Positions 1 to 64,000 of a DNA stretch of 64,000 nt are shown piece by piece. How positions within the stretch are numbered: the first letter of the stretch is position 1; the number at the start of each line of letters is the position of its first letter. Made by a program: the position numbers and the translations under genes. Source of the DNA: Candidatus Omnitrophota bacterium (GTDB lineage Bacteria; Omnitrophota; Gorgyraeia; Duberdicusellales; 4484-171); contig JBAWWL010000005.1 in NCBI GenBank assembly GCA_037146775.1, positions 102,241 through 166,240 on the forward strand. Reading direction: 5' to 3'. The notes beneath the pieces were generated by a model, which saw only the letters and a list, made by a program, of their open reading frames with translations, made no database searches and was not told the DNA's origin.

Positions 1-62
1 AATCATCACTGAAATCATTCGCATAATCACTGCAATCAATTTTAATAGGAGGGTAATATAAA

Positions 63-716
63 ATGGATCATAACCAAAAAATTGAAGAAGCGTTAAATAT
101 TATTTGGGAGGAAAGAGAAAAGAAAGTTTACGATAGGAGCGCAATAATAAAAAGATTTTTGGAATCAATCAATGAAGATATTTCTCAGGATTTACTTAGT
201 GAAGGTTTTGTCTTGATAGAGAAAGATATTATAAAATTTAGCGCTAACGGCGAATCTAAAGCCAGAGATATTATCAGACGAGAGCGGCTTGCCGAGAGGC
301 TTCTTATGGATGTTCTTGAGTTGGGAAGGAAGGAAGTCGATTCTTCAGCATGCGCTTTTGAACATATATTATCAAAAGAAGTTGAGCAAAGTATATGTAC
401 GCTTTTAGGCCATCCCAAAGAGTGTCCGCACGGCCTTGCTATTCCTATCGGCGATTGCTGTGAAAAAGCAAAAGGTTTGCTTGAAAGTATTGTGATACCT
501 CTGCCAAAACTTAAACCAGGACAGGCGGGAAAAATCGTTTATGTTTTGACGCGCGATCACCCTCAACTCCATAAGCTGATGTCTTTCGGTATTGTTCCCG
601 GGGCAAGGGTGGTATTGCATCAGCTATCACCTTCGGTAATCATCCAAGTTGAAGAAACCCAGGTAGCCTTAGAAGAGGCCATCGCTAAAGAAATTTACGT
701 CAAAAGAATTAATTAG
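63..716 (+). CDS. DtxR/MntR-family metal-dependent transcriptional repressor with C-terminal FeoA/SH3-like domain
   Basis: N-terminal HTH. The segment 'RRERLAERLLMDVLEL...ACAFEHILSKEVEQ...GHPKECPHGLAIP' matches the DtxR metal-binding and dimerisation region. The C-terminal 'KLKPGQAGKIVYV...GIVPGARV' is FeoA-like. Confidence 0.75.
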   Translation: MDHNQKIEEALNIIWEEREKKVYDRSAIIKRFLESINEDISQDLLSEGFVLIEKDIIKFSANGESKARDIIRRERLAERLLMDVLELGRKEVDSSACAFEHILSKEVEQSICTLLGHPKECPHGLAIPIGDCCEKAKGLLESIVIPLPKLKPGQAGKIVYVLTRDHPQLHKLMSFGIVPGARVVLHQLSPSVIIQVEETQVALEEAIAKEIYVKRIN

Positions 717-755
717 CTAATGCATGTATTTTCGATTAAAAAATAGATGCTATTT

Positions 756-800
756 TTACTTGACATAGGGTAGGGGGGTATGGTATGCTATAAATGAAGG
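756..800 (+). promoter_or_regulatory. Putative promoter with G6-tract operator-like element upstream of the csoR-like gene
   Basis: TTGACA at 760-765 is followed by 'tagggtaGGGGGGtatggtatgctataaat'. The G-tract flanked by TA-rich arms resembles CsoR/RcnR type-1 operators, and an RBS 'aaggagg' follows. Confidence 0.3.
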
Positions 801-809
801 AGGAACAAT

Positions 810-1091
810 ATGGTAGACTACCCTAGTCACGACGAAAACTTAGTATCCTTAAGAAGGATTGAAGGCCAAGTACGCGGAATTCAAAAGATGATTCAAGAGC
901 GCAAGTATTGCGTTGATATCTTAAATCAGATCCGCTCGGCAATAATGGCTCTTGCTTCCGTAGAGGATAAAATACTGGAAAAGCATTTTCAAGCTTGCGT
1001 CGGTCAAGCCGTCCGCGGATCATCCAGCTCTGAACGTACAAGAAAACTTGAAGAGATATTGAAGCTTCTTAAGCAATTTAGAAAATTGTAA
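810..1091 (+). CDS. CsoR/RcnR/FrmR-family metal-sensing transcriptional repressor
   Basis: 93 aa. 'LVSLRRIEGQVRGIQKMIQERKYCVDILNQIRSAIMAL' is the typical DUF156 helix bundle, with conserved Cys and His positions. Confidence 0.8.
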   Translation: MVDYPSHDENLVSLRRIEGQVRGIQKMIQERKYCVDILNQIRSAIMALASVEDKILEKHFQACVGQAVRGSSSSERTRKLEEILKLLKQFRKL

Positions 1092-1101
1092 GAGGTTTAT
1101 T

Positions 1102-2118
1102 ATGCTACGAAAAGTTCTGATTGCTCAAGCATTGGCGGTGCTATTTACTTTAAACTTTGTTTTTGCTGCTTCTGAGGGTTTTTTTTATAAAGAAGCTAAT
1201 TTAATTGGCAGCTATTCTAGCCGCGATGGGTGGGCGGATAAAAATGGGACAATGATGAACAGTTCTGTGGGTTTTGAGCTCTATCGTAAGTTTTCCGGTG
1301 ATTACGGAGATTTCCTTACCCTTGACCTTCAGATGCGCGCCTCTTACGACAGTAAAAAGAATTCAAGTCAAGCTTGGGGCTTGGAGATTCATAATGCATG
1401 GCTAGAGTATAAACTTTCCCAATATGCAAAGATAAGGGCCGGACATTTTGATCCTTCGTTTGGCCTTGAGCCGATGTTAGATACGCATAGTACCTTGCTT
1501 CAGACTTTGGCTGAGCAAGATATCGGTTTTAACAAAGATTGGGGAACTCAGGTGCGCGGGTCGTTTCCCGCGTTTGACTATGAGGCTAGCCTGCAACTCG
1601 GTTCAGGAATGAGCATGCGCAGGCGGGATGACAGCTATCTTGCGACATTAAGAATAGGCTCGCCGCAAGGTAAGAACCTGCAGGGAGGAATTTCTGTTTT
1701 GTCCGGTATGGTTTTAGAGAGCGAAGGCATGCGCACTTTTCCTAAAAATAAACTATTGTCTGTTGATGCGATGAATAAAAAAAGAATCGGTATCGACGGC
1801 CAGTATCTTTATGGCCCGTTTCTTTTTAAAGGAGAATTTGCTTACGGCGAGAACGATAAAAATGATGTGTTAGGGTATCTTACAGAAATAGATTATACTT
1901 TTCCTTCGCATCAGAATTTAGAGCTCGAGTTGCAGTATAAAACTTGGATCAATGATATTCATGAAGCCAGTCGCGATAACCCGACAATTACGCTGGGAAC
2001 AACTTACAAATTAAACCAAACTGTAACCTTACGCGCAGCATTCTTGCATAATTTCGGCATGGAGGATTTAAAGCCCGAAGATCGCTTTGTGGTGCAATTT
2101 TATTTCTTTGGAGGTTGA
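1102..2118 (+). CDS. Secreted protein, possibly an outer-membrane beta-barrel porin
   Basis: Signal peptide 'MLRKVLIAQALAVLFTLNFVFAAS'. Alternating amphipathic segments and an aromatic-rich C-terminus '...FVVQFYFFGG'. No specific family was recognised. Confidence 0.4.
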   Translation: MLRKVLIAQALAVLFTLNFVFAASEGFFYKEANLIGSYSSRDGWADKNGTMMNSSVGFELYRKFSGDYGDFLTLDLQMRASYDSKKNSSQAWGLEIHNAWLEYKLSQYAKIRAGHFDPSFGLEPMLDTHSTLLQTLAEQDIGFNKDWGTQVRGSFPAFDYEASLQLGSGMSMRRRDDSYLATLRIGSPQGKNLQGGISVLSGMVLESEGMRTFPKNKLLSVDAMNKKRIGIDGQYLYGPFLFKGEFAYGENDKNDVLGYLTEIDYTFPSHQNLELELQYKTWINDIHEASRDNPTITLGTTYKLNQTVTLRAAFLHNFGMEDLKPEDRFVVQFYFFGG

Positions 2119-2119
2119 T

Positions 2120-2710
2120 ATGAAAAATATTTTTAAGATTTTATTGGTTTTTGTTGCTCTAATTTTCTTTGCCCAAGCTGCTTACGCTGCGGTAGGCTGT
2201 AGCCTCAATGACCCGGATCGGGATGTAAAAAGGATATACCCTGAATCGACCGGCTACAAAACTACTTTTATTACTATTAAGGAAAAAGGCGGAGAGGTTT
2301 TAAAGAAAAAAATAGAGGATAAGTTTCAAGATAGCTTTGAGCCGGTCTATGAAAGCATTGATGTCCCTTACTCTTTTTATACCGTGCTTAAAGGAAAAGA
2401 GGCTATCGGCTATATCCACGGAGTAAACCAAAAAGGTAAATATGGAGGTATGCAAATTATCATCGCCACCGATCTTACGGGTAAGATAATAGATTTTTAC
2501 TATCAGAAGATGTCTTCTCCTGAGGCCGGAAAGTTTATGGATCTTAAATTTACCTCTCAATTTAAAGGGTTGGCTCTCGACGATTTCTTAAAAGGCAATC
2601 TCCCCATAAACGATCCTAGCGTAAATAGCCCCGAAGATTTTAAGGCTACCTTGCGCGGCCTTAAGAAAAATATAATTTTATTGGATATGTTGTTGCTTTC
2701 TAAACAATAG
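2120..2710 (+). CDS. Secreted FMN-binding domain protein
   Basis: Signal peptide, then 'KGKYGGMQIIIATDLTGKIIDFYYQKMSSPEAG', which resembles the FMN_bind domain (RnfG/NqrC-like) core. The start was chosen at the ATG after RBS 'ggagg' rather than the upstream in-frame overlap. Confidence 0.55.
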   Translation: MKNIFKILLVFVALIFFAQAAYAAVGCSLNDPDRDVKRIYPESTGYKTTFITIKEKGGEVLKKKIEDKFQDSFEPVYESIDVPYSFYTVLKGKEAIGYIHGVNQKGKYGGMQIIIATDLTGKIIDFYYQKMSSPEAGKFMDLKFTSQFKGLALDDFLKGNLPINDPSVNSPEDFKATLRGLKKNIILLDMLLLSKQ

Positions 2711-2719
2711 GAGGTTTTA

Positions 2720-3094
2720 ATGAAAAAAACTATATTCATTCTCGTATTAGTTTCGGTATTTTCGTTATTGTTTGTTCTCTCCGGCTGCGGGCCAAATCCG
2801 GGGATTTATGGAAAACCTTTAACCGAAACCAAGGCTACAGCCATCGCAAGCGTTCTTAAGGCACCGGATAAATTTATCGGCCACGTCATCCGGCTTGAAG
2901 GAAAAATTATTCAGGAATGTCCTGCCGGAGGATGGTTTATGCTTAAAGATGATACGGGGGTGATATTCGTAGACCTGCACCCTTCCGAAATCGCTATCCC
3001 ACAGGCAGTCAATCACCGCGTGGCCGTGCAGGGTAAGGTTAAAAATGATTCCAGTCAAGTTTTTGTGATTGGAGAAGGAGTTGAATTAAAATGA
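2720..3094 (+). CDS. Lipoprotein of unknown function
   Basis: Lipobox 'LLFVLSGCG'. 124 aa with RBS 'aggagg' upstream. It is co-oriented and tightly linked with the following ABC genes. Confidence 0.5.
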   Translation: MKKTIFILVLVSVFSLLFVLSGCGPNPGIYGKPLTETKATAIASVLKAPDKFIGHVIRLEGKIIQECPAGGWFMLKDDTGVIFVDLHPSEIAIPQAVNHRVAVQGKVKNDSSQVFVIGEGVELK

Positions 3095-4278
3095 AAACCA
3101 TTTCTATCGCTTATAAGAATTTAAAGCGTAAAAAAATCCGTACCGTGCTGACAATAGGGGCGGTGGCAGTAGCGGTTGCGGTACTGGTGAGCCTTTTTGG
3201 CTTTGACGCGGGCTATCAGCAAGGATTGAGCAATGATATCGATAAGCTTGGCTATCATCTTTTAGTTACGGCAAAAGGTTGTCCTTATGAGGCGGCAACG
3301 CTAATGCTTTCCGGTGGAGGGGGCTTGCGTTACATGGAAGATGCTGTTTACAATCGTATCGCAAAAGACCCGCGTGTCGATAAAATTATGCCAGAACTGG
3401 TCTCCAGTGTTTACAATCAGGAGGGTGGACCAGATAAGCGCGGTACATTCGCTCTCTACATGGGCATAGAAAAATCCTATCTTGATTTAAAACCCTGGGC
3501 GAAGTTTAAATCCGGCGGATGGTTTTCTTCCCTAGATGCCGACGAGGTGATTATAGGCTACGAAGCGGCGGAATTAGAACAGCGCTTAGTGGGGGATCAG
3601 ATTTTTGTTCCTAAGATCAACAAAGTTCTTACCGTTAAAGGAATTTTTGAGCGTACCGGCACACAAGATGACGGTATGATTTTTATTCCGCTGGCCACCG
3701 CTCAGCGTATATTTAATCTTCCGGGAAAACTTACCGGCATCGGCATAAAACTTAAAGATATTCAACAGATAAACGAATTCGAGGAGTCGCTTTATAACGA
3801 GCCGGGCATCCAGGTGGTGAGTCTTGCCCAGGTGCGGGGAACAATTCTTAATCTTGTGGCTTCGGCGCGAGCAATGGCTAATTCCGTTGCTCTTATCGCT
3901 ATTTTTATTGCGGTTCTCGGCGTGACCAACACCATTCTTATGTCTGTGTTTGAGCGTACGCGCGAAATAGGAGTAATGAAGGCATTGGGTGCTTCCGCCG
4001 CGGATATTTTCAAAATAATTTGGACCGAGACTACGCTTATTTGCGTGTTCGGCGGATTGTTCGGTGTGACGCTTGCCTCCCTAGGGACCTCGATCGTAGA
4101 AAAAATTATTCGTCACACCCTGCCTTATGCGCCTTCGGGAAAGCTTGTTTTGATCAAGCCGGAATTTATGTTGATTGCGTTTCTGGCTACGGTAGTAATG
4201 GGTTTGCTGTCCGGTATTTATCCGGCGTTACGCGCATCTAAAATGAGGCCGGTAGAAGCAATTCGGTCGGGAGAATAA
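3091..4278 (+). CDS. ABC transporter permease, FtsX/MacB-LolCE family
   Basis: N-terminal TM helix, a large periplasmic domain and a C-terminal FtsX-like 3-TM bundle ('ILMSVFERTREIGVMKALGAS'). Confidence 0.8.
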   Translation: MKTISIAYKNLKRKKIRTVLTIGAVAVAVAVLVSLFGFDAGYQQGLSNDIDKLGYHLLVTAKGCPYEAATLMLSGGGGLRYMEDAVYNRIAKDPRVDKIMPELVSSVYNQEGGPDKRGTFALYMGIEKSYLDLKPWAKFKSGGWFSSLDADEVIIGYEAAELEQRLVGDQIFVPKINKVLTVKGIFERTGTQDDGMIFIPLATAQRIFNLPGKLTGIGIKLKDIQQINEFEESLYNEPGIQVVSLAQVRGTILNLVASARAMANSVALIAIFIAVLGVTNTILMSVFERTREIGVMKALGASAADIFKIIWTETTLICVFGGLFGVTLASLGTSIVEKIIRHTLPYAPSGKLVLIKPEFMLIAFLATVVMGLLSGIYPALRASKMRPVEAIRSGE

Positions 4279-4280
4279 CC

Positions 4281-4976
4281 ATGAAAGATCATGTGATTCA
4301 CGCTGAAAAATTAACTAAAGTTTATAAACTTTTAGCCGAAGAAATTTATGCGGTCCGCGATATTAATCTTGATATTGAATCCGGTGACTTTATCGCCATT
4401 ATGGGGCCATCGGGTTCAGGAAAGACCACCCTTCTTGATAGCCTGGGTTGTTTGAGCGCGATTACAAGCGGTAAATTAAATATTCTCGGCAAAGACGTCT
4501 CACACGCAAAAGAAAAAACCCTTGTGTTGATGCGGCGAAAATTCCTAGGTTTTGTTTTTCAGGATTTTTTGCTCATTCCCACGCTTACCGCGCTTGAAAA
4601 TGTGCAGTTACCTTTATTTTTTGCGCGCGCGCAGCAACGGAGCTCACGAGCGATTGAACTCTTAGAAAGAGTCGGGCTTGGAAAGCGCATTAATCATTTG
4701 CCTAAAGAGATGTCCGGAGGCGAGAAGCAAAGAGTAGCTATCGCCAGAGCATTAGTAACCGGGCCTAAAATACTTTTTGCTGACGAGCCAACAGGGAATT
4801 TAGATACAAAAAGCGGTGAACAGATATTTCAGATTCTAAAAGATTTAAATAAAAGCGATGGTTTAACCGTAATTTTGACCACGCACAATAATAAACTCGG
4901 CGCGCTCGCTAGCCGGATTATTTATCTTAAAGATGGTTGCATAGTTCCCAAGGAAGAATCAAGCTTAAATGTTTGA
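4281..4976 (+). CDS. ABC transporter ATP-binding protein (MacB/LolD-like)
   Basis: Walker A 'GPSGSGKTTLL', signature 'LSGGEKQRVAIARAL', Walker B 'ILFADEPTGNLD'. Confidence 0.9.
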   Translation: MKDHVIHAEKLTKVYKLLAEEIYAVRDINLDIESGDFIAIMGPSGSGKTTLLDSLGCLSAITSGKLNILGKDVSHAKEKTLVLMRRKFLGFVFQDFLLIPTLTALENVQLPLFFARAQQRSSRAIELLERVGLGKRINHLPKEMSGGEKQRVAIARALVTGPKILFADEPTGNLDTKSGEQIFQILKDLNKSDGLTVILTTHNNKLGALASRIIYLKDGCIVPKEESSLNV

Positions 4977-5073
4977 ATTTTCCTTCTTGCTGATAGCCTA
5001 GTGTAGCGTTATATTGGTAGATGGCGATCTTTGTATTTTGATATTTAAATTATCTATTAAAGGAGGAAAAATG

Positions 5074-5481
5074 TTTAAAAGGATGTTAGCGTTTTTAATT
5101 GTAGGAACATTTAGCTTAATATTGAGTAGGGTATCTTTTGCTCAAGGTTGCGGTCTGCATGGTAGAGATCAGCAAATAGCACAAGCAGAGCATAATAGTC
5201 ATACCTATGCAGAGGCAGAAACGGCTGCTCAGGCTGTCTCAAAGGAAGTTGTTAATGTAGGCAACAAAATCTGCCCGGTTTTAGGAGAAAAAGTTGGCGA
5301 GAACGGCATGGAGCCGGCAACCTATGAATATGAAGGAAAAATTTACAATTTTTGTTGTACTGCTTGCATAGATGAATTTAAAAAAGACCCTGCGAAATAT
5401 ATAAAAAAAATAGAAGAAGAGAAAAAAGGGCTAGAAATAAAAATGCAGCCCGAGAGTCAACAAGGCCATAGAGCGTTATAA
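5074..5481 (+). CDS. Secreted YHS/TRASH-domain (metal-binding) protein
   Basis: Signal peptide 'MFKRMLAFLIVGTFSLILSRVSFA'. The C-terminal 'CPVLGEKV...YEYEGKIYNFCCTACIDEFKKDPAKY' is a YHS-like motif. The start was chosen at the ATG behind 'aaaggagg'. Confidence 0.55.
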   Translation, partial: FKRMLAFLIVGTFSLILSRVSFAQGCGLHGRDQQIAQAEHNSHTYAEAETAAQAVSKEVVNVGNKICPVLGEKVGENGMEPATYEYEGKIYNFCCTACIDEFKKDPAKYIKKIEEEKKGLEIKMQPESQQGHRAL

Positions 5482-5579
5482 AATCAATTTACCCCTCAAT
5501 TTTCACAAGATATCGAGAATTACTTTTTTAAAGATGATAGTGGGGTCGGAAGATCGTTCCCGTGCTATAAAACCTAAAT

Positions 5580-5606
5580 CCCACCCCGGGGGTGGGCTTT
5601 GGTTTT
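5580..5606 (+). terminator. Rho-independent terminator-like hairpin
   Basis: 'cccaccccgggggtggg' GC stem followed by 'ctttggtttt'. Confidence 0.4.
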
Positions 5607-5637
5607 AATTAAGGATAAGTTTTGGGGTTAGAATAAG

Positions 5638-6156
5638 TTGGATATTAAAATTATTCGCAGCCGCAGGAGATTACGCACGGTGAGTGCGCGTATGGTTAAC
5701 GATTGCTTAATAGTAAGCGCGCCGCTAGCGCTTTCCCAAGTACACTTAGAGAAAATTGTTTCCGGTTTTAGATTAAAGTTTGAAAAGAAGAAGCTGAAAG
5801 AAGAATTAGATAGAAATCAACCGCTTTCTGAAATTGCTGCGTGCCTTAATGAGAAATATTTTGGCAATCAACTAAAGATCAACTCCGTAGAGTATGTTAC
5901 CAGCCAGAACAGTAAATACGGCTGTTGTAATCATCGTACCGGCCATATCTGCATATCACACAAGGTAGGCTTAATGCCAAAATGGGTCAGGGATTATGTT
6001 TTGATTCATGAAATGGCGCATTTAATAGAGCCAAATCACAGTAAGTCGTTCTGGGATATTGTTTCCCGCTATAAGCTTGCTGAGCGTGCCCGCGGCTATC
6101 TTATGGCAGCTGGGCTGGATATCGGTCAAGGAGAGGAATTTGGCCCGCAGGAATAA
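5638..6156 (+). CDS. YgjP-like M48/DUF45 metal-dependent hydrolase
   Basis: 'HEMAHLIEPNHSKSFWDIV' matches the HExxH...NHSxxFW signature of the YgjP/SprT-like family. It has a TTG start. Confidence 0.65.
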   Translation: MDIKIIRSRRRLRTVSARMVNDCLIVSAPLALSQVHLEKIVSGFRLKFEKKKLKEELDRNQPLSEIAACLNEKYFGNQLKINSVEYVTSQNSKYGCCNHRTGHICISHKVGLMPKWVRDYVLIHEMAHLIEPNHSKSFWDIVSRYKLAERARGYLMAAGLDIGQGEEFGPQE

Positions 6157-6334
6157 TTTCTGGGACGTGATACTTAACCAACGATTCGCATAAAAATAAG
6201 TTGACACTAATACGTTCCGTGATTAAATAGCTTTACCGAAAAAAGGCAGTTGCTAATCAAAAAGTTTCATAACTGCCGAGACTATATTCTGTTATGCGTA
6301 AGTTCTAGCTTTGCATTTGGTGTAGAGCATTTTT

Positions 6335-6432
6335 TCGGTATACCCCGCCAAGAATCTTAAATTTCTTACGAAATTTAAGAGGCGGTCCTTCGGGCAAAAA
6401 ATGCACGCGTTTTCGCGCAGGCATTTTTTAGG
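6335..6432. other. Small structured stem-loop element (family A/B/C, copy A)
   Basis: Outer stem ccccgcc/ggcgg, an inner hairpin 'aaatttcttacgaaattt', a 'ccttcggg' hairpin, then a stem 'aaaaaatgc...gcatttttt'. It has the same architecture as the 61990-62130 copy. Confidence 0.3.
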
Positions 6433-6444
6433 TTAGAACTAAAA

Positions 6445-6592
6445 AATGGGGAGGTCGTAAAACGGCCTGAGAGTTCCCGTGACGACGGGATTACCCTTTG
6501 AACCTGTTCGCCTTTGTTTTAGCAAGTGGCGAAATCTCGACAAATTACAATTTGTCGGAATCTGGATAATACCAGCGTAGGAAATGGGCTCG
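6445..6592 (+). ncRNA. TPP (thiamine pyrophosphate) riboswitch aptamer
   Basis: 'ggggaggtcg...cCUGAGAgttcccgtgacgacgggattACCCTTTGAACCTG...ATCTGGATAATACCAGCGTAGGAA' contains the conserved THI-box segments, with two inserted hairpins in the P3 region. It lies upstream of thi4-thiM-thiE. Confidence 0.8.
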
Positions 6593-6597
6593 AATTT

Positions 6598-6632
6598 TAG
6601 ACCCTTATGTCGCTGGCATAAGGGTTTTTTAA
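6598..6632 (+). terminator. Riboswitch expression-platform terminator
   Basis: 'gacccttatgtcgctggcataagggtttttt' is a stem plus U-run immediately 3' of the aptamer. Confidence 0.7.
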
Positions 6633-6689
6633 TGAACACATCATTTTTCTAAGCGTGTAGCGTACAGGGAAAATGATGTGTCCAAGAAG

Positions 6690-6790
6690 TACATCCCGGC
6701 TCGCCTGTATACGGGGTAAATTTTCTTCGTAAATTTACCTCCGAGCTCGTCGGGATCAACTCGCGCTATCATTTTTTGGCTTGGGTACAC
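6690..6790. other. Structured stem-loop element (family A/B/C, copy C) in the thi4 leader
   Basis: 'ggtaaattttcttcgtaaatttacc' hairpin (similar to copy A 'aaatttcttacgaaattt'), then 'cgctatcattttttgg...ccaaaaaatgatgcg'. Confidence 0.25.
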
Positions 6791-6825
6791 ACCAAAAAAT
6801 GATGCGCTCATTGAGGAGGTTATCG

Positions 6826-7599
6826 ATGCAATTGGACGAGATTAAAATTTCTAAAGCTATCATTGAATCGTTTAGTAAAAAATTGACAGAGGCATTGGAT
6901 GTTGATGTGGCAATTGTCGGAGCAGGCCCGGCTGGAATGGTTTGCGGTTATTATCTGGCTCGAGCCGCAAAAAAAGTAGTGCTTTTCGAGAGAAAACTTT
7001 CAGTCGGCGGAGGAATGTGGGGTGGTGGTATTATGTTTAATGAAATTGTGGTGCAGGATAAGGCTAAAAGAATTTTAGATGAATTTGGCATTAAAACCAG
7101 GCGTTATGAAAAAGGTTATTATTTGGCAGATTCTATTGAGTCAGTTTCAGTTATTTGTTCCAAGGCAGTGCAAGCGGGACTAAAGATTTTTAACCTGATG
7201 AGCGTTGAAGATGTAATGGTGCGTAGTAAAAAAGTAACCGGGTTAGTACTAAACTGGACAGCAGTTGAAATGGCTAATTTACATGTTGATCCGATTACAA
7301 TGCGGGCTAAATTTACAGTGGACGCTACCGGTCATCCCGCGGAAGTAGCCCGTATAATCGAGAAAAAATCCGGTATCAGGCTGAAAACAAAGACCGGTAA
7401 AACCTTAGGCGAAAAATCTATGTGGGCAGAGGTCGGCGAGGATACTATTGTAAAGAATTCAAAAGAAGTTTGTTCTGGTTTGTATGCTTGCGGAATGTGC
7501 GCAAATGCGGTATTTGGCGGGCCGCGCATGGGGCCGGTATTTGGGGGGATGCTATTGGCAGGAGAAAAAGTTGCCAAAGATTTAATTAAAAAGCTTTAA
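6826..7599 (+). CDS. thi4: Thiazole synthase, Thi4 family
   Basis: '[16 protein letters not shown]...[18 protein letters not shown]...' is a FAD/NAD-binding GxGxxG fold with Thi4-type sequence throughout. RBS 'gaggagg' precedes this ATG. The longer ORF-track start at 6781 lacks an RBS. Confidence 0.85.
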
Positions 7600-7623
7600 G
7601 CCGCAATAACTTTATTCTCCTTC

Positions 7624-7790
7624 GCCGGATGAAGGCGAGAATGCATTAATGTATTCGGCTTCGGAGAAATGAACTAGATATCCTCCAGAGTTCGCAAAAT
7701 ACGAACTCTGGAGAGATTTCTCCGTAACCATAAGACTGATGGAGAACCCCGCGCTGGCAAGCTGTGGAGAGTAATAAGGTGCTTCATTGT
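7624..7790 (+). ncRNA. Conserved structured intergenic element (copy 1 of 2), candidate cis-regulatory RNA
   Basis: 'GCCGGATGAAGG...AATGTATTCGGCTTCGGAG...CTCCGTAAcCATaAGAtTGATGGAGAAcCCC...TAAtAAGGTGcTTCATTG' is shared with the 20569-20703 copy. An extra perfect hairpin is inserted inside the GGAG/CTCC stem in this copy. Confidence 0.4.
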
Positions 7791-7866
7791 TCTATCTGGT
7801 ATTTAAAGCAACTGGATTATGTTAGGGGTGGGTGTATAATAACAGTCGAGTATAGGAGAAAAGATT

Positions 7867-8670
7867 ATGGAAAAAATAAGCATTGATGCTTATAGCTTGC
7901 TAGAAAGAGTAAGAGCGCAGAAACCAATAGTGCACCATCTTACTAACTGGGTTACTATTTATGATTGCGCCAATATTGTTAAGGTGCTGGGCGGGTCTCC
8001 GGTTATGGCACATGCCAAAGAAGAAGTTGCTGAAATGGCGTCTTTAGCTAGCGCGCTGGTTTTAAATATCGGCACACTCACCGTTGAATTAGTTGAGGCG
8101 ATGAAAATTGCTGCTTCTAGCGCCAAAAATAAAGGCATTCCTATTATACTAGATGTTTGTGGCGCCGGAGCTACAACCTTACGTGATAAGAAAAGCTTTG
8201 AATTACTTGAGAATACGCATATTGATATCATCAAGGGTAACGTTTCCGAAATTGCCAGAATTGCCGGAGAAAACGTTGTCACAAAAGGGGTAGATGCCGT
8301 TTCAGTTAATCATGATATGCGCTTTATCGCTGAGCGTTTAGCCCGAGAGCGTAAATGCACAGTAGTGGTTACCGGCAAAGAAGACATAATCAGCGACACG
8401 AAAACTACTTACTGCGTTGCCAACGGCGACCCGATAATGGCGTATGTAGTAGGAACGGGTTGTATGGCCGCCTCGGTTATCGCTACCTTTGCCGCCATCG
8501 AAAAAAATTTTGTATACGCTTCAACTGCGGGCCTTGTTTGTTTTGAAATCGCCGCAGAATTAGCCGCTAAGCAATCACCCGGCCCCGGTTCTTTTAAAGA
8601 ACAGTTATTTGACTACCTTTTTCGTTTAGATAAAAAAACTATCGACGAACGGCAGAAGGTAACAGCATGA
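7867..8670 (+). CDS. thiM: Hydroxyethylthiazole kinase
   Basis: 'IVHHLTNWVTIYDCANIVKVLGGSPVMAHA...DVCGAGAT...VVGTGCM' shows ThiM family hallmarks. Confidence 0.9.
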   Translation: MEKISIDAYSLLERVRAQKPIVHHLTNWVTIYDCANIVKVLGGSPVMAHAKEEVAEMASLASALVLNIGTLTVELVEAMKIAASSAKNKGIPIILDVCGAGATTLRDKKSFELLENTHIDIIKGNVSEIARIAGENVVTKGVDAVSVNHDMRFIAERLARERKCTVVVTGKEDIISDTKTTYCVANGDPIMAYVVGTGCMAASVIATFAAIEKNFVYASTAGLVCFEIAAELAAKQSPGPGSFKEQLFDYLFRLDKKTIDERQKVTA

Positions 8671-9278
8671 AAGGCTATTATTTTATTACCGACGCTATTT
8701 TAAGTAGAGCCGGTAACTTTAGTGATGTCAGGAATGCCTTGCGTGCCGGGGTTAGGGTTGTACAGTATAGGAACAAGTGTGGCTCTACCAAAGCAATGCA
8801 TGAGGAGGCGTTAAGTTTGCGCGCACTCTGCAAAGACATACTTTTTATTATCAACGACAGAATTGATATAGCTCTAAGCGTTGGCGCTGACGGAGTGCAT
8901 TTAGGCCAGGAAGACTTGCCATACGCAAGTGCTAGAAAACTTTTGGGAAAAAAGAAAATTATCGGTATGACCGTGCACAGTGTGGCAGAGGCTAAAAGGG
9001 CACAAAGTTTAGGTGCAGACTATATCGGGGTTTCGCCGATTTTTACTACTCAGACAAAAAATGACGCTGGCAAAGCCTTAGGGGTTACGATTATAGAAAA
9101 AATTAAAAAAGAAGTACAGCTGCCGTTAGTCGCTGTAGGTGGTATAGATTTAATTAATGCCGCTTTTGTAATTACCGCCGGAGCGGATAGCCTATGTGCG
9201 ATATCCGCGGTCATACGTAAAGCTAACGTAAAGAACGAGATAGAAAAGTTTCAGCGACTATTTAAAAATAGCCGTTAA
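8667..9278 (+). CDS. thiE: Thiamine-phosphate synthase
   Basis: 'YFITD...VQYRNK...IIND...GVHLGQEDL...IGVSPIFTTQTK...AVGGI' TMP-TPase motifs. Start overlaps the thiM stop (ATGA). Confidence 0.9.
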   Translation: MKGYYFITDAILSRAGNFSDVRNALRAGVRVVQYRNKCGSTKAMHEEALSLRALCKDILFIINDRIDIALSVGADGVHLGQEDLPYASARKLLGKKKIIGMTVHSVAEAKRAQSLGADYIGVSPIFTTQTKNDAGKALGVTIIEKIKKEVQLPLVAVGGIDLINAAFVITAGADSLCAISAVIRKANVKNEIEKFQRLFKNSR

Positions 9279-10150
9279 TATGTTTTTTGAGCAACGCAAG
9301 GCATCGAGCCATCGCAAGGAGCGGTGTTAAATTCTTGGAATCCTTCCCGGCAGCTTGAGAAATCAATTTTCTCTTTTTGAGCAGCTTCCTTTACTTCCCT
9401 GATTAATCGCTTCCGCATTTCTATCGGAAGATAAATATATCCGGATATTCTTTCGCCCTCTCGATAATATATTTTTTGCCAAAGATCTTTGTGTGCAGGA
9501 AATATTGTTACCATTCTTTTAAAATTATCGGGTTTTATTTTATATGTAGAAGTGATGATTTGTTTCACGCCTCTCATTTTTAATTCTCGGACCATTTTTT
9601 TTATCTCGCCGGTATTGAGCGGATAAATTAAAGGGTCAAAGCGGCAGGCGACGAAGGTAATGTGAGAAAGTAGCTCAATCGCCTTTAGTTTTTCTTCTAT
9701 TTGCGGTACAAAAGGTTCCAACTTATTTGCAAGTTTCTGGTTAAGCGTGGTAATCGTAAAGCTAACCACAATGTTTTTGTAATCTTTAAATATATCCATG
9801 TCTCTGGTAATTAAAGATGATTTAGTAACTAGCTGTACTTGCGCGGGAACATTTCTTACTGTTTTTATGAGTTCTCTGGTAAGTTTTAGTTTTTTTTCCA
9901 ACGGTTGATAGGGGTCGGAGGAATTAGCGATAGTCAGGATGGCATTTGCGGGTAATTTTTTTATTTCCTTTCTTAGCTGTACTAAAAAATTCTTTTTCGG
10001 CCTGGGTGAAAAAAAATTGATTATATAGGAAGATGCATAGCAATAGCGGCAACCATGTCCGCAGCCCACATATGCCGACACGCTGTATTTTTGAGGGCAA
10101 GTACATAGTTTTGCTTTCCAGGGGTCAAAAGGCGTAATAGCAGCCATCAA
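9275..10150 (-). CDS. Radical SAM protein, SplB-like (DNA photolyase COG1533-type) family
   Basis: CxxxCxxC motif 'CGHGCRYC' near the N-terminus. Overall length and architecture fit SplB-like radical SAM enzymes. Confidence 0.65.
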   Translation of the reverse strand: MMAAITPFDPWKAKLCTCPQKYSVSAYVGCGHGCRYCYASSYIINFFSPRPKKNFLVQLRKEIKKLPANAILTIANSSDPYQPLEKKLKLTRELIKTVRNVPAQVQLVTKSSLITRDMDIFKDYKNIVVSFTITTLNQKLANKLEPFVPQIEEKLKAIELLSHITFVACRFDPLIYPLNTGEIKKMVRELKMRGVKQIITSTYKIKPDNFKRMVTIFPAHKDLWQKIYYREGERISGYIYLPIEMRKRLIREVKEAAQKEKIDFSSCREGFQEFNTAPCDGSMPCVAQKTY

Positions 10151-10191
10151 CGTTATATTTTAGAAAAGAAGTCTTATAAGTCAAATCATTT

Positions 10192-10240
10192 AATCGCTCC
10201 GCAGAGATTTCCGGGCTTTTGGGATGAATGCGGAGCGATT
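10192..10240. promoter_or_regulatory. 12-bp perfect inverted repeat in divergent intergenic region
   Basis: 'aatcgctccgca'-N25-'tgcggagcgatt' lies between the radical SAM gene (-) and the tpx-fusion gene (+). Confidence 0.35.
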
Positions 10241-10424
10241 ATCCCGCGAGGTCGGAGAAGCTTATTGTTTAAAGCCACTCATTCGTTTTTCGGAGGAAAA
10301 TTATTATCGTTGCAAAAACGTATAGAAATATTACAATATAGACGCAAAAGCCGGCGGTATATATGTAGTATTTTTTCTGTAAATCATCTTGCTGCGGATG
10401 GTTTCAGATAATAAGGAATATGCA

Positions 10425-11276
10425 ATGGATCGAATTGTTACTTTTCAAGGCAATCCTTTAACTTTGGTGGGTAGAGTTTTGCGGCTCAACGCCCCTGCGC
10501 CTCAGTTTAAAACAGTTTCTACATCTTTAAAAGAGGTGAATCTTTCCGACTTTCAGGGGAAAACAAAAGTTATTACCTCTTTTCCTTCCGCGGATACTCC
10601 GGTTTGCGACTTGCAACTAAAAGAATTTAATAAAAGAGCGGTTTCATTATCTGGCGATATAGTTATTCTGGGTATTAGCAAAGATTTACCTTTTGCCCAA
10701 AAGCGGTTCTGCGAACTCAATAACATCAAAAATGTAACTACGCTTTCCGACTATAAATATTCCTCCTTCGGCTTAAATTACGGTTTACTCATTAAAGAAT
10801 TAAATCTTTTAGCCAGGGCGGTATTAGTCGTGGATAAAAATGATATATTAAGGTATATGCGCATAGTGGATGAAATAACGCAGCCGCCCAACTATGACGA
10901 TGTTTTAAAGAATCTTGAAATTGTATTGCATAATTCGGTTATCCCTCCAAAAGAGCAATTGCCCGGTCATTGCAAGCCCTGCGAGGCCGGCACCCCTGCT
11001 TTATCTAAAGAAAGAATAGAGAAGCTTCTTGTCGAACACCACGGTTGGCAATTGGTAGAAGATAGAAAATTAGTCAAAGAATTCCAGCATAAAGATTTCG
11101 CCGAAGCAAAATATTTTCTTGATATAGTCGCGCTTATCGCCGAAGAACAGGGCCATCATCCTATGATGACTATAATGTATACTAAGGTAAAAATTACGCT
11201 TACTACGCACGCATCAGGAGGGTTGACCGAAAACGATTTTATAATGGCAAAAATCATCGACGAAGTAAGGGGGTAA
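10425..11276 (+). CDS. tpx: Fusion protein: thiol peroxidase (Tpx, atypical 2-Cys peroxiredoxin) + pterin-4a-carbinolamine dehydratase (PCD/DCoH)
   Basis: The N-terminal approximately 165 aa aligns to Tpx ('VTFQGNPLTL...SFPSADTPVCDLQ...LPFAQKRFC...ARAVLVVDKND'). The C-terminal approximately 100 aa is PCD-like ('EHHGWQLVEDRKLVKEFQHKDFAEAKYFLDIVALIAEEQGHHPMMTIMYTKVKITLTTH'). RBS precedes the ATG at 10425. Confidence 0.8.
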   Translation: MDRIVTFQGNPLTLVGRVLRLNAPAPQFKTVSTSLKEVNLSDFQGKTKVITSFPSADTPVCDLQLKEFNKRAVSLSGDIVILGISKDLPFAQKRFCELNNIKNVTTLSDYKYSSFGLNYGLLIKELNLLARAVLVVDKNDILRYMRIVDEITQPPNYDDVLKNLEIVLHNSVIPPKEQLPGHCKPCEAGTPALSKERIEKLLVEHHGWQLVEDRKLVKEFQHKDFAEAKYFLDIVALIAEEQGHHPMMTIMYTKVKITLTTHASGGLTENDFIMAKIIDEVRG

Positions 11277-11277
11277 T

Positions 11278-11787
11278 ATGAGAGTTGCGGTCCTCGTGGA
11301 AGATAGCTATCAGGTTTTGGAGGTATGGTATCCGTATCTGCGTTTACGGGAAGAGACCGTTGAGACCGTATTTGTCGGAACCGGAAAAAAACATTACAAA
11401 AGTAAGGAAGGATACCCCCTGGAAGAAGAAATTTGCATTAAAGAGATAAAGGTGAGCGATTTTGACGGGGTGATCGTTCCGGGCGGTTATGCTCCGGATA
11501 TTTTACGCCGGCATAAAGAAGTAAATGATTTTGTGCGGGAGATGTTTAAGAAGAATAAATTGATAGCCGCAATCTGTCATGGCGGATGGGTGTTGATTTC
11601 TGCCGGAATATTGCAAGGTAAAAAAGTAACCTGTTTTGATGCGATTAAGGATGATATGATGAACGCCGGAGCAAAATACCGGGATGAAGAAGTGGTGACC
11701 GACGGCAATGTCATTACTTCGCGTAATCCCTATGATTTGCCCGCGTTCTGTACCCAGATAATTAAGTTTCTGGAAAAAAATAAATAG
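11278..11787 (+). CDS. DJ-1/PfpI family protein (class I glutamine amidotransferase-like)
   Basis: 'DGVIVPGGYAPD...AAICHGGWVLISAGIL' carries the nucleophile-elbow Cys motif of the PfpI/DJ-1 family. Confidence 0.85.
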   Translation: MRVAVLVEDSYQVLEVWYPYLRLREETVETVFVGTGKKHYKSKEGYPLEEEICIKEIKVSDFDGVIVPGGYAPDILRRHKEVNDFVREMFKKNKLIAAICHGGWVLISAGILQGKKVTCFDAIKDDMMNAGAKYRDEEVVTDGNVITSRNPYDLPAFCTQIIKFLEKNK

Positions 11788-11796
11788 ACAAATACT

Positions 11797-12027
11797 ATGG
11801 CTACGCTCTACCGCACGATTATATATTCAGGGATAATTGCTTTTATCCTTTTGTCCGCAAATATTATTTTCGGCATCATGGGACTCAACTTTATTATTCA
11901 TAAATGGTTAGGGATTTTTACTTTTATTTTTGCCTTCATACATGTGGGGCTTATTGTGTATAAAAATCTGCTCGTGCAACATAAGCGAAAGGTAACTACT
12001 CGCGCTACAAAAGGAGGAGTATTATGA
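11797..12027 (+). CDS. Small hydrophobic membrane protein (hypothetical)
   Basis: 76 aa with two predicted TM helices. Stop/start overlap with the next gene (ATGA). Confidence 0.35.
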   Translation: MATLYRTIIYSGIIAFILLSANIIFGIMGLNFIIHKWLGIFTFIFAFIHVGLIVYKNLLVQHKRKVTTRATKGGVL

Positions 12028-12356
12028 AATTTTTTATATTGTTTACGAGCTTTTTGTTGTGTGCAGCTGCGGTTTATGCACATCCGCCTAGCAGCGTAAA
12101 TATTTCCCGTAAAGGCACCACCATCGAAGTTGTAGTAACCCATACGGTTTCCAATCCATCACAACACTATATTAAGCTTATCGAAGTATTTCTAAACGGC
12201 AAAATGATTATTGAGCAGCATTTTTGTCTGCAAACTGCAAATAGCCAGCAGGCCGTGTATAACATTCCTGAGTTGAAAAACGGTGATACAGTGGAAGTCG
12301 AGGCTGATTGTAACCAGTTTGGAGAACTAAAACAGAAAATTATTATTAAAGAATAA
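12024..12356 (+). CDS. Signal-peptide superoxide reductase-like (desulfoferrodoxin Fe-binding domain-like) protein
   Basis: After the signal peptide, 'AHPPSSV...VVVTHTVSNPSQHYIKLIEVFL...ADCNQFGELKQ' parallels the 1Fe-SOR segments 'KHVPVIE...HPNTTEHHIRYIELYF...CNIHGLWEN'. Rubredoxin is encoded immediately downstream. Confidence 0.5.
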   Translation: MKFFILFTSFLLCAAAVYAHPPSSVNISRKGTTIEVVVTHTVSNPSQHYIKLIEVFLNGKMIIEQHFCLQTANSQQAVYNIPELKNGDTVEVEADCNQFGELKQKIIIKE

Positions 12357-12449
12357 CATCGCCACAATTTTTACCTGTCGCGCGAAATTATGATGCAGTC
12401 TTTTCTTTAGGAGAAGAGGTATTTGAAGCTGCTTGGCAAGGAGGTACAT

Positions 12450-12611
12450 ATGAAAAAATACAGATGTATTGTATGTGGTTATGTGTATGATCCAGAATTG
12501 GGAGATCCGGATGGCGGCATAGAACCGGGGATAGCCTTTGAAAAACTGCCTGATTCCTGGTTGTGTCCTGTGTGCGGCGCGGATAAAACACAGTTCGAAG
12601 CTGTACAGTGA
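12450..12611 (+). CDS. rd: Rubredoxin
   Basis: '[44 protein letters not shown]' is the classic double CxxCG rubredoxin. RBS 'aaggagg' precedes the ATG at 12450. Confidence 0.9.
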
Positions 12612-12733
12612 AATTAGGGAGGTGCGATATGGGCACAAAAGGTATTGAACCAGTCGGTGTAGATTTGAGAAAATTAATTACTTTGCTCAATAAAGCGTAC
12701 TCGGACGAACGGCTTGCGCATTAAAATCGCCAT

Positions 12734-13906
12734 ATGATGATAAAAAAAGACATTTACTGGACGGGTTACATTGACTGGGCTTTAAGAAATTTCCACGGTT
12801 ATTCAACGCCCTCGGGCTCTACTTATAACGCCTATCTTCTTCTCGATGAAAAACCCACGCTGATAGATACGGTGAAGCGCTATGGTTATGAGGAAATGTT
12901 ATATAATATCCGAGAAGTAATCGACCCCTCTAAAATACGCTATATTATTTCTAACCATACCGAAATGGATCATTCGGGCTCAATTGGCAAAATGCTTGAG
13001 CATTGTCCCGGTGCTGAAGTGGTGTGCTCGGCCAAGGGAGAGGAGGGTTTAAAAAAACATTTTGGGTCGGATTGGAAATTCAAAGTGGTTACTACCGGCG
13101 ACAGTATATCTATCGGTAAACGTACGCTTAAATTTTTCCCCGTACCCATGGTGCACTGGCCGGATTCCATGGTTACCTATTGTCCCCAAGAAAAGATATT
13201 ATTTTCTAATGATGCATTCGGACAACACCATGCCAGCTCAGAGCGTTTCGCCGATGAGGTTGGTATCGAAACTGTCTGCAAAGAAGCAGAGAAATATTAT
13301 GCCAATATTGTGTTACCATATGGAAGCCAGGTCGTAAAAGCGTTAGAGGCGCTTCAGTCTTTACCTATCGAAACGATCTGTCCTTCGCACGGTCTCGTCT
13401 GGCGCAGGGCGGAAGATATTAAGCGTATCATTGCACTTTATACGCAGTGGGCGCAATATCAGTCCGAGCCGCGCGTCGCTATTGTCTATGATACTATGTG
13501 GCATTCGAGCGAAAAAATGGCTTTGCGCTTATGCCAGTTACTCGAAAAAGACGGCCTTGCGGTAAAATTAATGAGTTTACAAGCCGTGCATATTTCGGAT
13601 GCGATGACCGAAGTGATGCGTTCCAGGGTAATTTGTATCGGTAGCGCAATCTTAAACAATAAAATACTCCCCAGCATGGGAGCGTTCCTTACGTATATGA
13701 AAGGATTAAAGCCAAAAAACCGTTCCGGTTTTACTTTTGGTTCGTACGGTTGGTCGCAAATCGGTTTCAAAGAACTGGAGGATGCGTTGCATGAGTCCGG
13801 GATAACGAAGTTATGTGACAGTGTCTATAGTAACTGGGTGCCTGACGAGGGAGAACTTAAACGGCTGGAAGAGGTAGTGATAAAAATAAAACAGGCAATA
13901 CTTTAA
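12734..13906 (+). CDS. fprA: Flavodiiron protein (FprA / rubredoxin:oxygen oxidoreductase-like)
   Basis: N-terminal metallo-beta-lactamase-like diiron domain ('HTEMDHSG...') followed by a C-terminal flavodoxin-like domain ('RVAIVYDTMWHSSEKMA'). Confidence 0.9.
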   Translation: MMIKKDIYWTGYIDWALRNFHGYSTPSGSTYNAYLLLDEKPTLIDTVKRYGYEEMLYNIREVIDPSKIRYIISNHTEMDHSGSIGKMLEHCPGAEVVCSAKGEEGLKKHFGSDWKFKVVTTGDSISIGKRTLKFFPVPMVHWPDSMVTYCPQEKILFSNDAFGQHHASSERFADEVGIETVCKEAEKYYANIVLPYGSQVVKALEALQSLPIETICPSHGLVWRRAEDIKRIIALYTQWAQYQSEPRVAIVYDTMWHSSEKMALRLCQLLEKDGLAVKLMSLQAVHISDAMTEVMRSRVICIGSAILNNKILPSMGAFLTYMKGLKPKNRSGFTFGSYGWSQIGFKELEDALHESGITKLCDSVYSNWVPDEGELKRLEEVVIKIKQAIL

Positions 13907-13919
13907 AAAGGAGTGAACT

Positions 13920-14402
13920 ATGACAAATGTGTTTAGCCCGCAAGAAATATTACGGATAGCGATTAAAGTCGAAGAAAACGGCAAGCAGCTTTATGAAATG
14001 TTGGCCAAGAATGCGAAAGAGAAAAAAATAAAAGATATATGGAACTATTTGGCGACGCAGGAAGGGCTGCATAAGAAAACTTTTGAAGAAATGCTGGAAA
14101 AAGCAGGGGATTATGTCGTCTATGAATATAGCCCGGGCGAATACGACGCGTATCTCAAAGCTATTTCTGCGCAATATGTTTTTGCTCCGGAACACATCGC
14201 AAAGAAAATTTACGATGGATTTGCGTCGGACATAGATGCGCTTGACTTTGGTATTTCCATCGAAAAGGATTCGATCCTTATCTACTCGGCGTTACGAAAG
14301 TATATAAAAGCGGATAAGCAATCCGCGATAGACAAGGTTCTTTTCGAAGAAAAAGACCATTTGGTGAAGCTTATTTTACTCAAAGATTCGTTAAAGAAGT
14401 GA
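13920..14402 (+). CDS. Ferritin-like/rubrerythrin-like diiron domain protein (no rubredoxin domain)
   Basis: Two E...ExxH half-sites ('EENGKQLYEML...ATQEGLHKKTFEEML' and 'EKDSILIYSALRKY...EEKDHLV'). Confidence 0.6.
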   Translation: MTNVFSPQEILRIAIKVEENGKQLYEMLAKNAKEKKIKDIWNYLATQEGLHKKTFEEMLEKAGDYVVYEYSPGEYDAYLKAISAQYVFAPEHIAKKIYDGFASDIDALDFGISIEKDSILIYSALRKYIKADKQSAIDKVLFEEKDHLVKLILLKDSLKK

Positions 14403-14409
14403 GGTTGTA

Positions 14410-14640
14410 ATGGAAATAAAAATTTATACCACGGCTACATGCCCTTATTGCCGCATGGCAAAACAGTACATCTCTTCTCAGGGGTTTTTTTATCAGGAAA
14501 TTGATGTGTCGAGTAACCAGGCTGCTTCGGAGGAGATGGTGAAGCTTTCCGGTCAAATGGGCGTTCCTACCATTTTCATTAATGGCCAGGTAGTAGTCGG
14601 CTTTGATAAAAACCGTATTGATTCTTTGTTGGGATCGTAA
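14410..14640 (+). CDS. Glutaredoxin-like protein (NrdH/Grx family)
   Basis: 'IYTTATCPYCRMAKQY...GVPTIFINGQVVVGFD' shows the thioredoxin-fold CPYC active site. Confidence 0.75.
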   Translation: MEIKIYTTATCPYCRMAKQYISSQGFFYQEIDVSSNQAASEEMVKLSGQMGVPTIFINGQVVVGFDKNRIDSLLGS

Positions 14641-14679
14641 TTGAAACTTCTAACCCGCGTTGTATAATTTAATAAACCA

Positions 14680-14898
14680 ATGCCCCTTTATGCATACTAC
14701 TGCAAGAAATGTTCCGAAAAGTTTGATCTGCTTTTGGGCATGAGCCAGGAGAAAACAGAATTGAAATGCCCGGCTTGTAAAAGCAAAAAGATAGAAAAAG
14801 TATTCGCTCCGTTTCGGGTAGGCGGCTCAAGCAGCGAAAAGAATTCTTCCTCGAAGTGTGGTTCCTGTTCCGGAGGGTCCTGTTCAGGCTGCCACTAA
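14680..14898 (+). CDS. FmdB-family zinc-ribbon protein
   Basis: 'YAYYCKKCSEKFD...LKCPACKS...' has two CxxC pairs, with a Ser/Gly/Cys-rich tail. Confidence 0.7.
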   Translation: MPLYAYYCKKCSEKFDLLLGMSQEKTELKCPACKSKKIEKVFAPFRVGGSSSEKNSSSKCGSCSGGSCSGCH

Positions 14899-14934
14899 AT
14901 TAGGCTAAAGACCACAAAGGAAAATAATATTAAT

Positions 14935-15030
14935 ATACTAAACCCTACCCCAAAAATCCTAAACTCTAAACAAACTCAAAACCAAAATTATCCAAACTCG
15001 AACCATTAGAGTTCAGTGTTTTTAGTGTCG
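14935..15030. repeat. Heptamer-built palindromic repeat family, copy I (partial)
   Basis: 'cctaaactctaaacaaactcaaaaccaaaa...gagttcagtgtttttagtg' shares CTAAAC/TTTAG motifs with the copies at 23640 and 57428. Confidence 0.4.
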
Positions 15031-15035
15031 AGATT

Positions 15036-15947
15036 ATGAAAACATACGACTTAATAATTCTTGGTGCCGGCCCGGCTGGCATAACTGCTGCAGTCTATGC
15101 AGCCAGAAAAAAACTCGATTTTTTAGTTATTACCCAAGACGTCGGTGGACAAACCGTTTGGAGCGGTGATATAGAAAATTATACCGGTTATCAATTCATC
15201 AGCGGCCCGGATCTTGCTTTAAAATTTCAAGAACACATGAATGCTTTTTCCATGTCGGTACATATGCCGGAAGAAGTTCAGTATCTCGCGAAAGCCGGCC
15301 GATTAGTAGAGGTGCGGACCGATAAAGGAAGCTATCTTTCTAAGGCGGCAATTATTGCGACCGGAAAACATCCACGTTCTCTCAGTGTTCCCGGAGAAAA
15401 AGAATTTAGAAATCGCGGCGTGACGTATTGCGCTACCTGTGACGGCCCTTTGTTCAAAGACAAAACCGTAGCCGTGGTTGGAGGAGGCAACTCCGCACTT
15501 GATGCGGCGCTGCAGATGATAAAGATCTCGCCAAAAGTTCATGTCATTAATACCGCTGCCCGTCTGACTGCGGACCCTGTTATGACAGAGAAGCTGCAAA
15601 GGGCAACGAATGCCGAAATATGGAATAATGCCAAAGTAACAAAGATCAGCGGTGATACCTTCGTAGGGAGTTGTGAAGTAGAAAAAGATGGTGTATCATT
15701 TTCTCTGGCGGTGTCGGGGATTTTGATAGAAATTGGCTTAATTCCTAATTCTGATTTTACTAAGGCAGTGAAACGCAACGATGTGGGGGAAATTATTGTC
15801 GATAACCATAATAGCACCGACATCGAAGGTATTTTTTCCGCGGGAGACGTAACAGACGTTTTTGAGAAACAAATTATCGTTGCCTGTGGTGAAGGCGCAA
15901 AAGCCTGCCTTGCGGCATTTCATTATCTATCAACTCATGATTTTTAA
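15036..15947 (+). CDS. trxB: Thioredoxin-disulfide reductase-like flavoprotein
   Basis: 'DLIILGAGPAGITAA' FAD-binding motif, redox-active 'CATCDG', and a second GGGNSA NAD(P)-binding motif. Confidence 0.8.
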   Translation: MKTYDLIILGAGPAGITAAVYAARKKLDFLVITQDVGGQTVWSGDIENYTGYQFISGPDLALKFQEHMNAFSMSVHMPEEVQYLAKAGRLVEVRTDKGSYLSKAAIIATGKHPRSLSVPGEKEFRNRGVTYCATCDGPLFKDKTVAVVGGGNSALDAALQMIKISPKVHVINTAARLTADPVMTEKLQRATNAEIWNNAKVTKISGDTFVGSCEVEKDGVSFSLAVSGILIEIGLIPNSDFTKAVKRNDVGEIIVDNHNSTDIEGIFSAGDVTDVFEKQIIVACGEGAKACLAAFHYLSTHDF

Positions 15948-15985
15948 ATGTTTCTTGCTTCCAAGTATCGAGAGGATTTTTTAAC

Positions 15986-16465
15986 ATGATCATATTATCT
16001 CCTACGCTAATTAATTTTTTCGAAAAACAAACATTCGTAATTGTTTCTACTATTGATAGTTCAGGGAGCATTAATTGTGCGGCAAAAGGAATTGTTATGG
16101 CCCAGAAGCAAGGCAAGATCTACCTGATAGACCTTTACAAAACGAACACCTTTCACAATTTACAGGAAAATCACACCATTAGCGTTACTGCCGTAGATGA
16201 ACATCTGTTTATGGGGTACACATTAAAGGGCCGGGCACGTATGGTGGCACGTGATAAAATAGGCGCACCGCTGATAAAAAAATGGGAAGCAAGAGTTGTC
16301 CATCGCATTTCCAAGCGGCTCATTAAAAACGTCAAAGATAATAGAGATTCTCGGCACCATCCTGAAGTAAAGTTTCCTTATCCTCAGTATCTTATTGAAA
16401 TGTCAGTTGAAGAGGTGGTAGATTTGACACCCGCCCACCTTAAACAAGATTTTTCTCGTTCATGA
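15986..16465 (+). CDS. Pyridoxamine 5'-phosphate oxidase-like FMN-binding split-barrel protein
   Basis: 159 aa. The 'FVIVSTIDSSGSINCAAKG...' N-terminal pattern is typical of PNPOx-like general stress proteins. Weak call. Confidence 0.45.
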   Translation: MIILSPTLINFFEKQTFVIVSTIDSSGSINCAAKGIVMAQKQGKIYLIDLYKTNTFHNLQENHTISVTAVDEHLFMGYTLKGRARMVARDKIGAPLIKKWEARVVHRISKRLIKNVKDNRDSRHHPEVKFPYPQYLIEMSVEEVVDLTPAHLKQDFSRS

Positions 16466-16544
16466 AATTTCTATAACTTTCGGTAATTTTTTTAAATTTC
16501 TTCTTGATTTTTGTTCGAATACATTATATTTTATAGAGGTAATC

Positions 16545-18314
16545 ATGATGACGCCAATAGAAAAATGGGTAGAAGAAGTTGCCGGATTGACTGAACCAAA
16601 AGAAATTTACTGGTGCGACGGTTCGGAAAAGGAAGCGCAACGTCTTATTGAAAAAGGGATACGAGAAGAACGTATCAACGGTAAGCCTGTATTCCATGAG
16701 TTGAACCAAAAAAGCTGGCCGAACGCATACCTGCATCGCAGCCACCCCAATGATGTCGCACGTACGGAAAATTTGACTTTTGTCTGCCATCCAGATAAAG
16801 AAACCAATGGTCCGAATAATAATTGGATGGCGCCCCAGGACGCTAAACAAAGACTTACGCAATTGACCAAAGGGTGCATGAGGGGAAGAACTATGTATGT
16901 GCTTCCTTTTGTGATGGGACATCCGGACTCGCCAATTGCTAAATTTTGCGTACAGGTAACCGACAATTCATATGTTGCAATCAACATGCGGATCATGACG
17001 CGCATGGGTAAGGATGTCCTGGATCGGATCGGTAACAGCGATAATTTTATTAAAGGGTTACATTCCGTAGGAGATCTTGATCCTGAACGCCGCCTGATCG
17101 TACATTTTCCCGAGGAACGCTTAGTTTGGAGTGTCGGTTCAGGCTACGGCGGTAACGCGCTATTGGGTAAAAAATGCATATCATTGCGCCTTGCTTCCTG
17201 GATTGGATATCAGGAAGGTTGGCTTGCCGAACACATGATTGTTGTCGGCGTCGAAGACCCTCAAGGAAATATTGATTATTTAGTTGCGGCATTACCGAGT
17301 GCCTGCGGCAAAACAAATTTAGCCATGTTACGTTCGGCGCTGCCCGGCTATAAAATATGGACTCTCGGAGACGATATCGCCTGGCTACGTATTGGCGAAG
17401 ACGGCCGGTTGTGGGCCACAAATCCTGAGATGGGATTTTTCGGCGTTGCTCCGGGCACCTCTTTAAAGACTAACCCGTTAATGATTGAAACATTAAAGCA
17501 AGGCACATTTTATCCTACGCTTTTTACGAATACTGCTTTGGATATCGACACCAATGAGCCGTGGTGGGAAGATTTGAGTGCACAGCCGCAGCATATGCTG
17601 GATTGGCAAGGAAATACATTTTTGCCGCAGTCAGGCGCAAAGGCCGCACATGCGAATTCGCGCTTTACCGTATCTACGCTGCAATGCCCGACCCTGTCGA
17701 AAGAATTTAATAATCCAAAGGGTGTGCCGATTTCCGGAATTATCTTAGGTGGCAGGCGCTCTGGCCTTATCCCGCTGGTGTATGAGAGTTTTGATTGGCA
17801 GCATGGGGTATTTTCTGGAGCAATGATGGGCTCTGAAACTACTGCTGCGGCGCAGCATGCGGTAGGAGTTTTACGCCGCGACCCCATGGCCATGCTTCCT
17901 TTTTGTGGTTATAATATGGGGACTTACTTTGGTCACTGGCTCGCTATCGGTAAGAAGCTGAAACATCCGCCCAAAATATTTTTTGTTAACTGGTTCAGAA
18001 AAGATGACAACGGCCGATTTCTTTGGCCCGGTTTTGGAGAAAATATCAGAGTGCTTCAGTGGATAATCGCTCGTACGAAGAATAAAGCCCAGGCAAAGGA
18101 AACGCATATAGGGCTTGTTCCCGATATGGGAAGTTTTGATCTTTCCTCGCTCTCTATTCCCAAAGCACATATAGAAAAGCTCTTTTCGATTGATGAGAAA
18201 AAGTGGGATGCCGAATTAAAAGAGGCTGAAGAGTTTTTCAAGAAATTTGGTACATGTATACCCGAAGCTTTGCACCAGGAATTTGATATTTTGGAAAAAA
18301 AGTTAAAAACGTAA
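16545..18314 (+). CDS. pckG: Phosphoenolpyruvate carboxykinase (GTP)
   Basis: 589 aa with a family-typical N-terminus ('YWCDGSEKEAQRL', 'HPNDVARTE'), the PEPCK-specific loop 'LPSACGKTNLAML', and a C-terminal nucleotide-binding region. Confidence 0.9.
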   Translation: MMTPIEKWVEEVAGLTEPKEIYWCDGSEKEAQRLIEKGIREERINGKPVFHELNQKSWPNAYLHRSHPNDVARTENLTFVCHPDKETNGPNNNWMAPQDAKQRLTQLTKGCMRGRTMYVLPFVMGHPDSPIAKFCVQVTDNSYVAINMRIMTRMGKDVLDRIGNSDNFIKGLHSVGDLDPERRLIVHFPEERLVWSVGSGYGGNALLGKKCISLRLASWIGYQEGWLAEHMIVVGVEDPQGNIDYLVAALPSACGKTNLAMLRSALPGYKIWTLGDDIAWLRIGEDGRLWATNPEMGFFGVAPGTSLKTNPLMIETLKQGTFYPTLFTNTALDIDTNEPWWEDLSAQPQHMLDWQGNTFLPQSGAKAAHANSRFTVSTLQCPTLSKEFNNPKGVPISGIILGGRRSGLIPLVYESFDWQHGVFSGAMMGSETTAAAQHAVGVLRRDPMAMLPFCGYNMGTYFGHWLAIGKKLKHPPKIFFVNWFRKDDNGRFLWPGFGENIRVLQWIIARTKNKAQAKETHIGLVPDMGSFDLSSLSIPKAHIEKLFSIDEKKWDAELKEAEEFFKKFGTCIPEALHQEFDILEKKLKT

Positions 18315-18315
18315 C

Positions 18316-19203
18316 ATGAGTCAGATCATTCTTTCCACACAATTTTCCGACCTTAAATTATTTCGCCGCGGCAAAGTTCGTGACGTGTATGAAGCAGAGG
18401 ACAGCCTCCTTATTGTCTCTACCGACCGTATTTCCGCTTTTGACGTGGTGCTTCCTAATGGAATTCCCGAAAAAGGAAAAGTGTTGAATCAACTTTCGCT
18501 TTTCTGGTTCTATTTCACTCAAGGGATCATTCCCAACCATGTTATTACTTCAGATGTCAGCCAATATCCGGCTTCGCTTCAAAAGTATGCAGATGCATTA
18601 GACGGCCGCTCGATGCTGGTGAAAAAAACCAAACCGATCGCGTTTGAGTGTGTAGTTCGAGGGTATTTGGCAGGTTCAGCGTATAAGGAATATCAGGAAA
18701 AAGGAAGCGTGTGCGGCATGCAGTTACCTTCGGGTTTACGAGATGGAGATAAACTTCCTCAAACCATGTTTACGCCGGCAACAAAAGAAGAGCACGGCCA
18801 CGACATCAATGTTGATGAGGCATTTATGGAAAAAAAACTTGGTGTGGAATTGAGTCGCACCGTGAGGGAGGCAAGTATCCGTATCTATGAAAAAGCAGCA
18901 GCCTATGCTCTTAAGAGAGGTATTATTATTGCTGATACTAAGTTTGAATTCGGCTCTGACAAGAACCAAATTATCTTAATCGATGAAGTATTGACGCCTG
19001 ATTCTTCCCGTTTCTGGCCGAAAGAAACGTATCAGCCTGGCCGTTCCCAGGCCAGTTACGATAAGCAGTTTGTCCGCGATTATCTGGAAAGTATAAGTTG
19101 GGATAAAAATCCTCCTGCACCAACTCTGCCCGAAGAAGTTGTCATAAAAACCGCAGACAAGTATAAAGAAGCTTTACGGTCTTTGGCTGATATCAGTCTG
19201 TAA
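18316..19203 (+). CDS. purC: Phosphoribosylaminoimidazole-succinocarboxamide synthase (SAICAR synthetase), long form
   Basis: 'FRRGKVRDVYEAEDSLLIVSTDRISAFDVVLPNGIPEKGKVLNQLS' is a canonical SAICAR synthetase N-terminus. Confidence 0.9.
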   Translation: MSQIILSTQFSDLKLFRRGKVRDVYEAEDSLLIVSTDRISAFDVVLPNGIPEKGKVLNQLSLFWFYFTQGIIPNHVITSDVSQYPASLQKYADALDGRSMLVKKTKPIAFECVVRGYLAGSAYKEYQEKGSVCGMQLPSGLRDGDKLPQTMFTPATKEEHGHDINVDEAFMEKKLGVELSRTVREASIRIYEKAAAYALKRGIIIADTKFEFGSDKNQIILIDEVLTPDSSRFWPKETYQPGRSQASYDKQFVRDYLESISWDKNPPAPTLPEEVVIKTADKYKEALRSLADISL

Positions 19204-19213
19204 ACAATTTGTT

Positions 19214-20521
19214 ATGCATTCCAAACAGGGCGAACAGTTTAGTCGTGTAGCCGGTAATCTTTCCGGCATGAAGTTCATTTTTCGTTCTCTACGCTACAGG
19301 AACTTCCGCCTTTTTTTTGCCGGCCAACTTGTCTCTCTGATCGGTACGTGGATGCAGACAATTGCGATGAGCTGGTTTGTGTATCAGTTTACCAACTCTA
19401 CGCTTACCCTGGGTATTGTGGCCTTTTGTAGCCAGATACCTTCATTTTTTATTGCCCCCTTCGCCGGCGTTTTTATCGATAGGCTGAATAAACATAAAAT
19501 TCTTGTTATTACCCAGACGCTTTCCATGCTGCAGGCTTTTGCTTTGGCTTTTCTTGTTATCAGCAAGATCTACCTTGTGTGGCCGATCATAGTGTTGAGT
19601 TTATTTCTCGGATTCGTTAACGCCTTTGACATTCCCGGCCGGCAAGCGTTTATCGTCGAAATGGTTGGGAAAAAAGAAGATTTGGGTAATGCCATTGCGC
19701 TCAATTCGCTTATGTTCAATATCGCGCGTTTGCTAGGGCCGTCGATAGCGGGAATTTTGATTACCGTTGTCGGAGAGGGAACATGTTTCCTTATTAACGG
19801 TGTAAGTTTTCTTGCGGTTATCGCCGCGCTTTTAGCGATGAAGAATCTGCATCATAAACGCGAGATAAAACGATCGCATGTATTGGAAGATTTAAAAGAA
19901 GGCTTTCGTTACGCATTTCGTACCTTGCCTATCAGGTTTATCTTGATGCTTCTGGGTATGATCAGCCTGGTGGGAATGTCTTACGCGATTTTAATGCCTG
20001 TCTTCGCAAGGCATATATTAGGCGGAGGCCCGCAAACATTTGGATTTTTGATGGCCTCTATCGGAATAGGCGCTTGCGCCGGGACCGTATATCTTGCTTC
20101 GCGCAAAAATATTGCCGGATTTATAAAAATTATTGCTTACGCCACAGGTATTTTTGGATTGGGGCTGGTATTATTTTCTTTGTCGCGTACGTTGTGGCTG
20201 TCTCTGTTGATTTTATTCGTTACGGGGTTTGCAATGATGGTGCAAATGGCTTCATGTAATACCATTCTGCAGACCATAGTGGAAGACGACAAGCGCGGAA
20301 GAGTAATGAGTTTTTATACCATGTCTTTTATGGGTATGGCTCCTTTCGGCAGCCTTATCGCCGGGATTATGGCCACACATATAGGCGCACCCTTGACCGT
20401 AACTTGTGGCGGATTGGCTTGTTTTGTCGGCGCGCTTATTTTTGCTAAAAGTATCCCCTTATTTAAAAAGCACATTCATTCTCTTTATAAGAAAACAGGT
20501 ATTTTTTCACCCGTAGCATAA
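19214..20521 (+). CDS. MFS transporter (EntS-like family)
   Basis: 12-TM pattern. The N-terminal 'FRSLRYRNFRLFFAGQLVSLIGTWMQ' is typical of the enterobactin-exporter-like MFS subfamily. Confidence 0.75.
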   Translation: MHSKQGEQFSRVAGNLSGMKFIFRSLRYRNFRLFFAGQLVSLIGTWMQTIAMSWFVYQFTNSTLTLGIVAFCSQIPSFFIAPFAGVFIDRLNKHKILVITQTLSMLQAFALAFLVISKIYLVWPIIVLSLFLGFVNAFDIPGRQAFIVEMVGKKEDLGNAIALNSLMFNIARLLGPSIAGILITVVGEGTCFLINGVSFLAVIAALLAMKNLHHKREIKRSHVLEDLKEGFRYAFRTLPIRFILMLLGMISLVGMSYAILMPVFARHILGGGPQTFGFLMASIGIGACAGTVYLASRKNIAGFIKIIAYATGIFGLGLVLFSLSRTLWLSLLILFVTGFAMMVQMASCNTILQTIVEDDKRGRVMSFYTMSFMGMAPFGSLIAGIMATHIGAPLTVTCGGLACFVGALIFAKSIPLFKKHIHSLYKKTGIFSPVA

Positions 20522-20568
20522 ACCCGGCTTTTTGAGTTAACGGCCGCAAAGTACTGTTATTCTTGTTT

Positions 20569-20703
20569 GCCGGATGAAGGTGAAAAAGTATCAATGTATT
20601 CGGCTTCGGAGGAATTTCTCCGTAATCATTAGATTGATGGAGAATCCCTCCCATGATCTGCCGGAGGCAGCGCGGGCGGTAAAATAAGGTGTTTCATTTG
20701 CGG
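20569..20703 (+). ncRNA. Conserved structured intergenic element (copy 2 of 2)
   Basis: Alignable to 7624-7790. It shares the 5' 'GCCGGATGAAGG', the GGAG/CTCC hairpin, 'GATGGAGAA.CCC' and the 3' 'TAAAATAAGGTG.TTCATT' that pairs with the 5' end. It lies about 46 nt upstream of the ZIP transporter gene. Confidence 0.4.
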
Positions 20704-20748
20704 CAAAGCGAAATTAAGATATAATAAGCCTGTTAGGGGATTATTCAT

Positions 20749-21498
20749 ATGATGGTTTGGATATATAGTTTGGTAAGCGTTACGATAGTTAGTTTTATAT
20801 CATTGATTGGAGTTTTTACTCTTTCGCTGCGCCGCGAAAAACTAGATAAAATATTACTTCTTTTGGTAAGTTTTTCCGTTGGTGGGTTATTCGGCGACGC
20901 TTTTATACATCTTCTTCCGGAAACATTTGAAAAAATTGGAGCAAAGCTGGTTGCCTCATCTCTTATTATTTTCGGTATTTTGATTTTTTTTGTATTAGAA
21001 AAAATTGTCCGCTGGCGACATTGTCATACGCCAACGTCCGGCGAACACTTGCATCCGGTAGTCACTTTAAATTTAATCGGTGACGGCGTGCACAACTTAA
21101 TCGATGGCATGATCATCGGTGCTAGTTTTTCAATAAGCATTTCTATCGGGATAGCCACCACATTAGCGGTTATTTTACATGAAATACCTCAGGAAATAGG
21201 CGACTTCGGCGTATTAGTACACGGAGGACTCTCGATCAAAAAAGCGCTTTTTTTTAATTTTATTTCCGCGCTCACCTCGATTGTTGGCGCGGTTATATCG
21301 CTTACGATAGGCTCGTACGTCAAAGGATATACCGTGGCATTGCTTCCGGTAGCTGCCGGTGGTTTTTTGTATATTGCCGGTTCAGACCTTATCCCGGAAC
21401 TGCACGGTTGTGATACCAAGATATCTACTTCCCTTTGGCAATTTCTTTTTATCATTCTCGGTATTTCGACCATGGCTTTACTTACTCTGCTGGGTTAA
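20749..21498 (+). CDS. zupT: ZIP-family divalent metal transporter (ZupT-like)
   Basis: 'GDAFIHLLPE' and 'HNLIDGMIIGASF...HEIPQEIGDFGVL' are ZIP signature helices. Confidence 0.8.
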   Translation: MMVWIYSLVSVTIVSFISLIGVFTLSLRREKLDKILLLLVSFSVGGLFGDAFIHLLPETFEKIGAKLVASSLIIFGILIFFVLEKIVRWRHCHTPTSGEHLHPVVTLNLIGDGVHNLIDGMIIGASFSISISIGIATTLAVILHEIPQEIGDFGVLVHGGLSIKKALFFNFISALTSIVGAVISLTIGSYVKGYTVALLPVAAGGFLYIAGSDLIPELHGCDTKISTSLWQFLFIILGISTMALLTLLG

Positions 21499-21504
21499 CC
21501 GCAC

Positions 21505-22665
21505 ATGAATATTTCTAAACCATCCGCTTTAAAATTTATCATTCTTTTGGGTGTGGTCAGCCTTTTTTCCGATGTCACTTACCAGGGAATGCGCAGTATC
21601 TCCGGGCCGTATTTTGCTATTCTTGGGGCAAGTGCGGCGGCAGTGGGGATAGTCTCCGGTTTCGGCGAACTTATCGGCTATGCCCTGCGTTTAGTTTCCG
21701 GATATATCAGCGACAAAACCAAAAAATATTGGACCATAACTTTTATCGGTTATGCCATTAATCTTTTGGCCGTACCGCTTTTGGCGCTGGCTCATCGCTG
21801 GGAAATTGCTGCCATGCTTATTATTATGGAGCGAACAGGTAAAGCCATACGGGCACCCGCTCGTGACGCAATAATTTCGCATGCCGCAAAACAAGTCGGC
21901 CAAGGCTGGGGTTTCGGCCTGCATAAAGCCATGGATCAGGTTGGCGCACTTTCGGGCCCCTTGATTGTCGCGGCAGTACTTTATGCAAAAGGCGGTTACC
22001 GGGCAGGGTTCTTAACTTTAGCTATTCCGGCATTTTTAGCTTTGGCGGTACTGCTTGTGGCGCGTTTCATATATCCTGAGCCGCGCGACTTTGATCCGGT
22101 CAATATTAAGATAGAAAAAAAAGGTTTGCCAAAAATTTTTTGGATATATCTTGCGGGTACGGCCTGTATTGCGGCGGGCTACGCGGATTTTCCTCTGATC
22201 GCTTATCACTTCAAAAAGACGGCTATAGTGAGCGATAACTGGATTCCTGTTTTTTATTCCGTAGCCATGGCAGCCGGCGCTCTGGCCGCGCTTATTTTCG
22301 GACGCCTTTTTGATAAATTAGGCATAGTAGTGCTTGTTTTGGTCGTTGTTCTTTCTGTATTTTTTGCTCCGCTGGTGTTTTTCGGTGGTTTTAACTTAGC
22401 GCTTTTGGGTATGGTATTCTGGGGTATTGGTATGGCCGCACAAGAATCTATTATGCGCGCGGCCGTAGCAGGCATGGTTTCCCCGGGTAAACGCGGTTCT
22501 GCTTACGGGATATTTAATACCGGCTACGGCATATTCTGGTTTTTAGGCAGCGCGTTAATAGGAATTTTATACGACCATTCAATCCTTTCTCTGGTTATAT
22601 TTTCCGTAGTTATGCAGCTGGTTTCTGTTCCGATTATATTGTTGGCATATAAAAAATCAGAATAA
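21505..22665 (+). CDS. MFS transporter
   Basis: 386 aa with about 12 predicted TM segments and a 2x6 TM repeat organisation. Confidence 0.7.
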   Translation: MNISKPSALKFIILLGVVSLFSDVTYQGMRSISGPYFAILGASAAAVGIVSGFGELIGYALRLVSGYISDKTKKYWTITFIGYAINLLAVPLLALAHRWEIAAMLIIMERTGKAIRAPARDAIISHAAKQVGQGWGFGLHKAMDQVGALSGPLIVAAVLYAKGGYRAGFLTLAIPAFLALAVLLVARFIYPEPRDFDPVNIKIEKKGLPKIFWIYLAGTACIAAGYADFPLIAYHFKKTAIVSDNWIPVFYSVAMAAGALAALIFGRLFDKLGIVVLVLVVVLSVFFAPLVFFGGFNLALLGMVFWGIGMAAQESIMRAAVAGMVSPGKRGSAYGIFNTGYGIFWFLGSALIGILYDHSILSLVIFSVVMQLVSVPIILLAYKKSE

Positions 22666-22832
22666 TTTGCTTCAGAATTAACCGAAAAAAATACCAATAC
22701 ATTTTTTGGGTTAAAATCATAGAAATGGATTGACAATTAATAAATACATAGTATCTTATGAAAGATAATGTTAAAATATTATTTAATCCAAATGTATTTT
22801 TCCGTTTTTAACCAGCGCAGCAGGTAAGAAAA

Positions 22833-23621
22833 ATGAAGATAATTGTGTGCATAAAACAGGTTCCTGATACAACCGAGGTCAAGATAAACCCCGAAACCAA
22901 TACCCTCATCAGAGAAGGGGTGTCTTCTATCATTAATCCCTTTGATATGTATGCTATTGAAGAGGCGGTACGCTTAAAAGAGAAGTTTGCGGCGGAAACG
23001 ACAGTTATTACTATGGGCCCACCCCAGGCTGAAAGCGCTTTGCGTGAAGCTTTGGCTATGGGTATTGACCAGGCAATTTTACTTTCCGACCGCGCCTTTG
23101 CCGGTTCGGATACCTGGGCCACCAGCTTGGTTTTAGCGAAAGCAATAGAAAAGATAGGAAATTTTGATTTGGTAATTTGCGGGAAACAGGCTTCAGATGG
23201 TGATACCGCCCAGGTAGGCCCGGGAATAGCCACTCACATTAATCTTCCCCAGGCAACATACGTGCGTAAAATAGAAAATGTTGACATAGAGCATAAGACT
23301 ATCCGTCTAGAGAGGCTTCTGGAAGATGGCTATGAAATTTTAGAGGTAGTCATGCCGGCGTTATTGACGGTAGTAAAAGAGATAAATGAGCCGCGGTTAC
23401 CATCGCTTCGCGGTAAGATGCGTGCACGCAGCCAAGCTATTGCTACCTGGACGCATAAAGATTTAGGTTTGAGCGAAGAAAAGTTGGGGCTAAAAGGTTC
23501 CCCCACGCAGGTGGTAAAGATATTTACCCCTCCGCCCAGAGAAAAAGGAATGATTCTGGAGGGAGAGCCGGAAGTCGTAGTGGGTAAATTATTAGAAGAA
23601 TTAAAAAAACACCTTATTTAG
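22833..23621 (+). CDS. etfB: Electron transfer flavoprotein beta subunit
   Basis: 'MKIIVCIKQVPDTTEVKINPETNTLIREGVSSIINPFDMYAIEEAVRLKEK' is a highly typical EtfB N-terminus. Confidence 0.9.
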   Translation: MKIIVCIKQVPDTTEVKINPETNTLIREGVSSIINPFDMYAIEEAVRLKEKFAAETTVITMGPPQAESALREALAMGIDQAILLSDRAFAGSDTWATSLVLAKAIEKIGNFDLVICGKQASDGDTAQVGPGIATHINLPQATYVRKIENVDIEHKTIRLERLLEDGYEILEVVMPALLTVVKEINEPRLPSLRGKMRARSQAIATWTHKDLGLSEEKLGLKGSPTQVVKIFTPPPREKGMILEGEPEVVVGKLLEELKKHLI

Positions 23622-23639
23622 TATGTTTATAAATCCGAA

Positions 23640-23762
23640 ACACGAAATCCTAAACACTAAACAAATCAAAAATTCAAAATCCAAAACCAAAAAAGTTTTA
23701 AGTTTGTGATTTCAAGTTTTGTATTTATTTAGGATTTAGAGTTTAGTGTTTAGAGTTTGAGC
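23640..23762. repeat. Heptamer-built palindromic repeat family, copy II
   Basis: Left arm 'aaatcctaaacactaaacaaatcaaaa...' and right arm '...atttaggatttagagtttagtgtttagagtttgag' form an imperfect long inverted repeat. It ends 5 nt before the etfA start. Confidence 0.45.
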
Positions 23763-23766
23763 AAAT

Positions 23767-24966
23767 ATGAGTGACGCAATAAAAATAATAGTTGATAAGT
23801 GCGTGGGCTGCGGTTTGTGTCTAAAGGTTTGCCCTTTTTCTGCTATCACATTGGCCCACAAAAAAGCGGTTATTGATGTAGCAAAATGCAATTTGTGCGG
23901 TGCCTGCAAAGATTCATGTAAATTCTCCGCGATCACCATCTTTAAGCCACAGATCGTAAAAGCCGATTTTTCTTCCTATAAAGATGTCTGGGTATTCGTC
24001 GAGCGGGAACGGGACAAAATCGCCGGCGTATCGTTTGAGTTGCTCGGTAAGGCGCGCGAGCTCGCAAAGGATTTACACTGCAAGGTTGTGGCAGTTTTGT
24101 TGGGCAAGAATGTTAAAGAAAAAGCTCAGATGCTTATACAGAAAGGTGCGGATAAGGTAATTGTGGTAGAGCGTAACGAGCTGGATAATTTCATTTCCGA
24201 AAATTACGCCGGTGTCATTAGCCATCTCGTTGGAAAATATAAACCGGAAATATTTTTGGCCGGAGCGACTACCTGTGGCCGTTCTCTGGTTTCTCGTATC
24301 GCAGTAACTATCTATGCCGGGCTTACTGCCGATTGTACGGGTTTGGATATTGATAAGGAAAAAAGATTGCTTATTCAGACTCGCCCGGCGTTCGGCGGAA
24401 ACATTATGGCTCAAATTATTACTCCCAATCACCGGCCGCAGATGGCAACGGTGCGCCATAAGGTAATGAAAGAAGCTGAAGCCGATACTAAGCGGAAGGG
24501 CGAAGTGATAGAAGAAGTGGTGGATGGCGCAGTCATTAATGCGCGGGTTACGTTCATCGATTTTATTCAGGAAGAAACCGGAAAAGTAAACTTGGCTGAT
24601 GCCGATATTATTGTTTCGGGCGGCAGAGGCTTGGCTGACGCAAAAAATTTCCCCATACTTCAGGAATTAGCGCAAACTCTCGGTGCTGCCGTGGGCGCTT
24701 CGCGTTCGGCTGTGGACAGCGGTTGGATCAACTATTCTCATCAGGTGGGACAAACCGGCAGAACAGTCGCACCAAAAATATATATTGCGTGCGGTATATC
24801 GGGGCAAATCCAACATTTAGTGGGTATGCAGTCGTCAAAAATCATTATAGCTATCAACAAAGATCCCGACGCACCTATTTTTAAAGTAGCGAATTACGGG
24901 ATTGTGGGGGACTTGTTTAAGGTTATCCCGCTGTTAACAAAAAGTCTGAAAGCAGTAAGGAAATAG
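23767..24966 (+). CDS. etfA: Electron transfer flavoprotein alpha subunit with N-terminal 2x[4Fe-4S] ferredoxin domain
   Basis: The N-terminus carries 'CVGCGLCLKVCP' and 'CNLCGACKDSCK' ferredoxin motifs. The remainder is EtfA/FixB-like, with a C-terminal FAD-binding 'SGQIQHLVGM'. Confidence 0.9.
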   Translation: MSDAIKIIVDKCVGCGLCLKVCPFSAITLAHKKAVIDVAKCNLCGACKDSCKFSAITIFKPQIVKADFSSYKDVWVFVERERDKIAGVSFELLGKARELAKDLHCKVVAVLLGKNVKEKAQMLIQKGADKVIVVERNELDNFISENYAGVISHLVGKYKPEIFLAGATTCGRSLVSRIAVTIYAGLTADCTGLDIDKEKRLLIQTRPAFGGNIMAQIITPNHRPQMATVRHKVMKEAEADTKRKGEVIEEVVDGAVINARVTFIDFIQEETGKVNLADADIIVSGGRGLADAKNFPILQELAQTLGAAVGASRSAVDSGWINYSHQVGQTGRTVAPKIYIACGISGQIQHLVGMQSSKIIIAINKDPDAPIFKVANYGIVGDLFKVIPLLTKSLKAVRK

Positions 24967-25000
24967 CACACCAGTAACATTCAAGGCATACGGTATACCC

Positions 25001-28000
25001 ATGTTTTTAAGAGAATTAGAAATTTTCGGTTTCAAATCCTTCCCAGAGAAAACCACCCTCAAATTCGAAGCCGGCATTACGGTTATCGTCGGTCCTAACG
25101 GCTGCGGCAAATCAAACGTGTTAGATGCTTTAAAATGGTCGCTGGGCGAGCAAAGCGCTAAGTCGCTTCGCGGCACAAAAATGGAAGATATTATTTTTAA
25201 CGGCACGGAAAACCACCCTCCCTTAAGTTACGCCGAGGTGACCCTGTCTTTTGATAACCAGGATAATTATCTCCCGATAGAATACAAAGAAGTTGCAGTA
25301 ACGCGCAGGCTCTATCGTTCGGGCGAAAGCGAATACCTGATCAATAAAAATCCCGTACGACTCAAAGACGTCGAGGGCTTATTTATGGGGACCGGCCTCG
25401 GTGAAAGTACCTACTCGTTTATCGAACAGGGTAAAATCGAAGTATTTTTGAGCTATAAGCCGGAAGACAAACGCCTTATATTTGACGAAGCCAGCGGTAT
25501 CGTGAAATATAAAGAAAGCCGCAGGGAAACGCTCAAGAAACTGGAAGAAACTGATGAGAACCTGCTTCGTCTGGAAGATATAATTTCGGAAGTGAAGCGC
25601 CAAATACGCTATCTGGAAAGGCAGGTGGAAAAGACGCGCAAATTTAAAGAATGCCAGGAAAGGCTGATTGAAGTAGAAAAGCAACTGGCGGCTCTTAAGT
25701 TCTCCGATTTGGAAAAAAAGATAAATGTGATCCTGGAAGAGCTCAATACGTTAAAAACCAGGGAGGTTGACAAGGAAAAGAATCTGAAAGAGTATAAAGA
25801 GAAATGGGATGAATTAAATACCGCCCTGAATCAATTGCGTAAGCAGTTACAGGAAGTAAGCTCGCAGGTTTTTTCGCTTAACGCCCAGATAGAAACTTCT
25901 CTTGGCTATATTAAAGTTAGTCAGCAGAGGATACAGGAATTGAATGAGCGCAATCAAACGATAGAACAGAATAAACAAGCGTATGGCCAGCGGCTCATCC
26001 TGCAGGACAAGCGGCTTGAGGAAGAACGAACAAAACTTGCCTCTATTGCAACCGAATTGACTGCGCTTGTTGCTCATATCGAAGTATTGCGGCAGGAGAA
26101 TGTTCTTATAGAGAAAGATACGTCCGAGGTGCATAAGAAAATCGGCACAGAAAAGATGCGTCTTCTGGAGCTGGAAGAGCGCGGGGTGCAGCTGCGCAAC
26201 AGCTTGGTGGAAATACAAACAAACACGTCTTCGTTCACTAATCGGAAAAAGCGGCTGCTTTTGGATAAAGCAAAGATAGAGGGATTTTCTGCCGAAAAAA
26301 AAGAGATTTTAGGCCGCCTGCAAAAAAACCTCAGCGAATTTACTGTGCAGCTCGCGGCGCTCAAAGATAAGAGAAACGTATTACTTTCGAAAGAGCAGGA
26401 ACTTATTGCCTTACGCGAACAGTTACAGCAGGAATTAATTAAGAAAGAAAAGGAGCAGGTTGAGCTGAACTCGTATTACGAATTCTTGCGCGATTTACGT
26501 ACCAAGTATGATACGTTTTCCGCTAAGAGGACCGTGACGGTCGTCTTCAACGAAGAACCAAAAAACATCAATAAGCTGATTGTTTCCTTGAAGGGTGTAA
26601 CATTCGAGCAGGAAAGCGGCACGTTCAAGGCGGTCATAGAAGCAAAAGTGATATCGTTTGAAGAAGAACAGTTGCAAGAAAAGCTGAATATTATCCAGAG
26701 GGATATAGAAGATATAAAACGCCGCTTGGTCGAGGTTGAGCAGCAGAAAAAGCAAGTAAGCGAAGAGACGTCTGCCGGAAGCACACAGCTCGAGGAACAG
26801 GAACGGTTGTGGCAGAGAACTTCTCAGGAAAAAGAAAACATAGAACGAGAATGCCTGCGTTTTAGCGAAGAATTTGAGTTGGTGGAGAAGGAACTCACCG
26901 CTAACCGTCAGGATCTAGAAAATTATGAAAGGAAACAGAAAGATTTAGAAGGCGAAATAGCGGGCTCGGAAGAACAGTTGCAGAGTGCAAAGTCTAATGT
27001 CGATGGTTTGCAGGAACAAATGAGCAAAAACACTGCCAGGACTAACGAGCTTGACGTAGAAATTGCCAAAAGCGAAACACATAAACAGTCTCTCTATCGA
27101 GAGAAAGAGAGCTTAGATTCAAAAATTTTACTGCTTGCCGAGGAAAAAGGTAATATTGAGAAAGCCCTTAAAGATATCGCAACAGAGAAAGAAGGGAATC
27201 TCACCCGCGTGCGTACGCTTGAGGAAGAAGCTCGTAGCCTAGAGAACTCCATCGCCCAAGATAAAGAACGTATCCAACAACATCTTGGGCAGAAGGAGTC
27301 GTGCGAAAGAGAAGAGGCCGCGTTCATCCAGCGCATCGAAGAAGACAGGAAGGGGCTTGAGGCGATAGAAAAAGAATTAGAAGAAGTGAAGTCTTCAGTT
27401 TATAACAAGAAACTTGAGATCCAGGGGCTTGATTACGAGAAAGAGAAAATTAAGGACTATCTTATGCAGGTCTATCATATTACGTTTGATGCGGCGGCTG
27501 TGCAGCCAACCCCGGATTCTCAGGCACAGTCGCTTGAACAGTTAGCACAAGACAAAGAAAGCCTAAAGAAAAAAATAGACACACTTGGGGAAGTCAATCT
27601 TGTTGCTATTGAAGAGTTTGATGAGCTGAAAAAGCGGGAAGAATTTTTGGAAAAACAAAAAAATGATCTTGTTACCTCAAAAGAAGATCTCAAAAAAGCG
27701 ATTCAAAAGATCAATAAAATTTCGCGCGAGCTTTTTTTGGAGACTTTTGCGAAAGTGGAAGAAGAGTTCAAAAAGAATTTCCGGTTTCTTTTTAACGGCG
27801 GCCGAGCGCAGTTGATGTTGATTGATCAGGAAAACGTCTTGGAATCGGGCGTTGAAATCGAAGTGCAGCCGCCGGGTAAAAAACTGCAAAATGTCACTCT
27901 TCTTTCCGGAGGAGAAAAGGCCCTCACCACCATTGCCCTGATTTTTGCGATTTTTAGAGTGCGCCCTTCGCCTATTTGCGTACTTGACGAAATCGATGCT

Positions 28001-28231
28001 CCGCTGGATGAAGCCAACGTCGATAGGTTTAATCATATCCTGAAAGAATTTTCCGCACACTCCCAATTTATCGTTATTACCCACAACAAGAAAACCATGA
28101 GCAGGGCCGATGTGCTCTATGGCGTGACGATGCAAGAGAAGGGCGTATCAAAGCTGGTCTCCGTTAAATTTGGCGAAAACGAAAAAAAACCTCTGCCCGC
28201 ACAAACCGAACCGACGCCAACCAACCAATAG
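25001..28231 (+). CDS. smc: Chromosome segregation protein SMC
   Basis: N-terminal Walker A 'GPNGCGKSNVLDAL', long coiled coils, a C-terminal signature 'LSGGEKALTTIALIFAIF' and Walker B 'VLDEIDAPLD'. Confidence 0.85.
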   Translation: MFLRELEIFGFKSFPEKTTLKFEAGITVIVGPNGCGKSNVLDALKWSLGEQSAKSLRGTKMEDIIFNGTENHPPLSYAEVTLSFDNQDNYLPIEYKEVAVTRRLYRSGESEYLINKNPVRLKDVEGLFMGTGLGESTYSFIEQGKIEVFLSYKPEDKRLIFDEASGIVKYKESRRETLKKLEETDENLLRLEDIISEVKRQIRYLERQVEKTRKFKECQERLIEVEKQLAALKFSDLEKKINVILEELNTLKTREVDKEKNLKEYKEKWDELNTALNQLRKQLQEVSSQVFSLNAQIETSLGYIKVSQQRIQELNERNQTIEQNKQAYGQRLILQDKRLEEERTKLASIATELTALVAHIEVLRQENVLIEKDTSEVHKKIGTEKMRLLELEERGVQLRNSLVEIQTNTSSFTNRKKRLLLDKAKIEGFSAEKKEILGRLQKNLSEFTVQLAALKDKRNVLLSKEQELIALREQLQQELIKKEKEQVELNSYYEFLRDLRTKYDTFSAKRTVTVVFNEEPKNINKLIVSLKGVTFEQESGTFKAVIEAKVISFEEEQLQEKLNIIQRDIEDIKRRLVEVEQQKKQVSEETSAGSTQLEEQERLWQRTSQEKENIERECLRFSEEFELVEKELTANRQDLENYERKQKDLEGEIAGSEEQLQSAKSNVDGLQEQMSKNTARTNELDVEIAKSETHKQSLYREKESLDSKILLLAEEKGNIEKALKDIATEKEGNLTRVRTLEEEARSLENSIAQDKERIQQHLGQKESCEREEAAFIQRIEEDRKGLEAIEKELEEVKSSVYNKKLEIQGLDYEKEKIKDYLMQVYHITFDAAAVQPTPDSQAQSLEQLAQDKESLKKKIDTLGEVNLVAIEEFDELKKREEFLEKQKNDLVTSKEDLKKAIQKINKISRELFLETFAKVEEEFKKNFRFLFNGGRAQLMLIDQENVLESGVEIEVQPPGKKLQNVTLLSGGEKALTTIALIFAIFRVRPSPICVLDEIDAPLDEANVDRFNHILKEFSAHSQFIVITHNKKTMSRADVLYGVTMQEKGVSKLVSVKFGENEKKPLPAQTEPTPTNQ

Positions 28232-28287
28232 TTGTGGTGATACAGCGTATTTTTCCGCACAGAGAATATTTCTTAATTCCCTAAAAT

Positions 28288-29451
28288 TTAAGCAGGAATG
28301 ATTTTATTTTTGCCTTCGCGTTTGGCTTGATAGAGGGCGGCATCGGCTTTTTGGGCAAGCGTGTATTTGTCTGTGCCGTCTTGCGGGTAATTGGAGAGGC
28401 CGATACTGACGGTAAGCCGTGTACTTAAAATTATTTTTTCTGCTAAAGCTTTTCTAATCCGTTCTCCGGTTTGCAGCGCTTCTTCTTTGCTTGTCATCGG
28501 CAGGATAATAGAGAATTCTTCTCCTCCGTAGCGGCAGAGAATGTCTGCTTGGCGGCTATTTTCTCTTAAGACTTCGCTTACTTTTTTGAGCGCTTCATCA
28601 CCCTGGATATGTCCATGAGTATCGTTGAAGTGTTTAAAATCATCGAGGTCAATCATGATGAGCGAAAGCGGGTAATTTTTTAATTTTGCCTTTGTCAGCT
28701 CTTCGTCAAATTTATACTGAAAGTAGCCATGATTCCAGAGTGAAGTGAGCGTATCGGTGTGTACTTTGATGAGCGTATCTTCGAAGGCCCGGGAATTCTC
28801 CAGCGCCCCGGTCGCCTGTTCTACAAACATATTGAAAATACGCATGTCTGATTCCACGATCGTTTTTTTAGTCACGTAGTTGTCGACAATAATGACCCCT
28901 TGAGGTTTATCTTTGAGCCAGAGCGACGCAATCAGAAATTCCTTCAGCTGCAGTTGCTTAATAAGCGGGTCATTGCACAGCTCGAGAGTTTTCTCTTCTT
29001 TAATGTGGAGCGTGCCTTTTTCCCACAAGGTGTTAAAAATAAAACCACTTTCCGAGTTGAGCGGGAAAGAAAGTGATCGTATAAACTCTAGAAATTTCAG
29101 TTTGATTTTTCCTTCTTTAATGCAATGGTACGTTTTGATAAGGTCGTAGAGGTCCATCTTTTGTTGTTCGATACTGCGCCAGATTGTATTCGCCTCTTGC
29201 ATATCTACCGGGCCGATTCCCATAAAGCCGTCTATGGTTTTATCTCTTTCGTCGATCAAAAAGAGGCTGGCGCGGTTAAATGAAAGGCCTTCGTGGGCGG
29301 TGAGTCCGGTGAGAATGATATATGCTATTTCTTCCAACCGCAGCGTCGTTCTCATCGCCTTATTCAGTTCGTAGAAAATATAAAGCTGAGAACGGGTCTT
29401 TTCCAGCTCTTCCTGCAGTTTCTTTATCTGCTCTTCTAGTTGATATTCCAT
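28288..29451 (-). CDS. GAF-domain diguanylate cyclase (GGDEF)
   Basis: C-terminal 'RYGGEEFSIILP' GGDEF active-site motif, an upstream GAF-like domain and an N-terminal coiled coil. The start was chosen at the ATG at 29451 to avoid overlap with divergent queA. The ORF track extends to 29586. Confidence 0.75.
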   Translation of the reverse strand: MEYQLEEQIKKLQEELEKTRSQLYIFYELNKAMRTTLRLEEIAYIILTGLTAHEGLSFNRASLFLIDERDKTIDGFMGIGPVDMQEANTIWRSIEQQKMDLYDLIKTYHCIKEGKIKLKFLEFIRSLSFPLNSESGFIFNTLWEKGTLHIKEEKTLELCNDPLIKQLQLKEFLIASLWLKDKPQGVIIVDNYVTKKTIVESDMRIFNMFVEQATGALENSRAFEDTLIKVHTDTLTSLWNHGYFQYKFDEELTKAKLKNYPLSLIMIDLDDFKHFNDTHGHIQGDEALKKVSEVLRENSRQADILCRYGGEEFSIILPMTSKEEALQTGERIRKALAEKIILSTRLTVSIGLSNYPQDGTDKYTLAQKADAALYQAKREGKNKIIPA

Positions 29452-29558
29452 ATAAAATAGTAAATAACATAATTCCGGGTAAAAGTCAACTTTTCTCGCA
29501 ATCGTGAGAGTTTTATTGCTGCTTTTCTTTTCCTTACTATCTGATACAATAACCTCCC

Positions 29559-30605
29559 ATGGATGACCGTGCATTTCATATATCAAATTTTGAGTACGCC
29601 TTACCTTCCTGTTTGATCGCTCAGGAACCGGCTATGCCTCGTGATAGCTCTCGCCTTTTGATCGTTAATAGAAAAGAGCATACGATAGAAGAGGGGAGCT
29701 TTGGGGATATTGTTGCTTTTTTACACAAGGGCGACGTTTTAGTTTTGAATGATACCAGAGTGATGCGCGCAAAGCTCTTGGGTAAAAAGAAAAGCGGTGC
29801 GGTGATAGATGTTCTCCTTTTAAAAGAAAAAGATAAGAACACCTGGGAGGCGCTGGTAAAGCCAGGCAAGCGTGCCCGGATTGGAGAAACAATTCTTTTT
29901 GAGGATAACGGCCTTGCCGCTTCCGTGGTCGATACCACACCTCAGGGCGGCCGGCTTTTGCGATTTTCCTCAAGTGATGTGCCCGCGCATCTAGAGCGTT
30001 TGGGCAAGGCGCCATTACCGCCCTATATCAAAAAGGATATTGATGACGCCGATAAGTATCAAACTGTCTATGCGCGTAAACAAGGTGCGGTGGCTGCCCC
30101 GACCGCAGGCCTGCATTTTACTCCCGGCCTATTGGACGAAATTGAGAAAAAAGGCATACTTACAGTACGCATTACGCTTCATTGCGGTTTAGCTACGTTT
30201 CGGCCGGTTAAAACCGACGATATACGCAAGCACATAATAGAGCCTGAGTGGATAGAAGTTTCTTCCGAAACCGCAAAAATAGTTAATCAAGCAAAACGCG
30301 CAGGTTCGCGGATCGTTGTCGTAGGCACAACTTCCATAAGAACGTTGGAGAGTTTATCTTGTGTCGATGAACACGGGGTGGCTCTCCTTAGCCCTTTTTC
30401 GGGGGAAACTCGTCTTTATATTGTTCCCGGCTATAGTTTTAAGATGGTAGACTCGGTTATCACCAATTTTCATACTCCCCGCTCGACCAACCTTATCTTG
30501 ATTGCTTCTTTTTGCGGTCAGGATCTGTTAAAAAAAGTTTATCAGTACGCTATCAAACAAAACTTCCGTTTTTTCAGCTTTGGCGATGCCATGCTGATCG
30601 TCTAA
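29559..30605 (+). CDS. queA: S-adenosylmethionine:tRNA ribosyltransferase-isomerase
   Basis: 'FEYALPSCLIAQEPAMPRDSSRLLIV...VLVLNDTRV...' is full-length QueA-like. Confidence 0.9.
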   Translation: MDDRAFHISNFEYALPSCLIAQEPAMPRDSSRLLIVNRKEHTIEEGSFGDIVAFLHKGDVLVLNDTRVMRAKLLGKKKSGAVIDVLLLKEKDKNTWEALVKPGKRARIGETILFEDNGLAASVVDTTPQGGRLLRFSSSDVPAHLERLGKAPLPPYIKKDIDDADKYQTVYARKQGAVAAPTAGLHFTPGLLDEIEKKGILTVRITLHCGLATFRPVKTDDIRKHIIEPEWIEVSSETAKIVNQAKRAGSRIVVVGTTSIRTLESLSCVDEHGVALLSPFSGETRLYIVPGYSFKMVDSVITNFHTPRSTNLILIASFCGQDLLKKVYQYAIKQNFRFFSFGDAMLIV

Positions 30606-30737
30606 TCCTTTCGTTCAAGCCAGATTTTCAAGCAAACAGGGAGATTTTAGGCGTATCGGTAAGTTACCCGCAAGGAGCATTAAGTCATAAGTCACTCATG
30701 GTGAGCGGGTTAAAGATTAAAAAAAAGACAGTTATTG

Positions 30738-30775
30738 CATTGACGAACCGTTTTATTTCTAATATAATAAACATT
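30738..30775 (+). promoter_or_regulatory. Sigma70-like promoter upstream of the EF-G paralog
   Basis: TTGACG-N17-TATAAT ('ttgacgaaccgttttatttctaatataat'), about 100 nt upstream of the start codon. Confidence 0.45.
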
Positions 30776-30874
30776 CTACGAACAACATAACGCACCAGCC
30801 TTTTGAGGCACGCTTTTTGGGGTGAGTTGCGGCGGTGAAGGCTGTGGTGGATTTACCTACAAGGGAGGAGTGCT

Positions 30875-32884
30875 ATGCGAGAGGACCTAAATAAAAAAAA
30901 GGTTTTTCTTTTGTGTGGGCATGCTCAGTCGGGTAAGACTTCAATCTGTGAAACACTTCTTTTTAAATGTGGTGCCACCAGCCGGCTCGGTAAGATCGAC
31001 GAGGGTACCACTGTCAGTGATTACGAAGAAGACGAAAAAGAGCGCAAGAGCTCAATCAATATGTCGGTGCTTTATGCGGAATATAAAGATAATTTCTTGC
31101 AGTTTATCGATGTGCCGGGGTATCTTGATTTTATCGGTGAATTAAATTGCGCTGCCAGAGCCGTTGACTTTGCCGCCTTGGTTGTCGATGCTTCCGGCGG
31201 AGTTGAGGTGGGAACGGAAAAGGCATGGGAAATTATCAGGAAAGAAAATTTACCGTGTTTTTTTATCGTCAATAAAATCGACAAGGAAAATACCAGTTAC
31301 GAAAAAACCGTGGAAGACATTCGTAACGGTCTTACCAAAAAAGCCATACCGTTCGCTACGCCGGATAAAGGAAAGATTATCAGCGTCCTTAAAGATAAAA
31401 GTAATCCGTATTACGGACAAATTGTCGAGGCTGTTGCGGAAACCGACGATGCGCTTTTGACGAAGTATTTAGAGAAGGGTACGTTGGAGGAGCAAGAATT
31501 AATAGCAGCCCTGAAAAAGGCTGTTCTCGGTGCGCAGATTTTTCCGGTAATTCCTTTTACGGCTCTCCAGGCACAGGGTATAGATACGCTTTTAGAAACA
31601 CTTTTAGAAGATATGCCCTCGGTTGCTCAAGGCCGGCCGCGGCAGGCAAAGAATACCAAGACAAATGAGATGGTAACCATCGAACCAAAAACCAACGCCC
31701 CATTAGCCATGCAAATTTTTAAAACAGTAATTGATCCGTTTGTCGGCCAGCTGAATATTTTCAGGGTTTTTGCAGGCAAGATCGCGTCAGGCTCTGAAGT
31801 TATGAATTCTAGCAAGAAAGAAAAAGAAAAAATCAGTCAGTTGTATCTTATGCAGGGAAAACAACAAGTTCCCCAGGAAGCACTCTGCAGCGGAGATATA
31901 GGAGCGTTGGCAAAACTGAGGGTCACTACTACGCAGGATACATTCTGTGAAGTTAACAATCCGCTTGAGTTTTCGTTAATAGAATTTCCTCTTCCTTCTT
32001 TTTCTGCTTCGGTGAAGCCAAAAACGCGCCAGGATGAAGATAAAATTTCCAGCGTGCTTTCTCGTCTTACCAGCGAAGATCAAACGTTTAAGGTATCGAG
32101 AGACTCACAGACTAAAGAGCTGATTATTTCTGGTATGGGAGAACTGCACCTGCACGTTATTATTGAACGAATGAAAAGAAGATATCAGGCAAATGTTGAG
32201 CTGGGAACGCCGAAAGTCGCATACCTGGAAACAGTCACCCGTTCGATTAAAGTGCAGGGCAAACATAAGAAACAATCCGGCGGCCGCGGCCAATACGGTG
32301 ATTGCTGGATAGAAGTTGAACCTAGAGAGCGCGGTAAAGGCTTTGAGTTTGTAGATAAAATATTTGGTGGCGCTATTCCGCGTAACTTTATTCCTTCTGT
32401 TGAGAAAGGGATAGTAAAAGCGCTCGACGAAGGAATACTTGCGGGTTATCCCGTCACTGATTTGAGAGTTATCCTCGTCGACGGTTCATATCACGACGTA
32501 GACTCTTCCGATATTGCTTTTCAGATAGCCGGTTCAATGGCATTTAAGAAAGCGCTTGAGCAAGCCGGCAGCGTGCTTCTTGAGCCGATTATGAACGTTG
32601 AGATCGTTGCTCCGGAAGAATTTATGGGCCAGATTACCGGTGATATTAATGCTCGCCGCGGAAGAGTAATGGGGATGGAAGTAAAAGGCAGAAATCAAGT
32701 AGTGAAAGCCCAAGTACCCCAGGTGGAAATGTTTAAGTATGCCTCCGATCTGCGTTCGTTTACCGGCGGACGGGGGAGTTATTCGATGCATTTCTCTCAT
32801 TACGAGATTGTTCCCGGCCGCCTATCTCAGGCAATTGTTGAGGGCGCAAAGAGAGAAACCGAAAAGGTTGCGAAGGTAGAATGA
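30875..32884 (+). CDS. Divergent EF-G family translational GTPase (EF-G paralog)
   Basis: G1 'GHAQSGKTS', G3 'DVPGYLDF', G4 'NKID'. Domains II-V are EF-G-like ('...ISGMGELHLHVIIERMKRRY...'). Confidence 0.8.
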   Translation: MREDLNKKKVFLLCGHAQSGKTSICETLLFKCGATSRLGKIDEGTTVSDYEEDEKERKSSINMSVLYAEYKDNFLQFIDVPGYLDFIGELNCAARAVDFAALVVDASGGVEVGTEKAWEIIRKENLPCFFIVNKIDKENTSYEKTVEDIRNGLTKKAIPFATPDKGKIISVLKDKSNPYYGQIVEAVAETDDALLTKYLEKGTLEEQELIAALKKAVLGAQIFPVIPFTALQAQGIDTLLETLLEDMPSVAQGRPRQAKNTKTNEMVTIEPKTNAPLAMQIFKTVIDPFVGQLNIFRVFAGKIASGSEVMNSSKKEKEKISQLYLMQGKQQVPQEALCSGDIGALAKLRVTTTQDTFCEVNNPLEFSLIEFPLPSFSASVKPKTRQDEDKISSVLSRLTSEDQTFKVSRDSQTKELIISGMGELHLHVIIERMKRRYQANVELGTPKVAYLETVTRSIKVQGKHKKQSGGRGQYGDCWIEVEPRERGKGFEFVDKIFGGAIPRNFIPSVEKGIVKALDEGILAGYPVTDLRVILVDGSYHDVDSSDIAFQIAGSMAFKKALEQAGSVLLEPIMNVEIVAPEEFMGQITGDINARRGRVMGMEVKGRNQVVKAQVPQVEMFKYASDLRSFTGGRGSYSMHFSHYEIVPGRLSQAIVEGAKRETEKVAKVE

Positions 32885-33570
32885 AGATAGCTACATTCGG
32901 TCTTGAGATACAACCTGGCAAATACAAATATACCTGCGAGTGTTTCGAAAAACTAGTTAAAAAGTTTTCACCGAAGAAAGAAACGCCCTATACGGTTGAA
33001 TGTGTTGGTGACGATTATGTCAAAGCCGATGCTATTGTGTTTGACAGCAATAAAAAATTGGATTTTATTTTTATCGATTTAGAAAAAATAGAAAACCGTG
33101 CCATGAGAACCGGTGAAGAGCAGGAGAAATTATTTCTTAAAAAATGCCAGGATCTGCTTGAGAAAGAGGAGCTTCTTTGCGAGCAGCAGTTTAGCGCTTC
33201 GGAGCAATCTTTTCTGAAAAATATTTCACCAGTAACATACAAGCCTTGTCTTGGGGTTCCGGCAGTCGAACATATAAATAAGCTTATCGAAGAGCTCATG
33301 CGTAAAGCCGGCGTCATACTTTTTTTTACTGCCGGAGAAAAGGAAGTCCATGCATGGGAAGTGGCGCGTGGCTCTACGATTGTTGAGGCCGCCGGTAAAA
33401 TTCATACCGACCTGGCCAGGGGTTTTATTAAGGGAGAAGTCACGCAATGCAAAGACTTGGATAAATTTTTTAATATGGCAGAGGCACGGGCTAAAGGATT
33501 CGTGAAAGTCGTTGATAAAAACTATATTATGGAAGAAGGCAATATCATTGAAATAAAATTCAGCGTCTAA
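32881..33570 (+). CDS. YchF/Ola1-like protein with degenerate G-domain and intact C-terminal TGS-like (YchF_C) domain
   Basis: The C-terminus 'FFTAGEKEVHAWEVARGSTIVEAAGKIHTDLARGFIKGEV...GNIIEIKFSV' closely parallels the YchF C-terminus. The N-terminal 'GLEIQPGKYKYT' stands in place of the P-loop 'GLPNVGKST'. It is translationally coupled (ATGA) to the EF-G paralog. Confidence 0.6.
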   Translation: MKIATFGLEIQPGKYKYTCECFEKLVKKFSPKKETPYTVECVGDDYVKADAIVFDSNKKLDFIFIDLEKIENRAMRTGEEQEKLFLKKCQDLLEKEELLCEQQFSASEQSFLKNISPVTYKPCLGVPAVEHINKLIEELMRKAGVILFFTAGEKEVHAWEVARGSTIVEAAGKIHTDLARGFIKGEVTQCKDLDKFFNMAEARAKGFVKVVDKNYIMEEGNIIEIKFSV

Positions 33571-33573
33571 CGG

Positions 33574-33600
33574 CACAGATTACAAAATCTGTGTAATCAG
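33574..33600. promoter_or_regulatory. Palindromic ACAGATT/AATCTGTGTAATC motif immediately upstream of purH
   Basis: 'cacagattacaaaatctgtgtaatcag' contains the exact 13-mer 'aatctgtgtaatc' (33586-33598) also found upstream of folE. Confidence 0.4.
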
Positions 33601-33609
33601 TGGTTTATT

Positions 33610-35124
33610 ATGTTAAAAATAAGAAGAGCTTTGATCAGTGTGTGGGAAAAAAAGGGTTTGGTTGAGTTCGCGCGAAAATTAGCCGAATGGAAGGTTGAGA
33701 TAATTTCTACCGGTAAAACCGCAACCATGCTGCGCTCCAGCGGCATCCCCGTTAAGGACGTATCCGCCGTTACTTCGTTTCCCGAAATTCTTTCCGGAAG
33801 AGTTAAAACTCTGCATCCAAAAATATTTGGCGGTATATTGGCGAACAAAAAACACCCTTTACACATGGAGGAGATAAAAAACCTGAGTATCCAGCCGATC
33901 GATATGACGGTAGTTAACCTGTATCCATTTATGCAAAAAATTGGTTCAAAATTGAACTTTGACGAAATGATGGAATATGTCGACATCGGCGGCTGTGCGT
34001 TGCTTCGGGCTTCGGCAAAGAATTTCAAAAATGTCGCCTGTCTCAGTTCCCCAGCGCATTATAAACTCGTACTTGAGGAGATGGAAAAAAATAAGGGCGA
34101 TATTAGCGAGGAGACACTTAAGTTTCTCGCACAAGAGGCTTTTTATGTAACCAAAGAATACGATTCCTGTATCTACAATTATTTTTCCGGCAGGGAAGTA
34201 TTGAATTGGGATTTGGAAAAGATAAATTCGCTGCGTTACGGAGAGAATCCCCATCAGACAGGAGCTCTTTATAAAACGGCCAAGGCCCAGGAATTAAAGT
34301 ATACACAGCTTCAGGGTAAAGAATTATCCTTCAATAATCTTCTTGATTTGGATACCGCCTTTATTATTGTGAGGGATTTTGTCGAGCCGGCAGTGGCTAT
34401 CGTCAAGCACGCTTCTATCTGCGGCGTGGGTGTTGACAGGCGCTTGCCGCACGCCTACAAAAAAGCCTATGTAGCCGATCCTATCTCCAGCTTCGGCGGT
34501 ATTGTCGGCATTAACAGGAAAGTTGACAAAGATACCGCCCAGCAATTTATAAAAAGCGATTTTAAGGAATGCGTGATTGCTCCTTCTTATTCTAAAGAGG
34601 CACTTAAGATTTTTTCTTCCAAGAAAAACCTGAGAGTACTCGAGGCAGATTTTCATCAGAAATTGAGTTATCAAGATATTAGGGCGACCGTTTTTGGCTA
34701 TCTCGTCCAGGACAGAGACGCTTTGCTTTTAGAAAAGGCAAGCATGAAGGTGGTTACGAAAAGAAAACCGACACAACAAGAACTTAAAGATATGTTTTTT
34801 GCCTGGAAGATTGCTAAATACGTAAAATCAAATGCTATTGTGATCGCTAAAAATGTTACTGTGTTAGGTATTGGAGGGGGGCAGCCGTCGCGAGTGGGCG
34901 CGGCGAAAATTGCTCTAGATCGTGCAGGAAAATCCTGCCGTGGGGCAGTGATTGCTTCCGATGGCTTTTTCCCAAAAGAAGATTCATTAAAAGTTGCGTA
35001 TAAAAAAGGGATCAGAGCCGTAATACAGCCAGGCGGCTCGATCAAAGACAATGACCTTATTGCGCTTTGTAATAAACTCAAAATAAGCATGGTATTTACG
35101 GGTATACGCCACTTCCGCCACTAA
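33610..35124 (+). CDS. purH: Bifunctional AICAR transformylase / IMP cyclohydrolase
   Basis: The MGS-like N-terminus 'RALISVWEKKGLVEFARKLAEWKVEIISTGKTA' followed by the AICARFT domain. Confidence 0.9.
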   Translation: MLKIRRALISVWEKKGLVEFARKLAEWKVEIISTGKTATMLRSSGIPVKDVSAVTSFPEILSGRVKTLHPKIFGGILANKKHPLHMEEIKNLSIQPIDMTVVNLYPFMQKIGSKLNFDEMMEYVDIGGCALLRASAKNFKNVACLSSPAHYKLVLEEMEKNKGDISEETLKFLAQEAFYVTKEYDSCIYNYFSGREVLNWDLEKINSLRYGENPHQTGALYKTAKAQELKYTQLQGKELSFNNLLDLDTAFIIVRDFVEPAVAIVKHASICGVGVDRRLPHAYKKAYVADPISSFGGIVGINRKVDKDTAQQFIKSDFKECVIAPSYSKEALKIFSSKKNLRVLEADFHQKLSYQDIRATVFGYLVQDRDALLLEKASMKVVTKRKPTQQELKDMFFAWKIAKYVKSNAIVIAKNVTVLGIGGGQPSRVGAAKIALDRAGKSCRGAVIASDGFFPKEDSLKVAYKKGIRAVIQPGGSIKDNDLIALCNKLKISMVFTGIRHFRH

Positions 35125-35240
35125 CCCAAAAAATGCATGCTTCGCAGGCATTTTTTGGGTTAATCTTTCTTTTTAAAAATATCACTCTGCTATTCGGAAT
35201 AAAAAACTATCGAAACAGATTTTAAAAAGTTCCACCGTCT

Positions 35241-36593
35241 ATGAAGCCGACAAAGATACATAGTTTTTCCGACGCCCAAGCCTATCTAAACAGCTTTGTT
35301 AACTATGAGCGTAACGTTAAATTTCCTTATGCGAAAACATTAAAATTAGACCGCGTCGAAACTCTTCTCGAGCGCCTGCGTATTTCTTATCAGTCCTTGA
35401 GAGTGATCCATATTGCCGGGACAAAAGGTAAGGGCTCAACCGCGTATTTCTGTGCGCACGTATTAGCCGCTTCCGGCTTTCGTGTGGGTTTGTATACCTC
35501 GCCGCATTTTTTTAATTTTAGGGAACGGATTGTGATCAAGAAGCCTGTGTGTAGCGGCCAGAGAACGGTGGTAAAAGATACTTGTATCGCAGAAAAGGAT
35601 GTGGTGGAGATAGTGCGTGGTATGCAACCAGAGCTGGAACGCTTACGTTATAAAAAAACGTTAGGGATGTTGAGCTTCTTTGAGGTATATACCGCTATAG
35701 CCTTTACATATTTTCTTAAAAACCATCTCGACTTTGTTGTCTTAGAAACCGGCCTCGGCGGCCGCCTCGACGCCACCAATGTCGTAACGCCTTTGTGTTC
35801 CGTTATCACTCATATCGGCTATGATCATATTGATACGCTTGGCACTTCTCTGGCCAGTATCGCGCGGGAAAAAGCCGGCATTATCAAACATGCGGTCCCG
35901 GTGATTGTCGCTTCACAGAGGGTATCCGTTTATCGTCAGATTCGTAAACGCGCTCTAAAGCAAAGGACTCCGGCATTTTTTTTCGGCCGCGAGATAAAGG
36001 CAACAGAGATCCGGCTTGGGAAAAACAGCACCACTTTTAATTTTCATTATAACGGTATTGCTTTGAAAAACATAAAAATATGTCTTCGCGGAAAATATCA
36101 AATCGAGAACGCCTCTTTAGCCATAGCGTCAATTATGGTATTGCAGCAACAGGGATATGTGAGAGGTTCCGTACTTTTTCGGCAAGGGCTTCGTGATGCA
36201 TTTGTGGCGGGGAGGTTCGAGACGGTTAAAAGAAACCCTCTGATCGTTGTCGATGTCGCGCACAATCCTTCTGCGTTTACCGCTTTGGCAGAAAATCTGA
36301 AATTATATTTTCCCGCAAAAAAAATAATTCTTATTTTTGCCGCCTCCCGCGATAAAGATGTCCGGCACATGCTCGATAAAATAAAATACACACAGCTTAT
36401 CCTTACCCGTTTTTCTAACCCCAGGTCATTTACGCCGGACGAGATAAGGTCGCGATGCCGTATAAAAAATACCTTGATAGCCAGTGACGTTAAGGAGGCC
36501 TTGGGTATGGCGAGACAGTTCTGTACCCGCGAACACGCGATCGTGATTAGCGGCTCGTTGTTTTTGGTAAGTGAGGCAAAAAGAATAGTGTAG
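35241..36593 (+). CDS. folC: Folylpolyglutamate synthase / dihydrofolate synthase
   Basis: Mur ligase fold with P-loop 'HIAGTKGKGST' and 'VLETGLGGRLDATNV'. Confidence 0.85.
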   Translation: MKPTKIHSFSDAQAYLNSFVNYERNVKFPYAKTLKLDRVETLLERLRISYQSLRVIHIAGTKGKGSTAYFCAHVLAASGFRVGLYTSPHFFNFRERIVIKKPVCSGQRTVVKDTCIAEKDVVEIVRGMQPELERLRYKKTLGMLSFFEVYTAIAFTYFLKNHLDFVVLETGLGGRLDATNVVTPLCSVITHIGYDHIDTLGTSLASIAREKAGIIKHAVPVIVASQRVSVYRQIRKRALKQRTPAFFFGREIKATEIRLGKNSTTFNFHYNGIALKNIKICLRGKYQIENASLAIASIMVLQQQGYVRGSVLFRQGLRDAFVAGRFETVKRNPLIVVDVAHNPSAFTALAENLKLYFPAKKIILIFAASRDKDVRHMLDKIKYTQLILTRFSNPRSFTPDEIRSRCRIKNTLIASDVKEALGMARQFCTREHAIVISGSLFLVSEAKRIV

Positions 36594-36704
36594 CCCATAA
36601 GGCGTTCAGTCAACGATCGGTGCGCCACCAGCTTCCCATAATCCGTTTACTGTGCCGACTTTATCGATAGACTTTCTGGAGACTTTGCACTACAATACAT
36701 AGCT

Positions 36705-38147
36705 ATGTATTATGGCCAATTGAAAAATTATAATTGTAAAGACACTATTGCTGCGATTGCGACATTTCCTGCCCAGTCAGCCATAGGTATCATTAAGATT
36801 TCCGGCAAACGTGCGATCTCTATTGTGTCAGGGGTTTTTCTATCCCGGAAAAAGAAGGATCTCAAAAAAGTAAAAACATATACATTGCATTACGGCTGGA
36901 TCGTAGAGAAATTAAAAGTAAAAAATCAAAAATCAAAAAAGAACGTAATGGTCGACGAAGTTTTGGTAAGCGTAATGAAAGGGCCTCGTTCATATACCAA
37001 AGAAGATGTTGTCGAGATATCCTGTCATGGCGGGCCGGCGGTATTACAGAAAATTTTAGAAATTATAATCCAACAAGGAGCGCGGCCGGCCTCGCCGGGG
37101 GAATTTACCTACCGAGCTTTTGTAAACGGCAGAATTGACCTCTTACAGGCGGAGGCGATAGCCAGTATCGTAGAAGCAAAAACTTCACATTCGCTTGAGC
37201 CGGCGATGCAGCAGCTAAGAGGCGAGGCTTCCGTCCGTTTGCAGGAGATAAAAGAAACGATAAAAGAACTTTTTAGCCACACTCAAGCACTGCTTGATTT
37301 TCCCGAAGATAATATCACGCTGAGCGTTTCTGCTGTTACCAAGAGGCTTGTCGTGGTCAAGAAAAAGCTGGATGCCATGCTCCAGGGCGGCACACGGGCC
37401 AGGATACTTAAGGAGGGTTTACGTTGTGTTATCTGCGGTAAAACTAACGTAGGCAAGTCGACTCTTTTTAATCGCCTCTTGAACCAGGAACGCGTTATTG
37501 TCAGCCGATTACCCGGTACTACCCGGGATGTTGTCGAAGAAACTATTTCCATAAGGGGCGTTCCTTTGCGTATATATGATACTGCGGGGATCCTTGAGCC
37601 GAAAGATTTGGTTGAAAAAAAAGCTGTTGAAAAATCATCACACGCTTTCCAGGAAGCGGATATGGTGCTTTTGATGCTTGATGGTTCGCGCAAACTGCAA
37701 AAAGCCGATAGATTTCTTTTAGAAAAGATTACGCAGGCGGTAAAAGCAGATACGGGCAAAAAAGTCATCGTTATTATTAATAAAACCGATTTGCGGCAGA
37801 AATTGGTGTGTGAGAATTTAACGGGAGCTTGTGTCCGTCTGGTGCGGGTGAGTGCCTTGAGGGATAAAGGAATTAAGAGTTTAGAGAAGGCAATAGTTGA
37901 CCTTGTCTATAAAGAGGGATTAAAGAGGGACGATATTATTTTTTTAAATCAGCTGCAGCGCAGAACCCTGGAAGAAGCAAATCTCAGCATAGCCGAAGCC
38001 CTTGAATATCTACGAAAAAGTTATACGATAGATTTTGTGCAGGCATCGTTGCAACAAGCCATTGATGCCATAGGCAGGATTAGCGGCGCGATACCCAACG
38101 AGGAAATTCTCAAAGAAATATTCAGTAGATTCTGTATCGGCAAATGA
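36705..38147 (+). CDS. mnmE: tRNA modification GTPase MnmE (TrmE)
   Basis: G-domain 'ICGKTNVGKSTLFN...DTAG', N-terminal THF-binding domain, and the C-terminal 'CIGK' motif. Confidence 0.9.
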   Translation: MYYGQLKNYNCKDTIAAIATFPAQSAIGIIKISGKRAISIVSGVFLSRKKKDLKKVKTYTLHYGWIVEKLKVKNQKSKKNVMVDEVLVSVMKGPRSYTKEDVVEISCHGGPAVLQKILEIIIQQGARPASPGEFTYRAFVNGRIDLLQAEAIASIVEAKTSHSLEPAMQQLRGEASVRLQEIKETIKELFSHTQALLDFPEDNITLSVSAVTKRLVVVKKKLDAMLQGGTRARILKEGLRCVICGKTNVGKSTLFNRLLNQERVIVSRLPGTTRDVVEETISIRGVPLRIYDTAGILEPKDLVEKKAVEKSSHAFQEADMVLLMLDGSRKLQKADRFLLEKITQAVKADTGKKVIVIINKTDLRQKLVCENLTGACVRLVRVSALRDKGIKSLEKAIVDLVYKEGLKRDDIIFLNQLQRRTLEEANLSIAEALEYLRKSYTIDFVQASLQQAIDAIGRISGAIPNEEILKEIFSRFCIGK

Positions 38148-38204
38148 GCACACAATAGACATCCCGCAAAGATCAGGATGTCTTGATTAAGAAGATTAGG
38201 GCAA

Positions 38205-38316
38205 GATTACACAGATTGTTTTAGAGAGAATCCCGCACATTTTGTTTAGAAACTCTTAATCTGTGTAATCGATTTTAAATCAGTGTAATCAGGTATAATC
38301 TTAATAAATTATACCT
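38205..38316. promoter_or_regulatory. folE leader: 13-bp perfect inverted repeat of the AATCTGTGTAATC motif plus -10-like palindrome
   Basis: 'gattacacagatt' (38205-38217) and 'aatctgtgtaatc' (38258-38270) are exact reverse complements. 'gtgtaatcag' occurs again at 38284-38293. 'ggTATAATcttaataaattatacc' holds a TATAAT inside an 8-bp inverted repeat. Confidence 0.4.
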
Positions 38317-38339
38317 AAAGATTATACCAGGAGGCAAAA

Positions 38340-38897
38340 ATGGATAAGAAGAAAATTCAAAAGGGTGTAACGTTAATATTGGAAGCGGTCGGCGCGGATT
38401 TGGGAAAAAAAGATATTGGGACCACTCCGCAGCGTGTCGCTGAAATGTACGAAGAAATACTGGCCGGGCAATTTAGCAGCGCGGAAGATGAGTTGGAAGT
38501 AGTGTTGGAACAGAAGCATGACGAAATAATCCTGCTTAAAGATATACCGCTTTATTCGCTGTGTGAGCACCATCTTCTCCCTTTTATGGGTAAAGCGCAT
38601 GTTGCTTATATTCCTGATGAGCGTATAACCGGTTTAAGTAAAATTGCCAGGGTAGTGGACGTGCTTTCCAAGCGTTTACAGGTTCAGGAGCGGCTTACCA
38701 CCGAAATTGCCGACGTGATCATGAAAAAACTTAAGCCCAAAGGGGTTATGGTAGTTATAGAAGCGGAACATTTGTGTATGTCTATGCGGGGAGTGAAAAA
38801 ACCAGGAACGCTGACTACTACTTCTGTGGTCAGGGGGGTATTTCGAACCAATCAAAAAACTCGCCAGGAAACTTTAAGTTTAATCAGCACGCGCTGA
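38340..38897 (+). CDS. folE: GTP cyclohydrolase I
   Basis: '[11 protein letters not shown]...[19 protein letters not shown]...' shows the FolE catalytic motifs. Confidence 0.9.
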
Positions 38898-38910
38898 TAC
38901 GAGTATCGCT

Positions 38911-40863
38911 TTAGCCGTTTTCTTCAACAAACATTTCTTCGTATACTTCCGGAGGCAGTTCGTGAAAAAACATTGATGGCCGGGAGATAACCAGTCCATT
39001 TTTGAAGGTATATTTTGTTTCCGGATAGGTAATGTAGAGAAACGTTTTTGCCCTCGTCGTTGCGACATAGAAGAGCCGGCGTTCTTCTTCCAGGGCGCTT
39101 GCAGACGCAAGTGCTTTTGGGTGCGGGAACTCATAATCGTTAAAACCGATAATAAAAACTCCCGTCCATTCTAAACCCTTCGCTTGGTGAATAGTAGAGA
39201 GCGTTACGTAGTCATTATTTCCTGGTGCGGAAACCATGGTTTCTCCCTTGAAATTTTCAAACGAACCGAATTCAGCAAGGAACCGCTTGACTGTAGGATA
39301 ATCGGAAGCCATTTTGGCTAACTCTTCCAGGTCAAGAATTCTGTCGTCCGCGTTATCAAAGGTAAGATAGCAGTAATCTTTGTAGAAGGTAAGCACCTTA
39401 CTGATTGTGTCTAGGGGTGAGGAGATTGCTTTTAATTTTTCCATCAGGGAGAAAAATTCACGGCATCCCTGGCGTTGTTTCTGCGGCAAATTCTTTTCGA
39501 GTTGTACGATTCCCAGCCCTTCTTCGGTCAGGCCCTTCCATATTTTATTCGCGTAGCTTCGGCCGATTCCTTTATAGAGCGAGATTGCGCGCTTAAAAGA
39601 GAGTTCATCGCGGGGATTGCTGATAAGTTTAAGATAAGACAAGACATCTTTAATGTGGGCCTGTTCAAAAAAGCGTACGCCTCCGCGCACGATATAGGCG
39701 ATATCTCTTTTTAACAATTCGATTTCTATCTCCAGCACCTGAAAATGAGAGCGGAACAACACCGCGATCTCTTTTAAGGGTATCCCCAGCTCGGATAACT
39801 CCATTATCCGTTGCGCCACAAATTTTGCCTGTAAATATACATCTTTTGTTTTTATGACCAGAGGAATATCGGCAGGCTCTTTAATGGCCTTGAGCGTTTT
39901 AGGAAACTGTTTTGTGTTGTGGGTAATAATTTTGTTAGCTAGCGCAAGTATTTCCGGTGATGAGCGGTAGTTGGTTTCCAGCTTAAAAATTTTTGCTCCC
40001 TCAAAAACCTTCGGAAAGTCTAAAAGATTATTGATTTCTGCTCCCCGAAAAGAATAGATTGATTGCGCGTCATCTCCGACCGCAAGAATATTCTTATGTA
40101 CGAACGAGAGTTTTTTGAGAATCTCAAACTGAATGCGGTTAGTGTCTTGATATTCGTCGACCAGGATGTAGTGGAATCCTTCAGCATATTTCTTGCATAG
40201 TTCTTCATTCTTGAGAACCTTAAGCCAGTTGCTCAAGAGGTCGTTAAAGTCCATAGTGTTTGTTTCTTTCTTCTTGCGCTCAAAATAATGTAGCACTCGT
40301 TTGATCTGAAAAAGATGTTCTTCGATGTGGGGATAGAATTTCAACACAACCTCTTCGATTTCTTTTTGTGAATTTACTGCTAAATCCCATACACTCGAAA
40401 TAACATCTTTTTTCGGAAACAAAGCCTGTTTTCCCGCCAGCCCCAGCTCCTCAAGGCAATCTTCGATAAGATCCTTGGTATCTTCCTTATCAATGATAGT
40501 AAAGTTGGGGGCGTAGCCGAGCGCCTCGGATTCTTTACGTAGAATCATATTACCTACATGATGAAATGTTCCGGCCCATATTCCCTTGAGGGTTGATTGC
40601 AAAAGGTTTTCTGCGCGTTGCATCATTTCTTTGGCTGCTTTATTTGTAAAGGTGACGAGCAGTATCTGTTCCGGCCGCACCCCCCTTTCGAGAAGATACG
40701 CCAACCGGTAAATTAATACCCGCGTTTTCCCGCTGCCTGCCCCGGCTAATACCAGCGAAGGCCCATCGGTTTCCTGTACCGCTTGCAGCTGTTGCGGGTT
40801 GAGGCTTTCGGTGTAATTAATACTTGTAGGCAGAGCAAAATGGTTTAATTTATAGCTTTTCAT
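38911..40863 (-). CDS. pcrA: ATP-dependent DNA helicase PcrA/UvrD family
   Basis: Motif I 'LAGAGSGKTRVL', motif II 'ILVDEYQDTN', and the remaining SF1 motifs through the 650 aa length. Confidence 0.9.
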   Translation of the reverse strand: MKSYKLNHFALPTSINYTESLNPQQLQAVQETDGPSLVLAGAGSGKTRVLIYRLAYLLERGVRPEQILLVTFTNKAAKEMMQRAENLLQSTLKGIWAGTFHHVGNMILRKESEALGYAPNFTIIDKEDTKDLIEDCLEELGLAGKQALFPKKDVISSVWDLAVNSQKEIEEVVLKFYPHIEEHLFQIKRVLHYFERKKKETNTMDFNDLLSNWLKVLKNEELCKKYAEGFHYILVDEYQDTNRIQFEILKKLSFVHKNILAVGDDAQSIYSFRGAEINNLLDFPKVFEGAKIFKLETNYRSSPEILALANKIITHNTKQFPKTLKAIKEPADIPLVIKTKDVYLQAKFVAQRIMELSELGIPLKEIAVLFRSHFQVLEIEIELLKRDIAYIVRGGVRFFEQAHIKDVLSYLKLISNPRDELSFKRAISLYKGIGRSYANKIWKGLTEEGLGIVQLEKNLPQKQRQGCREFFSLMEKLKAISSPLDTISKVLTFYKDYCYLTFDNADDRILDLEELAKMASDYPTVKRFLAEFGSFENFKGETMVSAPGNNDYVTLSTIHQAKGLEWTGVFIIGFNDYEFPHPKALASASALEEERRLFYVATTRAKTFLYITYPETKYTFKNGLVISRPSMFFHELPPEVYEEMFVEENG

Positions 40864-40998
40864 ACCGATTTATCTTATCAGAGATTTTCAAAAAATCCAG
40901 AAACCTTTGTCATTAAGTGGATAAAAAATTTGTTTTAAGATTTCCTCAATGATATAATAAACAACTAATGAAAAACCTCAAACTTATTCAGGAAACTC

Positions 40999-42213
40999 AT
41001 GGTATTTAATATTATTCTTTTCGTCATTCTTATTTCGCTTTCTGCTTTCTTTTCGCTTTCGGAAACGGCAATTTTTTCTTTAAGTAACCTTAAACTGCAC
41101 CGTCTGCAAGAACATTATATGCAGGGAAAAATGGTCAGGCGTCTCCTGCAAAGGCCGACCCGCATGCTTTCTACCATTAACTTCGGCAATATGTTGGTCA
41201 ATATCGGCGTTTCATCGCTTTTTACTACCTTTTTTGTATCGCTCATCGGCGATGAGGGGTTGATTGTGGCAATTTTTGTCAGCGGCATATGCATTCTTTT
41301 TTTAGGGGAAGTATTTCCCAAAACATTTGCGATCTACATGGCCGAACCGCTGTCTCTTGCGTGCGCACCTTTATTGAGTTTCTTTTCGAAACTTTTTTTA
41401 CCGTTCGTGTACCTTATCGAAAAGATAGTTGCTCTCATATCTTCAATGCTTATCCGCCAGCCAAAAAAAGTTTCGTTTACCTTTGAAGAGCTTAAAACCG
41501 CCTTTCTTTTGAGCAGGCATGACGGTCAGATCAGCGCCGGAGAAGAAAAACTTGGCATGAGTGTTTTGGAATTCAAGGATACCTGGGTGAGCCAAATTCT
41601 GAACCCGCGTATCGATATCTATGGTGTTGATTCAAAACTGTCGCAGGAAGAAGTCTTACGGATCTTACGTGAAAAAAAACACTCAAAATTTCCTATATAC
41701 GAAGGTTCCCTGGATAATATTACCGGCATACTCTATGCGAAGGACATATTCGTCAACCCGCATACTGATTATCATACGCTTTTGCATGTGCCTTTATTTA
41801 TACCGGAAAGCAAAAAAATAGACGAGGCATTGAAGCTTTTTCTGGAGAAGAACGAACGTATCGCTATTGTGGTAGACGAATACGGCGGTACACAAGGGCT
41901 TGTCACTTTTGAGGATATTGTGGAAGAGATATTCGGCGAGATCTACGATGAGTTTGAAACGCCCCGTGAAGCCATAGAAAAGATCGATGAGGTTACCTAT
42001 CGATTCGGAGGCCGCGTGCCGGTAAAAAAAATTAATTTAGATTTACGCCTCCAGTTGCCCGAAGAGCAAGATACGGTCGCCGGATTTTTACTGTCGCGCA
42101 TGGATAAGATTCCGCATCCCCAGGATATATTTTATTTTAATAATTTGGAGTTTCTGATTGAGCGTTCGTCGGCAAAACGGATTATCAGCGTTATTTTAAA
42201 AATAAAACGATGA
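40999..42213 (+). CDS. CNNM/HlyC-CorC family transporter (DUF21 + CBS pair + CorC_HlyC)
   Basis: N-terminal DUF21 TM domain 'FSLSETAIFSLS', a CBS pair and a C-terminal transporter-associated domain. Confidence 0.8.
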   Translation: MVFNIILFVILISLSAFFSLSETAIFSLSNLKLHRLQEHYMQGKMVRRLLQRPTRMLSTINFGNMLVNIGVSSLFTTFFVSLIGDEGLIVAIFVSGICILFLGEVFPKTFAIYMAEPLSLACAPLLSFFSKLFLPFVYLIEKIVALISSMLIRQPKKVSFTFEELKTAFLLSRHDGQISAGEEKLGMSVLEFKDTWVSQILNPRIDIYGVDSKLSQEEVLRILREKKHSKFPIYEGSLDNITGILYAKDIFVNPHTDYHTLLHVPLFIPESKKIDEALKLFLEKNERIAIVVDEYGGTQGLVTFEDIVEEIFGEIYDEFETPREAIEKIDEVTYRFGGRVPVKKINLDLRLQLPEEQDTVAGFLLSRMDKIPHPQDIFYFNNLEFLIERSSAKRIISVILKIKR

Positions 42214-43169
42214 CGTATCTTTATCTTTTCGGATGTGTGGCGTTTATGGTGTTGCAGGGTTTTTTTGCCGCCATAGAAATCAGCGTGATATCTTCAAGTA
42301 TGTTGAAATTACGCCATCGCCAGGGCAAAGGCGATGCCCGCGCCACGAAAATATACCGGTTGTTAGAAGAGCCAGAAAGATTCCTGGCTACCATCTTGGT
42401 GGGCATTAATTTATCGCTCGTACTAAGTTCTTGCTTTCTTACGTTTGCCCTGATTCATGCGGGGCTGCACAAAAGTAACTTTTGGGCTACGGCTTTTTTT
42501 ACTCCGCTGGTCGTGATATTCAGCGAACTTATTCCGAAAAATATCGGCCGTCATTTCAAAGAAGAGTTTTGTTACATGACAATAGGAATGTTTAGCTTCT
42601 TTGAGGCGCTGCTTTCGCCGGTCGTCAGCAGCATCGAGAAGATGAGTAAATTTTTGATGCGTATATTCATCGGCAACGTGCGCAAGCGTTCTTTGTTTGT
42701 GACGAAAGAAGAGCTTAAGCATTTGTTGAAAGAGATAGAAGAAACCGGTGGCATCGATAAAGGGGAGAAAGCGGCGATAGAAGAATTATTTGCCTGGGAA
42801 AGTAAAAAGATAAAAGCCGCCGCCGTTTCTTTGGAAAAAGTAGTGACTGTTGACTACGCCGATTCGCCGCAGCGTGTTACCGAGGTTATTCAAAAATACA
42901 ATTTTACCCGCTACCCGGTTTTCAAGCAGAAAGAGATTATCGGCTACCTGAATGCATTCGACCTCTTCTATAATCCCGACAAAAACTGGCAGGCGTTTAT
43001 ACGGCCGCTCACGATTGTGGGAGCGAACCAGAAGCTTTACGAAGTTTTTACTACCCTCAAGGCAAAAAAAGAAAATATTGCGCTGGTACTTGAGGGAACC
43101 ACGGTCTATGGAATGGTGACGCTGCAGGATGTGGGTAGAGAAATTATCGCTTCGCTTATAAAAATTTAA
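42210..43169 (+). CDS. DUF21-CBS domain membrane protein (CNNM-like, lacks CorC C-domain)
   Basis: DUF21-like N-terminus 'FAAIEISVISSS' plus a CBS pair. Start overlaps the upstream stop (ATGA). Confidence 0.7.
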   Translation: MTYLYLFGCVAFMVLQGFFAAIEISVISSSMLKLRHRQGKGDARATKIYRLLEEPERFLATILVGINLSLVLSSCFLTFALIHAGLHKSNFWATAFFTPLVVIFSELIPKNIGRHFKEEFCYMTIGMFSFFEALLSPVVSSIEKMSKFLMRIFIGNVRKRSLFVTKEELKHLLKEIEETGGIDKGEKAAIEELFAWESKKIKAAAVSLEKVVTVDYADSPQRVTEVIQKYNFTRYPVFKQKEIIGYLNAFDLFYNPDKNWQAFIRPLTIVGANQKLYEVFTTLKAKKENIALVLEGTTVYGMVTLQDVGREIIASLIKI

Positions 43170-43263
43170 TTTCTTCGCAGAAACCACCGGACCTTGGAAT
43201 CCGGGAATGTGCACGGGACATTATCTGTTTCGGGCAGAGACAACAGAAAAGAAACCCCAAGCT

Positions 43264-43869
43264 TTACTTTTGCAGCAGTTTTTTTAACTCTTCCGCTCCG
43301 ATACAGTGGATACCTAATTTGTGTGCCCAAGAGACGAGGCCGTTATCCGAGGTGGCCAAGAGCGCGTCTAATTCTTTGGCAAGTAGCAGTAAATCAAAAT
43401 CTTCCTTGCTGTCGACGATGCCCTCGCGCAATGCGGTACGGTATTCTTCCCGCAAACGCTTGATGATTTCTTCATCTTCCCTTATCTTGTCACCGGACGG
43501 TTTCGCTTGGCCGAGGCTTTCTTTTAGTTCTCTACGGGCATATTTTTCGGCGATTCGCAAGCCCTTGTTGACCCGTAAGCGAAATTCTTCGATAAATTCA
43601 TAAAGAAAGATAGAAGGGATTTGCGTTTGATATGAAGCTGGAGGTTTTTTATTGATGAAAATAGTTTCTTCCAGCGAAGGCTTTGTGTCGATAAATTTAA
43701 GCATTTCCTCGTAGACAGAAGGAGGCATGTAGCAGAGAACATTTTGTTTCTCTTTTAACTGAGCAAGTATTGTGCGCAGCGCGCTTTCGGGAGCATCTCC
43801 AAAAAAAACACGCGAATCGGGATTTACCACCATACTTGTGTCAATAACCACGCGTATTTCTTTTTCCAT
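43264..43869 (-). CDS. PIN-domain-like putative nuclease
   Basis: N-terminal 'RVVIDTSMVV' (beta1-Asp) and a C-terminal 'LLATSDNGL' (T-x-D) arrangement, as in PIN domains. About 200 aa. Confidence 0.45.
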   Translation of the reverse strand: MEKEIRVVIDTSMVVNPDSRVFFGDAPESALRTILAQLKEKQNVLCYMPPSVYEEMLKFIDTKPSLEETIFINKKPPASYQTQIPSIFLYEFIEEFRLRVNKGLRIAEKYARRELKESLGQAKPSGDKIREDEEIIKRLREEYRTALREGIVDSKEDFDLLLLAKELDALLATSDNGLVSWAHKLGIHCIGAEELKKLLQK

Positions 43870-44021
43870 AATTTATATTGTAACGTAAAATACGCCAGAG
43901 CGGAAGGAAAAGTTTTCAGTGCGCGTAAATATGCGCGGCAAACGGGAATATTTTTAAAAAAAATCTTGATTTAGTCGGTATATGTTGTTAAACTTATTAT
44001 TGTAAAGAAGGAGGTAACATA

Positions 44022-44918
44022 ATGAAGAATATACTAAAGGGTTTTTTGGTCATTATTTTTGTTTTTGGGCTAGCCGCATGCGATAAGATTTTCCCTCCCA
44101 AAGATACCGGAAGCGCAGAAAAGGAAACATTAAAGATAAAGGGGCCGCTTCTGGCGCGAGTCAATGAGTGGGTGATTGGTGTCGACGATTTTAAGAATTA
44201 CTTAAACAGTCTTGAACCGTTGGCCAAAAAGACCGGGCTGGACATAAACAGTTCGGAATTTAAAACCAGATTTTTAAGTGATTTGATCAAGGCGCAAATA
44301 CTTGCGCAGATTGCGGTAGATCGCGGCCTTGACAAAGATCCGGATGTTCTCAGGGCTTTACGTGATACCCGCGATACACTTTTAGCCGCGAAAGTAAGGG
44401 ATGATTTGGAGAAGAGGACAGGCGTTTCCTATGCGCAGATACAGGCATTTTACGAGAAGAACAAGAAACTAATCACTAAACCACAGGAAATAAAAATAAG
44501 AGAGATTGCGGTAAACAGCGAAAGTCAGGGGAAAGAGATAAATATCAGAATTTTGCAGGGAGAAAGTTTTGATACGCTCGCCAGGCAATACTCAATTTTA
44601 CCTTCAAAAGATAATGGCGGCGATCGAGGTTGGGTAAGTCCTACGCCAAAGGATATTGAGAACAGCAGAAAATATTGGACCGCCTTGGCGACGCTTGATA
44701 AAGGCAACGTTTCTAATGTGTTCAAGGCAGATGACGGCAATTATTATATTGTTAAGGTGGAAGATGTGCGCGGCGGGCAGGAAGTTCCTCTCGCGGATAT
44801 CGAGAAAGATTTAGAAAAAGCTTTAAAAGCCGAACAGATAGAAACAGAGGAAAACAAGCTTATCGAGAAATTCAAAGGAAAAAACAGAATAGAGAAGAAC
44901 GAAGACTTGATAAGATAG
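44022..44918 (+). CDS. Lipoprotein peptidyl-prolyl isomerase, parvulin (PpiC/PrsA/SurA-like)
   Basis: Lipobox 'VFGLAAC'. A SurA-like N-terminal chaperone region, then a parvulin domain 'SILPSKDNGGDRGWVSP'. Confidence 0.7.
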   Translation: MKNILKGFLVIIFVFGLAACDKIFPPKDTGSAEKETLKIKGPLLARVNEWVIGVDDFKNYLNSLEPLAKKTGLDINSSEFKTRFLSDLIKAQILAQIAVDRGLDKDPDVLRALRDTRDTLLAAKVRDDLEKRTGVSYAQIQAFYEKNKKLITKPQEIKIREIAVNSESQGKEINIRILQGESFDTLARQYSILPSKDNGGDRGWVSPTPKDIENSRKYWTALATLDKGNVSNVFKADDGNYYIVKVEDVRGGQEVPLADIEKDLEKALKAEQIETEENKLIEKFKGKNRIEKNEDLIR

Positions 44919-45010
44919 TTTCTTTACGTCTTGAGTTGACCTGTGGTCCGAGTTCGCTTACGTTTGCGCCAATGAGTATCTTCCCGATGGATCGATAAAA
45001 AAGGAGAAAC

Positions 45011-45814
45011 ATGGATAAGCGAATGATAAATTTGATTATCGGCGTGTGTTTTGCGCTTATCGCGATATTTTTAATTCATCGGCAGATGATGCAGAATGAG
45101 GCGCGCATCCAAGAGCTTATTCGCCAGGGTCAAATCGTTGAAGTGGTGATAGCTAAGGATGATATTGCCAAAGAGACGACTATCACCGCCGACATGGTTA
45201 AACTTGAAAGAGTTGCTTCTAAGTCGTTGCAGCCCGGAGATCTTACTTCCCTGGATTCGGTTATAGGAAAGTTTGCGGTCGTAGATATTCTTAAGGGCCA
45301 GCACATTAATAGTGATATGGTAAAACCGCTGTTAAGCGTGCGTTTCCTTTCCGAACGAATCCCTCCCGGTATGCGCGCTATCACTATCACTGTTGATAAG
45401 CTTTCTGCTATCGAAGGCCTGATAAAACCGGAAGACAAGGTCGATATTATAGGGACATTTACGTTCCCTGGCGGCGGTTCGCCCGTCATTATCACGCTTT
45501 TGCAGGGAGTAAAAGTACTTGCCACCAATAAAAATATTTCTCCGTATCGCGCTGAAGGTAAAGCGGATACCATTACTTTGGCGTTAAAGCCGGATGATAT
45601 CAAGATGCTTGCTTATTCCATTGAGATCGGTAAAGTTAGAATGGTATTACGTACGCCGCTTGATACATCCGAGGAGTATGAATATTCTGCGCTTACCTTT
45701 GAAGGGCTTTTGAATAAAATAGGCATGATGCAGAAACCAGTACAGCAGTCTAAGCCACCGACGATAGAAGTGTATAAAGGTTCAAAACAGGAAGAAGTCC
45801 CGGTTATTAAATAA
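45011..45814 (+). CDS. cpaB: Flp pilus assembly protein CpaB/RcpC
   Basis: N-terminal TM helix, a SAF domain ('IVEVVIAKDDIAKETTITADMVKLERV'), then a beta-rich C-domain. Confidence 0.8.
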   Translation: MDKRMINLIIGVCFALIAIFLIHRQMMQNEARIQELIRQGQIVEVVIAKDDIAKETTITADMVKLERVASKSLQPGDLTSLDSVIGKFAVVDILKGQHINSDMVKPLLSVRFLSERIPPGMRAITITVDKLSAIEGLIKPEDKVDIIGTFTFPGGGSPVIITLLQGVKVLATNKNISPYRAEGKADTITLALKPDDIKMLAYSIEIGKVRMVLRTPLDTSEEYEYSALTFEGLLNKIGMMQKPVQQSKPPTIEVYKGSKQEEVPVIK

Positions 45815-45826
45815 CGAGGGAGGAAA

Positions 45827-47431
45827 TTGATGGTTAAACGGCTCGTTGCGGCAATGGGTGTTTGTTTCCTCTGTTTTAGCTGCGCCACTATTTTTTCGCA
45901 AAATATTTTGGATAAATATGACGAAGAGGTTACACTTATCGTCGGCGAAGCCTACGTTATTCCCGTTGCATCCCCTCAGCGTGTCTCTATGCGCAATCCT
46001 GACGTTTCTGATATCGGCAAAGTGAGCGATACGGAAATAGTAATAGTGGCGAAACAGGCCGGAGATACCGCCCTGACGGTATGGGATAAGGAAGGCGAAA
46101 AAGTATTTTATATTACGGTATATGCGCACGATGTAGACCGGATATTCAAGCGCCTGGAAAAACTTATCCGTAAAGATCTGAAAATACCCAATGTGGTGCT
46201 GAAAAAGAATCAAGCGAGCGGTACGGTTATTATAACCGGCGATGTTACCTCCCTCGACAAAGAGCAGATAGATAAAATATTGGAGCCGTTTAAGGAGAAG
46301 GTGGAAAATATTCTCACCGTCAAGAAAGAAACCAAGATGGTTGAGATAGAAGCGCGTATTTTAGAAATAAATAAAACCGAGCTCGATAAATTAGGTGTGC
46401 AATGGATGGAATATATTCAAATACGGCAAGAGCCTTACAAGGCTCCCTCGGCAGATCAAGGCGTTACCACAACGCTAGATCGGCGTAGTGCCTCGGCTAA
46501 TGGGTTTTGGGGTTTTGGAAAATTTTCAAAAGATGCAATCACCGCAAAAATTAATTTACTCATTACCTCGGGGAAAGGAAAAGAATTATCGCGGCCGAAA
46601 CTTTTGTGTTTAAGCGGCGAGGAGGCTAAACTTACCGTTGGCGGCGAGGTACCTTATTTAAGCAGCTCCACCGCTTCTGCGGTAGGTACCACAATCAGTA
46701 TCGCTTACAAAGAATACGGTGTGATTTTAAAAATGCGGCCGATAGTTTCTCTTGATAGCAAAAAAATATTCGCTTCTTTAAGGGCAGAAGTAAGCGCGCT
46801 TGACTGGGAAAACGGCGTAGTGGTTTCCGGCATAAAAATTCCGGCATTCGCTACCCGCGTTGCGGAAACCGTTGTAAATTTACAGTCAGGAGATACTGTT
46901 TTTATCGCAGGCCTTATTAAGAGCAAAGATTCCGAAGGCCTTCAGAAATTTCCTGCATTAGGTAACTTACCTGTTATAGGCAACCTTTTTAGATCAAAAG
47001 AATTTCAGAATAACCAGACGGAACTGGTGATTTCTCTCACGCCCAAGGTCGTGCAGCCGGACGAGAAAGAGGACCTTATGGAAACGACGGAAATTGCCGA
47101 CAAGAAAATTATGGATGTTTACAGCGGTATTATTCCCTCGCAGTTACAGGGTTATATCGTAGAGATTGAAAAAATGATTTCCGGCAACCTTTCTTACCCG
47201 GCATCGCTGATGAATACCGGTTGGGAAGGAATGGTGGTATTGCAGTTGGACATTTTTCATACCGGAGACATAAAGAATGTTAAGGTGTCCAAAACATCCG
47301 GGCACCGTATTTTTGATTCGGACGCAATAAAATTGGTAAAGAGCCTGTCTTTTCCTCCTTTCCCTCCAGATGTCGGCGTTGAGGAATTGAATATAGAAAT
47401 TCCTATAGTGTATCGAGAGAGAAATAAATAG
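45827..47431 (+). CDS. cpaC: Tad secretin CpaC/RcpA with C-terminal TonB-like (TonB_C) domain
   Basis: Secretin core '...GGEVPYLSS...PALGNLPVIGNLFRSKEFQNNQTELVISLTPKVV'. An extra C-terminal approximately 100 aa, 'YPASLMNTGWEGMVVLQLDIFHTGDIKNVKVSKTSGHRIFDSDAIKLVKSLSFPPFP', resembles TonB_C. Confidence 0.8.
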   Translation: MMVKRLVAAMGVCFLCFSCATIFSQNILDKYDEEVTLIVGEAYVIPVASPQRVSMRNPDVSDIGKVSDTEIVIVAKQAGDTALTVWDKEGEKVFYITVYAHDVDRIFKRLEKLIRKDLKIPNVVLKKNQASGTVIITGDVTSLDKEQIDKILEPFKEKVENILTVKKETKMVEIEARILEINKTELDKLGVQWMEYIQIRQEPYKAPSADQGVTTTLDRRSASANGFWGFGKFSKDAITAKINLLITSGKGKELSRPKLLCLSGEEAKLTVGGEVPYLSSSTASAVGTTISIAYKEYGVILKMRPIVSLDSKKIFASLRAEVSALDWENGVVVSGIKIPAFATRVAETVVNLQSGDTVFIAGLIKSKDSEGLQKFPALGNLPVIGNLFRSKEFQNNQTELVISLTPKVVQPDEKEDLMETTEIADKKIMDVYSGIIPSQLQGYIVEIEKMISGNLSYPASLMNTGWEGMVVLQLDIFHTGDIKNVKVSKTSGHRIFDSDAIKLVKSLSFPPFPPDVGVEELNIEIPIVYRERNK

Positions 47432-47486
47432 TAGAACAACATTCTTTTTGTTCGGCCGCTATACTTGAAAAAATAATACTGATCAC

Positions 47487-49652
47487 ATGGAAGCGAAAGT
47501 AATATCTTTTTTTAGTACCAAGGGAGGCGTCGGTAAAACACTTGTTTCGTTAAACGTTGCCGTTCAGCTTGCCATACAGAACAAGCGTGTTTTCCTTTTG
47601 GACCTTGATTTGGGCGCACCTCAGGCCACATCGAAATTGATCGGTGTTGACAGCAAATACTGCCTTTTTAACCTCATCGACTATCTCAAAGAATTCAAAG
47701 AGAAAAAAAGAAAAGTAGATAATTATGCGGTAACGTATCAGAATATAATGTTTTTGCCTTCCATTTTTAAAATGTCTCAAAGAACAGCTTTTACTCCCCA
47801 GGTAGTAAAAGATTTTATCTCGGTTATCTGGGACGATTTCGATTACATCATCATCGATGCGGGCAGTAATCTTACCGATAACCTTATCGCGGCACTGGAA
47901 TGCTCAAACCTTATCAGCTTGATTCTTACCCCGGATATTCTGGCGGTATATCAGACACAGTGGCTTATGGACACGTTACAGAGCTTAGGGTTTCCGCTCA
48001 CCATGATTAAGGTGGTGCTGAACCGTGCCGAAAGCAAAGGCTCTATTACCTGGCAGGAGGTAAAGGCATTGCTCCCGGCTGAGACTATAGCTCTCATCCC
48101 TTCGGAAGGCAGGGCTGCCGGCCTTGCCGTTAACCGCGGAGTGCCGCTGGTACTTGATAGCCCGCAGTGCCGGTTTACTCTCGCTATTCAAAAGCTATCC
48201 AAGGATATTGTCGAACGAAAAGACATGTATATCAGCCACAAAAGCCTTTCCGACGTGCGTCTGGCCAAAGAAAAATTTGAGGGAGGAGAAGAGGCTTTCT
48301 GGCAGCGCGTAGGAGTTATAGAACGCGAAGAGAAAGTGGCGTTGATTGAGGAAGAGGATGAAATTATCCGCTTCAAGAAACAAGTCCACGAAAGGCTTAT
48401 CGAAGAGCTTGATTTGAAACGTCTTCATATTGAAACGTACGCCACGAGTCCTCAGAAAATGAATGAGCTAAGAGCCAAAGCGGAAAAGGTGATTTCTAAT
48501 GTTATCAGCAAGGAAGCGGGTGGTTTTATTTCTGCCACCGAGGTACGCAGGCAAATTACCAAGGATATTCTGGAAGAAGCTCTTGGTTTGGGCCCACTCG
48601 AGGACCTTTTGCGTGATCCTACGATAACCGAAGTAATGGTAAACAATAAAGACCAGATCTACATTGAACGCTTTGGTAAGTTAGAGGTAACCAGCAAAAA
48701 ATTTACCACCAACGAACAAGTGAGGATTGTTGTTGAGCGTATCTTGGCGCCGCTGGGCAGACGTATTGACGAGTCGGTTCCTTACGTGGATGCCCGTCTT
48801 CCCGACGGCTCCCGTGTAAACGCAATTATTCCGCCCCTTTCTCTTACTGGCCCCACTCTGACCATAAGAAAATTTGCCAAACAGCGCTGGGGTATGGAGG
48901 ATTTGATAAACCGTTTCGGAAGCCTTACCCATGATATGGCGCTTTTTCTTGAAGCTGCGGTAAGGTCGCGTAAAAATTCGCTTGTTTCCGGAGGCACCGG
49001 TTCGGGGAAAACTACGTTTTTGAATATCTTGTCTGCCTATATTCCCGACAGTGAACGTATTATTTCTATAGAAGATGCGGCTGAATTGAAATTGCGCCAG
49101 GCTCACTGGATTCGTTTGGAATCCCGTCCGCCCAACATCGAGGGCAGAGGCGAAATTACTATCAGAGATTTATTCAGGAATACGTTGCGTATGAGACCGG
49201 ACAGGATCATCGTCGGTGAAGTGCGAGGCAGGGAAGTGTTGGACATGCTTCAGGCAATGAACACCGGCCATGACGGCAGTATGTCTACTATTCACGCCAA
49301 TTCCACACATGACGTTTTAATCAGGCTTGATAGTATGATTTTGATGAGCGGCGTAGAGTTACCGCTGCGTGCTATTAGAGAACAGGTTTCTTCGGCGATT
49401 AACTTAGTGGTTCATACCGCCCGTCTTTCCGATGGTTCGCGTAAAGTAATAGCTATCACTGAAATCATTGGCATGCTTGATGAGACGCATATTAATATGC
49501 AGGACATATTTGTGTATCGCCAGACCGGTGTAGATAAAGATGGCAATGTTCAGGGGTATTACACACCGCTTGGTTATATTCCCACTTTTTACGATGAAAT
49601 CAGGGCCAGAGGTATTGATTTATCCAGGGAAATATTCGTTCCTAAGGATTAA
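47487..49652 (+). CDS. Fusion of TadZ/CpaE-like ParA/MinD ATPase domain and TadA/CpaF secretion ATPase
   Basis: The N-terminal '[22 protein letters not shown]' is a deviant Walker A within a MinD-like domain (approximately 260 aa). The C-terminal approximately 400 aa is CpaF-like ('[13 protein letters not shown]', '[12 protein letters not shown]', His box '[12 protein letters not shown]'). Confidence 0.8.
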
Positions 49653-49670
49653 CTTGTTGTTTGTCTTATT

Positions 49671-50744
49671 ATGGCACACGGTATAGAAAAGATCCAAAAA
49701 CTGCTGCAAGACCCGAAGATTACCGAAATAATGATTAACGGGTCGCGGGATACCTTCATTGAAATGGGAGGGTTAAAGAATCGCCTCCCAGATTGTATTT
49801 TCACCGAGGAAGACATCAAAGAGATAATTGACGAGTATTTTAATAAAGTAGGTAAACCCGTCAACTACTACAATCCTTTCGGCGACGTATGCATCGAAGA
49901 TGGTTCGCGTTTTAATATTATTACCTACCCGCTTGCCCGCTGCGGCACCTCATTAACTGTTAGAAAATTTAACCGTGAGCTCCACAGCCTGGATGATTTG
50001 ATAAAAGAAGGGACTCTCACCCGCAGGATGGCCGATTTTTTAATCGCTTGCATCCATGGCAGAATCAATGTTTTATTTTCCGGCGCTACCGGAAGCGGTA
50101 AAACCACGACCATGGAAATGCTTTCTTACCATATTCCCGAACAGGAACGTATTGTTACCATTGAAGACACCGCGGAACTTCAGCTGCATCATCCCAATTT
50201 AGTACCCATGGAAACACGTTCTCCCGACCAGGATGGAAAAGGAGAAGTGACTTTGCGCGATCTGATACGTAACGCTTTACGTATGAGGCCGGACAGGATT
50301 ATCGTCGGTGAGGTGCGAGGTCCTGAGGCGTTGGATATGATTCAGGCAATGTCTACGGGCCATCGCGGAACGCTTGGAGTCATTCACGGTAACTCTCCGC
50401 AAGAAATAACCAGCCGTCTTGAAACGCTCATTCTTTCTTCCGGTATACGCTTGCCGCAGGAAGAGATACGCAGGATGATCGGTAACACCCTTAATGTGAT
50501 TATTCAGCAGGAGCGGTTTCCTGACGGAGTAAGGCGTATTACTCATATTTCAGAGGCGCGTGGGGTTGAACGCGGAGAAGTAGCGTTGCAGGATTTATTT
50601 ATCTTTCGCCGTGAAGGTAAAACCCCTGACGGTAAAATCAAAGGTAAATTTAAGACCGTCATGAGAATGTATCCCCGCTTTTTTGCCGATTTCCAAAGGT
50701 TAAAACTGATGGATGAAACGATATTCGGCGAAGATTCTAATTAA
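49671..50744 (+). CDS. Second TadA/CpaF-type secretion ATPase (short form)
   Basis: '[14 protein letters not shown]', '[12 protein letters not shown]', '[12 protein letters not shown]'. It lacks the long N-terminal extension. Confidence 0.85.
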
Positions 50745-50821
50745 ACCCCGTCTTTCTGCGCATTCTCCTTAACCATTTCTAATATTGTGAGTTTAAGTTA
50801 TAATAAGGCTGGTAGCTTTAC

Positions 50822-52273
50822 GTGACGGCTGCAAAGTGCGGGTTAGAAAAAAATATGCGCGCAAAAATCGACGCTCGTTTAAAAAATCTAGTAGTACGTC
50901 TGGCAAAAAGCAATAAAGGTTTGGGGGTGCGTTTATTGGCCAAACTTATCAAAGAGAAACACGGGATTGCTCTTTCTAAAAGCGCCGTACAGAATATTTT
51001 TAAGCAAGGGCATATAAAGCAATCAAGGGGGAGGAAAACTTATCTTTCGCGCTATCAACGCAAAGATATTGTTCCCTGCGGATTTTTGCTGCTTAAAGCC
51101 ATAGATTCTCAAGTCGGGCTCTTTGATTTACTTACGGACCAACTACGAATGTATTTTGCGCGCATGCAGCCGGCATTATTGAAAAAAATCATTATGCTGG
51201 TTACTTTTTCTTCCTATCAAGGCCTCACCACCAAAGTGTCCGCACGGGAACCCGGTTTCTTACGTATCACAGATCTACGCTCTTACCCTGCCAGAAAAGT
51301 TAAGTTTTTTCTCTCGCGCATCGCCGACTACAAGCCCTTAGTGACTGTTGAAAAAATAAAGCCTCTGCTTGAGCCTGTTTCGACAGTAAAATTCTACTTT
51401 GGTAATAACACCGTAGGTTATACCGACGCTAATTTTTCTACTATTTGGGACAGCCCTTGCCGTATTAGCCATTTTTTTCAACCCTATTATTATGTGCTTT
51501 CGAGGCTTTCGGCTATGCTTCGAGACCAGACACTCATTCTTTATTATACGCAAAGTTTTAATTATCTTTCGCCTTTAGTGGTAAGTTTTATCGATGGTTT
51601 AGCTACGGGCATTACCAAGGTAGAATTGCTTGGCCCCAGTGGTGCAGTTATACACCAAGAAAACCATGCTATCCCTAAGCTTTCTTTCTTGATCGGCTAT
51701 TATCCCAAGATAATCGCAAAAGGAATGACCTTTTTAGAGAAAGAGCAGCATTTTAAAAAAGTGGAGGGCTTTTGGCAAGATTTGTCTTACGCGTATATTC
51801 TTACCCGATTTTCGCAGCCCAAAGGGAACAAAGGAATCATCACAAACAGTATTCTGGTAAAAACCATAAAGAAATCTCTTCCTTCCTGGGCTGTGCTTAC
51901 CGATAAAAGGACTAATATCGCCGCACTACTGAAACGTTATTTGTTACTCTGGCCGTATCGGGAAAAGACGTTTCTTGAAGATATGAAAATTATCGAGCGC
52001 TCTTACGTTTTTGAGGAAAGTAAGAAAGATACTCAGTTGCCTGCCCTCACAAGCCTCACCCTAGAGAAAGAATCGGATTTTCTCCATATTGCCGAACTAT
52101 TAGCCGCTCTTTTTAGCGCGCGTGTAGCCCAAGCAAAGTTTAAAGAATTGTCGGGCGAATATGTAACAGGTAAGGAATCCTGCCGGTTGGTTATCACCAG
52201 CCCCCCGGCGTTTAAGGAAAAATTTAACATGAATTGTTTCTTTCTTGGTGGTAAACGCGTTATTTTGCTCTAA
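50822..52273 (+). CDS. Hypothetical soluble protein embedded in the Tad locus (N-terminal HTH-like segment)
   Basis: 483 aa with no TM helices and no recognised domain. The N-terminal 'LGVRLLAKLIKEKHGIALSKSAVQNIF' looks HTH-like. A start at ATG 50855 is also possible. Confidence 0.4.
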   Translation: MTAAKCGLEKNMRAKIDARLKNLVVRLAKSNKGLGVRLLAKLIKEKHGIALSKSAVQNIFKQGHIKQSRGRKTYLSRYQRKDIVPCGFLLLKAIDSQVGLFDLLTDQLRMYFARMQPALLKKIIMLVTFSSYQGLTTKVSAREPGFLRITDLRSYPARKVKFFLSRIADYKPLVTVEKIKPLLEPVSTVKFYFGNNTVGYTDANFSTIWDSPCRISHFFQPYYYVLSRLSAMLRDQTLILYYTQSFNYLSPLVVSFIDGLATGITKVELLGPSGAVIHQENHAIPKLSFLIGYYPKIIAKGMTFLEKEQHFKKVEGFWQDLSYAYILTRFSQPKGNKGIITNSILVKTIKKSLPSWAVLTDKRTNIAALLKRYLLLWPYREKTFLEDMKIIERSYVFEESKKDTQLPALTSLTLEKESDFLHIAELLAALFSARVAQAKFKELSGEYVTGKESCRLVITSPPAFKEKFNMNCFFLGGKRVILL

Positions 52274-52606
52274 GTCTGCCTTGTCCTCTCCAGGGGTACT
52301 GCCTCTTGGAAGTATTTTTCACTGCTTTCCGCGCAGCAATTATTTTAGATTTTACCAGAAATACCGTAAAATTTACCCAAAAAAGAGTATCCATTCCGTA
52401 TTCCAAAAACCCCCACGATTTCCCGATCTTACGAGAGATTAATTTTTTGATAGAAGAATAGACGATTATATTCACTATAAACGATTTCAAAAATATCCTT
52501 TCTCATTCTTAGACTATCTTTCTGCGTATTGGGAAAATAGCCAAATTCGGCAATACCAGATTGAATTTTTTAAAAAGTAAACGCTTCCAAAAATTGCTTA
52601 TCCTAC

Positions 52607-52643
52607 CTTGATTTACGCGTAAAAAATATGGTATACTTAGTTG
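52607..52643 (+). promoter_or_regulatory. Putative sigma70 promoter for the pilin array
   Basis: 'cTTGATTtacgcgtaaaaaatatggTATACTtag' is a -35-like element, an approximately 18-nt spacer and a -10 TATACT. Confidence 0.4.
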
Positions 52644-52788
52644 TGAATTAGGAGGCGACGAAAAGGCAATTCCCGGTGTAAGCCGGGATGCGCAAAGCCA
52701 CGGGTCCCGAACGTTTGCAGGTTGTAGGTAATAAGTATTAATTTAAGTGTCTATACTTATCACCTACATATTAATGAAGGAAAGGGAT

Positions 52789-52840
52789 AGCCGAGCTGCC
52801 GAACGTCTCGAAAGAGCGGCAGTTCGGCTATTTTTATTTT
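52789..52840 (+). promoter_or_regulatory. Strong hairpin + U-run in the pilin leader (attenuator/terminator-like), directly before the first pilin RBS
   Basis: 'agccgagctgccgaacgtctcgaaagagcggcagttcggct' is a 13-bp stem, followed by 'atttttatttt' and then 'aggagg'. Confidence 0.4.
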
Positions 52841-52854
52841 AGGAGGCCAAAAAG

Positions 52855-53160
52855 ATGAAAACAAAAAAGATATCGGCGCAGTCAGTCATTGAATATATTT
52901 GCGTAACCATGGTGTTTGCTGCCGTGGGTATAGGAACTTTTGTTGCGGCAAACCATGCGGCAGTAGCGAATCTGCGCGGTCATGGCACCAACTATCAGTC
53001 TCAGACTAACCTTATGGGTCAAACCACCTATGCCGGTATCGACAAAGAACAATACAACTGGCCTTCTACTTGGGATCAGGCATATCCGGGAACAAGCAGC
53101 AAGCAGGTTCGCCAATTTGTGGATAATCCGGAACAAACTTCAGGACAAGGAGGAGAGTAA
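52855..53160 (+). CDS. Flp/Fap-family type IVb prepilin-like protein 1
   Basis: 'MKTKKISA|QSVIEYICVTMVFAAVGIG' has a class III signal-peptide motif (A|QSxxEY) plus a hydrophobic helix. Confidence 0.7.
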   Translation: MKTKKISAQSVIEYICVTMVFAAVGIGTFVAANHAAVANLRGHGTNYQSQTNLMGQTTYAGIDKEQYNWPSTWDQAYPGTSSKQVRQFVDNPEQTSGQGGE

Positions 53161-53339
53161 TGTTAGCCCATATCAGAAAATCAAAGGCGCAGAGTATTCT
53201 TGAATACGTGTCGTTAACGCTTATTGTATGGGGAGCGTTGTCGGCAATGACATTTTATATTCAGCGGGCGATGGAAGTAAGGACCCGGCATCTTAACCAG
53301 GAATTAAACGAGAATGCCAGAGGAAATGGGATGATTTAA
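53160..53339 (+). CDS. Flp-like prepilin 2 (59 aa, below ORF-track cutoff)
   Basis: ATG overlaps the previous stop (taATG). 'MLAHIRKSKA|QSILEYVSLTLIVWGAL'. Confidence 0.6.
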   Translation: MLAHIRKSKAQSILEYVSLTLIVWGALSAMTFYIQRAMEVRTRHLNQELNENARGNGMI

Positions 53340-53353
53340 AAGGAGCGAGAAAC

Positions 53354-53800
53354 ATGAAGCAACATAACCATAAAATCATGGCTCGAGGGCAAAGCATAAC
53401 AGAGTATTTGATCGTGTTAGCAGCTATTATCGGCGCTATTGTGGCCAGCACTATCGGCATACGTTATGGGGTAAACAGAGGTATGAAGACCGTTAATGAA
53501 AAATTTGAAAAAGGCATTGCTACCAGCAGCGTTCCGGGAAAGCAAAAGGCATATTTACAAACGGAAGAGTCTTACGATGATTCAAGACAGCATAAAACTG
53601 ACCCGGCATGGGAAAACACCGATCAGCCAGGAGGCCCTCAGTATACTGGTGGCTATGAATATGAGGAGTGGGTGCGTAATAATCCCGACAGCGCTTACAA
53701 TGCGCCGGAAGATGGGAAAACATTATATGATACCGGCGTTAAACCGTATCCGGCAAAAAATTATTGGGTAGGCAATGTCAGGGGGCAGAAAGGTAAGTAG
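53354..53800 (+). CDS. Flp-like prepilin 3 with extended C-terminal domain
   Basis: 'MARG|QSITEYLIVLAAIIGAIVA'. 148 aa. Confidence 0.7.
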   Translation: MKQHNHKIMARGQSITEYLIVLAAIIGAIVASTIGIRYGVNRGMKTVNEKFEKGIATSSVPGKQKAYLQTEESYDDSRQHKTDPAWENTDQPGGPQYTGGYEYEEWVRNNPDSAYNAPEDGKTLYDTGVKPYPAKNYWVGNVRGQKGK

Positions 53801-53808
53801 GCGTTTTT

Positions 53809-53973
53809 ATGTATAGAAAAACAAAAGCACAGAGTTTTATCGATTATGCAGCGTTAATTGCGATTATTGTGGTATCGCTGCTAGCCATGTCCGGCTATGT
53901 TATGCGGTCAATTAACGCGAGGGTTGCCCACATGTGGGCGGATTTATATCATCCACAAAACGGAGTAAGGTAG
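53809..53973 (+). CDS. Flp-like prepilin 4 (54 aa, below ORF-track cutoff)
   Basis: 'MYRKTKA|QSFIDYAALIAIIVVSLLAM', identified by manual translation. Confidence 0.6.
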   Translation: MYRKTKAQSFIDYAALIAIIVVSLLAMSGYVMRSINARVAHMWADLYHPQNGVR

Positions 53974-53989
53974 GAGGAGGTGAGTTGTA

Positions 53990-54172
53990 ATGGTTAAGAA
54001 GGCGCAGAGTATTCTCGAGTACGTCATCGTTCTTTCAGCTATCGTAGCAGCAGTTATCGCAATGGCAAGAGGTCCGGTAACGCAGGCGGTAAACAAAATG
54101 TTTACTGATTCATCTAACGTGATCCAGGAGAAGTCGGGCATTTTTTATCAGCAGTCAGCCGGTGGTAAGTAA
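53990..54172 (+). CDS. Flp-like prepilin 5
   Basis: 'MVKKA|QSILEYVIVLSAIVAAVIA'. Confidence 0.7.
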   Translation: MVKKAQSILEYVIVLSAIVAAVIAMARGPVTQAVNKMFTDSSNVIQEKSGIFYQQSAGGK

Positions 54173-54201
54173 GGGGTATTATTCTTGAAGGAGGTGTGAA
54201 A

Positions 54202-54516
54202 ATGTTAACCAGACGTAAAAAGGGACAATCAGTAGCGGAATACGCGATCTTAATTTCTCTTTGCGTTGCCGCATTTATGGGGATACAGAACGAAGTACGC
54301 AGAGCTATTCAGGCTCGCGTTCACGACGCGGCAGTAGAACTAACGCAAGGCGGCACATGGCAATATGAGCCTTCTGCAGGCGTTAAGACGACCACGAACC
54401 AGAAGTCAGAGCGTATTAAAGATGAAAACTGGATTGATAAGGGTGACGTGGATTCAGTGTATCAGAAAGTTGCAGATACCAACAGCGCTGATTACAAATC
54501 CGACGAAACGAAATAA
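54202..54516 (+). CDS. Flp-like prepilin 6
   Basis: 'MLTRRKKG|QSVAEYAILISLCVAAF'. RBS 'gaaggagg' is 7 nt upstream of ATG 54202. Confidence 0.7.
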   Translation: MLTRRKKGQSVAEYAILISLCVAAFMGIQNEVRRAIQARVHDAAVELTQGGTWQYEPSAGVKTTTNQKSERIKDENWIDKGDVDSVYQKVADTNSADYKSDETK

Positions 54517-54567
54517 GGACGCTTATTATTTTATTTTATTACGCACATAACTTAAGGAGGTGCGAAC

Positions 54568-54921
54568 GTGTTAACCAGATGTAGAAAAGCACAAAGTACT
54601 CTTGAATATGCCCTTCTCATCGGAGTGGTGGTAGGAGTGCTGTTGACCATGCAGAACTACTTAAAAAGAAGTATGCAGGGTAAATTACAGGCTACCGCTG
54701 ATGAAATGGGCGAACACTATTCTCCTGGCGATACGAAACGTCACGAACGTCTCTATTCGTCAATCGACAGCGTGACTGAAACGTCGATTTATGGAAAAGC
54801 ATCCGATACTTCCGGTGAAGTCGGAAGAACCCGCACCGTTATTAAGGGCGGAAAACAAGAGCAGGCGGCCACCAGAGAAAACCGCGGTCTTGACAGAGAA
54901 AGATGGGAGCACAAGAAATAA
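54568..54921 (+). CDS. Flp-like prepilin 7 (GTG start)
   Basis: 'MLTRCRKA|QSTLEYALLIGVVVGVLL'. RBS 'aaggagg' precedes it. Confidence 0.65.
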   Translation: MLTRCRKAQSTLEYALLIGVVVGVLLTMQNYLKRSMQGKLQATADEMGEHYSPGDTKRHERLYSSIDSVTETSIYGKASDTSGEVGRTRTVIKGGKQEQAATRENRGLDRERWEHKK

Positions 54922-55001
54922 ATTCCGCCGGGCTTACGCATCGTTGGTGTCAAGTATGGGCAGGGGTGTAAAGTAGTTGTAGTAAACTGAAAGGATGAAT
55001 A

Positions 55002-55328
55002 ATGTTAATGAAACGTAAAGCAGTGACTGTATTGCAGTACAGTTTCCTTATCGCAGTAACGGTGGGAGTATTGCTTACCATGCAAAATTACATAAAACGC
55101 AGTATGCAAGGGCAATTGCAGACTTATAGCGATTCCATGGGTGAGCAATACTCCCGGGGACTGACGAATATACACGACCATTATTCATCCACAGCGAAAA
55201 CCACAGAATGGAAGCTACCCACATTCAATATACGCGGTAATGGCGGCGACTGTACGCATACTCAGGGAACATATACGGCCACCTCGGAACGAGAGCTTTT
55301 ACCTCTTGATGCGGAGCGCTGGAATTAA
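55002..55328 (+). CDS. Flp-like prepilin 8 (variant motif)
   Basis: 'MLMKRKA|VTVLQYSFLIAVTVGVLL', with Q in place of the E+5 residue. Its paralogy to prepilin 7 is evident ('LTMQNYIKRSMQG'). Confidence 0.6.
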   Translation: MLMKRKAVTVLQYSFLIAVTVGVLLTMQNYIKRSMQGQLQTYSDSMGEQYSRGLTNIHDHYSSTAKTTEWKLPTFNIRGNGGDCTHTQGTYTATSERELLPLDAERWN

Positions 55329-55357
55329 CAAACCGTTTTAAGAGCAGCTATAAAAAC

Positions 55358-56035
55358 ATGAATGTAACCAATAAAAGAACAGATTGTTACCGATACGGTT
55401 ATAAAAAGGCACAGTCTTTTCTGATGTACGCCTGTTTAATTGGCATAGTTATCGGAGTACTGTTGACCATGCAGCGTTATATCGGCAGAAGCATGCAAGG
55501 GCTTCTGAAGCAGAATCTAGATAATATGGGCGGTGAAAAAGTGTCCGGTAAACAATATAGTCCTGGACGCTGGTTTGGTTCAAAGAGTTTAGTGCGGGTT
55601 AATACCAGTGGTTTTGACTACGAAGGCAGACATGGTTTTGGTGTGAATATTGCGAACAGCCAGCGTAGCGAATCCGTCCGTATCACCGATACAATTAACC
55701 CCGGAGACCTTCCCCCGGTAAATTTAGATACTAAAAGCGTGCTTGACGGAGAGGATAAGCGGTTGATCCAAGATACGTATGGTTCTGATTTTGATCCGGG
55801 TATAAATAAAGTGGAAAATAATGTGAATGGTGGCGTCCGTGACTGGGAGTATGTGTCGGAGAAAGCGCCGGATAGTGTTGGCGCCAATGCCGACGAGAAT
55901 TTCGATCAGAGAACAAAAAACACCTTTGGCGAACATATTCCTGAGTCCTCTACCGCGGGCGCGGTGGGCGAAAGCAAGGGGCCTAACTACGAAGGAGAAG
56001 CCGGAACCAATTTACCAGAAAATAAGGCACAATGA
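55358..56035 (+). CDS. Flp-like prepilin 9 with large C-terminal domain (225 aa)
   Basis: 'YKKA|QSFLMYACLIGIVIGVLLTMQRYIGRSMQG'. Confidence 0.6.
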   Translation: MNVTNKRTDCYRYGYKKAQSFLMYACLIGIVIGVLLTMQRYIGRSMQGLLKQNLDNMGGEKVSGKQYSPGRWFGSKSLVRVNTSGFDYEGRHGFGVNIANSQRSESVRITDTINPGDLPPVNLDTKSVLDGEDKRLIQDTYGSDFDPGINKVENNVNGGVRDWEYVSEKAPDSVGANADENFDQRTKNTFGEHIPESSTAGAVGESKGPNYEGEAGTNLPENKAQ

Positions 56036-56427
56036 GAAAAGCAAACGCTATTATTGAATATACATTTATTATTGCTATAGTAATTAGTGCTCTTGCGGGC
56101 ATGAATGCGTATTTAAAACGCGTAGTGCAGGCGCACATTAAAAGAGAAACCGATGAGCACTTATATATGCCTTCATCTTTCTTATGGCAAAGTTCAGTTA
56201 CTTTTCGCAGGCAAGAAACCGAGCATGACCGCCGTGAATATGCTCACGGCGATACAGTGGTCAATGTAACCAGTCGCAGTCCGTCGGTGAGTTTGCATGC
56301 GCCTTCTCCGCCCGGGGTTCCGGTGGCGGGTATACATGCGCAGGATGCAGCGTCAGCGCCTCCTGGCCAGAGTAACCCAAGTAATCCGACGAGCGATGAG
56401 CAAACCGAAGTGCCAGCGGCAGATTAA
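56032..56427 (+). CDS. Flp-like prepilin 10
   Basis: 'MRKA|NAIIEYTFIIAIVISALAG'. Start overlaps the previous stop (ATGA). Confidence 0.65.
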   Translation: MRKANAIIEYTFIIAIVISALAGMNAYLKRVVQAHIKRETDEHLYMPSSFLWQSSVTFRRQETEHDRREYAHGDTVVNVTSRSPSVSLHAPSPPGVPVAGIHAQDAASAPPGQSNPSNPTSDEQTEVPAAD

Positions 56428-57032
56428 TGTATTTTATGAAGACCATGAAAAAATTATTTAGCAAAAAAGCCCAGGCAATGGTAGAGTTGGCAATCCTGGG
56501 GCCCCTGCTTTTAATGGCGGTTGGCCTGGTGGTTACCTATGTAGCCAAGATGAATAATGACCAGTGGGTATTGATGGAGGCATTTCGCCGGGCACTCGCC
56601 CATTCTCATGACGAAAACAAAAATGTTGGCTACGGCACCTATGATGACCGCAGAATGGCTTCAGTGCAGGAGCCGATTCTCGGCCAAAAAACTCCTTCAA
56701 GCGGCTCTGCTTGTGTGGTGTGGTCAATTCCCTCGGTAGACGGAGATGGCCAGGACCCTCAAAGTACCACTATTGTAAAAGTAAACGGTGGCATCTGGGC
56801 GATTCCTGGTTATAATGAATATGATCTTGGGCCAGGCGCCGGCGGCGGCGTAGAACCCCTTTATTTAACTGCCAAAGGTTCGAATCTTACTGTTAAAACC
56901 GAAGACGGGGTGACTACCTCAACCCGTTCTGGCGGAGTGGGCGAGTTCATGTTATATAAAATCAATAAAAAGAATCATCCGCAGGGCCGTGGTAGCGGAG
57001 ATTCACGTACCTTTACCGGCCATGCTGACTAG
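56427..57032 (+). CDS. TadE-like pseudopilin
   Basis: 'KKAQAMVELAILGPLLLMAVGLVV' resembles the TadE N-terminal motif (G/A-x-VEFALV-P). Alternative starts at 56436 and 56445. Confidence 0.6.
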   Translation: MYFMKTMKKLFSKKAQAMVELAILGPLLLMAVGLVVTYVAKMNNDQWVLMEAFRRALAHSHDENKNVGYGTYDDRRMASVQEPILGQKTPSSGSACVVWSIPSVDGDGQDPQSTTIVKVNGGIWAIPGYNEYDLGPGAGGGVEPLYLTAKGSNLTVKTEDGVTTSTRSGGVGEFMLYKINKKNHPQGRGSGDSRTFTGHAD

Positions 57033-57081
57033 CGGGTAATATAAACTGTTGTTGTTTTATGGAGACTTAAGGAGGAGACGG

Positions 57082-57342
57082 ATGCGAACGAGAAAAGCCC
57101 AAAGCATATTAGAATCAGTGCTTGCCTATGTTGCCGGAACCGCGCTTTTAGGTGCGGCTATGGGTATTTTTGCCTGGGGCATAGCACATATTCCGATTAG
57201 ACAGGTTACTTATGAGGCAACGCGCATTATTGCCGGAACTCCGCGTTGTCGTATGGTGGATAAAGACGGCGCAAAAAAAACAGGTATCGGCAGTATGCCG
57301 GTTTGGCCGACTTATTTTGTCGGCGGCGGAGTTACGCCATAA
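57082..57342 (+). CDS. Flp-like prepilin 11 (variant)
   Basis: 'MRTRKA|QSILESVLAYVAGTALLGAAMGIFA'. RBS 'aaggagga' precedes ATG 57082. Confidence 0.55.
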   Translation: MRTRKAQSILESVLAYVAGTALLGAAMGIFAWGIAHIPIRQVTYEATRIIAGTPRCRMVDKDGAKKTGIGSMPVWPTYFVGGGVTP

Positions 57343-57427
57343 TAAGTGCTATGATAATGTTAAAAGTTTTATGAAAGACTATGGATAAAAGTATTGAATT
57401 TAAAGGGATATTGTCACCGGAGGAGGG

Positions 57428-57590
57428 AAACTCTAAATCCTAAACCCTAAATAAACTCAAAATGAGCCAAACCCAAAACCCACAACGAGATGAATTAAGA
57501 CAAAAGCCTTGTATTTTTTAATGTTTTGAGTTTGGGGTTTGATATTTTGGATTTGTTTAGAGTTTAGAGTTTCGGGTTTAGAGTTTAAAA
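57428..57590. repeat. Heptamer-built palindromic repeat family, copy III (longest)
   Basis: Left arm 'aaaCTCTAAATCCTAAACCCTAAAtaaactcaaaa...'. Right arm '...ttttgagtttggggtttgat...gTTTAGAGTTTAGAGTTTcgggTTTAGAGttt'. Arms of about 60 nt each around an approximately 35-nt loop. Confidence 0.5.
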
Positions 57591-57639
57591 AAACAGAAGA
57601 TAGTTTTGACAATACCGAAATTATAAAGAGGAGGCATTT

Positions 57640-59331
57640 ATGCTTACCTATATGAGAAAAAATATCAAAGCATGTACCAGCCATAACGGCCAGGTTGCGG
57701 TGTATTTTATCGGAGCTATGGCCACCTTAGTGGTAGTGGCTTTTATTATTATTAATATAGGTAAGACTGCCAAAGATAAAACTCATGCGGATAATGCCGC
57801 TGACGCAGCAGCCTTAGCCGGCTGCTCAGTCATGGCTACTTCCTTTAATTATTCTTCTCATGATAACAGTAATGAGCCTCGAGGCGTTGGCGTGCCCGGG
57901 CCAGCAGCAAGTACGGGTTCTCAGGTATCCCTTTCTAATTCCGGCTATAAAGCTGCCATAGGAGGCATGATGCACCGGCATTTCCAACAGGCGCGTAATG
58001 AGTATAAACGCAAAGCTACAGAAGCTAAACGTAAAGCCAGAAAAAATTCTATGGAACGCTCAAACGAGAACCAAACTTCTATGTATGACCCGAGCGCTTT
58101 TGCTGCAGAGAGCGCGGATTATCAAGCTTCCAAAGAAGGCGAAGCCAACCGTTTTAATATCGAACAACAACAGATAGCAGCTGAAGAGTGGAAAGCTTGG
58201 TCTGACCAGCAATATATGGCAAGGTCGTATACTGTTGATAAGCCTGGTTTTGGTTTTGCCGGGACCGGAGGCTCTGTCGGGTTAAGCGGCACTAGTAGGG
58301 TCGCATCTCTTAGTAACGTGCCTACCCCTCAGCCTAGCGATGGTGACGCGGGAGTCGGTGATCCTTATGGTGAAAATGCTGCTTCATCTGGAGAGGCAAA
58401 ATCTTCAGATTACCACAGCCAAGCTTTAGTAGTAGCCTATAAAGTTCTTTTTCAGAATGCGGGCATTCATCACCGTTTGGGCCGTTTAACCAGCAAGATG
58501 TATGAAAAGTTCTTAGAGGGTATTAGCGAGGGAACCGTGCAAAGCGGTATGCCGCTTACTTTCTGGTGGGTGGATGGTGCTGCGCGTTTTCACATGGTGA
58601 CTGGCGTGGTAGAAATCGAATCTGCCAACAAGCATCAAAAAAGAACTACTCCTGGTGGCGGCGCTGGCGCTGCTTCAGTAGCTGCCAGTTTATCTTCTGG
58701 TTGGAAAGGAAAATTTGCTATGACTGGCATTATGGGTTTGCGTATGTCTTCCATGCAATCAGCCACCGGCTATAGCACCCATACCGGACTCAATTCCACT
58801 GCTAAAGGTCATGATATTACCGCCCAGAACCCTTGTTTGTACCCGATCTTCCGGCCCTTAGGTATGGCTACTTCAGGTGCGGCTGAGGGAACTGCGCGTG
58901 GCCAGGGAGATACGCCCAGTGAAATGCATCAGGCTTTAAACGGCGGTGACGCTTTGCCTACTGCTGGTTTAGTCAGTGCTGGATCAAGTCCGATGGGAGC
59001 GGCTTCTATGAAGCTTGCGGTAGGGGGCGGCCCCACTAGCGGAGATCCTACGTATGCTGGTACCATGAGTGACGGAACTCCTAGCGACGATAATGCGGTG
59101 AGAGATGATGAGATTGTTAATTCCCGTATGGTTATGGCTTCCTGTTTTCAGTTTCATATGGGTAGCCCCATTAAAGGCATTGCTGCGGATATCGATGTAA
59201 TGACTTTTTATCCGCCGGTGGTAAGCATGGCAGTAGCCAGCTTTAACTATACTGGTATGGGCAACATTGCTCGTGCTAGTGGCGATGGTTCTGATGCGCG
59301 GCATGAATGCGGCTTGGTAGCAGCATTCTAA
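57640..59331 (+). CDS. TadG-like pilus-assembly protein (TadE/G-like N-terminus, large Gly/Ala/Ser-rich C-terminal region)
   Basis: N-terminal 'NGQVAVYFIGAMATLVVVAFIIINIGKTAKDKTHADNAADAAALAG' matches the TadG-like motif (...QxAADAAALAGA). Confidence 0.6.
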   Translation: MLTYMRKNIKACTSHNGQVAVYFIGAMATLVVVAFIIINIGKTAKDKTHADNAADAAALAGCSVMATSFNYSSHDNSNEPRGVGVPGPAASTGSQVSLSNSGYKAAIGGMMHRHFQQARNEYKRKATEAKRKARKNSMERSNENQTSMYDPSAFAAESADYQASKEGEANRFNIEQQQIAAEEWKAWSDQQYMARSYTVDKPGFGFAGTGGSVGLSGTSRVASLSNVPTPQPSDGDAGVGDPYGENAASSGEAKSSDYHSQALVVAYKVLFQNAGIHHRLGRLTSKMYEKFLEGISEGTVQSGMPLTFWWVDGAARFHMVTGVVEIESANKHQKRTTPGGGAGAASVAASLSSGWKGKFAMTGIMGLRMSSMQSATGYSTHTGLNSTAKGHDITAQNPCLYPIFRPLGMATSGAAEGTARGQGDTPSEMHQALNGGDALPTAGLVSAGSSPMGAASMKLAVGGGPTSGDPTYAGTMSDGTPSDDNAVRDDEIVNSRMVMASCFQFHMGSPIKGIAADIDVMTFYPPVVSMAVASFNYTGMGNIARASGDGSDARHECGLVAAF

Positions 59332-59346
59332 AGCAGGCAGCTGGCT

Positions 59347-60237
59347 ATGAAAAATTATAAATTTTTTATTTTTGGTTTCTTTCTTCTATTTTTCCTGCCT
59401 TTTTTAGCCGAAAGCCAAACAGCTCCCCCTGACACCCCGGCATTCCCCTTACCTATGCATACTGAAAAAATCGGAGAAAGAACCGAAGAGGTTGACGGAT
59501 TTGTTAATACTTTTTACCAATATTTTTCTCAGCTTTCTAGCCAAGAAATTATTGAATTTTACCGTAATGCATTAGTCGAGCAGGGCTTAGAGGAGGTAGA
59601 GGTCTCTCCAGGTCCGGCTTCCGTTGCAGTACATTTTGCTAAAGGTAAAAGCAGAATTGTTTTCGTAGTACTTTATATTTGGAATAAGCCGCTCGACCAG
59701 TGGGCCAAGGAAGATGAAGGAAAGACCGTATATTTTCTCAATGTTTTCGATAATCGCGATGTTTTACAGCTGGCTAACGCCGAATTTAAATATCCGGACA
59801 GGCTTAGCTTCGCTCCGGTGTATCCCCAAGCCAAGCAGTTTTGTTTACGCGATGAGCCTTCTAAATGGAAAGTTGCTGCTTACTTAAGCGACGGCGAGGT
59901 TGAAAAAATAGCTAACTTTTATATGAAAGAAATGCCGCAGTATAATTGGAAGTTTACCGGTACCAATAGTTATGAAAGCAACCAGAATATTGTCGACGCT
60001 CTCTTAAACGGCGACCCTAACCCGAAAAAACTTTCCGGAGAAGAAATGATGCCGGGAGTAACCGTAGACGTGAAAGGAGCCACTTTAACGTATGCACAAG
60101 GAGACGGTAAACGTTGTGCTATCAATATTATGCAGTTTCGTGATCCGCCGGACGTGCTCGCGCAGCACAGAATTAACCCGAGTGCTTTTAAAAAATACGG
60201 CAATATTTATATCAGTTTAGTGGTGTATGACCAGTGA
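59347..60237 (+). CDS. Secreted protein, paralog family member 1 (unknown function)
   Basis: Signal peptide 'MKNYKFFIFGFFLLFFLPFLAES'. Shares 'xxFYRNALVEQG...' and the C-terminal pattern with the 60453 and 61307 proteins. Confidence 0.55.
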   Translation: MKNYKFFIFGFFLLFFLPFLAESQTAPPDTPAFPLPMHTEKIGERTEEVDGFVNTFYQYFSQLSSQEIIEFYRNALVEQGLEEVEVSPGPASVAVHFAKGKSRIVFVVLYIWNKPLDQWAKEDEGKTVYFLNVFDNRDVLQLANAEFKYPDRLSFAPVYPQAKQFCLRDEPSKWKVAAYLSDGEVEKIANFYMKEMPQYNWKFTGTNSYESNQNIVDALLNGDPNPKKLSGEEMMPGVTVDVKGATLTYAQGDGKRCAINIMQFRDPPDVLAQHRINPSAFKKYGNIYISLVVYDQ

Positions 60238-60282
60238 AATTTTACTTGTGTATGGAATAGTTTACAATAAAATATAAATGGT

Positions 60283-60450
60283 AGTTATGAAAAATAAAAG
60301 ATCCAAATCTCAGGCAATACTCACCTACGCAGCGCTTATCGCTATCGTCATTACCGTGCTTATTATTATGTGGGGCTATATCCAGCGCCGAGTGCAGGGT
60401 GTGTACCAGGCAGCTGGCGATTCTATCGGCGAAGGCGAGCAGAAAGATTA
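60283..60450 (+). CDS. Flp-like prepilin 12 (55 aa, below ORF-track cutoff)
   Basis: Manual translation gives 'MVVMKNKRSKS|QAILTYAALIAIVITVLIIMWGYIQRRVQG...'. Confidence 0.5.
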
Positions 60451-60452
60451 AC

Positions 60453-61295
60453 GTGGCTTTTAAAAAATATATAACAAGCTTATTCTTCCTGATAACTTTT
60501 TTTCTGCAATGTTTTGTGTGTGCGGCTGACTTGCCTTGTCCCGCTTCAAGTGAATTAGTCCAACAATCACAACAGGATACCGCGAATATGAATAATACGA
60601 GCTATGAATACCGCTCCAAACTTTCTAAAGAAGAAATAACTTCCTTTTACCGTACCCTATTTCTTACACAAGGCATGAAAGAAAATCCTGCCACAAAAGA
60701 TACTCTGGTATTTGCAAAATTCCCCCAAAAAATAGTGACCATTACTTTTAGCTCGGATCCGGACGGCCAAGTACGTTTTATGTTTACGAAAAGCGAGTTT
60801 ACCAAGATGCAAATTGTGCCTACCCAGGATTTCAAAAGTCCGCAAACTCTCGATTTTATGCCTACCTATACCCAAAGCCAACAATTTGTCTATAACACTT
60901 TTTACTATCCGATGATCGGCATAGCGTATCTTTCGCGCAGCCAACCCGATGATGTGGCTGGTTTTTATACCAAAAGAATGTCTTCTTTTGGCTGGCAGCT
61001 GGCTTCCGATACACCGCAGCAGGGAACGTACGATCTTTTTGCCTGGATAAGGGTAATTGATCCCTTCACCAAGGCAATACCAATGCTTCAGGTTACCGGA
61101 TATCAGGAATTGGCTCCGCCGCTTAAGCTTCGCGGTAGAACGCTGACCTTTAAACAGGAGGGCAAAAGCTGCACTATTACCATTTATAAATTCGAAGATA
61201 TTATTGCTAAGGCTCAAGGTACTGCCTGGGATGCGAGTCCTTTTCAGCAATATGGCGATACGGTTATTGCGGTGTATTATTTTTCAAAAACATAA
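60453..61295 (+). CDS. Secreted protein, paralog family member 2
   Basis: A GTG start just after the prepilin-12 stop gives the signal peptide 'VAFKKYITSLFFLITFFLQCFVCAA'. 'SFYRTLFLTQGM' and the end '...VIAVYYFSK' parallel member 1. The longer ATG ORF (60399) overlaps the prepilin gene. Confidence 0.5.
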   Translation: MAFKKYITSLFFLITFFLQCFVCAADLPCPASSELVQQSQQDTANMNNTSYEYRSKLSKEEITSFYRTLFLTQGMKENPATKDTLVFAKFPQKIVTITFSSDPDGQVRFMFTKSEFTKMQIVPTQDFKSPQTLDFMPTYTQSQQFVYNTFYYPMIGIAYLSRSQPDDVAGFYTKRMSSFGWQLASDTPQQGTYDLFAWIRVIDPFTKAIPMLQVTGYQELAPPLKLRGRTLTFKQEGKSCTITIYKFEDIIAKAQGTAWDASPFQQYGDTVIAVYYFSKT

Positions 61296-61306
61296 AGAGG
61301 TGAACC

Positions 61307-61804
61307 ATGGACTATAAACGCGTTATTTTTTTATTCGCTTGGTTTTTTGTTTTTATTGCTGCCATGACTCAAACCGAAAAGCTTACAAAGCTTACCCCGC
61401 GTAATACCGAATTAATTGACCGCCGGCAGCAAAAACCAGAGCAGTATGTTACGGTAACAAACTATAAGTATGCTACCTTAGCTCGCCAAGACGAAGTAGT
61501 GCAATTTTATCGCAAAATGTTTACAAACGACGGCTTTTCTGAAGTACGTGGCTATTCGCCTGATGGCCAGTCTCAGGGGCCCATTCCACAGTCTCAGTCG
61601 TTCTTTTTCTTTACCAAGCCCAATACTATGGTTATGCTCAATTTGCTTCTACAGCAAGAGAGGGGCCGGCATATTTACTATGTTACCGTCAACGAACTTG
61701 ATTCCAAAGCCGCTAAAACTTTTGTTAATGAAATGAATCAAAATACGGGTGCCCAAGAAGGACCTCTTGAGTCTGAAGCAACCGAGGTAACTCCGCAAGA
61801 GTAA
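61307..61804 (+). CDS. Secreted protein, short paralog family member 3
   Basis: Signal peptide 'MDYKRVIFLFAWFFVFIAAMTQT'. 'VQFYRKMFTNDGFSE' shares the FYR motif with members 1 and 2. Confidence 0.5.
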   Translation: MDYKRVIFLFAWFFVFIAAMTQTEKLTKLTPRNTELIDRRQQKPEQYVTVTNYKYATLARQDEVVQFYRKMFTNDGFSEVRGYSPDGQSQGPIPQSQSFFFFTKPNTMVMLNLLLQQERGRHIYYVTVNELDSKAAKTFVNEMNQNTGAQEGPLESEATEVTPQE

Positions 61805-61989
61805 AAAAAGAAGAAACGAAGAGTATATTTTTGCCCGCTTTTTTGCCAGAGCGTTATGCGAGGCACTCCTCATTTCCTTTTTGATCCAAAAATTTGCATT
61901 AGAAAGTGATTGGCGTGTTTTACCCATTGAAAGGGTTGTGGTTGTGCAATAATTTTCTGCACTAAAGAAGTGCAGGCAAATCTTGGGAT

Positions 61990-62130
61990 TACCCCGCCGT
62001 TTTCCAAAATTTCCATAGCCCAGCAGGCTGCCCTACGGGCGCCTGTTGGTTAGAAATTTCGGCGGTGGCCCTTCGGACAGATTTTTCCTGCTCCCGAAGG
62101 GAGCGAAAAAAATCTGGGTTGATCTCTTTT
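61990..62130. other. Structured stem-loop element (family A/B/C, copy B)
   Basis: 'taccccgcc...aaatttc...gaaatttcggcggtggcccttcggac agatttttcctgctcccgaagggagcgaaaaaaatct' has the same stem order as copy A, with compensatory differences and an inserted hairpin. Confidence 0.3.
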
Positions 62131-62787
62131 TACACTATTGTCAGGCCCAAGCTTCCTGGTTAGCCGCCATCACAAGAATCACACTTCCTAAAATCAAGTA
62201 AAATCAAGGGTCAAACCTCAAAACTAAAAACTAGCTTTTTGACAGGGAAAAATGAACCTATTTTTATAAGGATAAAGTTGAGGGCGGGAGACAAGTTTCT
62301 CTCTATTTATCAAACAAGGCGCGTAGATAGTAAAAATTTTGGTGTAAAATTTTATTTCTTGGTAAACAACAAAAAGATCAGGTAATAAACAATAACCATA
62401 ACCAGAAAGGCTATTATATGGTTTTGATTGCCGTTGCACACTGAAGGTAAGATGAGATCAAGGCTTATGAGTTTAAAATAGTTTAAATGCCTGGCCGTGC
62501 CCTCGGTGATGGTGCGTCCAATCACGATACCAATGTGTACTGCTGCGGAAAGCAAAATTAATTTGAAAAAAGCATCTATAAACCGGTTTGCTGTTATTTT
62601 TGCCATTGATGTATAGACCTCCTTTTATGCTATTGTAGCACTTTTTGACCACGAAGCAATTTGCGATTGAAAAGTGCGGAAAAAAAACGTATAATAAATG
62701 TAATAATCATAGAGACTATAATAAGTATATACCCGTTCGTAAAAAAACTATAGTCCCGAAGCCGTAACGCTATACAAAGGAGAGAGC

Positions 62788-63633
62788 GTGTTATATTTTT
62801 CTTACATTCTGCTTACTGCCGCAATCGTTATATTTTCTTACTACGGCGTAACGATGGCATTAAAGCAGTGGGACCAAACCCAGAAGCGCCGCGCAGAAGA
62901 AGTTACCTCCCAGTTCGAGAACATGTTTATCTTCATTAACAAGAAGATGCTTCTTCTTCTCTTTCCTATTGTTGCGCTGGCTCTGGCAGCCCTGGGTTAT
63001 ATCTTTACGAAAAAATGGTGGATTGGCGCCGTTCTTTTAGCGGTCGGTTTTTTAGCCCCTTCCTGGGTCATGCATCAGCTTGACCAGCGCCGCCGGAAGA
63101 AATTTGTCCTGCAGCTGGTGGACGGCCTGATGATTATGAACAGCTGTTTAAAGGGAGGCCTTACCTTAACTCAATCGTTTGAGGTTTTAGCCGAGGAGAT
63201 GGCTCCGCCGCTAAGCCATGAGGCGGCGCTCTTAAACCGCGAGATTAAAGTCGGCGTCACACTCGAAGAGGCGCTTTTGCGTCTTGAGCGCAGGATGCCG
63301 TCGGAAGAAATGACCTTAGTTACTTCAGCGGTATTGGTGGCGAGAGAGACCGGAGGAGATCTTACAAAAGTATTTTCGCGATTAGTTGAAACCATCCGTG
63401 ATAGGATTAAACTTCGCGAGCTTGTTACCACACTCACCTTGCAGGCGCGCCTGCAATCCATTGTAATTTCACTCTTGGGCCCTGTATTTTTTATAACGGT
63501 GCGTAAAATACAACCTACGCATTTTGATATCATGATGCAGGATGATCTGGGGCGAATGCTTTTAGGTATTGCGCTTATTTTGCAGATACTAGGTATTGTG
63601 TTGATTGTTATCTTTGGAAAGATAGAAGTATGA
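62788..63633 (+). CDS. tadB: Tad pilus inner-membrane platform protein TadB (GspF-like domain)
   Basis: N-terminal TM, a cytoplasmic T2SSF-like helical domain ('...FEVLAEEMAPPLSHEAALLNREIKVGVTLEEALLRLERRMP...') and C-terminal TMs. Confidence 0.75.
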   Translation: MLYFSYILLTAAIVIFSYYGVTMALKQWDQTQKRRAEEVTSQFENMFIFINKKMLLLLFPIVALALAALGYIFTKKWWIGAVLLAVGFLAPSWVMHQLDQRRRKKFVLQLVDGLMIMNSCLKGGLTLTQSFEVLAEEMAPPLSHEAALLNREIKVGVTLEEALLRLERRMPSEEMTLVTSAVLVARETGGDLTKVFSRLVETIRDRIKLRELVTTLTLQARLQSIVISLLGPVFFITVRKIQPTHFDIMMQDDLGRMLLGIALILQILGIVLIVIFGKIEV

Positions 63634-64000
63634 TTTGGCTTGCTTCGTTATTATTGGTTGCTGGTTTTGTGATTTTTTTTATCGGTTTATATCCGCGGCC
63701 GTCAGAGACGATCTCTATTTTCGGCAAAAATATAAAAGAATCGGAATCCCTATTTTCTTTTTTCTTAAGCCCCTTTGCGCCTCTCAATGAAGGCCTTTTG
63801 AAAATTTTCCGAGTAGACAAAGCGCTTAAAGATAAATTATATTTGGCACGTTGGAGGACTACCGCGGCTGAATTTCTCGCCGCTAAGGAATTACTTGCAA
63901 TTTTTTTACCGCTCATTCTCTTCCTTTTCGGGGTCAATAATGTCTGGTTCTTGCTGGCTGCCGGCGCTTTCGGTTTCGTATTTCCTGAGTTACTCATCAA
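63630..64000 (+). CDS. tadC: Tad pilus platform protein TadC (partial, runs off window end)
   Basis: ATG overlaps the tadB stop (ATGA). 'MIWLASLLLVAGFVIFFIGLYPRP...LYLARWRTTAAEFLAAKELLAIFLPLILFLF' is a TM plus T2SSF-like helical domain. No stop before position 64000. The ORF track shows only the antisense frame. Confidence 0.6.
   Translation, partial: MIWLASLLLVAGFVIFFIGLYPRPSETISIFGKNIKESESLFSFFLSPFAPLNEGLLKIFRVDKALKDKLYLARWRTTAAEFLAAKELLAIFLPLILFLFGVNNVWFLLAAGAFGFVFPELLI

Follow-up and report, generated by a model that had tools for sequence, protein, structure and literature searches.

What kind of element places imperfect palindromes of one heptamer type between genes that have nothing else in common? 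The window analysed here, a stretch of 64,000 nucleotides of Candidatus Omnitrophota DNA, carries three intergenic palindromes of CTAAAYN/RRTTTAG heptamers (14937-15035, 23631-23758 and 57428-57587), and all three lie where the original prediction, made by reading the DNA without database searches, had placed palindromic heptamer loci. TRF reports period 7 at each of them. With at most one mismatch, CTAAAYNCTAAA has 14 matches in the window compared with 5.3 ± 2.4 in shuffled sequence (0 of 100 shuffles reach 14), and 12 of the 14 fall inside the three loci. A family HMM built from 26 copies, 25 from other genomes together with window copy II, was run against the window with nhmmer. It matches copy III at E 3e-24, copy II at 3e-22 and copy I at 9e-11, with no fourth copy in the window (next match, E 0.44). 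The features of the three loci are listed below.

14937-15035, + strand: copy I, the most decayed (nhmmer E 9e-11), its A/C-rich arm long (14937-15003), its T/G-rich arm short and degenerate (15006-15035)
23631-23693, + strand: left arm of copy II, (AAAYNCK)n, then AAACAAATCAAAA, then (YNCAAAA)n (nhmmer E 3e-22 for 23631-23751)
23696-23758, + strand: right arm of copy II, terminating in TTTAGGATTTAGAGTTTAGTGTTTAGAGTTT (nhmmer and arm pairing)
57355-57427, + strand: upstream flank common to copy III and the full-length copies L146 and L084, whose host genes differ (alignment)
57428-57486, + strand: left arm of copy III, AAACTCT AAATCCT AAACCCT AAATAAA CTCAAAATG..., continuing into the ORF remnant (nhmmer E 3e-24 / 1e-21)
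57462-57521, + strand: remnant of the cassette's four-helix-bundle ORF, MSQTQNPQRDELRQKPCIF and a stop (compared with L028, L065 and L084)
57523-57587, + strand: right arm of copy III, GTTTTGAGTTTGGGGTTTG...TTTGTTTAGAGTTTAGAGTTTCGGGTTTAGAGTTT (nhmmer and arm pairing)
57600-57616, + strand: downstream motif ATAGTTTTGACAATACC, found 13-25 nt past the right arm (alignment and fuzzy search)

Copy I has the same sequence in a second sample (L001) and directly adjoins the trxB-like ATG (15036). Copy II starts 9 nt past the etfB stop and ends 8 nt ahead of the Fer4-EtfA ATG (23767), while copy III ends 52 nt ahead of a Tad/TadG-like ATG (57640). The gene positions first given for trxB, etfA and the TadG-like gene are as described; the one correction is that a 72-aa zinc-ribbon ORF (14680-14898) precedes copy I.

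Pairing and conservation of the arms

The arms had been described as imperfect and different between copies, and this is correct. The arm segments 14939-14969 and 15006-15036 of copy I are 74% complementary, the two arms of copy II (63 nt each) 71%, and segments 57428-57463 and 57544-57579 of copy III 78%, the inner arms of this copy pairing in addition. Stop codons occur in all three frames on both strands of the right arm of copy II; the decayed left arms of copies I and II each have one frame without a stop. A search of the whole window for inverted repeats of at least 28 nt with a 9-nt seed returned none, because the arms share no exact 9-mers. Fold prediction, proposed earlier as a check, gave RNA folds far more stable than shuffles, with z-scores on the + and - strands of -3.7 and -5.2 for copy II, -5.4 and -5.5 for copy III and, weakest, -2.1 and -3.2 for copy I. 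At gathering thresholds Rfam has no match at the loci and no rRNA in the window.

Alignment of the family indicates that this pairing follows from the repeat unit. In the 48-bp stem 79.7% of cells are paired, compared with 56-57% after sliding by one position, and this 80% pairing arises because the arms share a heptamer consensus. Shuffled partner arms pair at 81.2%, as well as the true partners in 500 of 500 shuffles; the covariation score is 0.068 compared with 0.091 in shuffles, and the covariation term of RNAalifold is 0, with 8 pairs kept. By gapped alignment the partner arm of the same copy falls at the 45th percentile, no closer than arms from other genomes. Copy-specific complementarity was found neither by an ungapped anchored test (in which register shifts are possible) nor by gapped alignment or structure-pair counting. 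The imperfection of the arms is informative for this very reason: with no covariation, and with shuffled partners pairing equally well, selection for an RNA stem is unproven, and conservation of the heptamer sequence in place of its pairing suggests that a protein probably reads the heptamers. An attempt to assign the functional strand from G-U wobble was rejected. The antisense fold is the steadier one in 67 of 93 copies, but this is an ascertainment artefact, as the search arm is consensus by construction and all transitions land on the partner arm.

A PF05635 gene between the arms of full-length relatives

All three loci conform, through the family HMM, to an arm consensus that runs (CTAAAYN)n, AAAYAAAYNCAAAA, (YNCAAAA)n and is accompanied by an inverted partner arm. 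Its exact 23-nt core, CTAAAYNCTAAAYAAAYNCAAAA, is present in four of the five well-preserved window arms. Outside the window the core occurs, in the same two-arm layout, at no fewer than 120 genome loci in more than 12 phyla, where about 2 matches are expected by chance; its hosts include Patescibacteria, Omnitrophota, Planctomycetota, Chloroflexota, Desulfobacterota, Nitrospirota, Bacteroidota, WOR-3, Aminicenantia and others, and it is also found in 24 viral contigs. Partner arms were detected by their heptamer-unit pattern, since strict local alignment (mismatch -2, score at least 50) missed most visible arms. Within 158 arm matches the partner lies no more than 150 nt away in 96 and at the distance of an ORF in 6.

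At six loci (L028, L065, L084, L029, L086 and L096) the arms enclose a PF05635 ORF. The enclosed 119-aa ORFs match PF05635 at E 9e-14 and 5e-12, TIGR02436 at E 6e-20 and the five chains of PDB 2rld at E 3.5e-14. Judged by these matches, the ORF belongs to the "23S rRNA intervening-sequence protein" family of predicted Avd-like four-helix bundles. Protein identity is 74-100% across the best 120 of at least 8000 clusters, which come from several phyla. The intact cassette consists of a left array, whose inner part contains the ATG and first codons, the 119-aa gene and an inverted array right after the stop. The full-length copies found encode only this protein, with no transposase between the arms. 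Look-ups that sought multiple insertion sites placed each identical protein in a single genomic context, and thus gave no indication of recent bursts.

Copy III retains traces of this gene. Residues 1-7 of its remnant, M-S-x-T-Q-N-P, match MSETQNP of the intact 119-aa proteins, and the ATG, seven codons and the 15 nt after the stop, TAATGTTTTGAGTTT, are kept as in full-length copies. A tblastn search found no PF05635 four-helix-bundle ORF in the window. By sequence comparison the window copies are ORF-less derivatives, like the 96 of 158 arm matches with a close partner elsewhere. The similarity reaches beyond the arms. Copy III, L146 and L084 share the upstream pattern ...TATGAAAGA.TA.GG..AAA.G.ATTGA.TTTA.AGGGATATT...GGAGG.AA, and this flank is probably part of the transferred unit. 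The downstream motif ATAGTTTTGACAATACC also follows the right arm in L146, L084, L094 and L050, and is succeeded by a Shine-Dalgarno sequence and the ATG of the host gene.

Eight other four-helix-bundle subfamilies each have inverted heptamer arrays of their own. An HMM from 120 close proteins gave one further subfamily, and the wider sampling came from a second protein search. The loci examined (1.48 Mb) contain 471 period-7 arrays compared with 5 in shuffled sequence. The other subfamilies occupy junctions such as carA|carB, serC|serA, ispG|HIT, LemA|M48 and RND|RND. Cassette genes are co-oriented with both neighbours in nine of nine loci having gene calls. Short copies lie between co-directional genes in 48 of 62 cases (77%, about the genomic background), a median of 12 nt past the upstream stop; convergent pairs flank 9 of the 62. 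Typically, cassettes and miniatures alike lie no more than about 12 nt past the preceding stop and leave a few tens of nt before the next start. No shared function links the neighbouring genes, whether within the window or at more than 150 loci, and PADLOC found nothing at the loci.

Gain and turnover of inserts at the etfB|etfA junction

The site of copy II can be compared with its empty state. In 21 of 76 EtfA relatives etfB and etfA overlap by ATGA (a gap of -4), most of the 76 have a gap of no more than 14 nt, and about 20 carry inserts, mostly hairpins. Four relatives with EtfA proteins 92-96% identical show four states at this point: L193 is empty, L167 has (AAAATCA)n, L168 has (ACGTAAC)n and L169 has a hairpin of the window family. 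As read from these relatives, the comparison shows that an insert was gained at an ancestrally overlapping junction and that different heptamer hairpins turn over rapidly there. The differing flavours could be partly due to in-situ turnover instead of separate insertions. A check for target-site duplications gave a divided answer: ATATGA is doubled at L169 relative to the empty L193, and no consistent duplication is seen at other copies. As the ATGA overlap must in any case be duplicated for both genes to survive, the doubling could reflect selection that keeps a stop and a start, instead of a target-site duplication.

Probable origin of the copies and comparison with known elements

These results argue that the three loci are likely to be decayed, ORF-less copies of a selfish cassette that occupies operon junctions across phyla and is kin to the 23S rRNA intervening sequences. 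An unlikely alternative is that the arrays arise and change locally by replication slippage, as STRR and TAACTGA repeats may, the palindrome being incidental and no unit being inserted. Unit number does vary, with (CCCTAAA)x6 in L146 and one unit more in L253 than in L251; many flavours exist, several of them in one junction of close relatives, and L244 has a solo array. Slippage does not fit, however, with a non-repetitive core, inner arm and ORF kept across phyla amid unrelated genes, with flanks beyond the arrays common to loci whose host genes differ, or with an empty state that is a 4-nt overlap and presents nothing to slip on. We also doubt a classical MITE origin, in which a DNA transposon would have given rise to the copies by deletion and a transposase would move them in trans, recognising the arms as terminal inverted repeats. 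The arms are inverted, the orthologous site is empty in relatives, ATATGA is a possible 4-6 bp duplication, and arm sequence is conserved instead of pairing, as expected of protein-binding ends. Yet no transposase accompanies the lone 119-aa ORF of the full-length copies, the copies are diverged and not near-identical (the three in the window differ from one another), arms of 50-65 nt made of heptamer arrays are unlike known terminal inverted repeats, and the duplication does not recur consistently. Among the readings first suggested, decayed MITEs alone come close, as the loci are ORF-less, diverged derivatives of a dispersed element and the copy II site is empty in close relatives; the parent, however, has no transposase and carries a PF05635 gene.

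Host functions for the arrays fare worse. Sites for a regulator or nucleoid protein, or HutP/TRAP-type RNA sites in which UAG is read at 7-nt spacing, could in principle control trxB, etfA and the tad genes; UAG/CUA recurs with a 7-nt period right upstream of start codons, and TAACTGA arrays upstream of starts have been proposed as sites of a translational regulator (PMC4679880). Such cis-regulation is very unlikely, as the neighbour genes are functionally unrelated in the window and at more than 150 loci, the element is missing from orthologous junctions in relatives, and it has an associated ORF of its own. The suggestion of nucleoid or regulator binding arrays is not supported, the same sequence standing beside unrelated genes in more than 12 phyla. 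HutP/TRAP-like UAG reading, CsrA sponges and telomere-like CCCTAAA were dropped on account of the unrelated gene contexts and the element's own ORF. Most improbable of all is a role as intrinsic terminators or as transcriptional insulators between operons, which had also been proposed. The predicted hairpins are strong and 9 of 62 copies lie between convergent genes, but the stems are AT-rich, have a mismatch every 7 nt and lack a GC clamp with a U-tract, and a scan of copy III, the only locus covered, predicted no terminator-like or promoter-like site. Copy II, moreover, separates etfB from etfA, a pair that overlaps in relatives and is necessarily co-expressed, and the intact cassettes need read-through, all being co-oriented in operon junctions.

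The selfish cassette has its closest counterpart in the 23S rRNA. Intervening sequences with an S23p ORF are known from Coxiella burnetii (helix 45), Leptospira, Brucella and Xanthomonas, and that of Coxiella combines terminal inverted repeats with tandem heptamers ahead of a same-family ORF and is excised by RNase III (PMC4990558). Both kinds of element share terminal inverted repeats that form a stem, an optional PF05635 ORF in the loop with heptamers directly upstream of it, decay or loss of the ORF in some copies, and a suspected selfish nature. They differ in position, as the copies of the window and the full-length relatives are found between protein-coding genes or beside tmRNA and not within 23S rRNA. 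The arms here are heptamer arrays of 50-65 nt instead of a 28-bp near-perfect stem, and for these elements excision by RNase III is a prediction. Insertion in helix 25 or helix 45 of a 23S rRNA gene was not found: the flanks are protein-coding and Rfam has no rRNA in the window. Of five short rRNA motifs sought with at most two mismatches, three have no match, and a 15-nt motif of the 23S peptidyl-transferase centre and the 16S 515 motif match 7 and 2 isolated loci, respectively.

Other known repeats resemble parts of the cassette. Cyanobacterial STRR are heptamer repeats. TAACTGA intergenic direct repeats occur in Beggiatoaceae, Cyanobacteria and Bacteroidetes (MacGregor 2015, PMC4679880). 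Like the arrays described here, both are tandem 7-nt units with stop codons, lie a few nt upstream of starts and have a patchy distribution that suggests horizontal spread; L239 even has (TAACTAA)x5, one base from TAACTGA, immediately after a four-helix-bundle gene. In their descriptions they are direct repeats that hardly ever have an inverted counterpart and are not connected with four-helix-bundle genes, whereas ours are inverted pairs with or without an ORF. Palindromes of the MITE and REP/BIME types can affect mRNA stability within operons. They, too, are short, ORF-less, dispersed and intergenic, present or absent at orthologous sites and tolerated inside operons, but the parent here has no transposase or RAYT, its arms are heptamer arrays, and its diverged copies span many phyla. 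Integron cassettes likewise combine a small promoterless gene, expressed by read-through, with an imperfect palindrome (attC) whose exact sequence is less conserved than its structure or consensus. Here, in contrast, there is no integrase, attI or cassette array, insertions are scattered over many operon junctions, and the two halves of the palindrome flank the ORF. Avd of the diversity-generating retroelements is a pentameric four-helix bundle that binds nucleic acid (PMC10053308), and it shares fold and family with the cassette protein; no reverse transcriptase, template or variable repeat lies beside the cassettes examined, nine of which, with gene calls, have housekeeping neighbours. In openly searchable papers we saw no account, outside rRNA, of four-helix-bundle genes flanked by heptamer arms.

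How such a cassette might live can now be outlined. The copies would have arrived by insertion, and the doubling of ATATGA at one site may point to a staggered cut. As intact copies are co-oriented with their called neighbours, they can be expressed only by read-through from the host operon. Co-transcribed with these neighbours, the copies would fold into an imperfect hairpin of 48-60 bp that RNase III, by analogy with the stems of 23S intervening sequences, probably cuts, splitting the operon mRNA. A 7-nt period (1 modulo 3) would bring the stop of the unit, TAA or TAG (ATGA in other flavours), into all three frames, and with stops in every frame a gene junction could tolerate an insertion in any reading frame. 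The candidate reader of the heptamers is the four-helix-bundle protein, presumed pentameric, for which we know of no catalytic activity. More tentatively, and as a conjecture that may well prove too broad, the PF05635 gene with its inverted arrays may define an unrecognised cross-phylum class of cassettes uniting S23p-bearing 23S intervening sequences, TAACTGA/STRR repeats and ORF-less hairpins, in which the 7-nt period would be a frame-independent stop/start adaptor and the pentameric protein, recognising the heptamers, would bring about insertion, replacement or RNA processing. If true, such a class would explain the four states of one junction among near-identical strains.

We know of no explanation, since the 1990s, for the ORF in some 23S rRNA intervening sequences, and TIGR02436 is among the commonest small proteins of "function unknown" in environmental genomes, one subfamily alone having more than 8000 clusters. 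A TIGR02436 family that is accompanied by inverted heptamer arrays of its own, lies co-oriented in operon junctions and leaves behind hairpins that have lost the ORF would give the rRNA inserts a natural context, as a special case in which a cassette landed in rRNA. Heptamer repeats upstream of start codons would gain a candidate origin, and the 7-nt length of their unit a testable idea. In uncultivated phyla the hairpins split translationally coupled pairs (etfBA, carAB, serCA), and they matter for operon prediction, for gene calling, where N-terminal extensions of 134-150 aa were observed, and for metagenome assembly.

The three palindromic loci and their arm family

Three long imperfect palindromes of heptamers, each placed directly 5′ of a gene start by the original prediction, are recovered at its positions, with inverted arms, stable folds and a period of 7 (Tandem Repeats Finder) at every one.

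Palindromic loci of the window, with the genes on either side
14937-15035, copy I: inverted arms 31 nt, 74%; between the 72-aa zinc-ribbon ORF and a trxB-like gene, both on the + strand
23631-23758, copy II: inverted arms 63 nt, 71%; between etfB and Fer4-etfA, both on the + strand
57428-57587, copy III: inverted arms 36 nt, 78%, plus inner arms; between a 97-aa ORF and a Tad/TadG-like gene, both on the + strand

Fold prediction finds each locus far more stable than shuffled sequence (z from -2.1 to -5.5, depending on locus and strand). The motif CTAAAYNCTAAA, at one mismatch or fewer, has 14 matches in the window, where shuffles give 5.3 ± 2.4, and 12 of the 14 matches lie inside copies I–III. 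A scan of the window with the family HMM returned these copies only (E 3e-24, 3e-22 and 9e-11), the next match being at E 0.44. A second sample carries an identical copy I, and a scan of copy III for promoter-like or terminator-like sites found none. The three copies are probably either inert or mildly disruptive. Just 5′ of copy I, the 72-aa ORF (14680-14898, +) encodes a CxxC...CxxC zinc ribbon with a Ser/Gly/Cys-rich tail, which we take to resemble the FmdB family; it is missing from the gene calls of the identical contig L001.

The aligned arms share an outer CTAAAYN run, a core AAAYAAAYNCAAAA and an inner YNCAAAA run, and as aligned they are homologous, beyond mere compositional likeness. 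We searched with the pattern CTAAAYNCTAAAYAAAYNCAAAA (about 39 bits; about two chance matches expected in 596 Gb), which found at least 120 stretches among the species-representative genomes, as well as 24 viral contigs. By record title, the matches listed fall in Patescibacteria (many classes), Omnitrophota, Planctomycetota, Dehalococcoidia, Deltaproteobacteria/Desulfobacterota, Nitrospirota, Bacteroidota, Calditrichia, WOR-3, Aminicenantia, Kryptoniota and others. The two-arm architecture recurs in the genomic context of the matches: 96 of 158 arm matches have a partner arm within 150 nt, 3 at 150-330 nt, 6 at 330-600 nt and 1 beyond 600 nt, while 3 lie at contig edges and about 49 are without a partner. 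The sequence variant (flavour) of the unit is mostly AAACTCT/AAACCCT in Omnitrophota and Planctomycetota, as in the window, and mostly AAATCCT/AAATTCT in Patescibacteria and others.

Conservation extends outside the arms at some comparison loci. A stretch of about 75 nt just upstream of copy III (57355-57427) is conserved in L146 (2345-2430) and L084 (3300-3395), where the host genes differ; ATAGTTTTGACAATACC stands 13-25 nt 3′ of the arms, followed by a Shine-Dalgarno sequence and ATG (window 57600-57616, L146 2945-2961, L084 3870-3886). L094 and L050 also belong to this set. The unit that is transferred may extend beyond the palindrome, or another element may contain the palindrome. Small GC-rich palindromes of two types, CCTGCC...GGCAGG and CATTCCCGCGAAAGCGGGAATC-like, are nested in the arms or loops of heptamer hairpins (L211 2670-2700, L091, L089, L012, L107), and the loop inserts of L011 and L019 read GTCATTCC(C/G)GCG.AAGC.GGAATCC; these would amount to a second tier of very small insertions. 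At L114 (~380-560, −), long ATCCAGC, AACCAGT and ACTGCCT arrays and an assembly gap come after a left arm of the family, an arrangement that could reflect nested flavours or a repeat-caused assembly breakpoint.

Full-length cassettes and the four-helix-bundle gene

Some arms of the family enclose a gene. In three loci (L028, L065, L084) the ORF continues directly from the left arm (...CTAAATAAACTCAAA ATG TCA GAA ACT CAA AAC CCA AAA CC...) and the right arm begins at its stop (...AAA TAA TGTTTTGAGTTTTG...); L029, L086 and L096, located via the right arm, have the same architecture. The 119-aa product is a PF05635 "23S rRNA-intervening sequence protein" (E 9e-14, 5e-12) and a TIGR02436 "four helix bundle protein" (E 6e-20), and it matches PDB 2rld, a structure of five chains (E 3.5e-14); PADLOC gave no match for it. 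Its subfamily holds at least 8000 clusters, of which the best 120 are all 74-100% identical and carry Omnitrophota, Deltaproteobacteria, Thermodesulfobacteriota and, once, Thermoproteota archaeon labels. Database versions of the protein often measure 134-151 aa (P0021, P0032, P0034, P0052 and others), and gene callers probably start translation in or 5′ of the left heptamer arm. Some archaea-binned contigs also carry cassettes whose heptamer arms are inverted (L255, JGI 3300033149, with a Hodarchaeales label; P0073, Thermoproteota archaeon), owing either to real cross-domain spread or to misbinning.

Copy III keeps ATG AGC CAA ACC CAA AAC CCA, that is M-S-Q-T-Q-N-P versus MSETQNP, and continues as a frameshifted stub that ends in TAA and is followed by TGTTTTGAGTTT as in the full-length copies. 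Since the first seven codons and the post-stop TGTTTTGAGTTT are kept, copy III is an internal-deletion derivative. The window contains no intact four-helix-bundle gene, and comparison at the sequence level shows copies I–III to be ORF-less derivatives of the cassette.

A protein search from an L239 fragment, which belongs to another subfamily, together with seven contig look-ups, sampled eight further subfamilies, and all eight are flanked by inverted heptamer arrays of their own.

Heptamer arrays at the eight further subfamilies
L246: TTATGAG / CTTATAA
L248: TTATAAG / CTCATAA
L251: GAATTNT / TTCATAA
L255: GAATTAC / GTAATTC
L256: TTNTTAA / TTCAAAA
L258: AATKATG / YTCATAA
L254: own A-rich and T-rich arrays
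L239: (TAACTAA)x5, 3′ of the stop

Units of these flavours include the start codon (TTATGAA), and their complements include the stop codon (TTCATAA). L253, near-identical to L251 from another sample, has one extra TTCATAA unit after the four-helix-bundle stop (~1566-1590), a within-population copy-number slippage. The left arm of L146 (2436-2490) is (CCCTAAA)x6, the plant-type telomere repeat. Given these two cases, the arrays therefore also slip; (CCCTAAA)n arms could pass for eukaryotic contamination in metagenomes. Period-7 arrays number 471 in the 1.48 Mb of collected loci against 5 in shuffled sequence, and the EtfA loci, which were not picked for repeats, hold about 25 arrays of many flavours in 0.38 Mb. 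The link of heptamer arrays with four-helix-bundle genes is general.

Placement at gene junctions and turnover between etfB and etfA

Wherever genes were called (nine loci), the four-helix-bundle gene shares its strand with both neighbours, and in all but one it begins 9-47 nt past the upstream stop. Host pairs include carA/carB, serC/serA, ispG/HIT, LemA/M48 protease, RND/RND, two-component genes and smpB/tmRNA. Orientation and spacing show that intact cassettes depend on host read-through. In L156 a full-length cassette (2440-2935) exactly separates smpB from the tmRNA gene, whose 5′ end GGGGTGAAAGGTTTCGAC starts about 20 nt past the right arm. Placement of the short copies was scored for 62 ORF-less copies with an ORF on either side: 48 lie between co-directional, 9 between convergent and 5 between divergent genes. 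The median distance from the upstream stop to the element is 12 nt, with overlap of the stop in some cases, and from the end of the element to the next start it is 28 nt.

The junction occupied by copy II was compared among 80 metagenomic relatives of the window's EtfA, for 76 of which the etfB-etfA gap was measured. The gap is -4 (overlapping ATGA) in 21 and -1 in 5, and in most it is 14 nt or less. About 20 of the 76 have inserts of 38-153 nt, nearly all hairpins and many with a period of 7 in another sequence. Four of the relatives (L193, L167, L168, L169) have EtfA proteins of 92-96% pairwise identity.

State of the etfB-etfA junction in named relatives
L193: empty, CACCTTATATGAGCG
L167: (AAAATCA)n/(TGATTTT)n hairpin
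L168: (ACGTAAC)n hairpin
L169: the window's family, inner arm and loop nearly as in copy II
L166 (the window's closest relative, 91%): a different hairpin, (CAGTGAT)
L170: (TAAGGTT/AACCTTA)
L192: hairpin resembling Coxiella GACAGAT units

The comparison shows insertion at an ancestrally overlapping junction and fast turnover of the site. The flavours may have arrived as separate insertions or through replacement of a resident hairpin. The insert of L169 is flanked on either side by the hexamer ATATGA, which fits a target-site duplication; it also fits selection keeping both genes, as the ATGA overlap needs duplication for both to survive.

Pairing, known systems and a possible mechanism

A 48-bp stem aligned over 26 copies has 79.7% standard pairs, a share that falls to 56-57% after a one-column shift. 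Redistributing the 3′ letters among the sequences gives 81.2 ± 0.5% pairs, with 500 of 500 shuffles as high; the covariation score is 0.068 versus a shuffled mean of 0.091, and RNAalifold reports 8 invariant core pairs only, with a covariation term of 0. Compared by gapped alignment with the partner arms of unrelated genomes, the partner within a copy falls at the 45th percentile, and the two variable positions per unit mismatch in about half of cases. The conserved feature is the heptamer rather than the pairing: the potential for a hairpin, though real and register-specific, results from both arms holding to one consensus. These data argue for a protein that reads the sequence, or for the coding content of the sequence, no less than for selection on an RNA helix.

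As 7 = 1 (mod 3), three units present TAA/TAG (or ATGA) in all three frames. All-frame stops are found on both strands in the right arm of copy II and the left arm of copy III, on the + strand only in the right arm of copy III, and incompletely in decayed arms. By this arithmetic, an insertion with such stops would be independent of frame and do no harm to the upstream ORF. In the Coxiella intervening sequence the termini are inverted, heptamers precede an ORF of the same family, and RNase III excises the element (PMC4990558). By analogy, the co-transcribed hairpin would probably be an RNase III substrate whose cleavage would separate the two cistrons; more speculatively, the pentameric four-helix-bundle protein might bind the arrays.

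Among known systems, the closest are 23S rRNA intervening sequences that carry S23p ORFs, which have the stem, the ORF family and the heptamers in common with the cassettes; the window copies differ in the defining feature, as they are not located in 23S rRNA. Among the options of the original prediction (protein-binding arrays, terminators or insulators, decayed MITEs), the decayed MITE comes nearest. MITE membership fails on at least one tested defining feature, as do REP, integron-cassette and DGR-Avd memberships. We file the feature as an intervening-sequence-type four-helix-bundle hairpin cassette in operon junctions, represented here by three gene-less remnants. Full-text searches of openly available papers turned up no description of such cassettes outside rRNA. 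TAACTGA heptamer repeats 5′ of starts are known from Beggiatoaceae, Cyanobacteria and Bacteroidetes, and their description gave neither a mechanism nor a link to the four-helix-bundle family (PMC4679880); the TAACTAA unit of L239 is a one-base variant that connects them to the cassettes. The cassette reading offers a coherent, testable explanation for a very common orphan gene family, for the rRNA intervening-sequence ORFs and for start-adjacent heptamers. At L244 (2460-2498) only a right-arm-like TTTAGGA TTTAGAA TTTAGAA is present, 8 nt 5′ of etfA and without a left arm; this solo array resembles the published TAACTGA-type repeats and may show their origin.

Three other features of the window were noted.

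52655-52803 (+): c-di-GMP-I riboswitch RF01051, 40.5 bits against a gathering threshold of 35, 5′ of a pilus/tad-like region
38257-38292 (+): imperfect period-9 repeat TAATCAGTG x3.8, intergenic, before the ORF at 38340
36909-36939 (+): AAATCAA x4.4, period 7, within mnmE (36705-38147), encoding ...KVKNQKSKK...

The riboswitch is unrelated to the heptamer elements. The period-9 repeat resembles the CAGTGAT units of the L166 hairpin, and no inverted partner was seen. The mnmE array has the flavour, (AAAATCA)n, of the L167 hairpin between etfB and etfA, and the Pfam TrmE_N match spans 130 residues over 117 profile positions, which fits an insertion of about 13 aa there; it could represent a single-armed heptamer array taken up by the gene.

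Follow-up and report, generated by a model that had tools for sequence, protein, structure and literature searches.

The coding region at 30875-33570 of the window (the entire 64-kb stretch of DNA that was analyzed) raises the question why the gene of an EF-G-like GTPase overlaps that of a short YchF-like protein in an Omnitrophota bacterium, and whether both products form a dedicated ribosome-associated module, as suggested by the initial annotation. The two proteins are here called EF-G2 and mini-YchF. The features of the region are:

30740..30768, + strand: sigma-70-type promoter-like site TTGACG-N17-TATAAT of putative function, with the -35 element at 30740-30745 and the -10 element at 30763-30768
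30769..30874, + strand: putative 5' leader with the Shine-Dalgarno sequence GGGAGGAG at 30863-30870
30875..32884, + strand: EF-G-like ORF, 669 aa
30917..30940, + strand: G1/P-loop GHAQSGKT (aa 15-22), which fits the EFG II consensus and is kept in 10 orthologs
31043..31057, + strand: switch I/G2 RKSSI (aa 57-61) replacing RGITI, with RKSSIN kept in the orthologs
31109..31123, + strand: G3 DVPGY (aa 79-83) with Tyr for the catalytic His, as aligned to Thermus EF-G1 (DTPGH) and EF-G2 (DAPGY)
32881..32884, + strand: ATGA stop/start overlap of the EF-G2 and mini-YchF genes, four shared bases
32881..33570, + strand: mini-YchF ORF, 229 aa, annotated as 'DUF933 domain-containing protein'
32899..32931, + strand: remnant of the P-loop, GLEIQPGKYKY (aa 7-17), which is no Walker A motif
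33046..33225, + strand: helical (coiled-coil) domain (aa 56-115), which aligns with the helical domain of YchF but lacks 12 residues at the tip
33316..33561, + strand: TGS/YchF-GTPase_C domain (aa 146-227; PF06071, 6.3e-28; PF02824, 2.2e-07)

Both ORFs and their overlap were found as initially annotated, and independent public gene calls for the contig itself gave the same coordinates. The site TTGACG-N17-TATAAT, an 11/12 match, was the top promoter-like site of the region. All 10 orthologous loci examined contained a site of the form TTGACN-N17-TATAAT upstream of the EF-G2 gene, and this site was almost the only one of its kind on the + strand of each 12-16 kb locus. The chance of such a site was 0.2-2.6% per locus, and none of 50 coding control windows contained one. 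Between the EF-G2 and mini-YchF genes neither a comparable promoter nor a terminator was found, and the same holds true for the + strand between the gene pair and purH. From the ATGA overlap, the promoter kept in all ten loci and the absence of an intervening site or terminator we infer that EF-G2 and mini-YchF are co-expressed in this Omnitrophota subclade. The locus would represent a conserved transcription unit in which a strong sigma-70-type promoter drives EF-G2 and then mini-YchF, whose start overlaps the EF-G2 stop codon. The pair had been credited with its own promoter and leader. While the promoter-like site was confirmed in this way, the leader matched no Rfam family at E <= 1 besides one chance snoRNA match, and its fold was no better than that of shuffled sequences (z = -0.44). 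Its length was not conserved either, ranging from 25 to 229 nt across the orthologs, and a structured or regulatory leader RNA was rejected on these grounds.

All five EF-G domains were identified in the 669-aa protein by Pfam (GTP_EFTU, EF-G_D2, EFG_III, EFG_IV and EFG_C). Its G domain is closest to that of Thermus EF-G2 (1wdt). Residues 174-657 align with Thermus EF-G including the G' insertion, scoring 474 bits against Thermus EF-G1, and the domain IV tip loops are intact (GGRGQYG at aa 469, SYHDVDSS at aa 538). The atypical G1 (GHAQSGKTS in the longer reading, aa 15-23) and switch I (RKSSI, not RGITI) noticed initially are indeed present, but they are not novel and correspond to the published signature of EFG II/EF-G2 (PMC3150367). 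Here, G1 reads GhxxxGKT with Gly replacing the Ala of EFG I at position 16 of 1wdt, and in G2 RGITI is relaxed to xxxSx, with RxxSI among the subgroup variants and Ser replacing the Mg-coordinating Thr (PMC3150367). Position 25 of 1wdt, which is Leu in 99% of EFG II (PMC3150367), is Ile (GKTSI) in the 669-aa protein and Leu (GKTSL) in most orthologs, a conservative change. The EFG I motifs AHIDAGKT, RGITI and DTPGH are all three different in this protein. The replacement of the catalytic His by Tyr in G3 had been overlooked; this Tyr is invariant in 10 orthologs. DxPG of G3 and NKxD of G4 are retained (DVPG at aa 79, NKID at aa 133), and as judged from these motifs the GTP-binding site (G1, G3 DxPG and G4 NKID) is intact and conserved.

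Among the NCBIfam models, NF009381 (PRK12740.1-5) was clearly exceeded (844.9 bits, cutoff 583) and the 'elongation factor G' equivalog NF009891 was passed as well (609.8, cutoff 597). The scores stayed below the cutoffs of the EF-G2 equivalog NF009377 (554.6 bits, cutoff 890) and of the canonical EF-G model TIGR00484 (636.9 bits, cutoff 659.4). Given the low score with NF009377 and the match to its sibling NF009381, the protein represents another EFG II-like subgroup than that on which NF009377 is based. The gene is located between queA and purH, outside the str operon. By motifs and profiles the 669-aa protein is a member of the known EFG II/EF-G2 subfamily and not a new kind of GTPase. Ribosome protection, one of the roles proposed initially, is excluded as far as the Tet(M)/Tet(O) type is concerned, since the scores were far below the cutoffs (tet_protect NF012153, 313.9 bits, cutoff 775). 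Likewise, BipA, LepA and RF3 were rejected as identities (TypA 149 vs 757, LepA 124 vs 534 and RF3 140 vs 473).

EF-G2 would occupy the usual factor site of the ribosome. It would serve as a stress factor, or as a translocase that is slow or poorly activated for GTP hydrolysis, beside a canonical EF-G of the str operon. This role is proposed by reference to reports on EF-G2 of Thermus, Mycobacterium and Bacteroides. [quoted passage not shown] However, Thermus EF-G2, with Tyr for the catalytic His as well, was reported to be still active in GTP hydrolysis and translocation (PMC3150367; bioRxiv 10.64898/2026.05.25.727771), and for this reason the designation as a poor GTPase is not certain.

The C-terminal 90 or so residues of the 229-aa protein had been described as YchF_C/TGS-like, in agreement with our Pfam results (97.2 bits for PF06071 with a cutoff of 27). 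The TGS domain is 42-49% identical to that of full-length YchFs, and the TGS signature IHTDLARGFI is conserved in the mini-YchF family. With TIGR00092 we determined how much of YchF is covered: only profile positions 266-367 were matched (99.5 bits, cutoff 279.2), a score far below the cutoff, which places mini-YchF among the homologs of YchF but outside the ATPase family. Nevertheless, profile-profile alignment with full-length YchF by hhalign gave a probability of 100% (E = 1.5e-46). The AF2 model predicted a compact fold over all 229 residues (pLDDT 93.9), and the whole model was superimposed on YchF/OLA1 structures with TM-scores of 0.69-0.81 (query-normalised).

The N-terminal P-loop had been called degenerate. 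GLEIQPGKYK (aa 7-16) is not a Walker A motif indeed, as GK comes after five residues rather than four and Tyr occupies the place of Ser/Thr, but the extent of the loss was understated. The region GLEIQPGKYKY was left unaligned by hhalign and is modelled as a beta-hairpin, not as loop and helix. Throughout the family the N-terminal motif reads G-x-[DE]-L-P-E-G-K-x-K-[YF], and Walker A (GxxxxGK[ST]) is absent from mini-YchF and from every short homolog, whereas it is present in 9 of 9 full-length relatives. Switch II/G3 (DxxG) and G4, (N/T)(M/L/V)xE, fall into deletions of the alignment of mini-YchF with YchF; this G4 confers the ATP preference of YchF (PMC11814078). Altogether, hhalign revealed that all nucleotide-binding motifs are missing, namely Walker A, switch II/G3, G4 (NxxE) and G5. 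With these motifs absent and the score below the cutoff, mini-YchF cannot function as a YchF-type ATPase. It represents a YchF in miniature, in which the helical and TGS domains are carried by a remnant of the G-domain sheet.

The helical domain comprises three modelled helices (56-76, 80-94 and 106-115) with conserved basic (K69, R73, R76, K83 and K88) and acidic residues (D61, D66, E68, E71, E82, E94 and E96). [quoted passage not shown] Mini-YchF would neither bind nor hydrolyse ATP; it would bind to the ribosome independently of nucleotides by means of these two modules of YchF and would thereby affect the association or splitting of the subunits. Its mode of 50S docking may differ or may be lost. 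For both mini-YchF and EF-G2, binding to the ribosome is presumed from their homologs.

Homologs of mini-YchF were found 457 times, in Omnitrophota and more than 10 other phyla, forming about 40 clusters at 50% identity; the best 120 of the 457 were almost all 229 aa in length. A look-up of cluster members for cultured carriers yielded MAG names only. A literature search for DUF933 or short YchF yielded nothing relevant; the family is widespread and seems to be undescribed. While 99.4% of non-CPR genomes contain YchF itself (K06942), it is missing from the KO lists of two Omnitrophota genomes, and no full-length ychF was found within the 64-kb window. Based on these two genomes, mini-YchF may replace the nearly universal YchF ATPase in Omnitrophota.

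Pairing with EF-G2 is much more restricted. The two genes are adjacent in 12 Omnitrophota-type loci with mini-YchF identities down to 37% (L061), so related genomes do keep the pairing, yet it is confined to a single Omnitrophota subclade. Here, it is part of a syntenic block (queA-EFG2-miniYchF-purH-folC-mnmE-folE), and eight consecutive genes are syntenic in the subclade. The genes overlap by 4 or 1 nt in five of 11 orthologous loci and are separated by gaps of 3-188 nt in the others. No EF-G was found within 6 kb at about 50 mini-YchF loci of other phyla, nor at the Omnitrophota-labelled loci L017, L018 and L026. Elsewhere, mini-YchF stands alone or has a ribosome-binding factor as its neighbour: yhbY-ettA (a YhbY-like gene and EttA) at five loci, typA/bipA at a single one. 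In total three lineage-specific links to translation were observed (EF-G2, EttA with the YhbY-like gene, and BipA), and all of 20 further close neighbours were unrelated to translation. A general linkage of mini-YchF to translation genes was rejected for this reason. In Acidobacteriota the mini-YchF gene is located near the LeuRS gene, with holA on its other side; clustering of leuS with holA is common in bacteria.

Taken together, we consider it probable that an EFG II-type paralog and a nucleotide-independent, ribosome-binding mini-YchF share a conserved transcription unit at this locus, the pairing being lineage-specific. A stronger reading would make both proteins obligate partners, functionally or physically, at the ribosome, with hydrolysis-sparing rescue, splitting or hibernation as examples of their task. 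The stop/start overlap with one conserved promoter and the adjacency in 12 loci across divergent mini-YchFs would fit, as would the fact that both are NTPase-attenuated derivatives of ribosome-binding NTPases. In addition, mini-YchF adjoins further ribosome-binding factors in other lineages, and the h5/h15 area of the 16S rRNA is contacted by TGS domains and by EF-G domain II (PMC3150367, PMC11814078). However, EFG II is widespread in bacteria without a linked mini-YchF seen here (PMC3150367, PMC4342817), the mini-YchF loci of other phyla and three Omnitrophota-labelled ones have no EF-G nearby, and the distance between both genes varies from -4 to +188 nt. Within an eight-gene syntenic stretch adjacency may be plain inheritance, and no separation from purH is discernible. 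The dedicated two-protein module proposed initially is weakly supported, and obligate partnership appears unlikely to us; the adjacency is lineage-specific synteny and does not show that the two proteins form an obligate machine. Similarly doubtful is a function of mini-YchF apart from the ribosome, with the cleft between TGS and helical domain binding nucleic acid, tRNA or a small molecule in a process unrelated to translation. Most of its neighbourhoods are unrelated to translation, the shortened helical tip is the part that contacts H62 in E. coli, and YchF has been called multifunctional, with its cleft proposed to bind nucleic acid (PMC11814078). On the other hand, the two domains that mini-YchF has kept are precisely the ones linked to ribosome contact, their charged residues are conserved, and adjacency to EF-G2, to EttA with a YhbY-like gene and to BipA in three lineages would be unlikely for a random gene.

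Two further explanations concern the identity of the ORFs. If the 669-aa protein were the only and primary EF-G of the organism, the closeness of domains II-V to EF-G1, the canonical domain IV tips and the NF009891 score would be expected; moreover, the window contains no second EF-G, and K02355 is listed merely as present in the KO tables of two Omnitrophota genomes. We regard this as quite improbable, given the location between queA and purH, the full set of EFG II signatures and the score below the TIGR00484 cutoff. Furthermore, EFG II cannot stand in for EFG I alone according to published surveys (PMC3150367), and complete Omnitrophota chromosomes carry the canonical S12-S7-EF-G-EF-Tu operon, which is support at the level of the phylum (bioRxiv 10.64898/2026.06.07.730766). 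A decaying or frameshifted ychF, as a pseudogene or an assembly artefact, could be suspected behind the 229-aa ORF from the YchF models matching only the C-terminal 100 or so residues and from the broken N-terminal P-loop. Hundreds of homologs in more than 10 phyla share its length and start, though, and the N-terminal motifs are conserved. The compact fold was modelled with confidence, the identical protein is encoded on an independent assembly, and other frames of the window contain no YchF-like remnants. The conservation of length and motifs throughout the family, together with the missing remnants, refutes this explanation, to which we assign next to no probability.

Few P-loop NTPases occur in almost all genomes; YchF/OLA1 is among them, and there is still debate about its role. 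A widespread natural form minus the ATPase would reveal functions of YchF that do not depend on nucleotide hydrolysis, and structural studies would gain a minimal ribosome-binding scaffold from it. If mini-YchF were truly the sole YchF homolog of Omnitrophota, the 'universal' ATPase would be dispensable as an enzyme throughout the phylum. EF-G2 alone adds little, namely that the known EFG II subfamily is represented in Omnitrophota as well. That EF-G2 is stably co-transcribed with mini-YchF is a further hint of a role in condition-specific translation. Combining all this, mini-YchF could be an undescribed nucleotide-independent YchF descendant which has replaced the YchF ATPase in Omnitrophota, perhaps in other phyla too, and which in one subclade is co-transcribed with a His-to-Tyr EF-G2 as a binding-based, hydrolysis-free unit of translation control. 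This combination is speculative and rather improbable as a whole; if true, such a unit would suit energy-limited, host-dependent nanobacteria.

When compared to YchF/OLA1 (TIGR00092, K06942; 1jal, 2ohf, 2dby and 8kie), mini-YchF has the same fold and the same order of sheet remnant, inserted helical domain and C-terminal TGS domain, and the YchF/OLA1 signature IHTDLxRGFI is conserved as well. It differs by being approximately 135 residues shorter, with 12 residues fewer at the helical tip. RsfS, a small NTPase-free protein which docks near uL14 at the subunit interface, may be an analogous case. RsfS shares no homology with mini-YchF, whose putative uL14/bL19 binding is deduced, uL14 being the site of E. 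coli YchF (PMC11814078).

EF-G2 has the architecture, the motifs GhxxxGKT, RxxSI and DxPG-Tyr and the location outside the str operon in common with EFG II/EF-G2 of Thermus thermophilus (1wdt/2dy1) and M. smegmatis (9k0z/9k10). With the Thermus protein 1wdt it shares GHAxSGKT, EGTTxxDY, PGYxDF and GVxVGTExAW. Unlike Thermus EF-G2 (423 bits), domains II-V of the window protein are much nearer to Thermus EF-G1 (551 bits). The Bacteroides-type EF-G2 (NCBIfam NF058620; 7uvp/8dmf, deposited as 'TetQ' and presumably of this type) likewise has a G domain that is divergent and without the catalytic His (DCPGS in 7uvp), and slow translocation is reported for it according to a citation in bioRxiv 10.64898/2026.05.25.727771. 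The window protein scored 517 with NF058620 (cutoff 1000) and keeps NKxD and the switch I Ser, whereas 7uvp has NQLD and YGYSV. Tet(M)/Tet(O), BipA, LepA and RF3 belong to the same superfamily of translational GTPases and have the G domain and domains II, III and V in common with the window protein, which differs from them in its EF-G domain IV with canonical tip loops.

The gene pair proposed in the initial annotation was borne out in the window, including the short overlap of the two ORFs and the promoter-like site in front of them. The features are as follows (EF-G2, the EF-G-like protein; mini-YchF, the YchF-derived protein).

30740-30768, + strand: promoter-like site TTGACG-N17-TATAAT (11/12 match)
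30875-32884, + strand: ORF of EF-G2 (669 aa)
32881-32884, + strand: sequence ATGA shared by the ORFs of EF-G2 and mini-YchF
32881-33570, + strand: ORF of mini-YchF (229 aa)

The same two products were present in the public gene calls of the NCBI MAG GCA_964613555.1 (contig CAZTHQ010000014.1). The order of genes around the pair was SMC, GGDEF, queA, the pair, purH, folC, mnmE and folE, and only the GGDEF gene among the listed flanking genes was orientated in the opposite direction (minus strand). In the mechanical ORF listing the 5' ends of the GGDEF ORF (28288-29586, -) and the queA ORF (29559-30605, +) overlapped by 28 nt; in the public annotation queA begins 75 nt further downstream (323 aa), and the two ORFs no longer overlap. 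The pair lies in a conserved co-directional block (29559-38897, +) together with the tRNA wobble-modification genes queA and mnmE and the folate/purine genes purH, folC and folE, possibly a supercluster of translation, tRNA modification and folate genes. Elsewhere in the window, a c-di-GMP-I riboswitch aptamer (Rfam RF01051, 40.5 bits, gathering score 35) was located at 52655-52803 (+) within the ORF-poor stretch 52273-55358.

The C-terminus of mini-YchF had been described as YchF_C/TGS-like. This was confirmed, as matches to YchF models were restricted to the last ~100 residues (PF06071, 97 bits; TIGR00092, 99.5 bits, cutoff 279). A frameshifted full-length ychF is ruled out by the 457 homologs obtained in a database search, of which the best 120 were nearly all exactly 229 aa long; a length of ~229 aa is a property of the whole family. 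The homologs are annotated as 'DUF933 domain-containing protein' and most belong to Candidatus Omnitrophota. When one genome per species was scanned, the ~229-aa protein was also found in Elusimicrobiota, Desulfobacterota and Syntrophobacterales, Acidobacteriota, Lentisphaerota and Victivallales, Kiritimatiellota, Calditrichia, Marinimicrobia, Hydrogenedentes, Latescibacteria, Poribacteria, Margulisbacteria, Scalindua and others. An exhaustive profile search yielded ~40 clusters (50% identity) of 225-235-aa proteins matching mini-YchF from end to end. Canonical YchFs of 330-370 aa ranked below these clusters and matched through the TGS domain only.

The AlphaFold model of mini-YchF was confident (pLDDT 93.9) and superposed as a whole on crystal and cryo-EM structures of YchF/OLA1 with query-normalised TM-scores of 0.69-0.81. 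The differences from full-length YchFs were located by profile-profile alignment (probability 100%, E = 1.5e-46). The beta2-beta3 segment, the helical domain with a tip shortened by 12 residues and the TGS domain are kept, residues 1-19 remain unaligned, and deletions have removed switch II/G3 and all of the latter half of the G domain, G4 (NxxE) and G5 among it. The sequence 'GLEIQPGKYK', initially interpreted as a degenerate P-loop, exceeds the Walker A spacing by one residue, lacks the Ser/Thr and is predicted to form a beta-hairpin. No Walker A motif was found in any of at least 55 short homologs, whereas all nine full-length relatives carry one; the short family shares G-x-[DE]-L-P-E-G-K-x-K-[YF] instead. 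The P-loop region is indeed dead, but the degeneration is not limited to it: mini-YchF is devoid of every nucleotide-binding element and retains the helical and TGS domains. Conserved residues include the basic K69, R73, R76, K83 and K88 and the acidic D61, D66, E68, E71, E82, E94 and E96. Based on the uniform short family, the deleted G-domain segments and the absent Walker A motif, the 229-aa protein is a miniaturised, P-loop-less YchF, homologous to the YchF ATPase family without belonging to it. This short variant is publicly annotated merely as a DUF933-domain protein, and the searchable literature yielded no account of a YchF that is short and P-loop-less.

Two distinct full-length YchF-like genes, both encoding Walker A, were present ~4 kb apart in an Anaerolineae locus (L079, JAXGYO010000002.1; 5173-6297 and 10550-11647); their products are a 374-aa protein and a canonical 365-aa YchF. 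In the TGS domain this non-canonical type and a 340-346-aa planctomycete type (L064, L070-L076) share 45-49% identity with mini-YchF, compared to 42% for canonical YchF. Because of this slightly closer relation, mini-YchF may descend from a YchF paralog.

In EF-G2, all five EF-G domains were recognised by Pfam. The best NCBIfam model was NF009381 (PRK12740.1-5, 'elongation factor G'; 845 bits, cutoff 583), while the scores stayed below the equivalog cutoffs for canonical EF-G (TIGR00484, 637 vs 659) and EF-G2 (NF009377, 555 vs 890). Tet-type protection proteins and BipA, suggested earlier for comparison, as well as LepA and RF3 were rejected as identities with scores far below the respective cutoffs. 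Compared to solved structures, residues 174-657 (G' to domain V) matched Thermus EF-G1 with 474 bits, but the core G domain with 75 bits only, so that the protein is split in character between these two parts. The G domain queried separately was nearest to Thermus thermophilus EF-G2 (1wdt), with which it has GHAxSGKT, EGTTxxDY, D.PGY.DF[IV]GE and GVxVGTExAW in common.

The G1 and switch I motifs regarded as atypical in the initial annotation are real (GHAQSGKT and RKSSI). However, they are the signature of the EFG II subfamily, which Margus et al. 2011 defined by a G1 of GhxxxGKT and a relaxed G2 with Thr replaced by Ser, giving RxxSI for several subgroups (PMC3150367). The EF-G half of the pair is therefore a further member of an already known subfamily. 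Previously overlooked was the replacement of the catalytic His by Tyr (DVPGY), which is likewise characteristic of EF-G2 proteins. Since ten orthologs from related loci keep all motifs (G1, G2 and the Tyr-type G3), the G domain is under selection and not decaying. The domain IV tip loops are canonical (GGRGQYG, SYHDVDSS). The GTP-binding pocket of EF-G2 is conserved and its domain IV canonical, but the catalytic His is missing. No second EF-G was found in the 64-kb window. Complete Omnitrophota chromosomes carry a canonical S12-S7-EF-G-EF-Tu operon (bioRxiv 10.64898/2026.06.07.730766, a 2026 preprint), and considering this together with the location between queA and purH, the EF-G2 gene is most likely a second copy.

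The promoter proposed for the pair recurred as TTGACN-N17-TATAAT in the 350 nt preceding EF-G2 in 10/10 orthologous loci, always with a spacer of 17 nt and a perfect -10 element. An 11/12 match was attained in just 0.2-2.6% of shuffles per locus and in none of 50 coding control windows. The site was almost the only one of its kind on the + strand of each 12-16 kb locus; downstream of it strong promoter-like sites were absent in most loci, and none of this type was ever seen between mini-YchF and purH across the loci scanned. As no terminator was found after mini-YchF in the window either, both genes are very likely transcribed together from the conserved promoter, with possible continuation of the transcript into purH. 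The proposed leader matched no known RNA family and had no unusual fold.

Pairing was conserved in a part of the family only. An EF-G2 ortholog was located directly upstream of mini-YchF in 12 loci (L001-L010, L061, L062; spacing -4 to +188 nt), all of Omnitrophota type although some carry other taxonomic labels, and the entire block from queA to folE was syntenic there. No EF-G was present within 6 kb of mini-YchF in ~50 other loci, including the Omnitrophota-labelled L017, L018 and L026. A Desulfobacterota-like lineage had a YhbY-like gene and ettA (EttA, 960 bits; gaps of 19-88 nt) in front of mini-YchF in five loci (L039, L041, L042, L055, L057), and in L025 typA/bipA (835 bits) preceded it with a gap of 29 nt. 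Judging from these neighbours, adjacency to ribosome-binding factors originated in at least three lineages. Acidobacteriota carried leuS near mini-YchF and holA on its opposite side, and 0/20 further tightly linked neighbours had a link to translation. A ribosome-related role fits the recurrent adjacency, which is no general rule for the family. The link to EF-G2 is inseparable from plain inherited synteny. Thus, the 'dedicated module' of the initial annotation is a lineage-specific operon arrangement rather than a demonstrated system.

One paired contig (L006, JAIWAR010000030.1) is labelled 'Methanosarcinales archaeon'. The bacterial Omnitrophota-type block from EF-G2 to folE on this contig makes contamination during binning probable; Omnitrophota preying on methanogenic archaea have been described. 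The same block in several 'uncultured Planctomycetia' MAGs suggests that their labels are wrong; besides L006, the loci concerned are L003, L004, L008 and L062. EF-G2 was split into two ORFs in L003 and L062, and the mini-YchF ORF was shortened to 133 aa in L007; each case reflects a frameshift, a pseudogene or an assembly error.

Among non-CPR bacterial genomes, 99.4% carry ychF (K06942; PMC12641178 supplement). Seymour et al. 2023 tabulated 'KO counts per genome'; there, the lists of two Omnitrophota genomes (IDs 58 and 231) contain obg, der, era, lepA, hflX and fusA, yet K06942 is missing from both. These entries, two genomes only and dependent on annotation thresholds, suggest that some Omnitrophota lack a recognisable full-length YchF, which mini-YchF may replace. 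A survey of >30,000 genomes reported even fewer ribosome biogenesis factors in Omnitrophota than in CPR bacteria (PMC12641178), consistent with an unusual translation-factor repertoire.

E. coli YchF binds the 50S interface at uL14/bL19/H62, chiefly via its helical domain. It promotes splitting of the subunits or keeps them apart, and contact of its TGS domain with 16S h5 has been proposed (PMC11814078). By analogy, mini-YchF probably acts as a nucleotide-independent ribosome-binding factor via its helical and TGS modules. However, the helical tip touches H62 in E. coli and is shortened in mini-YchF, which qualifies docking to the 50S subunit. EF-G2 is probably a translocase that is slow or poorly activated, or a stress factor, working beside a canonical EF-G. 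Thermus EF-G2 likewise has Tyr at the catalytic position but was reported as GTPase-active (PMC3150367; bioRxiv 10.64898/2026.05.25.727771), a caveat to poor activation. [quoted passage not shown]

Follow-up and report, generated by a model that had tools for sequence, protein, structure and literature searches.

A motif shared upstream of purH and folE in an Omnitrophota genome is probably a unit of a dispersed intergenic palindromic repeat

In this work, we found that the 13-mer AATCTGTGTAATC (reverse complement GATTACACAGATT), which occurs upstream of both purH and folE in a 64,000-nucleotide stretch of DNA from Candidatus Omnitrophota bacterium (hereafter the window), is probably a unit of a widespread intergenic palindromic DNA repeat, with the two elements in the window being REP/MITE-like copies that lack an open reading frame (ORF). 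On sequence grounds, both elements are members of this repeat family. The arms consist of C(A/G)C(A/G)GAT-type units repeated at intervals of about 9-20 bp; the folE element, which has two units per arm and the canonical GTGTAATCAG end, represents a complete member, and the purH element a collapsed and truncated one. The two would be alike because they are copies of one family located 4.7 kb apart, not because of a shared regulator. Since the exact motif shared by these functionally related genes is a dispersed repeat here, there is no purine/folate regulon to infer, and such sharing represents an annotation trap. The hairpin family, found in gut Bacteroides and uncultured Omnitrophota, has no Rfam entry and no match in searchable literature.

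The 13-mer common to the two upstream regions is a real observation. As a preliminary description of this DNA had stated, exact forward-strand copies lie at 33586-33598, upstream of the purH start codon (33610), and at 38258-38270, where the reverse complement (38205-38217) forms an inverted repeat with the latter across a 40-nt spacer. The same description called the 13-mer itself palindromic, which is incorrect: it contains a direct AATC...AATC repeat and forms an inverted repeat only with its reverse-complement copy. The GTGTAATCAG reported near folE is present, at 38283-38292 rather than 38284-38293, and a second one was found in the purH site (33591-33600), which has its own inverted repeat (Table 1). 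A fourth 13-mer copy with one mismatch, AATCAGTGTAATC, is located at 38278-38290. The TATAAT reported beside the GTGTAATCAG near folE is also present (38294-38299) and lies in GGTATAATCTT, an arm of an 11-bp inverted repeat rather than an 8-bp palindrome. With up to two mismatches, the 13-mer has six matches in the window compared to 1.6 expected, and six were reached in none of 100 shuffles. The 8-mer GTGTAATC occurs four times in the 64 kb, every time inside the purH or folE spacer, and these two spacers are the only places in the window with at least three C[AG]CNGAT units per 100 nt (0.26 clusters expected).

Table 1. Features of the purH and folE upstream regions and of the putative operon promoter (window coordinates).
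Feature	Position	Strand	Remarks
purH element, truncated family member	33574..33603	.	Between the stop codon of the ychF-C-like ORF (33568-33570) and the purH ATG; order CACAGATT (33574-33581), ACAA, AATCTGTGTAATC, terminus GTGTAATCAG, TGG; inverted repeat CACAGATT, ACAA, AATCTGTG (33586-33593)
folE element, full hairpin with two units per arm	about 38182..38292	.	By unit alignment with the family
Left outer unit GATTAAGAAGATT, degenerate	38185-38197		Followed by spacer AGGGCAA
Left inner unit GATTACACAGATT	38205-38217		Followed by 40-nt loop 38218-38257
Right inner unit AATCTGTGTAATC	38258-38270		Followed by spacer GATTTTA
Right outer unit AATCAGTGTAATC	38278-38290		Canonical terminus GTGTAATCAG at 38283-38292
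Hairpin adjoining the folE element, GGTATAATCTT (38292-38302) / AAGATTATACC (38318-38328)	38292..38328	.	11-bp inverted repeat
Small unrelated hairpin GACATCC...GGATGTC	38157..38183	.	Just 3' of the mnmE stop (38147)
Sigma70-type promoter TTGACG-N17-TATAAT	30740..30768	+	5' of the EF-G-like gene

The right arm of the purH element (AATCTGTGTAATCAGTGG) differs from the right end of the family (AATCTGTGTAATCTGTGG) by one mismatch. An alignment of the folE element with 13 members from metagenomes and positions 6108-6192 of locus L089 gives the consensus TGATTACACAGATTA..AAGATTACACAGATT-loop-TAATCTGTGTAATC..AATCNGTGTAATCA. The hairpin that adjoins it has alternative partners (ATTATACC at 38308 and 38321) and lies directly 5' of the folE Shine-Dalgarno (SD) sequence AGGAGG (38329-38334). 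Because GTATAATC in this region is the GTGTAATC unit with one base changed, a variant also found in family members L131 and L201, the TATAAT is more probably a unit variant or a hairpin arm than a -10 box; a promoter at 38294, which has no -35 partner, was rejected.

A sigma70-type promoter precedes the EF-G-like gene: TTGAC-N17-TATAAT is found 5' of this gene in six genomes (the window, L084, L085, L087, L090, and L091), with TTATTTCTAA as its conserved spacer. This site is the probable promoter of an operon comprising the EF-G-like gene, ychF-C, purH, folC, mnmE, and folE, within which both elements lie between cistrons, and no forward-strand sigma70 or promoter-like match was found in the purH or folE spacer. 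Both copies would then be carried within a polycistronic mRNA, and any effects on purH and folE would be a by-product; such a stem-loop between cistrons could be cleaved by RNase III or could hold up exonucleases. The roughly 71 kb of the metagenome-assembled source genome that were readable (the window and L222) contain two copies, with no further copy in the 7.4 kb to the right of the window (L222); to the left, extension yielded just a short Logan contig.

Outside the window, the family is dispersed. A metagenome scan with the exact arms GATTACACAGAT-N15-45-ATCNGTGTAATC identified at least 120 contigs, which have GC contents of 0.32-0.68 among those listed. The hairpin is intergenic in 110 of the 120 contigs listed; every gene orientation is represented, including convergent pairs, and 13 of the 120 hairpins lie between divergent genes. 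Members in these listed contigs typically begin 5-30 nt past a stop codon. Their neighbor genes belong to 86 and 122 Pfam families (about 200 in all), the commonest having five members. BLAST located 43 places in 21 records of Bacteroides finegoldii, Haliscomenobacter, and Persicobacter, none of them annotated. At the nucleotide level, the metagenome loci resemble the window only within the hairpins. An Rfam search of 20 member loci recovered no family, a literature search by unit sequences found nothing, and a literature search on Bacteroides REP-like elements turned up just generic palindromic candidates. Phages are not an obvious vector, with only three viral contigs found by scanning for the motif. 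These distributions show that the repeat is dispersed beside unrelated genes, on contigs of 32-68% GC and across two or more phyla (Omnitrophota and Bacteroidota).

Close relatives, retrieved by exact-protein look-ups, retain the gene order queA / EF-G-like / ychF-C / purH / folC / mnmE / folE, and their purH and folE spacers vary. These spacers contain GCGGAT-unit hairpins in L084 and CACGAAT and CACAGATGA units in L087, and the purH spacer is just 8 nt in L085 and L091. None of L084, L085, L087, L090, and L091 carries the GTGTAATC unit in its purH or folE spacer. The window folE hairpin has its clearest homolog in L089, 5' of an ECF sigma gene. Related hairpins precede the EF-G-like gene in L084 (four CACAGATG) and L091 (AATCTCTGTAATC..AATCGTTGTAATC) and a pilus gene in L083. 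Unit types are diverse even within one genome (GCGGAT, CACGAAT, GAAATACA, and CTAAAC). Hairpins at the orthologous purH and folE sites thus turn over rapidly. A hairpin of CACAGAT/ATCTGTG units is found 5' of folE in four of the six close genomes (the window, L085, L087, and L089), and ATCTGTGTAA abuts the SD in three of these four; this retention could mean selection for a local function, not mere persistence.

What is conserved in the family is the primary sequence rather than the pairing. The family alignment has no compensatory changes in 23 pairs, and the arms are conserved as sequence. G-U pairs are as frequent on the sense as on the antisense strand, both in 31 hairpins of Omnitrophota loci (157/1654 vs. 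153/1672) and in 55 co-directional metagenome loci (126/1976 vs. 125/1938), and no sense-strand energy asymmetry was found in these 31 and 55 hairpins. Rfam models matched nothing over either spacer within 33450-38420, whether at gathering thresholds or at E ≤ 10. Because there are no compensatory changes, strand bias, or Rfam match, the hairpin behaves as a DNA-level palindromic repeat. Three RNA candidates were rejected: known riboswitches or leaders (ZTP, THF-I, THF-II, and preQ1), which lack an Rfam match in the spacers at E ≤ 10 and, across the family hairpins, covariation and strand asymmetry; a Rho-independent terminator, which would require a G+C-rich stem with a U-tract that neither spacer has; and sense-strand RNA selection, for which the G-U and energy tests were negative in both sets of loci.

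These results bear on the possibility that the elements are selected intercistronic RNA hairpins that act as an RNase III site, a REP-like barrier to 3'-5' exonucleases, or a terminator/attenuator uncoupling folE and purH. This explanation is unlikely, although it has several points in its favor. Both sites are inside the probable operon, members typically follow stop codons closely, and most relatives have a hairpin 5' of folE despite sequence turnover. Moreover, the fold prediction suggested for the folE leader showed that the entire mnmE-folE spacer is structured well beyond shuffles (-51.9 kcal/mol, z -5.4). However, the purH stem is weak (-10.9 kcal/mol, z -1.7), no U-tract follows the stem in either window spacer (metagenome hairpins have a mean of 1.38 T in the 10 nt 3' of the stem on the sense strand), and the members between divergent genes, together with the missing compensatory substitutions, sense-strand bias, and Rfam family, argue against it. 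For the preliminary description, which had offered either an operator or a conserved RNA hairpin, the interpretation is partly supported: a hairpin is formed and its family is conserved, but what is kept is sequence rather than pairing, and the hairpin is not a regulatory RNA specific to purH and folE.

The DnaA-box consensus is TTATCCACA. An array of binding sites recognized by a general DNA-binding host factor acting across phyla, such as a nucleoid protein or a DnaA-like 9-mer binder, with hairpin symmetry being secondary, would explain why the unit sequence is kept across contigs of such different GC content, why units are spaced by the helical repeat, and why the outermost units are often ATCCACA/TGTGGAT(AA), which resembles the DnaA box. 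This is nevertheless improbable, given that the core unit TGTGTAATC agrees with the DnaA box at only six of nine positions and that units differ widely between hairpins of one genome.

The operator reading, with a dimer or oligomer of a purine and one-carbon co-regulator on the 13-mer 5' of purH and folE, is highly improbable. An exact 13-mer common to two functionally linked genes, units about 10 or 20 bp apart on one helix face, and conservation of the unit sequence rather than pairing are all as a protein site would have them. Among 151 neighbor genes in the contigs listed, four belong to the pur/fol group (two FolD, one FTCD_N, and one PurD), slightly above the naive expectation of one to two, yet the other 147 are unrelated and occur in all orientations, including convergent pairs, so that the proposed clustering upstream of pur and fol genes is not borne out. 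The motif is missing from the orthologous spacers of relatives, two of which have almost no purH spacer, and related copies there precede ECF sigma, EF-G-like, and pilus genes. Neither spacer has a promoter-like site, the conserved promoter lies further upstream, and no regulator gene adjoins the sites, a search for a cognate one having been proposed. Chance recurrence of the 13-mer in AT-rich spacers can be dismissed: the triple copy alone is not overwhelming (four 13-mers with at least three copies in the window vs. zero to three in shuffled windows), but the inverted layout, the fourth near-copy, and the 8-mer limited to two spacers speak against chance, the same architecture in at least 120 external contigs refutes it, and the sharing is judged real because of the unit arrangement and this external family evidence.

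As a dispersed repeat, the family resembles several known systems. Like REP/REPIN sequences, it consists of short intergenic palindromes, often just past stop codons, in many copies (as in the 43 Bacteroidota places above), with ORF-less hairpins alongside others located on either side of a small enzyme gene. Unlike REPs, which are usually species-specific single palindromes of 20-40 nt, the unit is common to several phyla and the arms are periodic arrays. The partner gene also differs from that of REP/RAYT systems, encoding a GxxExxY protein (predicted PD-(D/E)XK nuclease) rather than a Y1 transposase; a Y1_Tnp gene near the window (L222, 13360-14034) has flanks without these units. Several features recall MITE and foldback elements: terminal inverted repeats that have a defined end (CTGATTACAC...GTGTAATCAG), repeated units in subterminal positions, ORF-less forms beside ORF-bearing partners with common terminal inverted repeats, loop ORF remnants, and presence/absence polymorphism. 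The protein inside the hairpins, however, is no known transposase. The intervening sequences (IVSs) of 23S rRNA with an S23p ORF, such as that of Coxiella burnetii, are selfish elements whose complementary ends pair into a long stem, an RNase III substrate once transcribed (PMC4990558). A long terminal stem, a small loop ORF (in relatives), and sporadic, horizontal spread are shared with IVSs; however, IVSs lie within rRNA helices and S23p is a four-helix bundle, whereas all copies here lie between protein-coding genes and the ORF family is of the predicted PD-(D/E)XK type. PurR/PurBox sites and the ZTP (pfl), THF-I, and THF-II (folE motif) riboswitches occupy similar cis positions 5' of purH and folE-type genes, but the present elements have unrelated neighbors and lack an Rfam match, orthologous conservation, and pathway enrichment. 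Rho-independent terminators are likewise stem-loops near stop codons; the stems here differ in being AT-rich with few G-C pairs, in having no U-tract on the sense strand, and in many members lying right before a Shine-Dalgarno sequence within operons.

The GxxExxY genes are located in the loops of hairpins whose arms consist of related units. Hairpins of the GATTACACAGAT type adjoin GxxExxY ORFs in L101, L172, and L211, and arms of related C(A/G)C(A/G)GAT-type units enclose or adjoin such ORFs in L084, L217 (Treponema), L220 (Gemmatirosa), L221 (Bacteroides finegoldii), L224 (groundwater), and L234 (Patescibacteria). L083 and L084 have no mismatches over 21,340 nt and then carry an empty and a GxxExxY-filled hairpin, respectively, at the same site, which is a polymorphism between otherwise identical strains. 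Some loops retain ORF-start remnants (upstream of purH in L084 and of folE in L087). No GxxExxY gene was found in the window, where both copies are ORF-less, and a search of the fetched loci for GATTACACAGAT arms 200-1500 nt apart around ORFs gave nothing useful, the pattern being too strict. In the GxxExxY protein, D69, E79, and K81 are invariant and a PD-(D/E)XK fold is predicted at pLDDT 91; the fold search returned PD-(D/E)XK nucleases with modest TM scores, the sequence had no significant match among solved structures, and literature searches on GxxExxY/PDDEXK_3 returned catalogue mentions only. A target-site duplication is not definable because palindrome ends extend variably among family members.

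These associations may suggest a selfish element that carries a nuclease, with the ORF-less hairpins being its non-autonomous (MITE/REPIN-like) derivatives or its landing sites. More specifically, and tentatively, hairpins of the GATTACACAGATT type and their C(A/G)C(A/G)GAT relatives could be the non-autonomous form of an undescribed mobile or homing element. Its autonomous form would carry a GxxExxY PD-(D/E)XK nuclease of 125-150 aa within the loop and would spread by cleaving empty hairpins and inserting copies of itself there. The range of the element would include Omnitrophota, Patescibacteria, Bacteroidota, Spirochaetota, and Gemmatimonadota. If true, this would provide a function for the large orphan family PF13366/TIGR04256, testable if the link to the hairpins is causal, and account for the periodic-unit hairpins that fill Omnitrophota intergenic regions.

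Separately, a TPP riboswitch at 6437-6600 scores under the Rfam threshold, apparently because stem-loops have been inserted into it; such hairpins can disturb model-based RNA detection.

Two sites in the window, upstream of purH and of folE, are ORF-less members of a family of palindromic hairpin repeats, and the 13-mer that they share is the unit of this family. The preliminary description had taken this 13-mer for an operator of a shared purine/one-carbon regulator or for a conserved RNA hairpin. Its two exact copies (AATCTGTGTAATC) and the reverse complement GATTACACAGATT with a 40-nt spacer to the 38258 copy were found as described there, and the gene names purH, folC, mnmE, and folE are correct; GTGTAATCAG is also present, but its position near folE had been given one nucleotide off. 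GTGTAATCAG occurs again at the purH site, where a small inverted repeat (CACAGATT-ACAA-AATCTGTG) was found, and a fourth 13-mer copy has one mismatch (AATCAGTGTAATC). All four occurrences of the 8-mer GTGTAATC in 64 kb lie inside the purH-upstream or folE-upstream spacer. C[AG]CNGAT units in clusters of three or more are likewise confined to these two spacers (0.26 expected in the window scan), and our survey of unit copies in the source genome covers 71 kb. Also, ATCCCGCA has two copies, one in the first hairpin 3' of mnmE (38160-38167) and one in the folE-element loop (38230-38237).

Genes, motif copies, and other features in the window and its relatives; GxxExxY genes in other organisms were found by protein similarity
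Feature	Position	Remark
purH	33610-35124	504-aa start backed by homolog lengths
folC	35241-36593	
mnmE	36705-38147	
folE	38340-38897	
AATCTGTGTAATC	33586-33598, 38258-38270	exact
GATTACACAGATT	38205-38217	reverse complement
AATCAGTGTAATC	38278-38290	1 mismatch
GTGTAATCAG	33591-33600, 38283-38292	
sigma70-type promoter	30740-30768	5' of EF-G-like gene
YchF C-terminal ORF	32881-33570	229 aa
CTAAAC-type hairpins	14940-15035, 23636-23760, 57427-57590	5' arm A/C-rich, 3' arm G/T-rich
hairpin at purH stop codon	35122-35162	19 bp, 95% complementary, TAACCCAAAAAATGCATGC / GCAGGCATTTTTTGGGTTA
TPP riboswitch aptamer	6437-6600	upstream of gene at 6781
c-di-GMP-I riboswitch	52655-52803	RF01051, 40.5 bits
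Y1_Tnp gene	L222 13360-14034	224 aa, IS200/RAYT-like
GxxExxY, Bacteroides finegoldii		arms TTCACCACAGAGGACGCAGAGGACACGGAGGAG / CTCTGTGACCTCTGTGTCCTCTGTGGTGAA
GxxExxY, Treponema		arms ACACGGATTCG / CGAATCCGTGT
GxxExxY, Gemmatirosa		CGCGGAT x3 hairpin ~100 nt downstream of gene
GxxExxY, Fusobacteria		repeats on both sides direct, not inverted
GxxExxY, groundwater organism and Patescibacterium		inverted CGCGGAT / ATCCGCG arrays on both sides

Outside the Omnitrophota lineage, an exact scan for GATTACACAGAT-N15-45-ATCNGTGTAATC matched at least 120 metagenome contigs, whose sources are gut, soil, sediment, sludge, and termites (roughly estimated chance expectation: <1 match); because the matches were chosen by their exact inner arms, conservation of these arms is partly by construction, while the outer units are unconstrained. 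Among the 120 matches listed, contig GC content ranges from 32 to 68%, 110 are intergenic, and the surrounding genes are co-directional in 55, convergent in 17, and divergent in 13 cases. BLAST placed the same hairpin at 43 positions in 21 records (Bacteroides finegoldii, Haliscomenobacter, and Persicobacter), none of which carries an annotation there; one of these hairpins begins 8 nt past a stop codon. The taxonomy of these hits is read from contig GC content and from annotated Bacteroidota records. Two architectures were recognized: tandem 9-10-nt units (CCACA GATTACACA GATTAACACA GATT ...; 44 of the 120 listed) and a repeated 13-mer with a 6-12-nt spacer (25 of the 120). The window folE element has the second architecture and aligns unit for unit with 13 listed members of that type and with a hairpin in the Omnitrophota relative L089. 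The 3' end of the family (...AATCNGTGTAATCAG) is the 10-mer common to both window sites. The purH element, with a canonical right arm (AATCTGTGTAATCAGTGG) and a left arm reduced to a stub, is a collapsed family copy. The short distance between the two copies (4.7 kb) is consistent with their origin by local duplication or conversion, for which paired GCGGAT copies in the relative L084 provide a parallel case.

The claim of a conserved RNA hairpin holds for the hairpin and probably not for the RNA. The mnmE-folE spacer does fold (z -5.4), and both helices are kept in the family alignment, with zero compensatory changes; complementarity at the central position of the unit is not kept. No Rfam family matched the window spacers or 20 member loci. 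G-U pairs are equally frequent in sense and antisense, in 31 Omnitrophota hairpins (157/1654 vs 153/1672) and in the 55 co-directional metagenome hairpins (126/1976 vs 125/1938); folding energy showed no strand difference in either set, and no U-tract was found 3' of the stems. Given the lack of Rfam matches, compensation, strand asymmetry, and U-tracts, the family has the hallmarks of a palindromic repeat that acts at the DNA level and whose units are sequence-specific, rather than those of an RNA whose structure is under selection on one strand. A transcribed stem may still have a by-product role, which is compatible with the DNA-level reading.

An operator for purine and folate genes fares worse, as the unit type shows no tie to such genes even within the lineage. 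Neighbors of the listed hairpins fall into 86 Pfam families downstream (69 genes) and 122 upstream (82 genes), the most frequent family having five members, and the only pur/fol neighbors are two FolD, one FTCD_N, and one PurD. The closest homolog of the window folE hairpin lies 5' of an ECF sigma gene in L089 (GATTACAGTGATTTTAAGATGATTACACAGATT ... TTAATCGGTGTAATCTG ... GAAATCGGTGTAATCAG). Further hairpins precede EF-G-like genes in L084 (CACAGATG x4 / ATCTGTG x4) and in the relative L091 (AATCTCTGTAATC..AATCGTTGTAATC), and in L083/L084 an additional GCGGAT hairpin separates a rotamase gene from a pilus gene. The orthologous spacers are not conserved among relatives. Upstream of purH, L085 and L091 have 8 nt, L084 has a 190-nt GCGGAT-unit hairpin, and L087 has a CACGAAT-unit hairpin. 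Upstream of folE, hairpins of CACAGATGA/ATCTGTG units were found in L085, L087, and L089, a GCGGAT hairpin enclosing a 135-aa ORF in L084, and an unrelated AT-rich hairpin in L090. Most close relatives retain a hairpin 5' of folE, so it may have a local function there.

The gene order queA, EF-G-like, ychF-C-like, purH, folC, mnmE, and folE is kept in six relatives; PurH of L083/L084 (GCA_023227945.1, labelled Candidatus Omnitrophica) is 80% identical to that of the window, which places the window in the Omnitrophota; the window itself was traced to contig CAZTHQ010000014.1 of MAG GCA_964613555.1. Since a sigma70-type promoter (TTGAC-N17-TATAAT, with conserved spacer) lies 5' of the EF-G-like gene in six genomes including the window, and no promoter-like site was found on the + strand of the purH or folE spacer, both motif sites are most probably intercistronic parts of a single operon. 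The ychF-C-like ORF, which overlaps the EF-G-like gene stop by 4 nt and has the same length in five relatives, corresponds to YchF only in its C-terminal TGS/DUF933 part; its product appears to be a free-standing YchF C-domain protein that always follows an EF-G paralog. In L087, folE (14868-16409) has a 513-aa product, in which a faint LAGLIDADG_3 match between two GTP cyclohydrolase I segments probably marks an inserted intein.

In some relatives, the hairpin loop carries a gene. The ORF in the L084 loop encodes a GxxExxY protein (TIGR04256 at 4e-32; PF13366). L083 and L084 are identical across 21,340 nt, and the GCGGAT hairpin in the next spacer (21341-21515) is empty in L083 and GxxExxY-filled in L084. 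The left arm of the filled hairpin is converted and matches the copy at 14648 (14648-15142), 6.7 kb away. This arm identity suggests gene conversion or homing, and we infer a homing or mobilization mechanism for the elements. In the L084 purH-upstream and L087 folE-upstream hairpins, the loop opens with a residual piece of the ORF start (CACAGTAATAAGGTAAG and AATATGGGTATA, respectively, vs CACAGAAATATGGGTAAA). Furthermore, a GxxExxY gene adjoins the GATTACACAGAT hairpin in 3 of the 120 listed metagenome loci, and the GxxExxY genes of other organisms in the table are likewise associated with such repeats. In the GxxExxY protein, D69, E79, and K81 are invariant, and the best fold matches of its structure model (pLDDT 91) are PD-(D/E)XK nucleases (Cas4 SSO0001, LHK-Exo, MGME1, and an archaeal Holliday-junction resolvase). 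PMC3424549 lists the family as unknown and records multiple transfers of it between divisions; no functional study was found in the literature searched.

The nearest known kinds of element are REP/REPIN elements with RAYT genes, MITEs, and the stem-bounded 23S rRNA intervening sequences, which carry an S23p ORF and are excised by RNase III (PMC4990558). The present family differs from all three in its periodic-unit arms, a unit sequence common across phyla, and a PD-(D/E)XK partner gene. A Y1_Tnp gene lies on the same contig (L222, a piece reaching beyond the window), ~0.7 kb past the right end of the window, and GATTACACAGATT units are absent from its flanks.

Several other repeats and RNAs were observed. 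Almost every intergenic region of L084, L085, L087, L089, and L090 has a long near-perfect hairpin, with arms of short-unit arrays (GTTACGNAG, TATCAG, GAAATACA, AATTCCAA, CTAAAC, and others) that vary by site. The core AAACAAA(T/C)TCAAAA is common to the CTAAAC-type hairpins of the window and hairpins of L084 and L085. Two spacers (~22700 and ~6400-6440) have AAAAAATGC...GCATTTTTT, related to the hairpin that begins at the purH stop codon; these form a second small repeat family with a terminator-like shape. In L090, another intergenic repeat type of roughly 180 nt (aaaacagtattttttcac...ttgactaaaatcgtgaatcgttcaaaaatacc) flanks folC on both sides (8516-8900 and 10359-10848), one copy adjoining a small DUF4143-like ORF. 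The strongly structured spacer 6157-6780 (z about -6.9) contains the TPP aptamer, which scores below threshold (32.2 bits vs Rfam gathering 54.3; E 2e-4) and spans 164 nt vs a 105-position model, apparently due to inserted extra stem-loops. The c-di-GMP-I riboswitch lies 5' of a small-ORF cluster that is followed by Tad/T2SS pilus genes.
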